Of a stretch of DNA of 64,000 nucleotides, positions 1 through 64,000 are shown in pieces (the first letter of the stretch is position 1; every line of letters begins with the position of its first letter). The position numbers and the translations under genes were made by a program. The stretch lies in the NCBI GenBank assembly GCA_002269645.1, contig NIVC01001471.1, forward strand, positions 219,523 to 283,522. The letters are read 5' to 3'. The notes beneath the pieces were generated by a model that ran no database searches, was not told where the DNA came from, and worked only from the letters and a program-made list of their open reading frames with translations. This DNA is from Macrostomum lignano (taxonomy: Eukaryota).

Positions 1-91
1 TCTCATCTGAATGCTCTTTCATTAGTCTTCGATGCGTAAAGATGACTATAGCTTAAATATTATAGCTGATCTGATATTCTCATCTTCTCAG

Positions 92-521
92 GAGCGGCTG
101 GCGCATGGCCAATGGAAGCGAATTTTTTGTCCCAAACTCTTACTGGAAATCTGGCTGGCCAGATAATGGAGGCAGCTCAGATGACATGCTGGCTCTAAGA
201 AAAGGTTTGCTTCACGACTTTGTCTCATCCAATCTGATCGGATTTGTCTGCCAGCCCGTGGCGACGCCGAACAGCGGAACCTTCCGTCGGACCAGCTTCC
301 TGCAGCTGGGCGACATCACGCCCTACTACTGCTACACGGAGGTGCAGTCGGTGCAGCGCAGGCTGCTCTGCGTTCGCCAGTGCGCTGCCCGCTGGGAGTG
401 TCGGGCGGCTCTGTTCAACCGGGCCGAGTCTCGCTGCCGCATGCTGGACTTCGCCGACGCGAGCGCGGGCGACGCCATCGAGAAGAGCGGCGCTTGGGAG
501 AAGTTCGTCAAGGTCTACTGA
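92..521 (+). CDS. C-type lectin + PAN/Apple-like protein, copy A, exon 2 (exon 1 upstream of window)
   Basis: Acceptor catcttctcAG at 90-91. Exon reads (R)SGWRMANGSEFF...GWPDN...FVCQP (CTLD second half), then CYTEV...CVRQC...C...C (PAN-like), stop 519-521. Paralogous to copies B, D, E. Confidence 0.85.
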
Positions 522-1849
522 GAGAAATTGCGTTGGCTAGAATGGCTACTTGAATTAAAACAACTCTTGACCCACAGGAGAGCAGCTTTAACCAAAACTG
601 GCAGAAACTGAACTCGAGTGCGCAATGCTAGCTCGAACGTAGGAGCAAAATACCACAAGCTTACTAAAGGCAAAAGGCCGTATTCACAACTTCTAGATTG
701 TTTGTTCCAACATTAATTTTTATTTGATCTCAAATTTACATTTCTACTATCACAGCTCAGTTAGAAACATGGATAAGCGTTTGCAGTGCAACAGCGTGGT
801 TTCACAGTGGAATATCAACCTTCTGCTGAGGGAAGAAGGCACTTTGTGAATATTCGACGGCATTACTCAAATGTTCTCACATTCATTTTAAATAACAGGG
901 AGTTAATCAGAGCGAAATTATTGAGTTTTTATAACTCAAATGCGCACGCATCTTAGGCTTGGACTCATAGTTCAGACTAATTTAGATGAATGAATTAAAG
1001 AGACGAGTGTATTTGTATTTTACGCTTTATATTCTCATGCATTTCATTGTTAGTTCCCGAATTTCAGTCTCGGTGCGAATGTAAAAAGTATTTAGAAAAT
1101 GAAGTTTCCAAGTTGTTGCTTGGAAAAGTTGTTGAGCACACGGCCTGCTGTATCTGTGGCAACTTTCTCTAATTTCCAAATATTTGCACGAGTACCATGT
1201 GTATCGAATTTTCTTCTAGAAGTTTCACTGTGCCTGGGTACCAGCGCGAGGCATCACTCAAGTTTAGCAGTAAGCGAATGAGGAGTTTGCTTTTCTACTT
1301 TTTTACGGAAGCTGAGGCGTATGCTTCACGTGATGGCAATGAGGCAAAGACATTGTCATGGCGTGAATAATCGCTAAAGCTTTTTTGAGCCCACAGAGGA
1401 AGACAAATATTGATTTAATTGCACTGGGTGTGAAGGAGAGTTTTCGGAGTCAACCACAGTCAGCGATCTGAGAGACTTTCTCAAGACACTCGCCAGGAAG
1501 TTTCACTTCCGGTAGTAATATGTTGACTCAGTGTTGGTGTTATAAACGCAGTAGTGTAGCTGATTGAGTATATTTCTTAGTCAACAAGCAACACAGTTAA
1601 GAGAGGATGAAGCCAGAGGGCGAAAGCGATTTGATCGCTATAGCAGTTTCAGACATGGACAAAGGCTATACAGTATCGTCCGAGAAAAATCTAGAATTGG
1701 GGAAACTAAAGGCAGTCACTATAATTAGCATAGATACGAACTGCAATTTACAATTAATGGCAGGCACAAGCATGAATTCGCTCTATTTCTTCTGGGGTAG
1801 GGCGATGCATAGACATCAGCAATCGGTAGCGTGCAACAAACGAAACGAA

Positions 1850-2250
1850 AATCAACTGGGAAAGTCGACGAATGCGTTGAATTGTCAGCAATCGCTCTTC
1901 TTGAGGCCGAAATAGTAGTAACGTAGGTATTCGTAGAGCTTCCACGAATCCATAATGACGCAGTCGTCCTCCGTATGCTCCCATTAGAAAGGACTTGAAG
2001 TATCCACCGTGGCGCATCATCTGCTCGTGAGTCGTCTTTGGCAGAGACCTTAACTCCACGGCGTCCAAGTCGATTGCCGCATGTTCAACTGGAAGCTCCG
2101 GCAATGGTCCATATCACCAGGGTTGGTCAGCCATTCGATAAAGTTGAAAAGCTCCTCGTCATCCTGGTGGTCATCCTGGTCATCCTTGGCACTCAGTTCA
2201 GATATCAGCTGGCTTAACTCGCTACTTGTCACACCGTTGAGCGAATCCAC
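1850..2250 (-). mobile_element. Degenerate Crypton-like (tyrosine-recombinase DNA transposon) N-terminal relic
   Basis: DDEELFNFIE / LRSLPKTTHEQ and, in another frame, KLYEYLRYYYFGLKKSDC resemble the Crypton/DUF3504 L..FY..LRK.DG region; frameshifts and stops present. Confidence 0.45.
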
Positions 2251-3026
2251 CGGGAGATTGGCCCCAGTTGATGAGAGCCATGTTTAATAGGAATAGCTGA
2301 GGGGTAGGAGAAGCTCTCGACGCCATGGACCTGCTGTGCCATTTCGAATAGCTTTATAATTTTTTTCCTTATTTCCTTACTGTTACATTGGATGAGAGTT
2401 ACGAGGAATAGAAGTGTACAAAGCTACAAAAAGTAACTTGACATTTTTTACTCTTCACTTTTTGACCACGCTCGAAACTTGCCCCTCACTTATTCAAAGT
2501 TCAATCGCTTTATACTTAGTTGTCTTGTTCCTTAACTTTTGCAACAATTTGTTATTTGTTTCAATCACTGCCTCCTTCAATTCTCTCTACATAATCAGTC
2601 AAGTACAAAAAATACAAACTAATTGCTGGTCTATCAAGAGGCAAAGTTTGTTTACCAGGCAAAAGACGCAAATGTAATGTCAGGCCATGTTACTTGTATG
2701 TCTTTAAAATAGTGCATTCTTTTCCTATGCGCGTTAATCCGTGACTTTGGAATTTCCCCTGCGTACAAGCTGCAGCCAGTAAGAACTTAAGGGGGGACTA
2801 TTATTAAATTCCAGCAGCCAATGAAATTCATGGGGGGAATATCCCAATTTTTAGGGAGTCTTGGCCATAGACTCGCTTTTAGATGAGCGATCCTTTCTCT
2901 TCCTTCATCCATGTGTGCGATCCGAATATAACGCCTTATCTCCGCCGGAGATAATGTTAGGTTAATATGAAGCACGAATTCAAGTTAATGGCCAAGGGCA
3001 CGAGTGCGCGTAGCATAGCAGTGCGC

Positions 3027-3101
3027 GTTGTTCGATTCATGCATAAATTGAGCGAGAAGGCTGGGCTATCAAAGATGTATTCCAACCATCGCATCAGGTA
3101 G
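3027..3101 (+). mobile_element. Crypton-like YR catalytic fragment
   Basis: VVRFMHKLSEKAGLSKMYSNHRIR* matches the Crypton FM..LS..AGL...YTNHxLR (H-x-x-R) motif. Confidence 0.45.
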
Positions 3102-3222
3102 TACGACTAATTTTTTTGATCTCGAAAATAACAGATCTTAGATTTTTTATTTATCTGAGAGAAAACATTGTAAACCACATGCATTAGTAATGTAATCGTC
3201 ATTGATCATATTATCTTACTGT

Positions 3223-3320
3223 CGGCTGCTGCAGACGGTCGCGCTGATGTGCCTGCGGTGGAACATGAGCGTTTGTGCGTGTCACATTCCGGGTGAATTT
3301 CAGATTTTTGCCGATGCCAC
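3223..3320 (+). mobile_element. DIRS/Ngaro-like RNase H C-terminal fragment
   Basis: RLLQTVALMCLRWNMSVCACHIPGEFQIFADA resembles the DIRS RNase H HIPG..N..AD motif. Confidence 0.4.
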
Positions 3321-3379
3321 CATGAGCGCAGTCAGCTGCTTAAATTTTTTATTCGCTGCTACAATTTCGTTTGGCCATA

Positions 3380-3700
3380 TGTTTTAAATTCACTGTATCG
3401 ATAGGCTTTTGTCTCGGCCGAAAGCGGCTGGTGTCACCAGTTTTGCTGGTTGAGATTCGGCGACGAGTGGACGAAACTGATGGTCACCAGCTCATGAAAC
3501 TTCATCCAAGGTTCATGAAACTTGCACTGTTCTATCAGAAATTTTTCGATGACTGTACAGTGGCAAAAAACCTGCTCAATGCCAAAAGGATTAAGTACCA
3601 GGGTACTTGAAAGCATAACTTTTGCAATGCTAAAATAGAATTTTCGACTATGATTTTCAAAGCAAAAAACCTAAAGACTGAATTCTGATTTTGATAAAAT
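3380..3700 (+). mobile_element. Fragment of the non-autonomous Helitron family seen at 16274-24861
   Basis: Shares aaacttgcactgttc.atcagaaattttt and gactgaattctgatt with 16350-16560 and 21550-21770. Confidence 0.55.
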
Positions 3701-4252
3701 TGTTTCTGTGTTCAAATGTAGTGCATGCGCCCTTGTCTGTTTGGGGCTGGCTGGGTTGGCGGGCGTGGCAGGGTCTGGCCGGCGACCGGGCTTTGCGCGT
3801 GCCCCTCCCCAGCCATGCGTCCTGCCCCGTGCTCAGGGCTGGTTGGCTGCGGCCGGGCCGGCTTTGACGCGGGTGCGCCCCCCCCCAGGCGGGATTTTGA
3901 TTGGCTGGCCAGTGCGTCCAGTCTATTTATCCTTTCGTGCTCTATTTTGCTCGGCTCAGCCTGTGGGGCCGTCTTCCCCCCCCCCACCCAGGTCTGTGGT
4001 GGTATTTATTAACCCCCCCCCCTCACTTCGTACTGCGACATTGAGAAAAGAATTGTTTTTCTTCTAATAAGAAATTTAGTTAAAACAATTTTTCAAGTTG
4101 TACGACACCACAAATAAATCGACAACGACCCAAAAGGGCAAGCAGAGCAAGCCAAAAGCCAGCTTAAACGCGCATCTGATAACCCGGCCACTGGTAAGCC
4201 GCCTGCTTGAGTTCAGTCTTTTCTGGGAAGCTTGTTAGGCTGCAGGGAGTTT

Positions 4253-4357
4253 TGGCCAGAGCGTCATAACGCCTGTCAGTAACAGTGTCACCATTGGCAG
4301 AGCGTCACAACGCCTGTCAGTAACAGTATCACCATTGGCAGAGCGTCACAACGCCTG
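4253..4357 (+). repeat. 41-bp tandem repeat, ~2.6 copies
   Basis: Unit ttggcagagcgtcacaacgcctgtcagtaacagtgtcacca, read directly. Confidence 0.85.
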
Positions 4358-4414
4358 CTGGTACAACCGTATAGTACTTGGGCTGGGCACCTGAAACGAC
4401 CCGGGTTACTACAC

Positions 4415-4670
4415 AAAACTTTCATCCCCAGAAATACATGTCAAACTCGACCCCGTTGATTGAAGCAACTCTCACCCCGTCCCAATCTGTCTCACAGAAA
4501 ATCTCACATGTCTCAGAAGATTTTCTGTGACCTGTCTTCAGTTTATGACATATGGCGAATGTAAAATGAATAAGAATAAATTCTATATGCATTTAGTGTC
4601 AATGAAAATGTTTCTCATTGTGTTTGTTGCAGACTAAGCCAGGTAATTAAAGCCCCTACCTCGCGTCAGG
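4415..4670 (+). repeat. Dispersed repeat, second copy at ~31285-31545
   Basis: aaactttcatcc.cagaaatacatgtcaaactcgacc...cctacctcg.gtcaggc is present at both sites. Confidence 0.8.
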
Positions 4671-6098
4671 CGCTTGGCTAAGTAAAATAAGACGCCTGGC
4701 TAAGACTGGAAATATTACGCGACCTTGTTGGTATAGGTCCACTTTCTTCTTCTAGAGAAGAAGTCATAACAATGGCGTCGCAAGCAATCGTAACTTGACG
4801 GTCTGATGTTCAAGCTCGTAATGAGCAAGGATCCGACCAAGTCTGCAGGGGATCCGACTAAATCAGCGGTGGATCCGACCAAGTCCACTGGGATCTCTCC
4901 AAGCCGTAATGGAGGAGGTTCTCAGAACGGGTCACAGTCCCAAGCAACTCAAAGGGATGCTCAAGCCCAGAGCGCCACGATCGGTGGAGAAAAGGTGACG
5001 TACTTTGTTAGAACTTGAATCGCTTTCATCAAGTGACAGACTTAAGAATTTCAAGATGATGTGTAATTTCAGATTTCAGATTTTCAGATTTAGATTTTCG
5101 TTCAGAGCCTTTGTGCGTTGCGACAGTGAGACGCTTTTCTCACTGAGCTACTCAGCAATGTCTTCAATCACACGATTGACGACTGGGCGAGCATCCAAAA
5201 CCAGATCTGGTTGACGAGCGGCTCCAACTGCCGCCAATCTCAAGCAGCATAAACACAGAGAGATGCGAAAGTGATGCATTTAGTTAATAGTGGCATTATC
5301 TTGCAAAATGTTTACGATAAATGTGCTTCTAAGTTGATTTTGATGTACAGGCTGACCCAAAGGGAACTGACAAATTTAAATTGCTTATTTAGTCACCTAT
5401 TTTTGGGTCACGCCGTATATAACAAGGCCAGTAAGGGAGTTTCTCAAGATTACACCGGCAATGTTAATTTTACTGGTGAATATCGTGCACCAGGCTGTTG
5501 GAGAAAGCTACAATTACGTTATTGCATCCTGATGAGCTTCCAGTGGTCCTTCTATTAGGCTTTTTTTGTCTGAATTGACTGATTGCGCATTCAAAGTCAG
5601 CTCGAGAACTTTCAATAGTTTTAAGCACCAAAAAGGGCTCCTCATCCGACCTGGCAATGGCTCCTTTCCCTCAGCTCGAGTTTTACACAGGAGTGAAAGG
5701 GCTGAAGACTGCGGTTTACGAGCAAGCTGAGAGAGAAAACGTGGAGATCAAACTAGTTTAGTTAGCGATTTATACATATGAGGTTCTACAAGTGAACGAT
5801 ACGACGCACATTGCTACACGATGAAAGCGGTCTTTCGCGTCCCTGGGATTTCCCTAGGGAATCCCGGAATTTCCCTGCGATTTATATTGTCCATGGTCGC
5901 TTTGAAGCTCAACAAGAAGCAAGACATATATTTGTTGTATATGACTTTTTAAAATCCTACGATTAACATAAACAACGATACAACAAGCCGAGAGAAAAAA
6001 TACAATGCAGCCAATAACAATGAAACTTTATAGGTCACTAATAATGCACTACTGTTGTTCAACGCAACAGATTGTCACCATGTTTCAATTTAGAATTC

Positions 6099-6878
6099 TC
6101 ACTTGTAATAGACATTGAACGTACAGCCGCTGAAGGTTCCATGGAATCCACCTTTGGAATCAGATGAAGCCGTGGTAACTGTAGCTGTACATGCGGTTTC
6201 AGCAATAGACAGACTGGCATCTTGAGGGCCATTTACTTTCGAAGTAACGTTAGATCTTCGTCTTCGATGGCACTAAACCTCTTCATTTCTCCACCATTCT
6301 CCAGAAACAGTCTAGCGGCAATCTTCAACATGTCGTTGGCTCTCTTGAAGAGTTGACTGGAGAGGATATCCACTCCACGTGACCGAAATAGAAGGCGATG
6401 CAATCCGGCCCTGAAACAGCGCAGAGTAGCAGGCTCACCTAGAACCCACCATCAGAACGCCTGATAGAACCATAGCTCGTACGCGATCCGGATACAGGCG
6501 CTCCTCTGAGCACTTTTCAATATCAACATCAATTTTCAGGGACTCCATGGTCGATTGAAATTTTTCCAGAGCCCATTTCTCTTGCTGACCAGCACTTGGT
6601 GGCTCACACGCTTTCTCTACCAGATCCAGGTCACGCATAATAATCTCGATGTTTTCGTTGGTCGTAGATCTGGAGTCCAGCAGTTCGGAGATCATCGAAT
6701 TCTCAATCCTCGAGGCGAATCCGGAAGCCATGTCTTCCAGACTGTTCGAGTCCATTTCCATGGCGAATAGAATGTTGTCGGCTTCCATTCGTGCTGCTAT
6801 TTCGGCCTTTGTCAGTCCGACGATGTCACTGTATTCAATGTGCAGTAGACCGGTGGGATATGATGAATCGTCCTCCAT
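6099..6878 (-). mobile_element. Internally deleted Crypton-type element
   Basis: QQEKWALEKF..., then in a shifted frame RRSDGGF*VSLLL..FRAGLHRLLFRSRGVDILSSQLFKRANDML...AIEDEDL, then directly the C-terminal GFHGTFSGCTFNVYYK*. The catalytic YR core is missing. Confidence 0.6.
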
Positions 6879-7002
6879 TTTATCGCCAGTGAATGTCTAT
6901 TAGCGCCCTCTCTGATGGCTCTGGCTCTCGCGTCCCTCTCTTTCCAATTCTGTGGGTTTTGGCCACAGACATAAGAAAAATCGACATCGGTCATTAATAT
7001 AT

Positions 7003-7090
7003 TAATATAGTTAGGCTGTTGAGGGCAGAAATGAGCGAAACAGACGAGGCTGATCCGCTCATTTCTGCCCTCAACAGCCTAACTATATTA
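7003..7090. repeat. Perfect 35-bp inverted repeat with 18-nt loop
   Basis: taatatagttaggctgttgagggcagaaatgagcg (7003-7037) and its exact reverse complement at 7056-7090. Confidence 0.95.
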
Positions 7091-7339
7091 GTATTGTAGC
7101 CAATCTAAGCCTGCCAACGCAGCGGGCGAGAAATACCATTTCACGCCCGCTGAATCCATTCTATGGTCCAATTCCATTTGAAGTAAGCTATTGGCTTCAT
7201 TTCTCGCCCGCTTCTTCTTGACTTTTCTATGGCCTAAGCACTCGAGACCTGTCATATTAAGTCATGTTGAAGTCATGTTAGAAAGAAAAATCCATCGTGT
7301 TTTTCCTTTACTGTTTGTCGAATATGCTGCGTTATTCTT

Positions 7340-7625
7340 CAATACGCGAAGACGAAATTAGTAGATTGAGCTCAGATGAGCTCGATTTCATCACGCATCT
7401 CGATCCTCGGGACGATGTCGACAGAATCGGTCAATGGACAGGGCTGACGGATGAGCAAGAGAGGCTAATTGATGAGGAACTACGCAATCCTACGCCGGAA
7501 GATCACGTTGGAAACCTGTTTCGTGAATTGACCGAAGAAGAAGAAGCTGGCCTACATCATGTGGAGCAAGAAAGTAAACGGAAGTCGACGGTTAAGCAAA
7601 CCGAATTGCATATTCGCAAACTAAA
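7340..7625 (+). mobile_element. Crypton-like 5' coding fragment
   Basis: LFRELTEEEEAGL...ESKRKSTVKQTELHIRKL resembles the Crypton N-terminal F..LTEEE...K.T.KQT motif. Confidence 0.45.
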
Positions 7626-8719
7626 AGTTTCTACGCGCGGAGAATTTACCTGATCACATCGAGAATATGCCAGTGAGGTATCTCAACTCCTATCTACGCC
7701 TGTTCTTCGTTCACTTTAACTTTAATCAATCAAACTAAGGTCAGAAGGTCAGACAATCGTTGTCACGCACTGGGACCGCTGATTATCTATCCATTGCTAT
7801 GCACTTTTGGTGACAATAACACGCGCGTGGGATTATATCATTATTGCAAGGCAAATTACAAGGAGCAAATTAACGAAAGCTTACTAAAGGCAGAAGGCCG
7901 CATTCACAAATTCTAGATGACTTGTTATTTCTTAGAATCCCAACAGTAAATTCTCCCTTTTGTACCCCAAAATTACAGTTTACTTCGAGATTCGGGAATT
8001 TCTTGTGTTGTAAACTTTCTTGTCTTGTCTTGTCTTGAATTTCTTGTCTTGTCTTGTCTTGTTTTGTGTTCGTCCAAGCGACCTGTTGAGAAGTCGGCCA
8101 CTCCAGCTGGTAGGCCACATCATCCTCGCCGAGTCGTACTGCCCAGAGCCGGTACAGGAGGCGCTCTTGCTAACGCTGCAGGCACCCTACCGGCGGGGGC
8201 AGGCGCGCATTCGGCGTTTCGTCGACTTCCTGCTGGCCGGCTTCGGATTCGGCTGGCGACGTGGCGTTCATTCGCGACCTGGCCTTGAGGCGCGCCCCGT
8301 GACGCTAACTGCGTATTATGTTATTGTTGTTAATGTAACCTGAGCGACATTATTGAGTTTCCTTCCTGAAATGCCAACTTGTCGGTGGCTTGGACCCATA
8401 ATTTATACTATGTTATGCGAATGAATCAAACTCAAGACATTTATATTTTTTGATACTCCGTTACCGGTCAGTGGTAAAACACGTAAACAATACAGTCTTC
8501 GAATTCAAGGCAAGAATGAGTGCCAATTTCAATTTCTTCAAGGATGTAAAATGTCTTTAGAAAATTGAGTTCCAAAGTAGTTGCTGCTATTGCTGTTTTC
8601 GCCTGGTACTTCCGTGATGTAGGTGCACAGTTCCGTTCGCTTACCTTTTGGATCATGCCTTGGACATTTAAAATGTTACAAGGAGTTTAAATTTTACTGT
8701 TTTTAATGCCCTAATTAGA

Positions 8720-9020
8720 ACACTCTGGCTTGTTGAGCACACTCCCTGGTGTATTTTTGACAACTATCTATTTTCCAAATGTTTCCAAATGGACTCAAGC
8801 GATTGTAAGGAGTCAAAGGCAATGCCATGCCCCGCTTCCTTCCTAGTCAAATCAATCGCTAAAACTTTTTTGAGCTCACAAAGGAGGACAAATATTGATT
8901 TTCTCGCATTGGGTGTGTTTTCTCGCCTCGTATGTTTCAGAGTTATCACAAGTCAGCGATCTGAGAGACTTTTTCAAGACACGCACGAGAAAGTTTCACT
9001 TCCGGTAGTAATATGTTGTC
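8720..9020. repeat. Dispersed repeat, other copy at ~1380-1525
   Basis: ttttttgagc.cac..aggaa/gacaaatattgatt...cagcgatctgagagact...aagtttcacttccggtagtaatatgttg is shared. Confidence 0.75.
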
Positions 9021-9881
9021 AGAGCTTCGCTTTCACGGATGTTTAATGGTGACGAACCCAAGGACTGCTAAAGTAAGGCAGGAGTTTTTTTGTAGTCCTG
9101 AGGCTTGCAAAAATCAAAATTTTCGCTTGTTTCAGCCCTCTGCAGCCTGTCAACATTGGCATGGTGCTGCTAGTAGGGTTTCCACCGGTAGTAGGGCGCC
9201 ATGCCAGTTCGATTTCTTCAACCTGATTGTTTTGCGTTTCAAGAAAAAGCGCTGCATTCTTTGCTGAAGTTTGCAGAGACTCGCATTGGTGAACGCAGAT
9301 TGCTAGCGTTACAGACAAACCAATCTTAGACATTTATTGTATAGGTGGATTCTAGAGCAGGGGCGCGGAAAAGAAGAATTGATGCCAGAAGTTTAAACGC
9401 CATATGCAAAATAACGACGTCAAGTTAAACATGAAGAAGCGCAATATCAACTATAAAACTCGAGGGGAGTTGCTGAGATGTCAATATTCATGGAAGGTAT
9501 TGATATTTTCTGAAATGCTGTGACTCTCAGCAGGGTTAAGGTTAGGGTTAGGTTTTGGGTTCAACCATAAAGGTATCGCCTATCAAGCATAAACGGCTAA
9601 AGTGGGAATCGCTAAAATGCTACGGCAAATGATGAAGTTTCTGAGATGTATGCTTTCATGGGGGTTTCTGAAATGTTATGACTCGTATAAAAAATTGCTG
9701 AGGTGTCCAGGTTTATGAAGACAAAGCGTGTCTGAATGCTGTGGCATTAACAAGCAGTGGAAAAGTCTGTGTTGCATTCTTATTGGCTGAGAGCATGGCA
9801 GATGAAGTTTAAATCCCGATGCTATGAAACGGCTGTAGCCGTCGTCTCCTGCTCAGCAAGTTCTCTGAATTTAAAGCAAGG

Positions 9882-10889
9882 ATGTCACCTCCGAGGGCGC
9901 TCCTCCTCGCCCTGCTGAGCCTCGCCTGCCTGCGCAGCCTGCAGTCCTGCCAGCCGCCCTACCAGTCCGTGTCCGGCTTCTGCCTGCTCGTGAACACCAC
10001 AGCCGCAGTCGGCTGGTGCCAGGCAGCTCGTCTGTGCCAGGCCGTCGGAGGCGAGCTGGTGATGGAGCCGGCCGCCATCCGGGCAGCTGCGCCGTTCGCC
10101 ACGGGCTCGGTGATTCTGTGGGTTGGTGTCACCGACTTTCTGGACGAGCAACTGACTAGCAGGTAAGGCAATAAAAAATCACTTAAATGTGGAAATCTCA
10201 ACAAGGATCTAAAAAAATATACTATTTTCCTCAAAATGCGTCAAAGAGCAAGCTGCCAAACTGCGCAGCAATTCAGTTTAGAAAGTCCTTTTACCTTTCT
10301 TGCTGTGCAGTGAATGAAGAAGGACGCTACTTGAAGGAGCATTCACTATAACGATCAGACCATTCAAAAAGCAACTAACTCAACTTGGCGAACTGATATT
10401 ATGTTTTTAGTGGCTCGTGGTTCGAGTTTTTCATTTAACTTAGATTTTCACCTTCTCAGAAGCGGCTGGCGCATGGCAAATGGAACCGAATTTGTTGCTC
10501 CAAACTCTGACTGGCCATTTGGCTGCCCAAACAATAATGAGCACTCGGACGATATGCTGGCGCTATCGGATGGTGCTTTGTGCGACTTTCGGGAATTTTT
10601 CCGAGTCGGCTTCGTCTGCCAGCCCGTGGCGACCCCGAACAGCGGAACCTTCCGTCGGACCAGCTTCCTGCAGCTGGGCGACATCACGCCCTACTACTGC
10701 TACACGGAGCTGCAGTCGGTGCAGCGCAGGCTGCTCTGCGTTCGCCAGTGCGCTGCCCGCTGGGAGTGTCGGGCGGCTCTGTTCAACCGGGCCGAGTCTC
10801 GCTGCCGCATGCTGGACTTCGCCGACGCGAGCGCGGGCGACGCCATCGAGAAGAGCGGCGCATGGGAGAAGTTCGTCAAGGTCTACTGA
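9882..10889 (+). CDS. Secreted C-type lectin + PAN/Apple-like protein, copy B (intact, 236 aa)
   Basis: join(9882..10162,10460..10889); phase-2 GT-AG intron of 297 bp; 711 nt open frame. Signal-peptide-like MSPPRALLLALLSLACLRSLQS, then CTLD motifs CQPPY..GFCL, WCQAARLC..GGEL, WVG, W..G.P, FVC. Confidence 0.9.
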
Positions 10890-11984
10890 AGCTCGGAGAC
10901 CTATTGCAGATCGGGCAGACTCTGGAGAGACACTGAAACACCAGCGCCTCACAAGGCCTTGTCATCGCTAACAAGAACAAGCGATTGCCCAAAAAGCCTA
11001 GTCATTTGAGCGAGAGTCGGATTTTCCTAATCCCAAACTGTTCAGCCAGTTAACTATGGTCGCGCGAAGGCCATGAGTTTTGAATATTTTTGTGTAAGTG
11101 ATGAATACCAAAAACTCAAAAATACAATCTCCGATGACATCGCAGAGACGAGCACTGAAAAATGGATTTATTGCATTTTTCCTTCGTTTAGCTTGGGCTT
11201 TTTCTAGGATTTTATCCATATCATAGGCATAGACAAAGCGGATTCCATTTGGCAACAATAAAGCTCTTTTTCACTGGAGACTTTCCAATGCATTTTGCTT
11301 TTATCAAAACGGAAGCCATCAAATCGTCTTCTGGATAAAGCAAAAACTTCAGCATCATTTTTCTTCCTTGACGTGTCGACTGATTAGACGAAGAGCTTTT
11401 CACAAAGACATTTTTCCTGTCATTAAAGAGGTGGCATGTACTGCTGCTTGCATTCATTTGCACGTGTGGCTGAGCTGGGAGCTGCAGACGCAGAGTTCAG
11501 GCCTTAACTGTCGCGAGCTCGAAGAACAGCTCTTTAGTTGCTAGGGTATTCTTACCTGACGCTACCGATAAAAATTCGTGTGCGAGGCTGTCCATCTGTG
11601 AGCAGTCCGATTGTTTTTGGCGATATTTCGGCTTGATGAAGATTTTAAGACGCTGCTGAAGTTGTTAGAAGCTGAATGTTACGAGCGTATTCATAAAAAT
11701 GGGCTGTGCTGCTGAGCTTAGAGTTATTATTCCTTTTCTGTAACCGTTGCAGAATATTTTTCAAATTTCTCTAGTTGGCAAAAGGCCTGAAGCGCTGCTA
11801 CAAATTTATGAAATTTTGCCGACTATCATGATAGAATCAATGCATGGTAACTATGACTTTTTGTCCTTTACTTTGCTCCAATTTACTTTTCAATGGAACA
11901 GCGAGTTCGATCCGTACTCATATTTTTAACCAGAACTGTTCTTTAGCAAGTATTGAGAGGGAGACCAGTCTCCCAGCTGACATT

Positions 11985-12098
11985 TCTCAACTGACCAGTC
12001 ACTCAGCTAACCAGTCACTTAGCCGACCAGTCACTCAGCTGATCAGTCACTCAGCTGACCAGTCTCCCAGCTGACCAGTCTCCCAGCTGACCAGTCTT
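11985..12098 (+). repeat. 16-bp minisatellite (cagctgaccagtcact family), short array
   Basis: Direct reading; same unit as 37730-38440. Confidence 0.9.
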
Positions 12099-12102
12099 CC
12101 AG

Positions 12103-12700
12103 TTCGGACACCCAGTACGGGATACTTTATCAGTTCACCGAAAGATTTTTGCCAAGGTTTGGAAGGATAAGATCTACGAGATGGAGAGGACTGCAACGAG
12201 GGTTCAGGCGAGCGTTCAAGAGCGCTATGATGAGGCAAAACGATGTTTGCCACCCCTCCACATTGGAGCTCATGTTGTTCTCCAGAGTCCAGTAACAAAG
12301 CGCTGGGAAACTAAAGGGGTAATTGTAGAAGTTGGCAAGCACCAAGACTACCACGTCAAGCTGGCCAGTGGCCGGATCCTGCGTCGAAACCGCGTATTTA
12401 TCCGGAAGTGTCTGTCGCAGGAGCAGCTTATTAGCAACAATTCGCCTGTCAAGAATGTTACCAGCCCGCCAGCCAGAGTTGTACACGCACCGGTGCCCAA
12501 GCCGACAACTACGAATACTGTCCCATGGAGAAGTCAACGATTGAACAAAGGGGTTCCAGGACGCAGGTTTCGATACAAGAAGTTCGGAGAACTCGAGACC
12601 TCGTGACGAGGAGGGAAGGGGAAGAGAATATTACTTGAATGCGAGAAACTGTTACGCTCGTAAAAGGGGAGATGTTTGATTAACGCATACTCATCATTAT
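12103..12700 (+). mobile_element. Ty3/Gypsy LTR retrotransposon 3' fragment (integrase C-terminus, PPT, start of LTR)
   Basis: FGHPVRDTL...LPPLHIGAHVVLQSPVTKRW...DYHVKLASGRILRRNRVFIR is a typical Gypsy integrase tail; purine tract aaaaggggaga followed by TG at ~12673. Confidence 0.75.
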
Positions 12701-13292
12701 GTTCTTTCTATGGCCTAAAGTATAAGTGCACTAGTATAAGTGCTCGGCCGGCCCGCGACAATAAAGAAAATATAATAACCTTGTCACAAACTACAAGCTG
12801 AATAGCTACAAGGTACAAGTTACAAGCAAGAGTGTTTCACAAGTCTGCTTGTAGATTTTAGCCAAAAAATGTACAAGTATAACAAGCTTGTAGCTATTCA
12901 CTTTATCGTCTATGGTACAAGTGTCTACGTCCCTGAGGAGGCAGAGAAAGCATCTCGAAGCAAAAAATAGTCAATACGTCTTTCTTCCACGCTGGCTTTT
13001 TACATTCGCTTATTCGCCGAAGATGCCTCTCTCTGCAAGTGAGAAAACGCTTCTGTTAGAGAAGATACGCGAAGTCAAAAGAACATTAGATGAAATTCAC
13101 GCGCTCTTTGAATGTGCGCCGGCACTTGGGTTCGACGGAACCGTTCCTCTCCTCGTCAGACGAGTCAAATAACGTACTTATCTAAGCGCACTAATAATTG
13201 AAGTCAAAAAGAACTCGCGTTTAGTGAGTGAGGTTAGATCATGGATGAATAATATATCTGGATCGCCAGAAGCTCGATTTTTTTGGTCCTAG

Positions 13293-13427
13293 CCATAGAC
13301 AAGCACCAGCATCACAAGAAGCTCAGAATGCTTTAGAATTCCTTGCACTGACCCATGTAAATAATTTTTGTCTACATGTGAAAGTACGGCGTTTTGAGCT
13401 TCTTGTGATGCTGGTGCCTGTCTATGG
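13293..13427. mobile_element. 135-bp MITE
   Basis: ~33-bp TIRs ccatagacaagcaccagcatcacaagaagctca / tgagcttcttgtgatgctggtgcctgtctatgg, with TAG on both flanks. Confidence 0.75.
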
Positions 13428-14063
13428 TAGTTTATGAAACGAAATTCACGTGTAACATGTCACTAGTCGCACTTGTAGCCACTACAAGTCGTATATGAAA
13501 CAACCCCCAGGCCTCGGCTTCGCCTAGGCCAAGTAACGAGTCCTCTGCTTTTGCTTCAGACCAAAGAAATAAGTAAACGGAAATAACTTTCATATATAAA
13601 AATTTTTAATTTATAAAAATTATACCTAAAATTTTTTCTAATTATTCGCAAACTATTAACATTCGCACAACGCTTTCCCGTTTTCTATGGGCGGAAAAGC
13701 TTTTGGACCAGCAGGAACTTGAATGCATGCGGCTAGGCTAGCTAGATAAGCGAAGAACCATGTGTCCATATCGACTTTACAGAATTCTTTCGGTTATGAA
13801 AGCGAACGTCAGAGTTATTCTTATAGGATCCCCTTTACCTCACCTGTAACCCTACAGGTTACAGGCGAACTTGAGAATAAGATGGCGTGCAGACAATAAC
13901 AAATATGCAACCGTCTGCATGACAGCAACATAATTCTAACAGCACAGCTCGCTTTAGAGGCCTTTGATCTGTTAAATGAGCCTGCTTTGCTTAGTTTAGA
14001 AATTCGCAAACGCAAATTCTATGTTATTTCTAAAATTTTACATGGTGAGAAGTGTGAATTACG

Positions 14064-14188
14064 CCGGTGCATTAGGGCATTGTACCGATACATTAGTGCA
14101 ATACACCGATGCATTAGGACATTTCACGGATGCATTAGGACATTGCACCGATGCATTAGGGCATTACACCGGTGCGTTAAAACACTGC
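14064..14188 (+). repeat. Degenerate 21-bp tandem repeat (~6 copies)
   Basis: Unit gatgcattaggacattgcacc; the ORF track shows a 7-aa period. Confidence 0.8.
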
Positions 14189-14788
14189 ACTGAAATTACG
14201 ACCTCACAAATGTAACTTCTCGTGCATAAAATGTCCGACAATACGGAGCAGTTGAAATTTTCAAACAAGCGCTGCGTAACTATACAATACAGAGCCAATA
14301 ATTTTGCATGCTGCTGATACTACACTTTGGTGAAGAAAATGTGACGTACGCTCGTACTTTGTTAGAACTTAAATCGCTTTCATCGAGTGACAGACTTTAC
14401 GAGCTAGAACTTCATGATGATGATGTGTAAAAAAATAATATTTTTGCTGCAATTGTGCTAATTTCGAGTACCAAAGATATGGTCATGGTCCCACCTACGC
14501 TCGGCTCGTAATTGTACCTGCACCAGCGGTGAGCACCGAAACTACGCGTACACCCTTAGAAAGCTGCGACTTCCTGATTTCAATCGTTTAAAGATGAGAA
14601 AAAAGTGACTGAAATTTGTGAATTTGCTCACAGCCAAGCAGTATGCGGTCCAATGGTGGCCTATGTGAACCGACGACAGCCTCCACTGAACAATCAGAGT
14701 TTGCCAAGTTGCGAACGAGTTAAATAAAGCAATATCCATGCAATTGATGAAGCCCACACAGCTGGAAAACCGATGATTTACCGCAAGG

Positions 14789-15068
14789 ATGTCGACTCCG
14801 AGGGCGCTCCTCCTCGCCTTGCTGAGCCTCGCCTGCCTGCGCAGCCTGCAGTCCTGCCAGCCGCCCTACCAGTCCGTGTCCGGCTTCTGCCTGCTCGTGA
14901 ACACCACAGCCGCAGTCGGCTGGTGCCAGGCAGCTCGTCTGTGTCAGGCCGTCGGAGGCGAGCTGGTGATGTAGCCGGCCGCCATCCGGGCAGCTGCGCC
15001 GTTCGCCACGGTGAAGCTGTGGGTCGGCGTCACCGACATGCTGGAGGAGCGGCTCGCTAGCGGGTTCG
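14789..15068 (+). pseudogene. Lectin copy C: orphan exon 1 with premature stop
   Basis: Near-identical to exon 1 of copy B, but GAG>TAG at 14972-14974, a small in-frame deletion before LWVG, a degraded donor (agcgg/gttcg) and no exon 2 nearby. Confidence 0.85.
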
Positions 15069-15239
15069 TTCAGAACCTGAAGTAAAAACGAGCCTGTATT
15101 TTAATTATATATCCAGCTTTGAAATGCACAGTTTATGTGACTTATATCGCTTTTGACGATTGAAATAGGCTTTGTTCAAACTAAGCGAGGCTGCGCATGC
15201 TCCCCATATAATCCGGCACAAGGGACGTAACAAAAACAT

Positions 15240-15538
15240 GGCCATAGCCGTTCAAGTCATGGACTATAAAAGGAGAATCAAAATGAGACCCAGTCTATAA
15301 ATACGAGAACGATTCCGTCAGCTTGTTTCTGTTTCAATTTTGTGCATATTTCAACTTAAATTGTACACTGCAATGACTCAACGGATTCCAACAGAAGACC
15401 ATAAACGCATGATCGACTCAGTCGATAGCGGAGCATCCATTTTAGCTGTCTCTCAAATTCTTAACATCAAGAGTATCCGCTTATAGGATTGCCGAATAAA
15501 TCGGCTACTTTTATAGTCTACGGGCATAGTCTATGGCC
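15240..15538 (+). mobile_element. Small Tc1/IS630-like derivative with HTH fragment
   Basis: Imperfect TIRs ggccatag...gactataaaa; internal MTQRIPTEDHKRMIDSVDSGASILAVSQILNIK resembles a Tc1 N-terminal HTH. Confidence 0.45.
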
Positions 15539-16946
15539 TTGTTTTTCTTAACATCGCTCGTGTCGGTTTGTAAGGATGTATGAATAAACTGAGCAAATGC
15601 TCTTGAGCAAATGCTCGCACTCTGAGCTGGAGCATTTTCTCGAGGCTGAGTAAATGCTCTGAGTCCGAACAAATGCAAAAATTCAGTATGAATAAACAAA
15701 AAACTCAGACTCAGAGAAATTGCTCAGCCGCTTGAGCAGCAGTCTGGCTACTTTAGGCTTGAGTTCACTTGAATCTTGACCATAGACTAGGACTTCCATG
15801 TGAAAAGCAAGGACGACTTAAGTAGAAGGACGGGAAACCTCGTTTCTTAGAAAAGTTTTGAAGGCACTTTTTCCCGAAAAAATACACTACGGAGATAGAA
15901 AGTTTTCATTTTTTCAGCACAGAAATTGTTATTGCGTTTGATAGGAGGCAGATCCAGTGTTCATATTTTGATATGTTGTGCCTTTTTTATTGCTCTATCG
16001 ATATTTATAAAGCTTTTCGTTCAGGAAATTAGGATTCTATGTTAATTTTTTATTCTTCGTATATTTTCGCGTGTCTTGTGCTTGAAATACATTAGAATGC
16101 CACGGCTCGGCTCTTTAGCTTCATGAGTCTTTTTTATCATTCTTACCCAACTGTGTAGCAAATATTTGTAACAGAGATGATAAAATAGGTTCATAAAACC
16201 AAATATTAGAGCTGTGTCATGCATTTTTGTGATTTTTAGATACAGGAAATATACGAAGAATAAAAAATTAACATCTAATATACTAAAAATGAAATGCTTG
16301 GTTGCTTGCTTGTAATTGATTTTCTCCCGAACGGCTCAACCGATTTTCTTCAAACTTGCACCATTCGATCAGAAATTTTCCCGGGACGGTACATGCATAT
16401 TGGCTAAGAAATTGCTCAATGTTAAAGGGATTAAATATTCGAAAAACATGATTTTTTGCAAAGGTCAAGCAGCTCTTTCGACCTGAAATGCATTGTAAGA
16501 ATGCTAGAGAAAAATCTGACTGGTTGAATTCTGATTCTGAAATAGATTGCATCACAATACACTTTATTTATCGTCTGTGTACTGGCTGAATTTGACACTC
16601 AATTGAATTGCGTCACAGCTTTGAGGGTGAAAGTATAGTGCAGTACTGAATTTATATTACGTAACCATATTGTTAACTTTCATAGACACTGGTACTGACT
16701 TGCCTAAGAAATTGATTATGTCATAACTGCTTCGCGTGACTTTTTACTCTACCTGACTTGGTGTGAGTGTTGAATTAATTATATAAGTGGTACAAATTCA
16801 CTGATAACTTCGATGAGAGCTAGCCTAGAGCTGAGCAGACCAGACTGCTAATGCAGCGACCTGGGTTCGAATCTAAGTAGTTTAAAAGTAGTAGTGTAAA
16901 ATTTTTTATTAAAAGCTTTTATTAAAGGACTAAATAAAAACACTTA

Positions 16947-18785
16947 GATTACTGCACTCGATAAGCTAAGGATTATTGCTCTTGGCAAACCAAGGAATAC
17001 TGCACTCGATAAGCCAAGGATTATTGCTCTTGGCAAACCAAGGATTACTGCACTCGATAAGCCATGGATTATTGCTATTAATAAACCAAGGATTATGCAC
17101 TTGGCAAACCAAGGATTACTGCAATCGATAAGCCAAGGATTATTGCTATTAATAAACCAAGCATTACTGCACTCAATAAACCAAGGACTATTGCTATTAA
17201 TAAACCAAGGATTACTGCACTAAAAAAACCAAGGACTATTGCTCTTGGCAAACCAAGGATTACTGCACTCGATAAGCCAAGGATTATTGCTATTAATAAA
17301 CCAAGGATTACTGCACTCGATAAGCCAAGGATTATTGCTATTAATAAACCAAGGATTAATGCACTCGATAAACCAAGGATTATTGCTATTAATAAACCAA
17401 GGATTACTGCACTCGATAAGCCAAGGATTATTGCTATTAATAAACCAAGGATTATGCACTTGGCAAACCAAGGATTACTGCACTCGATAAGCCAAGGATT
17501 ATTGCTATTAATAAACCAAGGATTACTGCACTCAATAAACCAAGGACTATTGCTATTAATAAACCAAGGATTACTGCACTCAATAAACCAAGGACTATTG
17601 CTCTTGGCAAACCAAGGATTACTGCACTCGATAAGCCAAGGACTATTGCTCTTGGCAAACCAAGGATTACTGCACTCGATAAGCCATGGATTATTGCTAT
17701 TAATAAACCAAGGATTACTGCACTCGATAAGCCAAGGATTATTGCTATTAATAAACCAAGGATTACTGCACTCGATAAACCAAGGATTATGCACTTGGCA
17801 AACCAAGGATTACTGCACTCGATAAGCCAAGGATTATTGCTATTAATAAACCAAGGATTACTGCACTCAATAAACCAAGGACTATTGCTATTAATAAACC
17901 AAGGATTACTGCACTCAATAAACCAAGGACTATTGCTCTTGGCAAACCAAGGATTACTGCACTCGATAAGCCATGGATTATTGCTATTAATAAACCAAGG
18001 ATTACTGCACTCGATAAGCCAAGGATTATTGCTATTAATAAACCAAGGATTACTGCACTCGATAAGCCATGGATTATTGCTATTAATAAACCAAGGATTA
18101 CTGCACTCGATAAGCCAAGGATTATTGCTATTAATAAACCAAGGATTAATGCACTCGATAAACCAAGGATTATTGCTATTAATAAACCAAGGATTACTGC
18201 ACTCGATAAGCCAAGGATTATTGCTATTAATAAACCAAGGATTATGCACTTGGCAAACCAAGGATTACTGCACTCGATAAGCCAAGGATTATTGCTATTA
18301 ATAAACCAAGGATTACTGCACTCAATAAACCAAGGACTATTGCTATTAATAAACCAAGGATTACTGCACTCAATAAACCAAGGACTATTGCTCTTGGCAA
18401 ACCAAGGATTACTGCACTCGATAAGCCAAGGACTATTGCTCTTGGCAAACCAAGGATTACTGCACTCGATAAGCCATGGATTATTGCTATTAATAAACCA
18501 AGGATTACTGCACTCGATAAGCCAAGGATTATTGCTCTTGGCAAACCAAGGATTACTGCACTCGATAAGCCATGGATTATTGCTATTAATAAACCAAGGA
18601 TTACTGCACTCGATAAGCCAATGATTATTGCTATTAATAAACCATGAATTACTGCACTCGATAAGCCAAGGATTATTGCTATTAATAAACCAAGGATTAC
18701 TGCACTCGATAAGCCATGGATTATTGCTATTAATAAACCAAGGATTACTGCACTCGATAGCCAAGGATTACTGCGCTTGATAAGC
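16947..18785 (+). repeat. 24-bp satellite with 48-bp dimer and higher-order structure
   Basis: Alternating aa(a/g)ccaaggattactgcactcgat and aaaccaaggattattgctattaat / ...tgctcttggc monomers. Confidence 0.95.
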
Positions 18786-18819
18786 TTGGCTACATGTATA
18801 GGATTATTTCTATCCAGGG

Positions 18820-19030
18820 ATGCTTGCTATTTAGGGATTCTTGCTATGTGCAGGATGCTTGCTATCTGGAAGGATGCTTCTACATTATTTGGGGTATGCT
18901 TGCTATCTGCAAGATGCTTGCTAACTGCAAGATGCTTGCTATCTGCAGATGCTTGCTATCTGGGTGGATGCTTGCTAGGAGTATTAGGGGATGCTTGCTA
19001 CTGGGGGGATGCTTGCTGTCTTGGGAATAT
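18820..19030 (+). repeat. Degenerate ~13-bp repeat (ggatgcttgctat)
   Basis: Direct reading. Confidence 0.7.
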
Positions 19031-19159
19031 TTTCTATTTAGGGGTAATGACTAAAATTCATGAGAGCTAGCCTAGAGGTAAACAGACTAAACTGCTAAAT
19101 GCAGGGACGATGGTTCGAATTTTTAGAGAGTAGAGTTTTTTTAATTAAAGCCTTTTAAC

Positions 19160-19890
19160 GCCAAGACAAAAAAAATTATGGAAGCGTCATGTAAACAATC
19201 ATACAAGCGTCATGTAAACAATCATAGAAGCGTCATGTAAACAATCATAGAAGCGTCATGTAAAAATCATAGAAGCGTCATGTAAAAATCATAGAAGCGT
19301 AATGTAAACAATCATAGAAGCGTCATGTTAAAATCATAAAAGCGTCATGTAAACAATCATACAAGCGTCATGTAAACAATCATAGAAGCGTCATGTAAAA
19401 AAATCATAGAAGCGTCATGTTAAAATCATAAAAGCGTCATAAAAAATCATAGAAGCGTCATGCAAGCAATCATAGAAGCGTAATGTAAACAATCATAGAA
19501 GCGTCATGTTAAAATCATACAAGCGTCATGTAAACAATCATACAAGCGTCATGTAAACAATCATAGAAGCGTCATGTAAAAAAATCATAGAAGCGTCATG
19601 TTAAAATCATAGAAGCGTCATGTAAACAATCATAGAAGCGTCATGTAAACAATCATAGAAGCGTCATGTAAAAATCATAGAAGCGTCATGTAAAAATCAT
19701 AGAAGCGTCATGTAAAAATCATAGAAGCGTCATGTAAAAATCATAGAAGCGTCATGTAAAAAATCATAGAAGCGTCATGTAAACAATCATACAAGCGTCA
19801 TGTAAACAATCATAGAAGCGTCATGTAAAAATCATACAAGCGTCATGTAAACAAGCATAGAAGCGTCATGAAAAAATTATAGAAGCCTCA
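19160..19890 (+). repeat. 22-24-bp satellite (gaagcgtcatgtaaacaatcata)
   Basis: Direct reading; unit length varies in the A-run. Confidence 0.95.
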
Positions 19891-20837
19891 TATAAAAACT
19901 AATGAAAGTGTGTCATTTAAAAAATTAAGAAGCATCATGGAAGAATAAAAGAAGCGTAACGTAAAAATCAAAAGAAGCGTCATGTCAGACATGAAAGAAA
20001 TGTCATATAAAAATTAAATGAAGCTATAGTACAGTGCTGTGCTGGGGAGAATTACTGAGACGTCAAGGCTCACAGAGAATAACTGAGATTACAGGGGGGT
20101 TTCTGAGATGTTAAAGCAAAAGTCAGAAGCTACTTCAAAGTACATGTACTTTACTTAAGTTTTTTATTGCATTCTTTGTTGGCTTGCCACGGTGGGGGGG
20201 GGCGCTGATAGAAGAAGAGTCATGTAAAAATAAAAGGAGCACTATGTATACATAAAATAAAAGTCATGTCAAAGTTAAAAGATTCATTTGGGAATTGCTA
20301 CGATGTCAAAGCTTGGAGGGAATCGTTATAGTGCTGTGATTCTTAAAGAAGGAATCACTTAAATGCCAAGGCTTAGGGAAGAAGAATTGCTGTGATTTCA
20401 AGGCTTTAGGTTGGGTGAAAGTTAGGTTTACGTCAGGTTTGGGTTGAGGGTTAGATTTTAGCGCGTTTCAAGGTTAACAGGGGATTTTTTAGATTTCAAG
20501 GTTTATGGGGGCATCGCTGACATGTCAAGGCTTACGAGGGGAATCTATCTATCTATCTATAGCTGAGATGTCAAGGCTCACGGGGGAATAAATGAGATGT
20601 CAAGGCTAATGTCAGAAGCTACATGTAGTTTATTGGAAAAAAGTTATTACATTATTTGTTGGCTCCTCACGGGAGGGATCGCTGATAGAAAAAGCGTAAT
20701 GTAAAAAAAAAGAAGCTTCATGTCAAAGTTAAGAGATTCATTTGGGAATCCCTACGATGTCGAGGCTTGCAGGGAATCGCTATAATGCTGTAGTAGTGCT
20801 ATAGACTCTTAGAGAGAATTACTGAAATTTCAATGCT

Positions 20838-20871
20838 TTAGGGTTAGGGTTAGGGTTAGGGTTAGGGTTAG
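20838..20871 (+). repeat. Interstitial (TTAGGG)n tract in H1
   Basis: About 5 perfect TTAGGG units. Confidence 0.9.
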
Positions 20872-21482
20872 AAAATAGACAGATTTTTTAAGATTTCAAG
20901 GCTTGTGGGAGCATTGCTGAGATGTCAAGGGGGAGTTGATATGTTAAGGCTTGTGGGGTGGGATTGCTGACATGTCAAGGCTTACAAGGGTACTGGTAGC
21001 GTACTGAAGCATACTGGTAGAAGTAGCTCTGAAAGAAGGCAAGTATGGTTGAATTTCAATGTCTGTTATAAAATTCTGCACAAACATGTTTTATTGGTAC
21101 ATAAGCCTGGAATTAAAATGAGAATTCGATTCCTAGCCCCCCTCCCTAAGAATTTTTTTTCATTTAAAAGGATTCGTCCCTTGCTTATTGGCCACCCCGA
21201 AGGCCATTTTTTATCAAAAATGATAAAAATAATTTTTATCAAACACGTTGACATATACAGGGCCCTAAACTAAAAAACTGTAAAAAGTTGATAGTTTTGT
21301 TTTACCTAAAATGCGTTATTAACGATCTCCAAAAATTCCTATTTTAAGCTTAAGCTTAAGAAAGACACTTAAAGTACTCCTGCTAAAAGGTATATTATAT
21401 TAGACGAATATTAATTATTTCTGCTCCCCGAAGGGGGGCAAAACTTTAGCTAGTCCTATATACTAAAAATGGTCTGTCTGTG

Positions 21483-21515
<33 letters not shown>

Positions 21516-22082
21516 GTGATCGATTAGAGAAAAAATGGCTGGACCGATTTTGTTCAAACTTGCACTGTTCGATCAGAAATTTTCCTGGGACGGTACATGC
21601 ATCGTGGCTAAGAAATTGCTCGATGCTAAAGGCATTAAATATTCGAAAAACATGCTTTTTTGCAAAGGTCAAGCAAACTTTTCGACTTGAAATGCATTGT
21701 AAGAATGCTAGAGAAAAAACTGACTGGTTGAATTCTGGTTCTGAAATAGATTGCATCATCACTGAATTGTAACTCCGACTTGAATTGAAAATGCAGTGTG
21801 GAAGCGTAGCACCAGACTTGATTTAAATTGCGTAACCATATTGTTAACTGATACTGACTGACTGAGAAACTGATTATGTCATAACTGCTTCGTGTGATTT
21901 ACTCTATGCTTGGATTTTAAACTGTTGAATTATATATATATATAAGTGCAAAATTTGATGTTATCAAAAAGATGAGAACTAGCCTAGAGGTGAACAGACT
22001 GAACTGCTAAATGCAGCGACGATGGTTCGAATTTTCATAGAGTATAATTTTTTTAATTAAAGCTTTTCAACGTCAGGAAAAC

Positions 22083-23725
22083 TAAAATACTTTTTAAAAA
22101 GAAGCGTCATGTAAAAATCATAGTAGCGTCATGTAAAAAATCGTAGAAGCGTCATATAAAAAATTATAGAAGCGTCATATAAAAATCATAGATGCGTCAT
22201 TTAAAAAATCATAGAAGCATCATATAAAAATCATAGATGCGTCATTTAAAAAACCATAGAAGCATCATGTAAACAATCATAGAAGCGTCATTTAAAAAAT
22301 CATAGAAGCATCATATAAAAATCATAGATGCGTCATTTAAAAAATCATAGAAGCATCATGTAAACAATCATAGAAGCGTCATTTAAAAAAATCATAGAAG
22401 CGTCATATAAAAATCATAGATGCGTCATTTAAAAAATCATGGAAGCGTCATGTAAACAATCATAGAAGCGTCATGTGAAAATCATAGAAGCGTCACGTAA
22501 AGAATCATAGAAGCGTCATGTAAACAATCATAGAAGCGTCATGTAAACAATCATAGAAGCGTCATGTAAAAAATCATAGAAGCGTCATGTAAACAATTAT
22601 AGAAGCGTCATGTAAAAAAATCATAGAAGCGTCATGTAAACAACCATAGAAGCGTCATGTAAACAATCATAGAAGCGTCATGTAAACAATCATAGAAGCG
22701 TCATGTAAAAAATCGTAGAAGCGTCATTTAAAAAATCATAGAAGCGTCATGCAAAAATCATAGATGCGTCATTTAAAAAATCATGGAAGCGTCATGTAAA
22801 CAATCATAGAAGCGTCATGTAAAAAATCATAGAAGCGTCATATAAAAATCATAGATGCATCATTTAAAAAAATCATAGAAGCGTCATATAAAAAATCATA
22901 GAAGCGTCATGTAAAAATCATAGAAGCGTCATGTAAACAACCATAGAAGCGTCATGTAAACAATCATAGAAGCGTCATGTAAACAATCATAGAAGCGTCA
23001 TGTAAGCAATCATAGAAGCGTCATGTAAACAATCATAGAAGCGTCATGTAAACAATCATAGAAGCGTCATGTAAGCAATCATAAAAGCATCATGTAAACA
23101 ATCATAGAAGCGTCATGTAAACAATCACAGAAGCGTCATGAAAAAATCATAGAAGCGTCATGTAAACAATCATAGAAGCGTCATGTAAACAATCATAGAA
23201 GCATCATGTAAAAAAATCATAGTAGCGTCATGTAAACAATCATAGAAGCGTCATGTAAAAATCATAGAAGCGTAATGTAAAAAAATCATAGATGCGTCAT
23301 TTAAAAAATCATAGAAGCATCATGTAAACAATCATAGAAGCGTCATTTAAAAAAATCATAGAAGCGTCATATAAAAATCATAGATGCGTCATTTAAAAAA
23401 TCATAGAAGCGTCATGTGAAAATCATAAAAGCGTCACGTAAAGAATCATAGAAGCGTCATGTAAACAATCATAGAAGCGTCATGTAAACAATCATAGAAG
23501 CGTCATGTAAACAATCATAGAAGCGTCATGTAAAAAATCATAGAAGCGTCATGTAAACAATCATAGAAGCGTCATGTAAACAATCATAGAAGCGTCATTT
23601 AAAAAATCATAGAAGCGTCATGTAAACAATCATAGAAGCGTCATGTAAAAAATCATAGAAGCGTCATGTAAAAAATCATAGAAGCGTCATGTAAAAATCG
23701 TAGAAGCGTCATTTAAAAATCATAG
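22083..23725 (+). repeat. 22-24-bp satellite (same family as 19160-19890), ~70 units
   Basis: Direct reading. Confidence 0.95.
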
Positions 23726-24574
23726 AAAATCATAAGAATCAAAAATTAAATGCAGCTATAATGCTGTGCTGGGGAGAAAAACTGAGACGTAAAGGCTCTC
23801 AGAGAATAACTGCTGAGATTACGGGGGGGGGTTTCTGAGATGTCAAAGCAAAAGTCAGAAGCTACTTCAAAGTTCATGTACTTTACTCAATTTTTTTATT
23901 GCATTCTTTGTTGGCTCGCCACGGGAGGCGCTTATAGAAGAAGAGTCATGTAAAAAATAAAAGTAGCTCTACGAGCGTATGTACGAGCTATACATAAAAG
24001 AAAAGTCATGTTCAAGTTAAAAGATTCATTTGGGAATTGCTACGATGTCAAAGCTTGGTGGAAATCGTTATAGTGCTGTGATTCTTAAAGAAGGAATCAC
24101 TAAAATGTCAAGGCTTAGGGGAGAAGAATTGCTGAGATTTCAAGGCTTTAGGTTGGGTTAAAGTTAGGTTTAGGTCAGGTGTGGGTTGAGGGTTATATTT
24201 TATCGGGTTTCAAGGTTAACAGAATAACAGGGGATTTTTTAGATTTCAAGGTTTATGGAGGCCATCGCTGACATGTTAAGGCTTACGGGGGGAATAGCTG
24301 AGATGTCAAGGCTCACGGGGTATAAATGAGATTTCAAGGCTAAAGTCAGAAGCTACATGTAGTTTATTGAAAACTTTTTATTACATTATTTGATGCCTCC
24401 TCAGGGGAGGGATCGCTGATAAAAAAAGCGTAATGTAAAAAATAAAAGAAGCTTCATGTCGAAGTTAAGAGATTCATTTGGGAATCCCTACGATGTCGAG
24501 GCTTGCAGGAAATCGCTATAATGCTGTAGTAGTGCTATAGTGACTCTTAGAGAGAATTACTGAAATTTCAATGT

Positions 24575-24635
24575 TAGGTTAGGGTTAGGGTTAGGGTTAG
24601 GGCTAGGGTTAGGGTTAGGGTTAGGCTAGGGTTAG
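24575..24635 (+). repeat. Interstitial (TTAGGG)n-like tract in H2
   Basis: About 9 TTAGGG/CTAGGG units at the position homologous to 20838-20871. Confidence 0.9.
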
Positions 24636-25599
24636 AAGGTTGACAGATATTTTTAGATTTCCAAGGCTTATTGGGGGCATTGCTGAGATGTCAAGGGGGG
24701 AAGTTGATATGTCAAAGCTTGTGGGGGGGGGGAATTACTGACATGTCAAGGCTTACAAGGTTTGACAGGAGATTTTTTAAGATTTCAAGGATACATGTAG
24801 CTTATTAAAAAAACGTGTATTGCATTTCTTTGGCTCCCCAACGGGGGGCGTAGATTGCTAGTAGAATCCTAATTTTCTGAACGAAAAGCTTTATAAATAT
24901 CGATAGAGCAATAAAAAAGGCACAACATATCAAAATATGAACACTGGATCTGCCTCCTATCAAACGCAATAACAATTTTTGTGCTGAAAAATGAAAACTT
25001 CCTATCTCCGTAGTGTATTTTTTCGGGAAAAAGTGCCTTCAAAACTTTTCTAAGAAACGAGGTTTCCCGTCCTTCTACTTAAGTCGTCCTTGGTGAAAAG
25101 AAGAGCCTGATTAAAGAAATAGCAAGAGATTTTTATATACAAGAGAAAAAATTGAAACACAGTGGCTTTTACCGGCTGAGTCAGCTGCCTCAACGTTTTT
25201 TGAGCAAATGCTCCGCTCTTTTGTCTATGGAGCAATTGCTCTGCAGCCGAGAACTTACTCATGAATCTGAGAAAATACTCTGGAGTATTTACTCTTGAGT
25301 ATTTGCTCCTGAGTAAGAGCTCAGCTTATGCTTACTGACCTGAGCATTTGCTTGAGTTTGAGCATTTGCTCAGTTTATTCATATGGCCTCATGTGCAGTC
25401 TTGTTTCGTTTGACTAATATTTGATTTCGCTTGTCAAAAGCGACATTAGTATAGGTTTTTTCGTGCTATGGGAGACTTCCTTCAAGCAATCTGAGACCAG
25501 AATGTGGAAATACATACGCATGTATAGGTCGAAACCATAGGGTCAATGGAAAATTGAGAATTTAAGCCAAGCAGAGTAAGACCTTTTTAAACAAAGTGT

Positions 25600-26400
25600 C
25601 CATAAACTCATTTCTCATGACAAATCAGTTGCGCCTAACTACCAATGAAGACAGTGAATCCCTGGTTCAAGCGGTGAAGGAAGGCGCCATAATATCCGTG
25701 GCTGCCAGAATCGTTAGAATGAATGAAAAGACTGCTTACAGGATATGGAAAAGATCAGTGAGTCTGGCCGCATACATTCAATAATTCGTGGCGGAAAGAA
25801 GGTGGTTCATGCAAGGTGAACGCGGAGATGCGACAGGCAATCGGTCATTTTGGAGCGAAATCCGTACTTCAGTAAGGTGTGCAAGGAAGGCTGGCTACAG
25901 AGCCGCCTCAAAAGCCGGTAATCTCTGAACCAACAATAGCACGGACGTTGAACTCCATACGAATTACGCAGGAAATCGCTACCAAGCATGCTGACGTAAG
26001 GCTTGCTGCGAATGCCCATTGAATGCAAAGCCAGACGCGACTATGCTCTGATGATGATATTTCAAGTGGCATTGCCCATGAATGGCACTGGTACTCATTG
26101 ACGAGACCGACTACAACCTACGGTCAAGAAGGATGTAGGCTTGAGCGAGGGAATGTGGTGACGGAGAGAGGTCCCAACATTACTGTGCGCCTAGCTGCTT
26201 TTTATCTGAGTGAAGCCTGAAGCCTGGTTCATTGCACGATGCAGCAAGGTGGCCACACGCGAAAAAGATTTCAGGGATTCGTGGTGAAGGTTTCTGAGAT
26301 TCTGTGAGTTCCCTCTTGACAGACAGGCCATACTCGCCACTTCTCAATCCCGTAGAAATTGTGTACAGTGCGTTGAATTGTGGAGCCACATATTGTCAGA
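25600..26400 (+). mobile_element. Decayed Tc1/IS630-family transposase
   Basis: HTH (TTNEDSESLVQAVKEG...EKTAYRIW), VLIDETDYNL, RGPNITV and PYSPLLNPVE motifs spread across frames with many stops. Confidence 0.75.
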
Positions 26401-26929
26401 AGAGAACGGTTTGCTCAGCGCATCAAAGTGTAGCCATTTGTATGACCCATTTTTCTTAAATCCTCTCACCGTGTTGTCTGCTGCTATACTCGTAAAAAAA
26501 TTTGACTTGATATTTATTCCTTATTATCTCGCCTCCGCAGATAGGTCTGAATTGTGCGAAACAGAAAAAAAATTATTTCATATTGGATTAGGCTGCTAAC
26601 AGAGGTACAGAGTTAGTAAATGAGGCTTACAGCATGGTGGTGGTTCGACCTGTAAATGTTTTAGATGTTTGGTTATTAGCTGATGAAGAGCTTTATTTTG
26701 ACACTGACTTTGTGCCTGGTGCGTACTTGTCGGTGCATTTAGGGTGTAAGGGATTTTCTACGATTGTAACTAATATACTGTATTGTATTGTGCTCACTAG
26801 CAATCAGAAGCCAAGACAAGAAATACTAATATAGGTAATAATTAAACTATGAAGAACACGCAGGTGATGTGGGTGAGGTGAGGCTCAGCCTGCTTTAAAT
26901 TTTAAAAATCCTGTCGTTGATAGTGCAGG

Positions 26930-27745
26930 GGGTAGCATGCGTCTTTGTTCGTGGGATTCTGAACTTGAAAATGACCCTGATCAGAATCCTAGACAACATC
27001 GCAAATGGTTTTCGCATTACTGATGGCAAAGAGCTTTGTGAGACTTTTAATGCCGATTACATGTCTACTGCTGCAATTCACCGCGCTGTTGAGCGGCAAA
27101 TTAAGGAAGAGATTGAAAATGGCAGGTACGTTGTGGTTCCTGAGAAGCCTACGTTGGTCAGCCCTCTTGGAGCTATTCCCAAGGATAACGGGAAGCTTCG
27201 GCTTATTCACGACTGCAGCACGCTTCCGGGCTGCTCGGTAAATGATAATTATACGAAGAAGCTGAGCCCCAGGTTTGACTCCGTCAAGAGGGTTGCAGCC
27301 TCTATCGGTAAGGGCTGGTTCATGGCGAAGCTTGATCTGTCGCAAGCTTACAGAAGTGTGGCGATTCATCCGGATGATTACCAGGCGACTGGAATTGGTT
27401 GGCGCTTTAAACCAACCAATTCCGTTATCTGACATGGCTTGTCGACATCCGGCTACCCTTTAGTAGCTGCGCCTTGGTCGAGATTTTCTACCGGCTTACT
27501 CAAGCGGTCAAGAGGATGATGGTGCGTCGCGGCGTGGCCAATAGTTCGGTCTACCTGGATGATTTTCTGGTTGCGGCTGAGAGCGAGGAGGAGTGTATGG
27601 ATGCCCTGAAAGAGCTGATGAAGTTGGTTCGCCAGTTAGGTTTTGGTGTCAACGGGAACAAAGTGGTTGAACCTACGCAATGCTTGGTGCATCTCGGTGT
27701 GCAGGTTGATACTGTCGGTGGAGTTCTTATCGTGCCGGCGGAAAA
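26930..27745 (+). mobile_element. DIRS/Ngaro-type retrotransposon reverse transcriptase (frameshifted, truncated)
   Basis: SPLGAIPK..GKLRLIHDCS, KLDLSQAYRSVAIHP, RLPF, VYLDDFLV, HLGVQVDT motifs. Confidence 0.85.
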
Positions 27746-28344
27746 CCGGTTCTCAACATCTATTTTTAGAACTTCCAAATATGGTAAATGTTAACCTGAA
27801 TGCGACCCAAGTATCACCCTTTTCTATTCAAAAACCCCACCTGTCAAGTAATAAAATTCCTTTCGTGAACTCATCAAAAAACCGTTTTTTAGCTCAACGT
27901 CGACTCAAGGCCGACAAATAGTGTATAAATACAAACGCAAAATCCGAGCTGAAATCTCAGACTCGGAGCAGCCTCAAAAAATCTTGGGCCTTTCAAGAGC
28001 AGCCAAAGAGGCTATATCTCTGAGGAAGAAATATACCAATTGGTAAGCTTTGTTCGAGTCTTCGTTATTTGATTATTAAGAGCGATTTTATTGCCGGCTC
28101 TTACTGATCAGTTGATTTTACTGAGTCTATTGAGTTTGAGGCCTCCCTTATCCTAAGAGATTGGATAGGATCTGCGGACCGATTCCGATACCCTTAGAGG
28201 ATTATTGATTTGATTGATTTCGGTACCCTAGAGTAACCGATAGGAGCATACGACTCCGATTCCGTTGTTTCTAGAAGACACTTTTTCTGGAGGACCTCGT
28301 CATTGCTTTAAAGCTGACTTTGTTATTAGGGCGCATCGCTGATT

Positions 28345-28584
28345 CTGCACTCGAGGAATATAATGATTTCTGCACTCGAGGAATATAATGATTTCTGCAC
28401 TCGAGGAATATAATGATTTCTGCACTCGAGGAATATAATGATTTCTGCACTCGAGGAATATAATGATTTCTGCACTCGAGGAATATAATGATTTCTGCAC
28501 TCGAGGAATATAATGATTTCTGCACTCGAGGAATATAATGATTTCTGCACTCGAGGAATATAATGATTTCTGCACTCGAGGAAT
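28345..28584 (+). repeat. 25-bp perfect tandem repeat, ~9.5 copies
   Basis: Unit ctgcactcgaggaatataatgattt; no spacers. Confidence 0.95.
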
Positions 28585-28989
28585 ACTTCGACGTCGACGG
28601 ATTAAATTGTTACGCTCTCATATTCGGCCGATTTTGGAATTCAAGAAGACTACTCCGGAGGAAGAAGATTTGAAGAAACGAGCTCGGAGAACCTGCCCGA
28701 CAAAGAAGAGGAGCCCGCACCGGTAAGTGATCACTGGATTTTGTTCCCAGGCTTAACGTCTGGAAGAAGGAGTTTTCGAGTGACTGATCACCACACGATC
28801 AAACTCTTCAGCTGGTACCACGTTTTTGCGGACCCGTGCTCTAGGCTGCACGCGGAGGACAAGATGCGCGATTTTTTATTTTGGCACTGTAAACTGCTGT
28901 TTTAATGAGATCGTTAGGCATGCTGTCTGCCCTGCTGTCTCTGTTTTTCTTATTTTGCAGGCCCTCCGCGCCAGACTCCCGACCGCCTC

Positions 28990-29905
28990 AGCAAGCGCTG
29001 CGCTTTTCTCCTCGGCAATGCCTACGCGCCCCGCACGAAGCGGAGTTACCCGTCGCAGCTCGCGTCAGCTGGCTGCGTTTTTGAAACTACCAGCACTTTA
29101 CGCCGGCGCGGGCACAGCCGGCGCACGTGGCCGAGTACCTCGCCGAGCTGTCCGCCCGGCTGTCAGCCTTTCGGAGTTGCCAGGCGTACGCTAACGCTGT
29201 CTTGCTGAACTTCAGAGCCCTCGGTCAGCCGGACCCGTGTGAGTCGCCGATGGTCAAGCTGGTGCTTCGTGGTCTTCCCCGATGTCTCAGTCGGCAGCAG
29301 CGCTCAAGGGAGCCGTTCAGAATTGCAGACCTCCTCAAGCTGCACGCCCACCTTGACCAGCGACTGAAGAGTGACATCGCGTTCTGGGCAGCTGTTCTGG
29401 CAGCCTGGTGTGATATGCTGCAGAAAGTGAATGTGACGACGCAATCGGAGCAGCTCGATCTGTGGTGCGACCTGGCGGCATCAAACATCGTCTTTTCGGA
29501 GTGCGACTATGAGCTCACCGTGCGGCATTCAAAGACCAACCAGGTTGGCGACCGAGTTCAGCGAGTGTTTCTTCCGAAACTGCCTGATGGGAGCTTGGGT
29601 GTCCTGTGCCCGTTCCGTGCACTCGAGCGGCAGCCACGGGCAAACCGAGTCGACCAGGCGCCGCGTCCGGTTCACCTGTTCTCCAAGTGGTCGGCGACGG
29701 GATGGTTGCCTCTGACGGCTAGCAAGTTTGATAGCCGGCTTCGCGCGCTGTGCACATCGGCGGGTTTGTCGCCACGCGAGTTCACTGGCCACGGGCTGAG
29801 GCGGGGCGGCGCTACAGCAGCCATGCAGCTCGGTGTTCCACTGACGATGATCAAGAAGTTGGGCGACTGGAAGGGCAACTCGGTGTTTCGCCGCCTAGCG
29901 TACAT
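28990..29905 (+). mobile_element. DIRS/Ngaro-type tyrosine recombinase (probably inactive)
   Basis: NAYAPRTKRSY (frameshifted 5' part), SKTNQ, LCP, FTGHGLRRGGAT, GDWKG. The first catalytic Arg appears as LQK and the expected Tyr (VFRY) as VFRR. Confidence 0.85.
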
Positions 29906-30109
29906 CTATCTGTTCGGGACTCGGACGCAAGGGCGGCTGTGCATGGCTTGGCTCGTTGGGTTGGTGCGCTCTAACTCTCTCTTTGTCGAACTTTCTTGGT
30001 TTGGATTGGGCCAGGCTCGAACCTGCGCCTCTCGTGCCAACTGCCTTGACTTCGTCTCACTGGTTTAACAGTGCAATAATCACTTTCTCAGCTAGTACAA
30101 TAATCCATC

Positions 30110-30600
30110 CTTTTCTTTAAGGATTTATTAACAATAAAGCATTTGGAAAACTTTTAATAAAAAATATTGCTCTACTAAGATTCGAACCTAGGTCGTTGCA
30201 CTATCAGTTCAGTCTGTTCACATCCAGGCTAGCTCTTATCGAATTTATAAATGAATTGTACTAATGTATATTTCAACACTCACACCAAGTTAGTTAGAGA
30301 AAAGTTACACGAATGCTGAGAGGCCTTTAAGTCGGAGTTACAATTTAGTTGTGATGCAATCTTTATCAGAATTAGAATTCAGCCAGTCAGTTTTTCTCTG
30401 GCATTCTTACAATGCATTTCAAGTCGAAAAGTCTGTTTGACCTTTGCAAAAAGCATGTTTTTCGAATATTCAATCCCTTTAGCACTGAGAAATTTCCTAG
30501 CCAAGACAGATGCACCATCGCGGGAAAATTTCTGATCGAGCAGTGCAAGTCTCATGAAAATCGGTTGAGCCGTTTTTTTCTGAAATCAATCACAGACATA
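30110..30600 (-). mobile_element. Inverted 5'-region fragment of the Helitron family
   Basis: Reverse complement matches 16310-16930 and 21520-22060, including the tRNA-like module. Confidence 0.75.
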
Positions 30601-32504
30601 ATTACCTACCTACCGACAAACCATTTTTGTTTCGACTATGATTTTCAAAGCAAAAAAACTTGACTGACTGAATTCTGATTCTGATAAGTATTGCATCAAA
30701 ACAGGCTTTTTTATCATTAGTTGACTGGCTGAATTGTGACTCCGACTCACGTCACAATAAAACAAAGTTTGGCAGTACAGCACTGGACTGCATTTAGATT
30801 GCGTAACTGTCTAATTGCTTAGTAGGACAAATAATGAAGATGGAACTTGAATGACTAACACTTAAAGCCAAAATTAGCAACAGGCGAACAGTGAAAGTTT
30901 TAATGGGTCGTAAAAAGTCGGAAGAGAATCGGTGCACCGAGGCGAGAGCCGCAGGCTATATTTAAAAGTAATAAGACTGGACCTCTTCGTGTGCCACGCT
31001 CACGGGAGAGGCCAAATTATCGATCGTGCAACTATTATACGAACGGTTCTGAATACACACAAGCACAGAATAAGACGGCCCAATGGGGGGCCAGCATACA
31101 CAAAATTTCTGAGAGGAAATAGGAAATTATATGATTAATTGTCAGATTAATGCATAAATCTGACAGCAGCCATTCTGTAATCTTTAATACACAATTACTA
31201 TACACAATAAACTTTAATACGAATCAGTTCCAAATATTTTGCTTGAAAAAGTCCATTACTTTCTCAAAAATGGTTCCTGTGTTCGAAACTTTCATCCACA
31301 GAAATACATGTCAAACTCGACCCGGTTGATTGAAGCAGCTCTCACCCCGACCCAATCTGTCTTACGGAAAATCTCATATGTCTCAGAGGATTTTCTGTGA
31401 CCTGTCTTCAGTTTATGACATGGTGGTGAATGCAAAATGAATAAGAATAAATTCTATTTGTATTTAGTGTCAATGGAAATGTTGCTCATTGTGTTTTTTG
31501 CAGACTACTAAGTCAGGTGATTAAAGCCGCTACCTCGGGTCAGGCACCACTGCGCTTAATTGTCTCTGTTTACTGCTGCAGCAATCCAGAGCGATTGGGT
31601 AGTTGGCTACAGCAAAATTCATACCAGGAAGGACATTAGGCGTACGTGTAATATCTCATGCCTGAATTGCTATTTTGAAACGCTACTGCTTTCTATTTGC
31701 TGTCTTCTATTCTGAAGAAAGCATTCTAAACTATTTGCTGCATTAGCTTCGTACTCCCAGATGTATTTATAGTGTCTGTTAACAACTTACCAACCCAGGG
31801 AAATTCCGACAACTTTTCTTTTGATGCTGCAGCGCGCCTGATAGCTCTTCCTGCTGGCTGCAGCAAATGCTTTATTGAGCGATTAACTGCTGGAAATAAA
31901 TGATAGCATTTCTATAGTGTGGGGAAACGCTTGAGCAATGATGACTGGGGTATGGATCAATCGACTCAGCGAACCTAATCCTTGGCTGGGTTCTGCAATA
32001 TATAGTACTCATACTTATTATTGGGCCAAAGCGCGGAAAAGAAGAATTGATGCCAGAAGTTAAAACGCCATATGCAGGATAACGACGTCGTTTCAAACAT
32101 AAAACACCCTGTCAACTGTGGGAGTTGCTGAGTTTTCAAGGCTCAATATGGTTATTACTGAAATGGTATGACTGTCAGCAGGGTTAAAATTAGGTTTAGG
32201 GCTCAACCATAAAAACATCGCCCTGTCAAGCATAAACGGCTCATGCGAGAATCATTAAAATGCTACAGCAAATGATGGATTTGCTAAGATCTAGCTATGT
32301 ACTCGTGGACGGTTCTATGGCTCATGGGAAGAATTTTCGAGGTGTCAAACTTCATGTAATCCAGGAGTATCTGAATTGCTGTGGCATTAACAAGAAATTA
32401 ACAATAGTGACTGTACAAGGTCAAAACCTACATACAGTTTATTTCAAAGCTTTTCAATTATTTTCTCGTTGCCCCCATCAACCAAGGTGCAGATTGCTAG
32501 TGTA

Positions 32505-33260
32505 GCTTTTTGCAGCCCATTTGGATTTACGCGCATTGAATTAAATCCAAGATACGTTTGCCAATGTAACGGAGCTTTTGTCTATTGTAGCAAGGCTGGC
32601 ACAGCAGCATTTAATTTGGTCCAACAAGCATCAATTTGGTCCAAACGCTCGTGAGCCATTGGACAAACTCCTGCCCTCCAGCAACCGTCTGTGGGTTGTT
32701 GCGTACTGCTGGAATGTCAGCGTGTCTACCACAAATTTTCAGTCGCTTTTCCAGAGCTCTGCTCATAGTCGAAGTCTGATAACCAACTGGAACTGTTTTT
32801 TCAACTTCTGCTGCATTTTCGGCAACGTCAAAAAAGGGTTTCTCAACTGCATCGAGTAGCAGTTGGACCTGAGGCTCTCGAAACTTGCTTTGGCGATTGC
32901 CACTCTTTCGCAGGTGATCTCTGCCGCCTGTGGTTGCAGCACGCTGATGGATGCTGTAAACCATATTTTCTTTTATATTCAGCAACCTTGCAGTGTCCTT
33001 TGGGTGTTCACCTCTGTCGAGTGCTTCGATAGCATGCCAATGGCATTGGTTCGACAGCCTAGCATATGGTCCACAATTCTGGGGATGATCTTGCTCCACC
33101 GCAGCAGTTGCAAATAAAGCTATGGACCAATTGATGCTTGTTGGACCAAATTAAATGCTTCTGTGCCAGCCTTGCTACCATAGACAAAAGCTCCGTTACA
33201 TTGGCAAACGTATCTTGGATTAAATTCAATGCGCGTTAGCCCAAATGGGCTGCAAAAGGC
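32505..33260 (-). mobile_element. Non-autonomous Tc1/mariner-type element with ~140-bp TIRs
   Basis: TA TSD at 32503-04 and 33261-62; TIRs 32505-32642 / ~33123-33260; internal HTH remnant IEALDRGEHPKDTARLLNIKENMVYSI. Confidence 0.8.
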
Positions 33261-33516
33261 TAGATTAGTGCTAATTGGGCTCACTAATAAAAATGCAACG
33301 CAGGACCCAACTGAGGCTTGTCTATTGCATGCATTGGCGCAATGAGCTTCCAGCCAACCAAAGTATTGTGAAACCTGGGACACTCCAGTGAAAAATCAAT
33401 TTTGCATACTTATTGGCTGAGAGCATGGCAGATGGGGTCCAAAACCCACATATTATAAAATGGCCGTACCAGTCGCCTCCTGCTCAGCAAGCAAGTTCTC
33501 TGAATCTGAAGCAAGG

Positions 33517-36500
33517 ATGTCACCTCTGAGGGCGCTTCTCCTCGCCCTGCTGAGCCTCGCCTGCCTGCGCAGCCTGCAGTCCTGCCAGCCGCCCTACCAG
33601 TCCGTGTCCGGCTTCTGCCTGCTCGTGAGCACCACAGCCGCAGTCGGCTGGTGCCAGGCAGCTCGTCTGTGCCAGGCCGTCGGAGGCGAGCTTGTGATGG
33701 ACCCGGCCGCCATCCGGGTAGCTGCGCAGTTCGCCACGGGCTCGGTGAACCTGTGGGTCGGCGTCACCGACATGCTGGAGGAGCGGCTCACTAGCAGGTG
33801 ACGCAATCAGCATCGAGTATCGTTGTGCTGAATCTCGGAAAATCTCATCTGAATTCCCATTCATTAGCTTTCAATGCGTACAGATGCTAATTTTCTAGCT
33901 TGAATATTAATAGCTCAAAGGGGATGTGAACTTCAGAGTCAAAATGGAGCCTGAAGCCTTGGGTCCCGATTTCTCTACGCTAATCCCTTCATTTTGAGCC
34001 AAATGGCTCCCGTTATGCCGAAAACCCGACCACTTTGGCATTTGGAGATCTCTATGGGGAGAAATGGAATAAAAGGGGATTTCATGTGTATTTAACAGTA
34101 GAAAGACCACGCTATTTTTCCCCACGGGGAAAGACCACGAGGGGTGTAATACAAATGAAAGTGAATTACCGATTTTCGTAAAAGTCCACCATATGCAACA
34201 AAATTTTCCGCCCTTTTCGACGAACTAACTTTTAAAGTCATACGACGTCAGAATCGTCGAGACATTCAGCGATTCTTGTCCAAGACACTGGTGGCAAGGA
34301 CAACCAACTACACTGTATAAAACTTTATGGTGAATCCATATTGGCTCAATAATCTGCGTCCATCTGTCGAAGAGGCCTTTGTTCTCAGCATCCCAGGCAC
34401 CAGGGTCCCCTTCATCACCGTCTGGAGCATCGGCGGCGACCGTCGGGACCTTCAACAAAAGCACCCGATCGGCATCTCAGAGACGGCTGCGTTCCCAAAA
34501 CTGCCCGTTTTCAGAAGCTGCTTCCCAAAACTACCCGGACTCCTAGGGCTGCCGCCACGACTACACCGACAGCGTCCTTTGCTTCCGCCGACTTCCTGGG
34601 CAACAATGACTCTTGGCCGCCAATAGCACGCTACCCGAGTGATCGACGCCAGTCCGCCACTCCTGGCACGGGCGCCAACCCCTCGCCTCTTCAGTCCAAA
34701 TGCTTCGTTCCCACCGCCAACCAGCAGCAGCATAAGCCCAGCCACCCATGCCTCTATTGCGACAGCTCCGACCATGCCACCATGTCCTGCTGCAACATCC
34801 AAATGCCCGATGACCGGCTTAAAATAGTCCGGAACAAGAACCTTTGCCGCAACTGCCTTCGCCGACACCACATCAGGGACTGCCACGACAACCGGCATTG
34901 TCGTACGTGCGATGCTCCACACCACACCTCGCTGCAGGGGCCACCTTCGACAGCGCCCGCTCCAGCCATCGCTCGCCTAAGACAGGCCAAAACGCCTACG
35001 TTAATTCAGGTTGTGACGCCGACTCCAAAGAGACAGCCAACTCCATAGTCTTTGCCGACGGAGGTCTCGTGCCGACCATCATGGCTACCTTCCGGGCGAA
35101 GGCCGTCAACCTGAAAGATGCCACTCGGTCGACTGCACAATTTCTCTCGACTCAGACTGCTCATACTCGCATCTCGATACGGCACCCTTGCCTACAAGCT
35201 TGGTCTCAGAGCCTCTAAGAGACTCACGATGCCACCTCTACCTTTTACTCGGAATCCAGTCGTCAGATTACTGCGGACCTCGTCAGTTTTGACCTCCAGG
35301 CCCCAAACGGTCGTCGCTGGACAATCACAGCCCTCGCCTCCGACCAGCTAGCAGCCCCGTTCTATATACCGGCCTTTGGGCTCCTTGAAGATGTCCTTAA
35401 CACCCTCAGCAGTGTCAACAACGGCGTCTGCAACCTTCCGCCCGATCATGATGCAGACGGCATCCTCGACCTCATCCATCCTCGCTGGCGACGTGAACCA
35501 GTTACTCACCAGCCATGCCGTTCCTGCCCTCGCTCTTCGACCGACTCTAACAGCCTACTTGACGCGCTTCGGAGCCATCCTCAACAGTGCTATCACTGAC
35601 ACGGGTGCCCGCAGCATCAACAGCTTCCTCGGGTCCTCGCAGGCCTCTCAGGTCCTCTTCGCTAACACCTACCACAACATCAGCAACGATAACGGCTCAT
35701 CGAAGTTCTCAGCATCGCGAAGGACGCTGGAAAGCATGGCCCCAAAGACAACGAGCTGACTTGACGCCTTCTCGCGTCCATTACCCGTGACTAAAATGGC
35801 CGCATGGTCAACTTGCCATTCAAAGACGGCGCTGCACTTCTTCCATCAAACTTCGGCCAGGCCCTTTGGTCGTGCTCAGGATACTTATTCTGAGCCTTTC
35901 TCAGCGTGACTAGAGGTACACAAAAAATATTGTACTCAAAATAACACAGGAAGATTTCCCATCACATGAAAACCCCATTTATCCTATTTATCCCATTTCT
36001 CCCCATAGAGATCCCGAAATGCTAAAGTGGTCGGGTTTTCGGCATAACGGGAGCTATTTGGCTCAAAATGAAGGGATTAGCGTAGAGAAATCGGGACCAT
36101 TTTGATTCAAGTTCACATCCCCTTTTATAGCTGAACTGCTATTTTCATCTTCTCAGGAGCGGCTGGCGCATGGCCAATGGAAGCGAGTTCGTTGTCCCAG
36201 ACTCTGACTGGAGGCCTGGCTGGCCAAATAATGGTGACAGCTCGGACGATATGCTGGCTCTAAGAAAAGGTTTGCTTCACGACTTTGTCTCATCCAATCT
36301 GATCGGCTTCGCCTGCCAGCCCGTGGCGACCCCGAACAGCGGAACCTTCCGTCGGACCAGCTTCCTGCAGCTGGGCGACATCACGCCCTACTACTGCTAC
36401 ACGGAGGTGCAGTCGGTGCAGCGCAGGCTGCTCTGCGTTCGCCAGTGCGCTGCCCGCTGGGAGTGTCGGGCGGCTCTGTTCAACCGGGCCGAGTCTCGCT

Positions 36501-36586
36501 GCCGCATGCTGGACTTCGCCGACGCGAGCGCGGGCGACGCCATCGAGAAGAGCGGCGCATGGGAGAAGTTCGTCAAGGTCTACTGA
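33517..36586 (+). CDS. Secreted C-type lectin + PAN/Apple-like protein, copy D (intact frame, 236 aa)
   Basis: join(33517..33797,36157..36586); exon lengths 281 and 430 as in copy B; GT at 33798, AG at 36155-36156; intron enlarged to 2359 bp by a TIR element. Confidence 0.85.
33916..36126. mobile_element. 2.2-kb TIR element inside lectin D intron carrying a BEL/Pao fragment
   Basis: ~170-bp imperfect TIRs (caaaggggatgtgaac... / ...gttcacatcccctttt); ATAGCT on both flanks. Confidence 0.8.
34640..35800 (+). mobile_element. BEL/Pao gag zinc-knuckle + protease fragment
   Basis: LCRNCLRRHHIRDCHDNRHCRTCDAPHHTSL (BEL/Pao-type multi-knuckle); degenerate LDSDCSYS protease motif; TRFGAIL. Confidence 0.75.
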
Positions 36587-37729
36587 AGCTCGGAGACCTA
36601 TTGCAGATCGGACAGACTCAAGGAAAAGACTTTGAAACACAAAAATGTCACGTGGTCCTATCGGCGCAAACGATTGTGAACCATTTTTCTAAAATCTTAG
36701 TCGCTTGAGCAAGAGTCGGATTTTGCTAATCTCAAACTTTTTAGTCAGCTGGCACTTGTCGCGCAAAGTGTTGAATATTTTATTGTGTGTGGTGAAAGGC
36801 ACAAATACAATCTTCTGTGTGTGGTGGAGACGAGCACTGGCAGGAAAATGGAGTTATTGCATTTTTCTTGTTAGTTTGGGTTTTTCTGAGAACTTTATCC
36901 ATATTATAGGCATAGGCAAAGCGGATTCCATTCGATTAATAATGGATCTGTTTTCACCGGAACCATTTCACTGAATTTTGTTTTAGCTAGTATCAAAACG
37001 GAAGCCGATAAATCGTCTTCTGGCTAAAACTATTACTTTTACACTATTTTCCTTCCTTGACTGATTAGACAGAGTTTTTCACAAAACATTTTCCAGCCAA
37101 CTACTGCTGCTTACACTCATGCGAGACTTCGATGCGAGGCTGTGGCTTAGCTGGGAGCAGCAGACGCAGAGTTCAGGCACCTGTCTTGACTATCGCGAGC
37201 TCGAAGCACATCTTAGTTGCTAGGGGTGTTCTTAACGGACCCTTCCGACGAAAGGCCGTGCACGCGGCCATCTGTGAGCAGTCCCATTATTATTGGCGAT
37301 TATTTCGGCTTAATGAAGATTTTTAAGACGCTACCGATGTAGTTAATGTTAATGATATCCCCTTAAAAACGCAATATGCTGGGCCCAGTTGAGCAAGCAG
37401 TTATTATTCCTTATTTTTGTAACCGTTGCAGAATATTTTAAAAATTTCTCTAGTTAGCAAAAGGCGTAAAACGCCGCTAAAAATCTGTGAAGTTGTGCAC
37501 TTTATAAGTGTCTGGGTTTGAAATCTTCGGCATATCTTCTTATCGTAGCTTCTCCTCAAATGTTCAGAAGTATATGAAATTTTGCCGACTATCGTGATGG
37601 AATCAATGCATGGCAACCATGACACTTTGCCCTTTTCCTTGTTCCAATTTACTTTTCAATGGAACAGCGAGTTCGATCCGTACTTATATTTTTAACCAGA
37701 ACTGTTCTTTAGCAAGTATTGAGAGGGAG

Positions 37730-38440
37730 ACCAGTCTCCCAGCTGACATTTCACAAGTCATTCAGTCATTCAGTTGACCAGTCTCTCAGCTAAGCAGTCT
37801 CCTAGCTGACCAGTCACTCAGCTGACCAGTCACTCAGCTAACCAGTCTCCCAGCTGACCAGCCACTCAGCTAACCAGTCACTCAGCTGACCAGTCACTCA
37901 GCTAACCAGTCTCCCAGCTGACCAGTCACTCAGCTGACCAGCCACTCAGCTAACCAGCCACTCAGCTGACCAGTCACTCAGCTAACCAGTCACTCAGCTA
38001 ACCAGTCTCCCAGCTGACCAGTCACTCAGCTGATCAGCCACTCAGCTAACCAGTCACTCAGCTAACCAGTCACTCAGCTAACCAGTCACTCAGCTAACCA
38101 GTCTCCCAGCTAACCAGTCACTCAACTAACCAGTCACTCAGCTAACCAGTCACTCAGCTAACCAGTCACTCAGCTAACCAGTCACTCAGCTGACCAGTCA
38201 CTCAGCTGACCAGTCATTCAGCTGACCAGTCTCCCAGCTGACCAGTCTCTCAGCTGACCAGTCACTTAACTGACCAATCACTCAGCTGACCAGTCACTCA
38301 ACTGAACAGTCAGTCACTAAGCTGACCAGTCACTCAGTTGACCAGTCACTCAGCTGACCGGACTACATGTATCAGCTGACCAGTCACTCAACTGACCATT
38401 TTCTCAACTGACCGGGCTATCAGCTGACCACTGACCAGAA
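37730..38440 (+). repeat. 16-bp minisatellite (cagct[g/a]accagtcact), ~40 units
   Basis: Direct reading. Confidence 0.95.
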
Positions 38441-38719
38441 CTTGGGAGCTGAGTAGGCAGAGCGTAAGACCAGTCCAGAGTGAGACTTTGGCCTCAATCC
38501 CCGGCCTGACTCACCAGCCCAACCGGAGAGGAGGGGAGGAATTGCACAACACCAGTGAAAAGTCTAGTGAAGTGGGGAACTCCTGTTCTATGCCGTCAGA
38601 GCAGTACTTTACCATCGAGTCCGTCAAGCGGTTTAAAATTTACGCAGAGTTAAAATTTTATGCATTTTCTTGTGAATTTGTTCCACTATATTAGCCTCAG
38701 CGTTGTAGCTGACACCAAA

Positions 38720-39430
38720 CACGATAGCAATCACAAATGCGTAGCACTTGATGATATAATGAGTTCAACGTAATCAGAGCCTTCAAATTTCATCAGCACG
38801 TCGATCACATGCATTTGCATCAGCTCTGACTTCGTTGGTCACTGGTCTTCACCCAGGCGGAGCTTCTGGACCTTCAAAATATGTCACCAGGTGTGACTAT
38901 GGACACCTATTGCGAATGTGACCAACGAAGTCTGAGCTGATGCAGACACATGTGGTCGACGTGCTGATGAAATTTGGAGGCTTGGCAAGGCTGCACTGAG
39001 GCGCAGTGCTGATTGGCGCACAGAGGTGTGCTGAATACACTGGCGTTTACGGGGAAAAATCCGACCTTCTGAAAGAATAGTTGAATATCTCGACGGTCCG
39101 CAGGGCTGGATACTTGATTCCTGTTTTATAAGGTGTTGCAACTAAAAGTTAGTCCGTGTTCAAGAATTTTGTAGGCCTGCGTTGCTCCGTTCTGGCACAG
39201 AAAAACATTTGTCAGCTGGAAGATTCCCAAACTGTTTGGTAAAGTTCGACGTACGGATAAATGGCTTGGAATTCTAACTGTAAACACCCTGAATTCTTTG
39301 TCATGCGCTTTGATTTCAAGCCACGTTGTGCTCCTGAAGAAGAGGGATGCTACACTGAAACAATTGTTTGTATCTTTTAAACCATTACAAGAATCGGTTA
39401 CGCGCATATCCGTATGGTTTACATTCGTTT
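38720..39430 (+). mobile_element. Highly decayed hAT-like transposase relic
   Basis: ALDDIMSST..TSITCICISSDF (like LTTD.WTS..Y..LT.HFI), GWILDSCFIRCCN and LKQLFVSFKPLQESVTRIS, across frames. Confidence 0.45.
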
Positions 39431-40160
39431 GTCTCGAGAGTCTCCAAACGCCATCTGAGGCAGCTTTGATTTCATTTCTGCAATCCAAAACCAAAATTGC
39501 AGCCCAATGAACACTGCACTGCAGTAGGTTAGACTATGAACGGTTTTCTATCTCAACAAATCAGAATTAGCGATAGGGATCACAATAATACGAGCTTAAA
39601 AATTTCCCTAGGCCGAAGTCTATTGGACGATGGGGTCTCCAATGGAATTCAGATTTGAACAAAAAACCGATGCGCTTTCAGAGCTGTGGCGTCTCCTGGA
39701 ATTTTTTGTCGAATCGAACTCTGAAGTGATGTTGACTCAGAGGGCGCTCCTCCTCGCCCTGCTGAGCCTCGCCTGCCTGCGCAGCCTGCAGTCCTGCCAG
39801 CCGCCCTACCAGTCCGTGTCCGGCTTCTGCCTGCTCGTGAACACCACAGCCGCAATCGGCTGGTGCCAGGCAGCTCGTCTGTGCCAGGCCGTCAGAGGCG
39901 AGCTGGTGATGGAGCCGGCCGCCATCCGGGCAGCTGCGCCGTTCACCACGGGCTCGGTGAACCCTGTGGATCGGCGTCACCGACATGTTGGAGGAGCGGC
40001 TCACAGGCAGGTGAGTCAGTTAGCATCGAGTATCAAGTGTTTCTGCACAGAGCAACTTTGATGCCTCTCTTTGCAGACAAAACTCAGAAAAAAATATTCA
40101 TTCCTCATAGCACTGTGGTAAAGTTGCGCGTCTGAGAAAAAGTAGAATTAAGAAGGTGAG

Positions 40161-40228
40161 CGCTATCATTTTTATGCGACATGTTTCGCCTTGCGTCAGG
40201 CATCGTCAGGCTCTTAAAATTAGTAACG
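40161..40228 (-). ncRNA. Minimal type I hammerhead ribozyme (pLTR copy)
   Basis: Reverse complement of the 41454-41521 motif. Confidence 0.75.
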
Positions 40229-40360
40229 ATTTATTTGTTCATTTATATTTAACAATTAAGACTAAGAACGGGTCGATAAAAGTCAGAAATGTATATAAAT
40301 TAACAGTAGATTGTACAGTCTGATGGAGCGCTCACAGAGTTACAATGAGGGGAGAGAGGG

Positions 40361-40403
<43 letters not shown>

Positions 40404-41279
40404 TGAGAGAGAGAGAGAGAGAGAGAGTGAGTGAGATGAGCACAAGTGTACACCTAGAATACTCTAAGGAGGGCACTGGCACCGTGATTGGCAAGTTGCT
40501 TATTTAGGATTGGTTTACGCGATTTTATATACAGGGCTTCAAGCACTTTCAGTCTGTACTCATTTGAGCACGTATGGATGGTGGAAAAGTTTTTATTTAT
40601 TTGGCTGTCACAGCATTCTTTGCATATCATCAGGTGGTCGTGCACGGCCGACATCTTTTGCCTATGTTCTCTACTTCTCACGTACAGGTGTCGGGTAGTT
40701 TCACCTATGTAGGTGATACTCTGGTCGCCAGAGCATTGAAATTGGTAAACGACACCTGCCCGTGGAGCTGGGAACGCGGCATTTCAAATTCTTAACAAAT
40801 CGACCGATTTTCTCGCAACGGAAAGTGACCATGAGCTTCACATTTAAATACTTATTAAACGCTCTGATGAGGTTCTTTTTAAAATGAACAGAAGCAGGCC
40901 CATAGAAAGGAATGGAGATATGGGTGCAATCAATCCTCAGATCTTTCTGTTCTTCCTTATTCTGTCTATTGTTAGGATTCGCGACTTTACCATCAATGAA
41001 TTTCCTAATGTGGTAATCGAGGAACCGTTTCGGGTAGTTGTTTTTGGAAAAATAGGTGCTAATCGAGCAAATTTCTTCGTGGAAACTAGTCCAGGTGCTA
41101 CAGATTTCGAAAGCCCACCGGGCCACCGTCTGTACACTGTACTCAAATGAGTACAGACTAAAAGTGCTTGAAGCCCTGTATATAAAATCGCGTAAACCAA
41201 TCCTAAATAAGCAACTTGCCAATCACGGTGCCAGTGCCCTCCTTAGAGTATTCTAGGTGTACACTTGTGCTCATCTCAC

Positions 41280-41323
<44 letters not shown>

Positions 41324-41453
41324 CTCTCTCCCCTCATTGTAACTCTGTGAGCGCTCCATCAGACTGTACAATCTACTGTTAATTTATATACATTTCTGAC
41401 TTTTATCGACCCGTTCTTAGTCTTAATTGTTAAATATAAACGAACAAATAAAT

Positions 41454-41521
41454 CGTTACTAATTTTAAGAGCCTGACGATGCCTGACGCAAGGCGAAACA
41501 TGTCGCATAAAAATGATAGCG
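41454..41521 (+). ncRNA. Minimal type I hammerhead ribozyme (inverted pLTR copy)
   Basis: CUGACGA (41473-79), stem II GCCU/AGGC, GAAA (41495-98), very short stem III AC-au-GU, GUC site (41502-04); bulged stem I gc/gc, atttt/aaaat, cgtta/tagcg. Confidence 0.75.
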
Positions 41522-42664
41522 CTCACCTTCTTAATTCTACTAATCCTCATAGCATTTCATGCTAACAGATACTACAAGAATTTTTTTATTATAGATAAAA
41601 TATTATAGCTGATCAGATATTCTCATCTTCTAAGGACCGACTGGCGTATGGCCAATGGAAGCGAGTTTGTTGCCCCAGACTCTGACTGGGGATCTGGCAA
41701 GCCAAACAACTCCTGACCGACTTGATCTCAACACACCTGATCGGATTTGTCTGCCAGCCCGTGGCGACGCCGAACAGCGGAACCTTCCGTCGGACCAGCT
41801 TCCTGCAGCTGGGCGACATCACGCCCTACTACTGCTACACGGAGGTGCAGTCGGTGCAGCCCAGGCTGCTCTGCGTTCGCCAGTGCGCTGCCCGCTGGGA
41901 GTGTCGGGCGGCTCTGTTCAACCGGGCCGAGTCTCGCTGCCGCATGCTGGACTTCGCCGACGCGAGCGCGGGCGACGCCATCGAGAAGAGCGGCGCTTGG
42001 GAGAAGTTCGTCAAGGTCTACTGAAGCTCGGAGACCTATTCCAGATCGGGCAGATTCTGAAGAGACTCTGAAACACTAACGCCTCACAAGGCCCTGTCAT
42101 CGCTAACAAGAATAAGCGATTGCCCAAAACCCTAGTCATTTGAGCGAGAGTCGGATTTTCCTAATCCCAAAATGTTCAGCCAGTTAATTATTGTCGCGCG
42201 AAGCCCATGAGTGTTGAATATTTTAGTATAAGTGATGAATACTAAAAACTCGAAAATACAATCTTCGATGACATGGCAGAGACGAGCACTGAAAGATGGA
42301 GTTATTGCATTTCTCCTTCCTTTAGCTTGGGCTTTTTCTAGAATTTTATCCATATCAAAGGCATAGACAAAGCGGATTCCATTTGGCAACAATAGAGCTT
42401 TATTCACCGGAAACTTTCCAATGCATTTTGCTTTTATCAAAACGGAAGCCATTAAATCGTCTTCTGGATAAAGCAAAACTTCAGCATCATTTTCCTTCCT
42501 TGACGTGTTGACAAATTAGAGGAAGAGCTTTTTAGAAAACTTTTTTCCTACCATTAAAGAGGTGGCATCTACTGCTGCTTGCATTCATTTGCACGTTAAG
42601 ATTGACGATTTGAATATTTTTGTGTTGCGCTAATGCCTACGGTTCTATCGCATCTGTCCAGTAC

Positions 42665-42902
42665 TTCAGGTGACAAGCATCTCAGGTGACCAGTATCTCA
42701 GGTGACCAGTATCTCAGGTGACCAGTATCTCAGGTGACCAGTATCTCAGGTGACCAGTATCTCAGGTGACCAGTATCTCAGGTGACCAGTATCTCAGGTG
42801 ACCAGTATCTCAGGTGACCAGTATCTCAGGTGACCAGTATCTCAGGTGACCAGTATCTCAGGTGACCAGTATCTCAGGTGACCAGTATCTCAGGTGACCA
42901 GT
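42665..42902 (+). repeat. 16-bp near-perfect minisatellite (caggtgaccagtatct), ~14 copies
   Basis: Direct reading; 13/16 identical to the cagctgaccagtcact unit. Confidence 0.95.
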
Positions 42903-43544
42903 CTCATGTGAGCAGAACTTACTGAGGAGTCTCTTGTCAAAAAAGTGAACATATATGTAACGATAAATAATTTCCAACTAAAGAATAAACTATAAACCAT
43001 TGCAACCATCTTTTAGGCTTGTAAAAGGACAATTTCGCCTGTTATAAGCCTGTCATAAAGACGGTTTAACTGTCCACAGTCTTCTGCTCAATTCACCTGC
43101 CCGAGAGTGCAGCAATGTCTCATTGTTTACAGTTTGGCCTGAGCGCTGAGTTCGTGTCTCTGCCAGCCAGCCTGTGCGCAGTTCGCTCACTCCAATGAGT
43201 GTCAACACCTGACCCTGCCCACAGTCTCTCCTCTGATGATATGCGATTCATTTCTCTCTCCGTCGAGTCTGCTTCCATTTTACTCAAGGCCATGACAACG
43301 GACAGCGCCCATCTCTATCCTTTCGCAGTCGAATTCTGCCTGTTTCTCTCTAATTCGTCTCAAAACTTTTTTCATTCCTTCGTCTCCTTGCCTAATGGGC
43401 AGAGTACAGCTGTTTTAAACGTGAAATGCCAGCTAAACGGCAACCCTGACGGGTTAAAAGACTGCGAATTGCAAGGCCAGACAAAACAGAAGAAGAAGAA
43501 GCGATCTGTAGTAAAACAGAAATTCAGTATCTACTGCTGAGGAC

Positions 43545-44806
43545 ATGGCAAGCACGATTGTCGATGCAACTACAGCAGCGAATGCGGCCTCTCCTGCGGA
43601 CGCTGTGCCCAAGTCCGTCATCACAATCTCCATCCTCATTGCCGGATTTTTAATCGGAGTCCTGGTCGCCAAGCTGGTGAATTACTGTTACAACCGGGCG
43701 GATGTGCCGGACAATGCCAGCGACATCAGCGAGCACACAAAAGGCCTGCTGAGAATCCAACTGGCCCTGCTGAAGATGGGCAAGTCCAGCGGCTTTGGCG
43801 GCGCCGGCGGCGAAGCTGGCGGCGACCCGGAGGAGGCCAAGAGGCAGCAGCAGGCGACGGTGCTCAGCATGTGGAAGATGAAGGCGATGAACAAAGCGGC
43901 CGCGGCGCAGAAGACTCAAGAGGAGGCGGCCGCGGCCGGTGCTGCCAACGTTCAAGTTGTCGACGAAGCGCCTGACGATAAGAAAGGCGGTGCGTCTGGC
44001 GCCAAAAAAAGCGGCGCCGGTGGAAAAGCAGGCAAGTACTTTCTTTGACTAAAAATTGCAGTCATATTTTACTAAAGAAATCCCGCGTTCATAAACTGCA
44101 ATTTTCAACTCCAGTCTCCGGCACCAAGCCGAAGGCGGTTGCCAAACCGAAGAAGCTCTTTCCCAACTCGCTGTCCGGCGTGGCGCCAACTGAAGCTCCG
44201 GCGCAGTCGGCATCCAAAGACGGGCCAGGAAGTGTCGCGGGAGCGGCTACTACTTCGAAGGCAACGCCACCGGCAGCTGCTGGCTCTGTCAAGGCTGCAA
44301 CAACGACGACAACTAAAGCAGCTCCTGACCATGCAGCGACGCCTGCACCGAAGGCAGCTCCAGCGAGTGCAGCGACGCCTGCACCGAAGGCAGCTCCAGC
44401 GAGTGCAGCGACGCCTGCACCGAAGGCAGCTCCAGCGAGTGCAGCGACGCCTGCACCGAAGGCAGCTCCAGCGAGTGCAGCGACGCCTGCACCGAAGGCA
44501 GCTCCAGCGAGTGCAGCGACGCCTGTACCGAAGGCAGCTCCAGCGAGTGCAGCGACGCCTGCACCGAAGGCATCTCCAGCGAGTGCAGCGACGCCTGCAC
44601 CGAAGGCAGCTCCAGCGAGTGCAGCGACGCCTGCACCGAAGGCAGCTCCAGCGAGTGCAGCGACGCCTGCACCGAGGGCAGCTCCGGCTCCCACATCGAA
44701 GCCCGGTTCAGCCAAGCCAAAGCAGCAGCCGACGAGAAGTCAGGCGCCGACAACTGCAACTGCGGGCGGCAAGTCCAACCCGAGCAGTCCGAAGTCCAAC
44801 GCCTGA
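43545..44806 (+). CDS. Single-pass membrane protein with Ala/Pro/Lys-rich 12-aa repeat (392 aa)
   Basis: join(43545..44031,44115..44806) via an 83-nt phase-1 GC-AG intron (AG|GCAAGT ... ctccAG); TM VITISILIAGFLIGVLVA; (TPAPKAAPASAA) x9 + partial. Confidence 0.7.
44338..44690 (+). repeat. 36-bp coding tandem repeat (~10 copies)
   Basis: acgcctgcaccgaaggcagctccagcgagtgcagcg. Confidence 0.95.
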
Positions 44807-45510
44807 GACTGGATGGCTGGTTTCAAATTGTATGAGCTGGATAATGATTACGATTTGAAAAACGTTTTTGTAAAAGTTTTACTTGTTTGAATAAGTGCCT
44901 ATTGATAATCGTTACTGGCTTCATAAATTAGTCTTCACATTATCTTGTTTTGGAAAAAAGTATTCAATTGAAAAAAACAATTTCTTTTTGTAGTACTGTC
45001 TTTTGACAGTTTTGGAAAAAAACCTTTTTAGCATTTAGAGGAATCTGATTCAGAAGATAAATACTGTAGTAATAAGAATCACCGAAGCTTATACTCGTAG
45101 TCCGTTAAATTTGCGAGTGCCCAATAATTTATTATCTGTTGTACTCGAATTTAAAACCTGTTTTATCATGCATACCTAATAAAGGGTGATATATCATATG
45201 ATACTCTGCGTAATCAAGTAACTCTGCAAAATTACAAATAAGCACTTTTTCTGTCTAAGCTATGTGTCTATTGATTTTCCAGAGAAATACTCTGAGCAGT
45301 GCTTAATTGGATTTTAAACTGCGAAAAGTGCTTACGAAGCGATTAATGTAGACTGTGTCGGGTAAAATTTGGTTATGTCTATGGCCAAAGTCGCAGAGGC
45401 TAAAGGGTAGAAGGAGGCGGGCTTAACGAGAGACCATTAGCACCAGCGGAGCGAGGGAACGAGTCCAAGGTCCATAAATTTCAACCGCGCACAACCGCTT
45501 AGTTCAAGCA

Positions 45511-47977
45511 ATGGGCAAGAAGACCAGCCTGCGGGACGACATCCGCCAGGAATGGCGCACAGTGGCCGAGAACCTGCGCGGTAAACGAGTGGAAATGTAC
45601 GACCGGACCAAGACCATGCTCAACGATGTCCTTATCTACAGGGACATGCCGCGGCCAGACCAGCTGCTGCCGCCAATGGTGGAGGAGTTTATGGAGAACG
45701 GGCTGGCCATGGAGCCAACAGAGACCCGGCCGTCCATTGAGGTGCCGGAGCACTTTTACAACTTCAGCTCGCCGGAGACCAACTTCATGCTGTCGCTTCT
45801 GCTTGATGCCAACGACAGCAGGCTGCGCCGACTGCTGAATCAGGTGCACACCAGGGCGCTATTCAAGGAGGACAGGTACTATCAGATTGTCGACGACCCC
45901 ACTTTGTACATCCGGGGCACCGGCTGCGTTGACTTCCCGGCCTTTCATAGTGAGTCTTTTAACTTGGACTGATTGATCTGTTTTAGCATTTGGATTGTGT
46001 TTATGTGTTTATATCATTTAAATATTCCTTACCATTCAGACAAGGTCGTCATGTACTTGACCGCCACCGGCATAATGATCTTTTTGAAGTGCACCACCGC
46101 CCTGACCGCCGCGGCCAGTATCTTCGGCAAGGGCGTAAGCCCGCGCACGCCCGCCTCGGAGAAGGCCCGTGAAGCGCGCCAGCCGAAACGCAAAAAGCCT
46201 CAGTCAGAGTTCGCCGCCGTCCGCCAATACGAAGCTAAAAAGAAGGATAAACTCCTGCCGCTGTTCAATGTGTACGCGTTTCAGTACGCCACCTACGTGC
46301 ACTGCACCGAGGGCGACATCCTTCGCTTCCAGCTGGATTACCTGGCTATCAAGCGTCACTATTACGACGCATTTCCGTTCCTATTGCAGATGGATTGGCG
46401 GCCTAACTCACCTTCGATGATCATGTACCGGCGGCGCTATTTCCAGTTCATGACGCCGTTCCTGGACTGGGTGGATTTGATTCGCTACATCATGAAGAAA
46501 AGCCCCACGGTGTCAGCTTCCACCATCTACGAGCGAATGATCAACTCGCACAATGACAACATCACTCTGGGCGACATGAAGTACTTGGGCCAGACCATGC
46601 TCGAGTGCTTCGAAATTCGAAAACTGTCCAAAGCCAACTGCAAGCTAAAGGCCTACTACGGTGTGTACGTTGGCAGAAAGATTCTCAAGGACAAGGAACC
46701 GCAGACGCATGCCGACTATAAGGAAGCCTTCGGTCAAGGCTTGGCCGTTCGGCCTGTCATTCCTCACGCGTGCTCTCCAACTAGGCGATTCCTGGTGCAC
46801 CTGTACTATTACGACAAGGCCAGCATGTCGACCATGGCCCAGGTGGTCTCAGTTGTCGACTTCATGCTGAAGCAGGACTTCTTTAGCATGCACCCGCTGT
46901 GCAAGCTATCAACTATCCACTTGGAGCCAATTATCTTCCAGATTTACGACTTTGTCTGGATGATTCGCAAGGATAACATTGGCAGGAAGCAGTACCTACG
47001 GCATGAGACTTGGGAGTCTATTAGAGCGGTGGGTTCGATTGATTTTTCACAATTAACTTTTTTATTTATTGATGCTTCTTCAATCATTGAATTGAATACA
47101 AAATCTTTGACTTTTAGAACGACGAGGCCTACGCGTGGTACCTGCGCTGGGACGTACTTAACTGCGTCAGTCTTCTATTTGGCATCTGTCAGAACGCGCT
47201 CATCAAGGATTTGAACGAATCTGTGATTGACCGGCTGGTCACACTCATCATCGAGGTGTTGCGCAGCTCGGAGTACCTGGAGTCGGTCATGTCTTACAGT
47301 TTCTTTGACACCTACTTCGGCCTGACTAGTACCGTCAACTGCGTTCCCAACCTGCAGTCCCGTTGTGTGCTGCGCGTTCTAAAGAAGCTGCCGTTGTACC
47401 TCGTGGAGAACTTTACTTCGCCAGCCCTGCTCGGCATGTTCACGCATCGGTTTTGGCGCGGCGCCAGCGATCAACAGAAGCCGCCGCCGCGCACCCTGGA
47501 AGAGATTGGCGAATTTCTTGTACTTCGAAATCGACGAATGTCGATGAAAACGGCCGCCGAAGGAGGCGGCGAAGCCATGTCCGGCACGTCGGCCATGGGA
47601 GCCGGCGGTGCCGTCACTCTGTTCTTCCGCGAATACGAGAGCATGCCGGAGATCACCGCCGAGGACGAGCAGGCCATGGACAACGATCGCAACGACAACA
47701 CGCGCAAGGAAGAGGAGGAGCGAGTCCACGTGGCCGATTACAAACGACAAGAGACGGACTTCCGCTACTCGCAGATATTTACCGATTCGTTCTTCCAAGT
47801 AAGTGCCAGGCCAAACGTTTTAGCGCACGTGTACTTTTATGTCTGTTAAACAATGCAAATTAATCTTTCTTGACTTTGTCACTGCAGGCCACGGGTCGGC
47901 CAAGGATATTTTACGACGAGAACGCCCAGATGAAGATGTGTAAGCAGCGTAGCAAGGAGCTTTTCAAGCCGCAATAA
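45511..47977 (+). CDS. Uncharacterised 732-aa protein, 4 exons
   Basis: join(45511..45949,46040..47028,47118..47798,47888..47977); all introns GT-AG, phase-consistent, 90/89/89 nt; strong GC3 bias; no family recognised. Confidence 0.85.
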
Positions 47978-48630
47978 GAGCTCCAAGCTCGATGCATTTT
48001 CCTGACGATACGAAATGGCGCGAAAAACTTGACTGCATCTCGATTAATTTTTTTTAATTGTCTGCGACATTGAATAAAAGGGAAATAAATTGAAAAAAAT
48101 AGTTATTTCCCAGCGCGGATCTCCTTTTTAGACGAAAAAAGCGCTTTTTGTTTACTATAAAAACGTGAAAATCTGATTACTCCTGTTTCTGGTCTTGCTT
48201 ATCTTGCGATATAAAATGAAACACCTTTTTGTAGCGCGGGATAGCAAAAACTCTGAAAGCATAATGCTCGATTGTGAAGATTTCAATTTAGCAATGCGAT
48301 AATTTGTGCACTTGTGCAAAGTAATGCATACTATTTGACTAATGCAGAGTATCTAAAAAAATTAAAAGCTGTGCAAACGTACCGGCAGTAGTAAGGGTTG
48401 GTTTTTTGCTCAATTTTGTGAGCAAAGTTCAGAGGAACATTAAATGAAAAATAGTACTAGCTCGTAAATAGATATGGGAAGAACTTTTAATAGGAGAGAA
48501 TCTCGGATTTAGCTGTTCAAGGCAAACTCCAAGAAAGCAGAAACATAGCGTTGCTTTTTTAGATACTTATCGTTGAATTTTACGAGAGTAATTTCAGTTC
48601 CGTCTCCGGATGCAGCCAGCAGCTGGCAGC

Positions 48631-50644
48631 TCAACAGCCGTTTCCAATTTCGCTCAGACGTCTCAGAGCCGCTTCGTCAAAGCCGACGTCGCTCCAGCCG
48701 CGGAGTCGAGCCTCCATCATCGGGGACCGCGCCGGCAGTGGCATCAGCTCCTCAATGGTGTCCACATTCTCAACACGCACATCCGGTGGACATGACTGCC
48801 GTGAATGCGATGCGTCCATTTCCTGCTGACAGCGATAAACCGCTCGATGTAAAAGAAGGAAAAGCAGCTCCAAAAACTCAAAGGCAAACGTCAGCGTAAC
48901 CCGATGGTGAGACTGCCCAGGCCGCCAATCCGACTGACCAGAGCGCTGAGGGTGATCTGCAGCTTCTCCTGCTTTAAAACCGTATTGTAATTGAGTCTGG
49001 AGACCCGAATCAAAGCCATTCGTTCAACCAGTGCCTGTTCCTCCGGGTGTTTTTCCAGTCGCCCGAGGCGCCGATGCTTTCCAGGTTGCAGAATTCCAGC
49101 AGCTTCGGCAAAGCCCAGCGCGCCAGCCGGTCTGAGGCGTTGAGGCTGGCGTGTCGGAGAGCACCGCTCACGAGGCCCATCCAGCGCAGCTGCGACAGTC
49201 GCGGTGCCCAGTTGGCCACAGACAGGTGGCTGTTATAGAAGTACTGCGTGCACGGCTTGCGACACGCGTTCAGGGTAAAATGACGAATTATAGAGCTCAG
49301 ATTCAGGTGCTGGACGCAGGTGTATCGTTTCAGGAACTCTTCCAGCTGGGTCTCGTGATAGTGACCGCAGTAGGGTACCTCTTTGGAGGGCACTTGCGAA
49401 ATGATTTGGAAGGCAGAGACGCAGTTACATATTTCGGTTACACGCTTGCCTAGGAGGTCACTGACGCAAGCTGTCTGCGTATAATTGTAAACGTGGTCGT
49501 GGTCTCTGATCGGCGTCTGCTCCTTCGGGTTGGAGCACTCGCCTTCTGGGTAGTTCTCCTTTTCAACTCGCACCTGCGGCATGAAGGGGACAGGAAGGCT
49601 TGAAAGTGCGACTGTTTTAAATTCCGTAGTTAATATTTTCATTAAAACTCTTATTCCCTACTTCTTCATGAAGCCTTTACGTATAGTCAAATCTCCTGCT
49701 TTTAGGAATACACAATCATGAAGCTTATTTCTCACCGTCTGATAGCGGATCAGCGTGGCGGTGCCCGTTTGCACCGTGAAGCTGTCCGAGTCCACATTCG
49801 GGAACGTTCCGGGCTCGTGAAGCACTACGCGGAAACCCGTAGCCTGATTGAATGCGTTGAACGCTTGCTCCTCCATTTCCCCGAACGATTTGTTAACCGC
49901 GCTGCCTCCATACAGATCAGAGTTGCGAACATTTGACAGAATGAGAGATACTTCGCTGAGTTGCTCAGTAGTACCTAGCATTTTCAGATTATAGCAGGTG
50001 AAGAACTCTGGATGATGGATTCGGGTGAATTTAAACTGGCAGGTTGTTTCCTGAATCTTCGATGGGCTGGCGTTTCCGATGTGGCGGGCGATGCAGAAGG
50101 GCATGAGGTCGGTCAGATGGTGGCTCACTTCATTCAACTCCGTTTCGTTGATTAGCTGAAAGTAGGTTGTCACCCGATCGTTGTGAAACAATTTCGAAGC
50201 GTCGAGGTAGCGCCCCTGCCGCACTAGGCTGCCCATGCCGCGGCGAAGTTCCTGCGACAAGTTGGCTGGGCTGACGATTCTGCCGGAGCGCCAGTGCTCC
50301 CGCGCCGCCGAGGCGAACGGGCTGAGCGAGCACACAGTGAGACTGGGGAACGGAGTCAGGTCGTTGACTCGCTCTTCCACCTGGAAGTTTGTATGAAAAG
50401 ACAAGAACTCGGAGATGAGGTTATGCGAGCAGTACAAGAGGAATGCCGTCATGCTGACTAGATAGAGCAGCCAGTGCAGGCGCAAAACTCGATGTCGGGT
50501 TGCGTAGCACTTTCGCACGCCTCTCAGCGTAGTATTTTCGACGAATGTCTTCAAAGCAAAGTGTAACCATTTTGTCTGTGCGACTGGCGCAACAGCTTGC
50601 AGGGGGCTTTGATCGGGATTTTGAGCAGCGCCTGAAGCGGACAT
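48631..50644 (-). CDS. DEG/ENaC (amiloride-sensitive channel family) subunit; two frameshifts (pseudogene or assembly error)
   Basis: Exon 50644..49736, 162-nt intron, exon from 49573. FVENTTLRG, TM1, FPSLTVCS, GFRVVLHEPG and Cys-rich thumb present; TM2 SRIGGLGSLTIG-TLTFAFEFLEL is reached only via single-base shifts near ~49070 and ~48895. Confidence 0.8.
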
Positions 50645-51307
50645 TGTAGCATACGAGCCGTACTAGATTTGTTCCTTTTCGATTTTTCAAACTTGGCTTA
50701 GAAAAATTTCCACATTGTCTGTACAGAGGGGATTTTATAGAGCGCTTCATATCAGATGTTTGTATTCTCATGGGGATGGGACTGGCACCAGGAAAGAGAC
50801 AAACCGAACGAAGTAAAAAATTCACACACCGTGACGCGTCGTAACTCGATAAGCCGAAAAAAGTTTTCTGCGTGGAAACTTTACGACTCAACCGTCAGTC
50901 CTTTCGAAAGCTTCGCAGCTGCTTCGGCTTTCAAAATACTCAAAATATAAAAACTATCAACGACACGAAATTCTGCGTATTGCAGAGTCGAATTATTTGT
51001 GTCGTGTTGAATTATGGGTCAATAATTGTTTCATCTTCGAGTCGAAAAATGTACAAGGATGTAATATTAAAGCATCTGAGCATTCAGATGTCGAACTCAA
51101 GGCTAAAGCACTGTTAAACTTGTCCGCGTTTATGATTAGCTTGATTATAAAATATGCACCGCAGCTCAAAAGAATTTTGTAATTTTTCGAGAGCAGGAGA
51201 GAATGAAAATAGACAGAGAGCAGATCTGCTTTAACGTCTGGATCCTCAGAAACATGTCTACATCATTTTTCCTCCAATTTTTCATCGACTGTCCACAGAG
51301 GTCTCTT

Positions 51308-53682
51308 TCAACTGTCGGTCTTGGCAACCTTGTGGACGCGCACCTGATACCCGTTGCTATCGGCAACCACCAACCAGTCCCAGCGACCGCTGGCGCCGCC
51401 CTCCCACAGGTCCAGGCACATCGGACTGCCTGCAGCTTGACTGTCGTTCCCGATCTGCGCCTCGCCAGCATCGCTGCCAACTGTCTGAGCTCTGCTCTTC
51501 CGTTGCTCCATAATCTTTCCGTCTCCAACGTCTCCATCAAAGCCGACCTCAAACACTCGCAGGCAGCGACGACCATCTGCGTCCAGCAGGCGGATGACGC
51601 GGCTGGCCACGTCGGCAATGTACAATCGACCACGTTGGTCAGTCAACACGTCGTAGGGACTCTGGAATGCAACCGCGTCGCCGTCGCCTCCGGTCAGGGT
51701 GGCCACAACCCGGCCGGTGTCAACGTCCAGCCGACGGATGGCTCGACCTGCCCAGTCGGTGATCAGCAGGCGACGCCCGTGTCGACACCAGGCGAGACTC
51801 TCCGTGAAGAAGGCGGCGCTGTAGCATCCGGACACATCCAGAGAGGCCAAAACCGGCCACGGTGGCTGGCGGCTGACAATTGCAACCTTCTGCTCAGCGT
51901 AGCTCAAAGCGTAGAACCTCTGGCTGCCGGGCGGCACAGACAGTCCGGTTAGACGCGATCGCGGCGGCAGGCCGAGCGCTTGAGGAGTCAGACGACGTCG
52001 GAGCCGGCCAGTCAGGTCGAGGATGAACAGACCGGCCCGACCCTGAGTCAGGTAGAGCAGCTGATGGCCCGAGTCACAGCGTAGGCTGTGCACCTGAAAA
52101 GGTATACTCTTATTGTATGACCACTGCTACAACTACTAATCTATTAACATCTACCGTTTCCGAACCAGGGACAAGGACTTTTAATTTCGCGCTTGTAAAC
52201 AGGGTTTGTTGCGCAATTCAAGTTAATAATGACCAACCCCCAAGGCTGTCGATAAGAATGTTACGGCCTCCGTACATGTGTGTGTATCTACGTGGGGTTA
52301 GCGGAATGGATAGGACTGCTTGCACCCCTCAGTCGACTGTAACCATCGATTTGTGGCGGTTTCCAAAGCCTACTCGCAAAACTAACTACATGCGGCCTAA
52401 TTCAAACCAATGTTAAAATTTAGGACCTATAATGTACCTATGGTTGAGTTCACTCAATCGGAACAGTCTTAATCAACTCACCGGTGAGCTCCACCGAAGT
52501 GGCGGTGTCAGACGGCCAATCGGCGTGTCGCTGCTCCCGCCCTTCATCGCCAACAGCGCCAGATGGTCCGGTTGATCATCCGCGTGGAACGCCACCACGA
52601 GACATACCGGAGCCAGACGTCGCCAGCTGCCTCCGGCTCCAGTCGGGGTTGAACGAGACCGGGTCACCAGGCCTTCGTCTGTGTTGCTACCGCTTGAGCA
52701 GACCCAGTGACTGGCCGTGTTGTCGCAGATGGCCACCCGCCAGATGCGGCCGCCGCCAGTGACCGGGCCGAGTGTCTTGACGGGCTCCGCACTCAGCTGG
52801 AGGAGACCGTCGGTCAGCGCCTTGTGAGCAGCGCGCGTCCCCGCCAGGCTTTCGGCTGCGCGGAGTGACTCGGCCTCGCGAGACGGGGTTTCGCATTCGG
52901 TCAGATAGACTACAGAGTCGCTGATCTGCGTGGGGCATGGGGCTAAGTTTGTTAGTTAGCTGAAGGGGATTGGGCTGCTAATCAAGGTGAGAAGCGACAC
53001 ACAGTCATGGCCATTCCGCTGAACCCGAGTATGCACACGTGTACATGGATACGCACTCGCATCTTACATTGGTACTGAGGTACTTTGGCGGGAAATTCGG
53101 ACGTGTTACAGCTGAGATACTCTGCTTTGTGTGATTCATGAGTTCCCAGCGAGAATGATATCGGAGTACTCGTATATTCCATTTCTATTGCTTCCCAGAA
53201 AAGACGAGGAATAGACTCGACTACCCTTGACTCCAGATCCTCACCTGGTCGACAAGTTGAAACACGTGCCGCCAGTTGCCCGCATCAGCTGCTCGATTCG
53301 CTGTCTCCGAGAACTGCACTACCCCCTCAAGTGCTCGAATTCGCCCAGTCAGCTGGTCGAGCTCCCGCTTAGCTGCGTCGCAGATTCTACGTCGCCAGTA
53401 CTGCTGCTGAGCCTTCAACAGGCGGAACTGCTGCTCAAGCTCAATCTGATCGGCTTCCTGACGGCTCAAGCATCGCCGAAGCTCCGGATAATTTTCCGTA
53501 GCCTCCGCCAGAGCTTTCAGAGCGGCTAGGCCAAGAGCTCGAACTCGGCGCTGCTCGCGATGCAGATGGCCGCGGCAGAGCGGCTGACCCGAGTGAGGGC
53601 AGACTCCGACCGACGGCGCGACCTCGCACAGGGCCACGCTGCATGCGGCCGGTGGCGAGCATGTCGAGTCAAGAAAGCCCAA
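51308..53682 (-). CDS. B-box-like + coiled-coil + NHL beta-propeller protein (TRIM-NHL-like, no RING seen), paralog 1
   Basis: Exons 53682..53245, 52925..52482, 52093..51308 (phase-0 GT-AG introns). NHL motifs FQSPYDVLTDQRGRLYIAD, LLITDW, LVVADSNG. Start codon not identified (the ORF begins at TTG after an AG), so an upstream exon is likely. Confidence 0.75.
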
Positions 53683-54181
53683 CTAACTAACAGGTTAACC
53701 TTTGCTGTCTTCTGCTTGTACGAGTTGGTGACTTACTAGATTCTCAAAAAATATCGTAGCGCTATCGCTAACCATTATTTAAAGCCTAGCACACTGTATT
53801 ACACAGATAACAGCTCGCACTGCCTTGGATACACAGCTCTTTTAGTAGGGGAGAGTTGAAAAGGTTTTTCTGTACGCTGTAACCATTTTATCAGGTGCGC
53901 ATTTTCCAGATTTCGTGAACGCACATAGATCCAATGCAATGGATTGAACTTACTTTCGGCTGGATGCCTTTCTCCAATCGGGTTTAGAATGAGCTCACGA
54001 AGTCAACAATACTTTATTCGACCTTTATTATTGCTAATATGCACAGTTTATTACCGCTAATAACTCTCATGATGTTGATACAACTGGTACCGAAAATATG
54101 CGTAGGCACATCATGAACTGAGAAAAGTGTAGCATGCATATAAAAATTGTATTTTACTGTCGAACAGCATGATAGTCACAT

Positions 54182-56775
54182 TTATCTTCTAGCCCAATCA
54201 CTCCTCAGTAGAGCTGAAACTCTTTCACAGCCTGGTTGCGCCAGTCGGCCGTACAGCAGCCGCTGACCGGACAGCGGATCCGGTTCGAGCAGCCCGACGC
54301 CCTGCGGACCGTCGAATTGTCCTTCGCCGCCGCCCGGTTGGCCGTCAATGCCCAGCACGTGCACCGTGCTGCCATCGGCCAGGAACAGCTGCACAGTCTG
54401 GCCCCAGCTGTCGCTGACGCAAACAACGCCTCGACTATCTACGGCCAAACCCGTCGGCCGCTGTAGCTGCGGACTGTCAGCCGCGCCAGCCGTTGGGTAG
54501 GACGCGATGAGGCGTCCAGTGAGGCTGCACACTTTGTGCACGGATCGGCCGCCTTTATCGGCCACCAGCACCCGGCTGCCGCTTATCGCCAGGCCGCCCA
54601 TCCACGGCCTGCCGGTGAAGAAGTTGCCGAGATCGAAGTCCGCCGACACGCTGTAGTCGGATTTGTCGATGCCGAGCAGCCGCTTCTCTTTTCCATCGAG
54701 CAGGAAGAGCTGATCGCGGCCGGAGACTACCGCCGAGGCGGCACCGAGCTTGTGCTCGAGGCTGTTGGCGTTGATCTTGTGCAATACGTTGCCGCTCAGG
54801 CTGACTACGGTGCAGCCATCTTCACCCTGCGAGATGTACAACCGCTGAGCGGAGCTGTCACAGTGCAGGTCGCTGATCGGAAGGCTCCAGTCAATCTCAG
54901 CGTCCAGCCGATGCCGCTGACCACTTGGGAGTTCGATAACTAGCAGGTGATGCGAACGCTCGTTCAGATCGTAGGAAACAAACAGGCAGGCAGGCCCGAG
55001 AGGTCGCTGAGCCTCTGAGGCGCCCTTGGCAACCAGACGGCTGCCACCTGCTGCCGAGCAGTGAAAGCCGGCAGTGTTTGAACAGACAGCCAAGCATTCG
55101 ATCTCGCCTCCAAGGTTACGCAGGGTGCGGCGCAACTCTACGGGCGGTGCGGATGCCGGTCTGTCACCTGTGGGGCCGGTGGAGAAGTTTTTTAGACTTT
55201 TTTAGACTTTTTAGACGAATATACTTTTTTGCGATTGAATTCGTCCAAACTGCAAAACCTTTCGTCCACAAATGCTTTCTTAATGGGAGCTAAATTTAGA
55301 TCATACCAAAGACAACTGTGTTTACGCGAAAAGGTTCGTCCAGTTTGTAAAACATTTCGTCCCCTAGACTAGAGACCGAGTGTACTGTTCCTACCATAGT
55401 TAACACCCAATTGACAGTTTTGCTACCACTACAGCTACAGCAACGCATATCTTCCATTCTGAACCCGGCAAAACAGTCGAAGATGAACCGAGGCCCCTAC
55501 CATCCAGTGTCAAACGAAGACCGCAGGCGATTAGCCTTGGCTGTTGAAGAAGGCCGCGATTGGAAACAACTGGCCGATATCGTTGGGATCAAGAGAAAGA
55601 CAGCCAAAACGATTGTCGACACCTGCGTTCAAACCAAGCGCATTGAGAAGCTTCCAGCTGTTTGGACGAAGGGTTTAGACGAAATGTTTTACAAACTGGA
55701 TGAACCGTTTTGCGTGAACACAGTTGTCTATGGTATAATCTAAATTTAGCTCCCATTAAGAAAGCGTTAGTGGACGAAAGGTTTTGCAGTTTGGACGAAT
55801 TCAATAGCAAAAAAGTATAGTTCAGTCTTAAGTCAAATATGCTGCTGTTATGATCAACCTTCGAATTTCTGTATCTTTTAGCTAGTCGGCAATAATGTTA
55901 ATGGTGTCTGCTTTGCCGAGTGATTCGATAGAAAGCCGCTGCCTGTCCCCTCCCCAAATGCAGAGTGTCGCTAAAAGAGGAGATCCTGTAAAAGTATTTA
56001 GGGGGCATAGCAATGTTCCTCGCATGCCATAAAATCCGTGCTGACATTACGTCCCAGCCCCAAAGTACCACAGAATCGAGCAAAGACGTACTGTCAGTGC
56101 CGATGTTTTCTTAGAAGCTGTTTGTTCCATTGATACTATCGCTTAGTTCACAATTAGTGACCCACCCGCCAACGGAGACATCTGCCTGTCCAGCAGGTAT
56201 CTGGCGTTCCTGACAGCCGAGCAAATGTCCGTCAAGTTGCCCCGATCGGCCATGAAGCCGCCGCCTTCGCCGGACTCGCCAGATCCGTCGCTCGGATTGA
56301 GAAGCTCCAGCGTCGGCTCCACCTGGGCCGCCAGCTCATACACTCGGCGGTAGTCGCCAGAACGGTCGGCGGCGCGGATGGCCTCAGCGTAGCCAACTAC
56401 ATGCTTGCAGGCGGCGATTTTGCTGCTGAGCGACTCGTAGCGACCCCTGGCTGAGTCAACGATGTCAACGCGCCAGGCGTCGAGCTCGGCCTCAAGCGAG
56501 TCGAACACTACCTCCAGTTCACGCACGTCGCTGGCCATTCGCTGGCGTCGCGGCTCGAAGTCCCCCAGTCCGGCTCGAAGTGCAGCGATTCTCGCCTCGG
56601 TATCGACTCGAAGCAGGCGAACTCGTTCAACATCGGCCGCCAAGTGGCCGGAGCAGAGGCTCAGGTTTGAGCGAGGTCCCCGGCCGACGCTGGTCTCGTT
56701 GCAGAGCATGATCTCGCATTTTCCTGTCGTTGCTTCGCCCGCAGCGCTGCCGGGTCGGCTTGATGAGCTAGCCAT
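54182..56775 (-). CDS. B-box-like + coiled-coil + NHL beta-propeller protein, paralog 2
   Basis: Exons 56775..56166 and 55167..54182 (phase-1 intron). NHL motifs LQRPTGLAVDSRGVVCVSD, GQFDGPQGV. Probable frameshift in the last blade (YVADWRNQAVKEF in the alternative frame). Confidence 0.8.
55222..55817 (+). mobile_element. Non-autonomous Tc1/IS630-type element in intron of NHL paralog 2
   Basis: ~150-bp TIRs, TA flanks (55220-21, 55818-19), internal HTH remnant YHPVSNEDRRRLALAVEEGRDWKQLADIVGIKRKTA. Confidence 0.8.
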
Positions 56776-58989
56776 TTTTGAAGGGGGCCCAACTGAGTGA
56801 GCCGGGTGTTCTGGCTGGGCTTCTTGTGGCAGAGCGCATTAAACCTTGCCCGGTAATACTGATAAGATAAGCAGCTACAGTCTCTCCACCACGCTCCGTC
56901 CCCCTTTTCACTATGCTCCTTTCTGTCACTTGTTTCAGCAGAAATTTATGACACTGAACTTGAAAGCAAATGCCTACATACTTTTTAAATTAATGAAGCT
57001 GGATTTAACAGGGTAATTTATTGGTTTATACAGTTGGTTAAGTTTGAAGCATAGTCTTGTACCGTAGTCCCTGGGTTCGATTCCGAATTAATTTTAGGTT
57101 CGTGCCCATGATTACACCGATAATGGCCACGCCAAACACAAGCCACAGATTGTGTAAATGCCTGACAACGACCGAGAAGTCAGAGTCGAGAAGGCAGAAA
57201 GAGCATAACTGTCTCTTTGATTTGCGGATTTTTACATATTTGAGCCCCCGGCCTAGCATGTTCACCTACTGAAGCAGCATTAACAGTTTTATTACCCTGC
57301 CAGCCCTACAATAGCGCTATCCGCTGAGCCAGAGCTACTACTAAAAAAGTAAACTGCAGTGTAAAAACAGTGCAGTGTAGCTTCATGGCTAGACTTATCG
57401 ACCTTGGGTTCAGGATGAGTTAAGTTAAGTAAATTTTACCCTACAATTTTAACAAACTGAAACCTCTCGTACTAGTGACAAACTCTGCTTCAATTTCGGC
57501 AATCAATAGCAGGACATGACGAAAATACTATCAATTTTGACGAACCAGTCAGACAGTCAATTTTAACTCTGAACGGCGATGCAGCATTGTTACGAGTATC
57601 GAAAACGTTAGCAGTCACAATGACGCTGAAGACTTCGAACTTCCAGGTCTGATCGAGATCAACCGACTGGCAGTCTACGGCCCATATTCTTGACACCTAT
57701 AGATAACGCTATCTCTTGCTGGAAGGCAGCTCTGAAGCCTGGATCCAAGTTTGACTTCATCCAGCCCATGTTGTATTACAATTCAACTTATATTGGAACT
57801 AGTCTTAAATTCAAAGTCTATTAATTGGTGTTTCAAGAACAGCTTTAAACGAAGAAATAGGACGAATGCATTATGCGTTAACTTTGAACCAACATCCAGC
57901 AGACATTGAGCTCCTTCTGTTTGACTTACGGTCCGTTCAAATTTAATTTAGACTGTCTGATGTAGAAGTGGTAATAGATTGTCGCTATTGAGCGAAGTTT
58001 TTCACCATAAGAAAACTTAAAGGTACAACCAAAGATTAATGAAGCCGCGAAGTGTAGAGTGCCAATCTGGGGTAAAACTTGAAGCAGGTTTTCGAATTTC
58101 GCCCACTCGTATCAACCAAGGTCACCAGCTTATACGAGTCCTCAGCCGTTTGCGGCCTAATAAAGTACTTCTCCCCCTGTATCTGTTGCAAATAGTCTAT
58201 AGTCAAAGGCTTCTAGGTTGTAATCTGAGTTCCGGCCTGTTGTACACAGAGTAGGCGTATAATAATTACAAAGTCGCTATTCAAAAGGCGCAAATCGAGC
58301 CGAAGGCTACGCGACTCTACGAGTGCATCCGCATACCAGAAAAGATCCCGGTTTGTACAAATCGGAAGTACAGAGTCTAAATTCCTTTTCGGTGGGGGAG
58401 TTTTGAAACCAAAAGCTATGAAGCGATCTACTTGGAGATTACTATGAATATTATTACATCATTACGACTTTGTCCGCATCTCGTACTGAGTCTGTAGGGT
58501 CGCGAGCACTCATGTTTAGAATTGGAACTTTTTTGTTTTAGAACTAATTTCAGTCAGAGTCCATGGCAGCAGCGACAGCAGCCACTATTTTTCCATTGAC
58601 TGGGCCCGCAGCTTTTCCGTCCATGGAGGTCGCATGCTTCATAGGGGCTAAAAGCACAAGTGCCATCATTTTGAAAAAAAAACTATCGAATGAAATGAAT
58701 TGGCATTGCCCCATTGTTCCACTTTAGCATTCCTCTCAGGCTTAAGTTGCGATAAATTTCTCAGAAATTCTATCCGCTCGTAAAAAGTTTAAAAAATGTT
58801 GGAGAGCGCGACAATGCTTGAAGTGCAGTTGCATTTTCAGCATAAAACAAATCTAACGAATTCCGAGACATTATTTTCATTCTCCGGGATTTCATCTGGT
58901 AATATTCTGTAGTATAGCGGAAAATCGTGATCTCGATGTTTTATGAGATGAAAAATACCTTTATCGGGATATATAACTTCGGCCCTCGG

Positions 58990-59248
58990 GATTTATTCCC
59001 ACTTGGTCCCGGCCTTAGACTACAGTATCTAGATAACTATTTATTCCCCACTTGGTCCCGGCCATAGACTACAGAAATGTATTTATTCCCCACTTGGTCC
59101 CGGCCATAGACTACAGAAATGTACTTATTCCCCACTTGGTCCCGGCCATAGACTACAGAAATGTATTTATTCCCCACTTGGTCCCGGCCATAGACTACAG
59201 AAATGTACTTATTCCCCACTTGGTCCCGGCCATAGACTACAGAAATGT
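58990..59248 (+). repeat. 42-bp tandem repeat, ~6 copies
   Basis: Unit tttattccccacttggtcccggccatagactacagaaatgta. Confidence 0.95.
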
Positions 59249-59887
59249 TTTTGGCTCGTATTGGGAGTTTTATTGCAAAAGGCCAAATACATGTAAATGC
59301 GTACGATTAAGATTAAGAGATTAAGATACGGTTAAGAATGAATCTCTAATTTTTACAAAGCTATAAAAAAGTCAATGCAGAAGTGAGACATAGTCAATGC
59401 AGAAGCTATACAAACAGATAAACTTACATTCGATCTGACTAAAACAAAAACTATGGCTACTTTTGTGTGAAAAATTCAATTTTCCTCTACCCGCAGTGTG
59501 CTTTTTTTCCAGAAAAAAATCTACCCCTCCCTCAAATGTCCTACTAAGTTGTCCTTGATTGTATCAATGAAAACTTTCGCTTTTACTATTCATTGTTACG
59601 AGCTAAAATCCCCTTCGTATGTTACCCGACTGGGACAATAGTAAAACGTTGTGCCTACTGCAGCCTATTCTCACTGGACAGCGGCAAATGGTCAGTTGAA
59701 ATCTCTTGCCCCTATATGAGATCATCATCAGCACCCACCGGGTTGCCAATCGTGAGTACGGATGAATGGCTAATGAGAATCTCCTCATTTTTAAAAATTA
59801 GATAGAAGATCACTGGTGATACTTCGCGGCAGAATTGCTCTCTACGTAACCGTAGTGTATCAGGGAGCAGAGTAGCTGTAGTATTCC

Positions 59888-60952
59888 ATGGTGAAAATAG
59901 CGCAATTGCGCAAGGGGCTGCTCAGGTGCAGCTTGTGCTTACTTGTTAGCCTAACAATTTTCTACTGTTTATTCGAACGCAATTCCGTGCATTCGGTCAA
60001 CATCGAAGCGCCGACCCTCCCAGATGAGGAGGTTGCATCCGCACTGAACCGCCTGCGCAGCGGTGGCGTCCCCTGCAGCCAAGTCCAGAACATGTTCTTT
60101 GACCGCATACCGCCTGTGATCCACTGGACCAACAGGGACGACCAAGTGCTGGCCAAGCATTGCAACCTGGTTTTGTCCTGGCCGGCTCATCTGGCCGAAT
60201 CAGCCGCCTACATGCTGTGGGACGATGCCAAAATTGAGCATCTATTGATGCGTCACTATCCCGAACTCTGGAAGCGCTACAAGCACCTAGGCGCAGGCAT
60301 ATTGCGCTCCGATCTGGGCCGACTGGCTATCGTTCACCATGTCGGCGGGGTCTACACGGACTTGGACGTGAAGTTGCTGCGCGATTTCTTGCCGTTATTG
60401 AAAAACCACTCGTCCCTATGGTCGCAGGAGCCGTGGGAGCACGCGAACTATTTGTACGGCCGGAGAGAGATGCTGAGCAATGCGCTTTTTATGAGCCGAG
60501 CGAAGGACCCATTTTTAGAGTACGTGTTGCGCGCCTGGCCCGACTGGTTCGACCGCACTTGGCTTCGCAAACCGGGGAACCACTTGGCCAACTCGTTGTC
60601 AGCCGTGGCAATGACCGGGCCGGTCATGCTGAACCACTTCATGGACGAATACAGGCGGATTCACGGCAACAGCACACCGACATTGGCCAAGCCGGATGCG
60701 TTTCAGCCCTGGTGGGACGCAACCTCGATACCGCTCTTTCTTAGAAAAGACTGCGTCTTTACAGCTGTCATGAAACCGAAAGAGCGGCAGCGTTGCTTGG
60801 AGACGCGCGGCGCCAAGTTCGTTGCACGAAGCATTCCGGCCGACTCTTATGCTATTCACCTTTACTTGCACACCGGCTACGGAGCTCCCTTGAACTATTC
60901 CGGAGCTAAAAAATTCAAATTGCTGCTAAATGCGAGTTCTTGCATAGTGTAG
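59888..60952 (+). CDS. Intronless type II membrane DXD glycosyltransferase (GT32 / Gly_transf_sug-like), 354 aa
   Basis: N-terminal TM anchor; IPPVIHWT; YMLWDD; RSDLGRLAIVHHVGGVYTDLDV (DXD); TGPVML. Confidence 0.85.
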   Translation: MVKIAQLRKGLLRCSLCLLVSLTIFYCLFERNSVHSVNIEAPTLPDEEVASALNRLRSGGVPCSQVQNMFFDRIPPVIHWTNRDDQVLAKHCNLVLSWPAHLAESAAYMLWDDAKIEHLLMRHYPELWKRYKHLGAGILRSDLGRLAIVHHVGGVYTDLDVKLLRDFLPLLKNHSSLWSQEPWEHANYLYGRREMLSNALFMSRAKDPFLEYVLRAWPDWFDRTWLRKPGNHLANSLSAVAMTGPVMLNHFMDEYRRIHGNSTPTLAKPDAFQPWWDATSIPLFLRKDCVFTAVMKPKERQRCLETRGAKFVARSIPADSYAIHLYLHTGYGAPLNYSGAKKFKLLLNASSCIV

Positions 60953-62267
60953 GCATGCATTGATTTATTATCCGGGCATAAATTCATATTTTAATGCGAA
61001 TTAGTTTCGTCTATACTCTCGTATTTTTCAATCAATTTAATCATGTCTACAATCTTCTACAACAGTACAACAAATCAATTTACTCGCGCGACCCTGGATA
61101 TCCAGGTCCCTTCCCCAATGACTCATCGGATGACTCATCCCTTACGCCAAACCCACTCCTTTTCATCCACCACAATCTGCGTGCTATTGTTCGAAGTCAC
61201 TAAAGCAATTATCTGTCGAAATCACTGATTCCCGATCAGGTGACTTCCCATTTCGCTCACCCCTAAGTCGCACAACCCATTTCATTAGCCAATCACAGCA
61301 CAGCTAGGAAGGTGACGTCAATCTGCTGCTAGTTAATGCAGGTCAAGGATAGTTCAAAGGCGTTCTGTTCTGATCATGCATCACGCACGTGATGCGCGAT
61401 CCCGAATCTATATACGAGCTGCTTTCCCCAATTTTTTCACAAATTGGCTCAGCACCTGGTTCGTCTTAAATACCCGATCAGGCAAAGCATCCCCCAAAGC
61501 TACCTCTCTTCCCCTGTAATTAATTTTTTAAATCGACTTTATATTGATTTAAGGATCACCACTAATCTTTCCATCATCTGGTTTGCTTACTCCTTTCACG
61601 GATCCCACGTCACAACAAAGAAAAAGTCTCACGTCCCAATTTTCAACAATTCGAGCGCTAGCAGCATCGCCAGAGTATTGAACTGTCCGGATCGATCGCA
61701 TCCACCGGTGCCGAGCGATTCATCTACCTGCCGTGCTGACTTAAGGTATTTCATTGTTATACATTACTGCAGTGCTTATACAGCAATCCGACGTCGGCAA
61801 CGTGGGCCGACGTTTCCGACGTTTATCGACCGAAACCTCCAGCTTATCACAGGCAAATTGATACTCGCGGTCGTCCTTGTGGGTACTTTTACATTACACC
61901 GATGGTTGGCCGACGTATCCATCGGATTAATGTAAAAATGCTTATCTGCTAGCGACGTCCGATTACGTCTGGTATGTTGGCGGATTTCGCAATGTTGCAC
62001 GGGTTGTGAGTGTTTTTATTCATTCAAGGTTGTCCAATGCTCGAATGCATCGTCAATAAATATTAAATAAACAGTTGTTTTTTAATCAAACCATAGACCC
62101 ATTTCTCAAATTGCTTTTAACTCAAATCTTAATGATTTCCAGCTATATTCTGAGCGAGTAAGTGTGTTTGTTTCCACAACTGTGGAGGAAAATTAGAGGT
62201 TCAGATAATGTAATAAAAATACATCAAATATCAATCTGTATGCCAAATTAACGTACATAGCCAGTCC

Positions 62268-62588
62268 CAAGGATGACTTAAGTAGAAGGACGGGAAACCT
62301 TGTTACTTAGAAAATTTTTGGCAAGTTTTCCCGAAAAAATACACTACGGAGATAGGAAGTTTTCATTTTTTCAGCACAAAAATTGCTATTGCTTTTGATA
62401 GGAGGCAGATCCAGTGTTCATCTTTTGATTTGTTGTGCTGTAAACCGAGCAAAACAAATATGAATATCGATAGAGCAATAAGAAGAAAGGCACAACATAT
62501 CAAAAGATGAACACTGAATCTGCCTCCTATCAAAAGCAATAGCAATTTTTGTGCTGAAAAAATGAAAACTTCCTATCGCCGTAGTGTA
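62268..62588. mobile_element. Truncated copy of the CAAGG foldback MITE
   Basis: caaggatgacttaagtagaaggacgggaaacc... with an internal inverted arm, matching 15808-16000 and 24880-25020. Confidence 0.8.
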
Positions 62589-64000
62589 TGCATTTGACTA
62601 CTGTACTACCTACTGCTATTCAATTAACAATTAAATCCTCCATCGACTAGCTTCTATTGAGACGAAATTACCGGTGCTGAACGACCGATAGTGAAAAAAA
62701 CAAAAGCTCCAAAAGATATCACTGGAAGTTTTATTACTTGTTCTTGCTTTTGATATCTCTATTTAATTTTTCTGAAAAAAACATTGAGAGGCATTTTTTA
62801 AAGCTGCGATAGACAAAAAAGAAACATTTTTATGATTCCGCGCTTTAGATATTCATTGAAAACAAACGCCTCAGGTATTAGTTGCACTTAGATATGACTT
62901 TTAAAGAGGTATCAGCGATGTTGTTGTGATGTAGACTTGCTGTACCCTTCCACTTCGTTTTCCGTATGCAAAATTTATCGAATGTTTCATACATTCTGGA
63001 TGGAGAGCTGCTTGGTAGATTAAAAAAAATTGTGAAAGCAGTTGTTTTTAACAGCCCTAAAAAGTTATCTGATTCCAGATGTGCACAAAAGATATTTTTC
63101 AATTATAACATAACGTTACTTTTTAGGCACTAATCTGCGCATAAAGTTATTTTAAGTTTTATACTTTATAGAGCCTTTTAGATGAATAATCAGTTTTTTT
63201 GTCATGCACATATTTTGTATTGTTTGTATAGAGAAGTATTAACAATGTTTTAGGCTTTGATGAAAAAATAATGACAATCAAATATTTCTCTTTTGTTTGT
63301 TGATCATGTGCTATTATTTATTTCTAAGGTGTACCTTAGATTTTTGTCTGGAATCCTAATACTAATTTTTTAATAAAGGAACTAACAAGTTTTAAATTTA
63401 AAGTATATTCAAATTCATGCATTTGTTCTATTCCTAACGAGAATTTGTTCTTGTTGTTTCAGTTTATTTTTATAATGTGTGTAATAATTCTTAGATTTAT
63501 ACTGCAATAAATCAGCAATGCATAGAATTATTATTTTGTATTTAGAATTTTTTGTTAATTGCATGTTGGTCTACAGAAACTAATAGAAATTAAATATATT
63601 TCATTAGGCCTTAGGCCCTAGGATTATAGCACTCTTGTGTACAATGACAATGTTTAGTTAAGAATACTTTGAAAGTAGTTCTTTTATCAACCTTGAAATG
63701 CAAGTTTAAAGTCTATACTACTATGTCTATAAAACTGTCAGAACATATCTTTCTCAATTATGGCTATATGTCTCTATTTTGTCAGATCTCACTTATGTGT
63801 CTTTTGGGATATTTTAGCGAAAATTCAATGATTTCAATAATAGGGCTAGTTGTGGGATAGTTTTCATCTTCATTTTATTTCACCCCTCATCGAATCTACA
63901 TTTTCAGGTTAAACTTTATTTAGCTTAGTATAGTAAGCACTATCTAAAAGGACAATCTATATCTATAAAACACTCTTCGAATTCGCTTGTCTCGCCCTCG

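Follow-up and report, generated by a model that had tools for sequence, protein, structure and literature searches.

Islands of divergence that escape gene conversion are known from the human RHD and RHCE genes, the red and green opsin genes and the KIR and MHC genes, and are the subject of the Teshima-Innan model; in the classical cases the specific selected sites are known. The gene cluster described here, from the flatworm Macrostomum lignano, resembles these systems in that conversion between loci appears to have erased most divergence, synonymous differences included, while a short functionally relevant segment stays diverged, in that the tree shifts along the gene, and in that pseudogenes participate. 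It is unlike them in belonging to a flatworm-type lectin-PAN family and in that selection maintaining its island is at most putative. Expanded families of secreted C-type lectins in invertebrates, such as the clec genes of nematodes and the CTLs of molluscs and arthropods, also form tandem clusters and have variable loops. The present proteins share with them a small secreted form built on a C-type lectin-like domain (CTLD), the tandem arrangement and the variable loop regions; they differ in being without the calcium/sugar motifs EPN/QPD and WND and the C3-C4 disulfide, and in having a C-terminal PAN domain fused to the CTLD. In the KLRC/NKG2 C-type lectin-like receptors, conversion is reported to homogenise the ligand-binding domain (PMC3210942). 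Those genes are likewise clustered CTLD genes with conversion over part of their length, whereas in the flatworm cluster it is the binding-loop part that stays diverged while the rest is homogenised, and the proteins are secreted rather than membrane receptors.

The window, by which we mean the whole stretch of 64,000 nt that was analysed, contains five loci, A to E. It is probable that these are old duplicates, arranged in tandem, of a gene whose two exons encode a signal peptide, a non-canonical CTLD and a PAN/apple domain, and that the copies have evolved in concert through gene conversion, the binding-loop segment retaining old differences. Their parts are as follows.

92..521, plus strand: exon 2 of copy A (variable segment 140-244; PAN-coding part 245-521; stop codon TGA at 519-521)
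9882..10162, plus strand: exon 1 of copy B, with the ATG, the signal peptide and the first CTLD half; donor site AG/GTAAGG
10163-10459, plus strand: intron of copy B, 297 nt
10460..10889, plus strand: exon 2 of copy B (variable segment 10508-10612; PAN part 10613-10889)
10890..12096, plus strand: 3' flank of copy B, sharing 92-93% identity with the E flank (42025-42596) and 75-81% with the D flank (36587-37498)
14789..15063, plus strand: copy C, a relic of exon 1 only, interrupted by an in-frame TAG at 14972 and missing 6 nt after 15008
33517..33797, plus strand: exon 1 of copy D, forming an intact open reading frame together with exon 2 of D
33798..36156, plus strand: intron of copy D, 2359 nt, enlarged by an insertion flanked by inverted repeats (33917-34073 and 35987-36125)
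36157..36586, plus strand: exon 2 of copy D (variable segment 36205-36309; PAN part 36310-36586)
39729..40010, plus strand: exon 1 of copy E, with a +1 insertion at 39962 that causes a frameshift
40011-41634, plus strand: intron of copy E, with an insertion bearing 439-nt inverted repeats (40133-40571 and 41139-41549)
41635..42024, plus strand: exon 2 of copy E, lacking 40 nt after 41709 and reading into a stop codon in the shifted stretch; PAN part 41748-42024

The initial annotation spoke of five copies, a description that needs amending. Just two of the loci, B and D, are intact genes with both exons, each of 236 aa with signal peptide, CTLD and putative PAN domain; A is cut by the edge of the window, to the left of which its exon 1 lies, C is a relic with a stop codon and no exon 2 downstream, and E is a pseudogene, given its 40-nt deletion and the stop codon in the shifted frame. 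Exon 1 is thus present in four copies in the window (B, C, D, E) and exon 2 also in four (A, B, D, E), so no segment occurs five times; a tblastn search across the window found no further copies, and Rfam and tRNA scans of it returned zero matches. The gene model has GT-AG splice sites in phase and is supported by one relative which encodes the same stretch as an unbroken ORF across the exon junction. The peptide strings quoted earlier for the loops are correct, with the reservation that the dots in the string for E conceal a frameshift; the most divergent loop set is that of B, DWPFGCPNNNEHS...SDGALCDFREFF. Homology of C to the other copies runs from about 8 nt 5' of the ATG up to the donor site, about 130 nt upstream of D (33386-33516) are about 89% identical to the sequence upstream of B, and the likeness of A to the other copies stops exactly at the stop codon. 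A 16-nt minisatellite ends the 3' flank of B and is also found 3' of D (37763-38430) and E (42658-42902); together with the common 3' flank of these three copies, it marks the original duplication unit.

The proteins are small, secreted CTLD-PAN proteins, members of an uncharacterised family of about 240 aa, and the assignment made earlier from the sequence is supported, by fold and family matches for the CTLD and, less firmly, by family matches for the putative PAN domain. An exhaustive HMMER search, from which the family emerged, gave 214 relatives at E<=0.001, the only named ones being from Macrostomum lignano, whereas a word-indexed protein search gave 0 matches with copy D as query and 15 and 3 with family alignments. 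The exact proteins of the cluster had no match in the public collections searched, a metagenome scan found no relative of the loci, and literature searches found no description of the lectin-PAN family or its clusters. An AlphaFold2 model computed from a 42-sequence alignment reached a pLDDT of 93.4 (the single-sequence model, at pLDDT 39, was unusable) and has the predicted CTLD fold of two helices, two sheets and a long-loop region. The 50 Foldseek matches listed against the PDB, among them Mincle, SIGN-R1 and CD23, are all carbohydrate-recognition domains of CTLD type, the target TM-scores being 0.7-0.8 where the match has a single domain; 17 of 17 PDB sequence matches are likewise CTLDs (best E=0.003). 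Pfam Lectin_C (PF00059) scores 15.7 bits with D, below the cut-off of 22.6, and has no match with B, so that CTLD membership rests on transitive homology and fold; Lectin_C is found at E<=0.001 in 34 of the 42 aligned family members (best 9e-13). The hallmarks CQPPY...GFC, ARLC...GF(A/V)CQ and LWVGVTD are present, corresponding to C0-C0', C1-C2 and the WIGL motif, with the cysteines of the first two invariant or nearly so in the family alignments and presumably disulfide-bonded. Pfam PAN_1 (PF00024) scores 20.7-21.3 bits against a cut-off of 21.4, and reaches E<=0.001 in 23 of 42 family members (best 4.8e-7); this half has four to five conserved cysteines, and in the model the C-terminal half is a confidently predicted sheet plus helix.

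Alignment to CD23 and the model agree with the earlier placement of the variable segment in the long-loop, EPN and WND region of the CTLD. The residues of a strict Ca2+-dependent carbohydrate-recognition domain, namely EPN/QPD and WND at Ca2+ site 2 and the C3-C4 loop disulfide, are nevertheless missing from the window's copies: WPN, CPN, WPD or KPN stands in place of EPN and LHD, LCD or LTD in place of WND, 'DDML' is found where 'EDC' is usual, and A, D and E are without the C4 cysteine. Distant family members retain the C3/C4 loop cysteines, and at least one (P0022) retains EPN.

Divergence is distributed very unevenly along the exons. The last 277-280 nt of exon 2, which encode the PAN domain, differ by 1-6 nt per pair among A, B, D and E, with pseudogene E only 1 nt from A in this part; the near-identity reported previously therefore stands, but its stated maximum of 3 nt does not, there being up to 4 pairwise differences even in the strict 274-nt core. 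Exon 1 had been called almost invariant across five copies; in the four present, the first 232 nt show 5-13 differences around a 124-nt core identical in 4/4 copies (the 5' part of relic C is 95-98% identical to the others), and B departs from the other copies at 10-14 positions of the final 49 nt. The stretch of ~105-150 nt preceding the PAN part is strongly divergent, as claimed, with 58-90% identity among A, B, D and E over alignment columns 101-205. Its lower GC content was also correctly noted: 0.46-0.51, as against 0.67-0.68 in the PAN part and 0.68-0.70 in exon 1. At third positions (GC3), the putatively converted parts reach 0.83-0.91 and the variable zone 0.53-0.61, the other ORFs tested in the window lying at 0.64-0.72 in 10 of 11 cases and at 0.54 in the remaining one. 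Non-coding flanks of B and D, at 72-82% identity, are far more diverged than the conserved exon parts.

The same contrast is seen at synonymous sites. Values of dS are 0-0.05 in the PAN part and 0.32-1.23 in the adjacent variable cassette; synonymous differences in cassette and PAN number 14/23 and 3/65 for A-B (Fisher p=6e-8), and 10/22 and 0/65 for B-D (Fisher p=1.6e-7), an unevenness well outside what chance would give, which indicates that the segments differ in age and not in protein constraint. Tree topology changes along the gene: informative sites group A with D and B with E at columns 91, 125, 173 and 194, then switch to A with E and B with D at columns 203, 206, 227 and 455, and the 3' flank pairs B with E (92-93%). 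A sharp segmental drop in synonymous and non-coding divergence and incompatible trees along the gene, two signs of concerted evolution, are thus both found here. With dS near 0 beside dS of 0.3-1.2, topologies that depend on the segment, identical parts present in the pseudogenes too and, as indirect support, raised GC3, the near-identical flanks are best explained by gene conversion, and the earlier proposal that it homogenises the scaffold is supported to that extent. What the data show directly is the pattern of divergence, the switches in topology, the pseudogenes and the fold; conversion as the mechanism, the GC bias and the reason why tracts stop where they do are inferred.

Under this explanation, repeated conversion would have overwritten two stretches in every copy, the dead ones included, namely the 5' part of exon 1, which is GC-rich, and the end of exon 2 that codes for PAN, so that both look just 0-5% diverged. 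Tracts would halt where the copies are too different, in a zone comprising the intron, with its transposon insertions and a B version unalignable with the rest, and the coding sequence on both sides, namely ~50 nt at the end of exon 1 and ~95-150 nt at the start of exon 2. This block, whose coding stretches are predicted to encode the CTLD loops and strands beta3-beta4, would retain old divergence while evolving under moderate purifying selection, and GC-biased repair would probably have raised the GC3 of the converted parts; the outcome would be one scaffold bearing a few different loop sets. It is striking how close the ends of the conserved blocks lie to the ATG, the splice donor, the CTLD/PAN border and, in A, the stop codon. 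Such coincidence with coding and domain borders is not needed by tracts limited by divergence, so selection against homogenisation of the loops may help to set the boundary.

The initial annotation went further, proposing that while conversion homogenises the scaffold, positive or balancing selection keeps the loops distinct or diversifies them, with shuffling of half-cassettes, to give a recognition-receptor repertoire with a putative immune, mucus or adhesion role. We regard this as unlikely. The variable zone is indeed the canonical CTLD binding face, and a comparison of 38 distant family members puts variability highest there (2.69 bits, versus 1.88-2.27 elsewhere in the protein). The cassette is, however, no more diverged than the adjacent intron (15% and 15% for A-D, whose core intron, taken as the part of A's intron inside the window and D without its insertion, is 84.6% identical; the B intron, at about 50% identity to the others, is unalignable), which removes the grounds for calling it hypervariable. 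Across all pairs dN/dS in the cassette is 0.20-0.66 (share of bootstrap replicates with pN/pS >=1, 0.01-0.18, at low power), and it is <1 in every pair and sub-segment; positive selection and shuffling are therefore unsupported. The raised values are those of the B comparisons, 0.44-0.66, for which alone bootstrap upper bounds reach about 1.0-1.4; all these are noisy estimates from 3-4 sequences and about 50 codons, and with three sequences positive selection at single sites may have gone unseen. The cassette dN of 0.47 between B and D exceeds the outer flank divergence of ~0.26 and, taken alone, could hint at adaptive change; since the adjacent intron and the synonymous sites of the cassette are older still, we attribute the excess to more recent conversion of the flanks. 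As to shuffling, A and D do share the second half of the segment (0/56 nt differ, compared with 14/94 ahead of it), but this 'mosaic' is explained by a longer conversion tract. A boundary near column 200 is common to several pairs and coincides with the CTLD/PAN domain border, a point in favour of this model; it lies at column ~147 for A-D, however, and a boundary that varies between pairs does not delimit a discrete cassette. Finally, the loops come in no more than about three versions, one common to A and D, one in B and one in E, the last on a dead gene.

Identity of exon 1 and PAN could in principle reflect not conversion but very strong purifying selection on the nucleotides themselves, through codon usage, mRNA structure or an overlapping element. 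The GC3 of 0.83-0.91 could represent strong codon bias, and the conserved blocks stop at coding boundaries; this is nonetheless very improbable, since identity extends to pseudogene E and relic C, beyond the reach of such selection, the topology changes between segments, and B and E are 92% identical over about 570 nt of 3' non-coding flank. The PAN synonymous sites, moreover, are saturated in comparison with the nearest outside relatives (pS 0.61-0.67), which shows that PAN has no built-in nucleotide-level constraint, and on this ground constraint of that kind was rejected.

It is extremely doubtful that the copies practise templated diversification, in which intact (B, D, possibly A) and dead (C, E) copies would swap short loop-zone patches, in the germline or even somatically, with the identical flanks as homology arms; were it so, flatworms would have a lectin repertoire larger than their gene count. 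Exchange of sequence between intact genes and pseudogenes is a trait shared with the chicken Ig pseudo-V genes, which serve as templates for diversification by conversion, and with somatically diversified lectin-like genes of invertebrates, the Biomphalaria FREPs and the sea urchin 185/333 genes (PMC1988830). Conversion in the flatworm cluster, by contrast, homogenises rather than diversifies; its repertoire is tiny, and there is no sign of somatic change. Diversity-generating retroelements offer another parallel, with a variable binding region of CTL fold and, here, a reverse-transcriptase gene within the cluster. Adenine is not singled out by the differences between copies, of which 9/15 to 23/50 involve A, and their transition/transversion mix is ordinary; there is no template repeat, and the reverse transcriptase in the cluster is part of a DIRS-like retrotransposon which also has a tyrosine recombinase; lacking adenine bias and given this origin of the enzyme, such a mechanism was rejected.

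An artefact of assembly or polishing, by which cross-mapped paralogue reads made the blocks identical, is hardly credible: short reads could indeed cross-map between blocks of 230-280 nt that are >=98% identical, but each copy has private substitutions inside them as well as unique flanks and its own introns and transposon insertions, polishing could not lift sequences 25-50% diverged to 99% identity, and the GC3 shift is a biological signature.

Rather than a hypervariable receptor system, the cluster is probably an ordinary though clear case of concerted evolution. Two of its five loci belong under pseudogenes in any annotation, and the subgroup in the window has lost the canonical sugar-binding residues of a family which is itself uncharacterised. 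A variable core between conserved flanks is not in itself a sign of hypermutation or positive selection: gene conversion, probably GC-biased, can lend old duplicates a young look along most of the gene, with their history surviving in a binding-loop segment.

A single two-exon lectin-PAN gene is present between positions 92 and 42024 as five loci, all on the plus strand, and a tblastn search of the whole window found no additional copies.

92-521, plus strand: copy A, exon 2 only, exon 1 lying outside the window
9882-10162 and 10460-10889, plus strand: copy B, exons 1 and 2, intron of 297 nt
14789-15063, plus strand: copy C, exon 1 only
33517-33797 and 36157-36586, plus strand: copy D, exons 1 and 2, intron of 2359 nt
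39729-40010 and 41635-42024, plus strand: copy E, exons 1 and 2

In-phase splicing yields intact 236-aa ORFs in B and D, and the splice model is supported by a 45%-identical relative (on a 1.15-kb contig), which reads across the predicted exon junction as one uninterrupted ORF. Copy C lacks exon 2, has lost 6 nt and is interrupted by an in-frame TAG at 14972; copy E is disrupted by a +1 insertion at 39962 and by the loss of 40 nt after 41709, and its shifted stretch contains a stop codon. Given these disabling lesions, both are pseudogenes.

In the product of the intact gene, a signal peptide precedes a C-type lectin-like domain (CTLD) and a PAN/apple-like domain. Against Pfam, the window proteins score slightly below threshold (PAN_1, 21.2 bits against 21.4; Lectin_C, 15.7 against 22.6). 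An exhaustive HMMER search returned 214 relatives at E<=0.001, many of them full-length (~240 aa), and among 42 aligned family members Lectin_C was matched in 34 and PAN_1 in 23. The AlphaFold2 model built with this 42-member alignment had a pLDDT of 93.4, and all top matches listed by Foldseek against the PDB were CTLD carbohydrate-recognition domains. The flatworm Macrostomum lignano was the sole source of named relatives: one segment of a chimeric gene model is 49% identical, and a CTLD protein 34%. A public 720-aa “guanylate cyclase” model from the same species (P0002; UniRef A0A1I8HX01) is an apparent chimera, probably a gene-model fusion, with a complete lectin-PAN unit at residues 460-672 inside cyclase sequence. 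In an alignment with CD23, the EPN position is occupied by WPN, CPN, WPD or KPN and the WND position by LHD, LCD or LTD, and the C3-C4 disulfide cysteines are missing in the window CTLDs, which are therefore non-canonical. Judging from these residues, they are probably not classical Ca2+-dependent sugar binders.

The contrast described in the initial annotation, between conserved flanks and a variable start of exon 2, is real, with corrections. The PAN end of exon 2 (the last 277-280 nt) shows 1-6 differences per pair, so that its near-identity holds but the proposed ceiling of 3 nt does not, whereas the ~105 nt before it are 58-90% identical between copies. The lower GC content of the variable part was likewise correctly noted (0.46-0.51, against 0.67-0.70 in the conserved parts). 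Exon 1, however, is not almost invariant as had been stated: its first 232 nt contain 5-13 differences, and 10-14 positions in its last 49 nt separate B from the other copies. The unconverted zone in B thus runs from the last part of exon 1 through the intron into the first part of exon 2, and is not a self-contained cassette.

Synonymous divergence (Nei-Gojobori dS) is 0-0.05 in the PAN part and 0.32-1.23 in the variable part, with Fisher p-values for this contrast down to 6e-8; because the contrast sits in synonymous divergence, protein-level constraint cannot cause the pattern. Constraint on the PAN part at the nucleotide level is ruled out by the comparison with its nearest outside relatives, for which synonymous sites are saturated (pS 0.61-0.67), and the nucleotide sequence is therefore under no intrinsic constraint. 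Informative sites group A with D and B with E at four positions in exon 2 alignment columns 91-194; the grouping then switches, at four positions within columns 203-455, to A with E and B with D. In the 3' flank B and E group together (92-93% identity across ~570 nt, against 75-81% for B-D and D-E), and the flank of A beyond the stop codon is unrelated to those of the other copies. The pseudogenes are included in the homogenisation: the PAN part of E is one nucleotide apart from that of A, and the 5' part of exon 1 in the relic C retains 95-98% identity. GC3 reaches 0.83-0.91 in the homogenised parts, against 0.53-0.61 across the variable zone, and 10 of 11 other window ORFs have values of 0.64-0.72 and the remaining one 0.54; GC-biased conversion would raise the GC3 of the homogenised parts. 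The dS contrast, the topology switches, the sharing by pseudogenes, the PAN saturation and the GC3 together point to repeated conversion between old duplicates, and the earlier proposal that gene conversion homogenises the scaffold is well supported.

No support was obtained for the accompanying view that the cassette is hypervariable, positively selected or shuffled. With transposon insertions taken out, the A and D introns are 84.6% identical and their exon 2 starts 85%, so this divergence fits a neutral rate; the cassette of B is 58-64% identical to those of the other copies, and its intron cannot even be aligned with theirs (~50% identity, the level of an unrelated control). Positive selection on the loops finds no support in the dN/dS values, which are 0.20-0.66 across all pairs, bootstrap upper limits reaching ~1.0-1.4 only in pairs involving B. 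For B-D the cassette dN of 0.47 exceeds the outer-flank divergence of ~0.26, an excess that we attribute to more recent conversion of the flanks, because greater age still is seen in the intron next to the cassette and in the cassette's synonymous sites. Copies A and D do share the second half of the variable part (0 of 56 nt differ, against 14 of 94 nt upstream), but the “mosaic” is a conversion tract ~55 nt longer than those of other pairs. The substitution spectrum of the cassette is ordinary, without adenine bias. Across 38 distant family members variability is highest in the cassette (2.69 bits, against 1.88-2.27 bits elsewhere in the protein); high variability is usual in CTLD loops.

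A tract boundary near column 200, at the CTLD/PAN border, is common to several pairs, and elsewhere the limits of the conserved blocks fall close to the ATG, the splice donor and the stop codon. With 3-4 sequences compared, this placement could reflect selection against homogenisation of the loops; it could equally reflect a self-reinforcing barrier of sequence divergence beside the diverged intron.

The window is animal DNA with GT-AG introns, and the lectin-PAN loci share it with an amiloride-sensitive channel gene, NHL-repeat genes, a DIRS-like retrotransposon and large minisatellites. Some 0.6-1.2 kb 3' of the stop codons of B, D and E lies a 16-nt minisatellite (consensus roughly CAGTCACTCAGCTGAC; 11963-12096, 37763-38430 and 42658-42902), which thus belongs to the original duplication unit. 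Large AT-rich minisatellite arrays, their periods being 24/48 nt and 23 nt (16947-18785, 19170-20014 and 22100-23727), occupy ~7 kb from copy C to the retrotransposon and give rise to long spurious ORFs on both strands. The DIRS-like remnant (26917-30068) has reverse-transcriptase fragments matching RVT_1 (E 1e-3 and 4e-6), a 313-aa tyrosine-recombinase ORF (Phage_integrase, E=1.6e-5) and a perfect tandem repeat of 25 nt x 9.7 (28343-28585). A Tc1/mariner-like insertion (32497-33268), flanked by 147-nt inverted repeats of 93% identity and with an HTH-containing ORF (32611-33099, minus strand), splits the D upstream region that is homologous to that of B. Distinct insertions occupy the introns of D (33917-36125; terminal 157-nt inverted repeats, 85% identity) and E (40133-41549; 439-nt inverted repeats, 92% identity), the latter with a 173-aa ORF (40701-41222, minus strand) lacking a Pfam match.

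Further downstream lies an adjacent ORF pair (43545-44806), neither with a Pfam match. The 167-aa member combines a hydrophobic segment with a low-complexity tail; the 253-aa member has as its core a repeat of 36 nt x 9.8 (98% identity) that encodes (AATPAPKAAPAS)n, and looks like a mucin-like or structural repeat protein. Three successive long plus-strand ORFs at 45511-47849 (153, 413 and 212 aa), also without Pfam matches, may be one gene broken by frame changes or short introns. The ASC/DEG/ENaC amiloride-sensitive sodium channel gene (49010-50644, minus strand) consists of two neighbouring ORFs of 328 and 210 aa (Pfam ASC, E 7e-30 and 5e-12), whose 15-nt gap suggests a very short intron or frameshift. 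A tandem gene pair follows on the minus strand (ORFs 51308-52093, 53221-53682, 54182-55135 and 56143-56775), each gene apparently combining an N-terminal ORF, coiled-coil in appearance by eye, with a C-terminal beta-propeller-like ORF; one of the C-terminal ORFs matches the NHL repeat (E=1e-6). The predicted products resemble TRIM-NHL proteins, but neither a RING nor a B-box domain was seen in the pair.

A receptor role for the lectin-PAN genes, as first suggested, is speculative. The evolutionary process seen in the cluster is well known, and this new instance of it comes from an uncharacterised lectin-PAN family of flatworm type.
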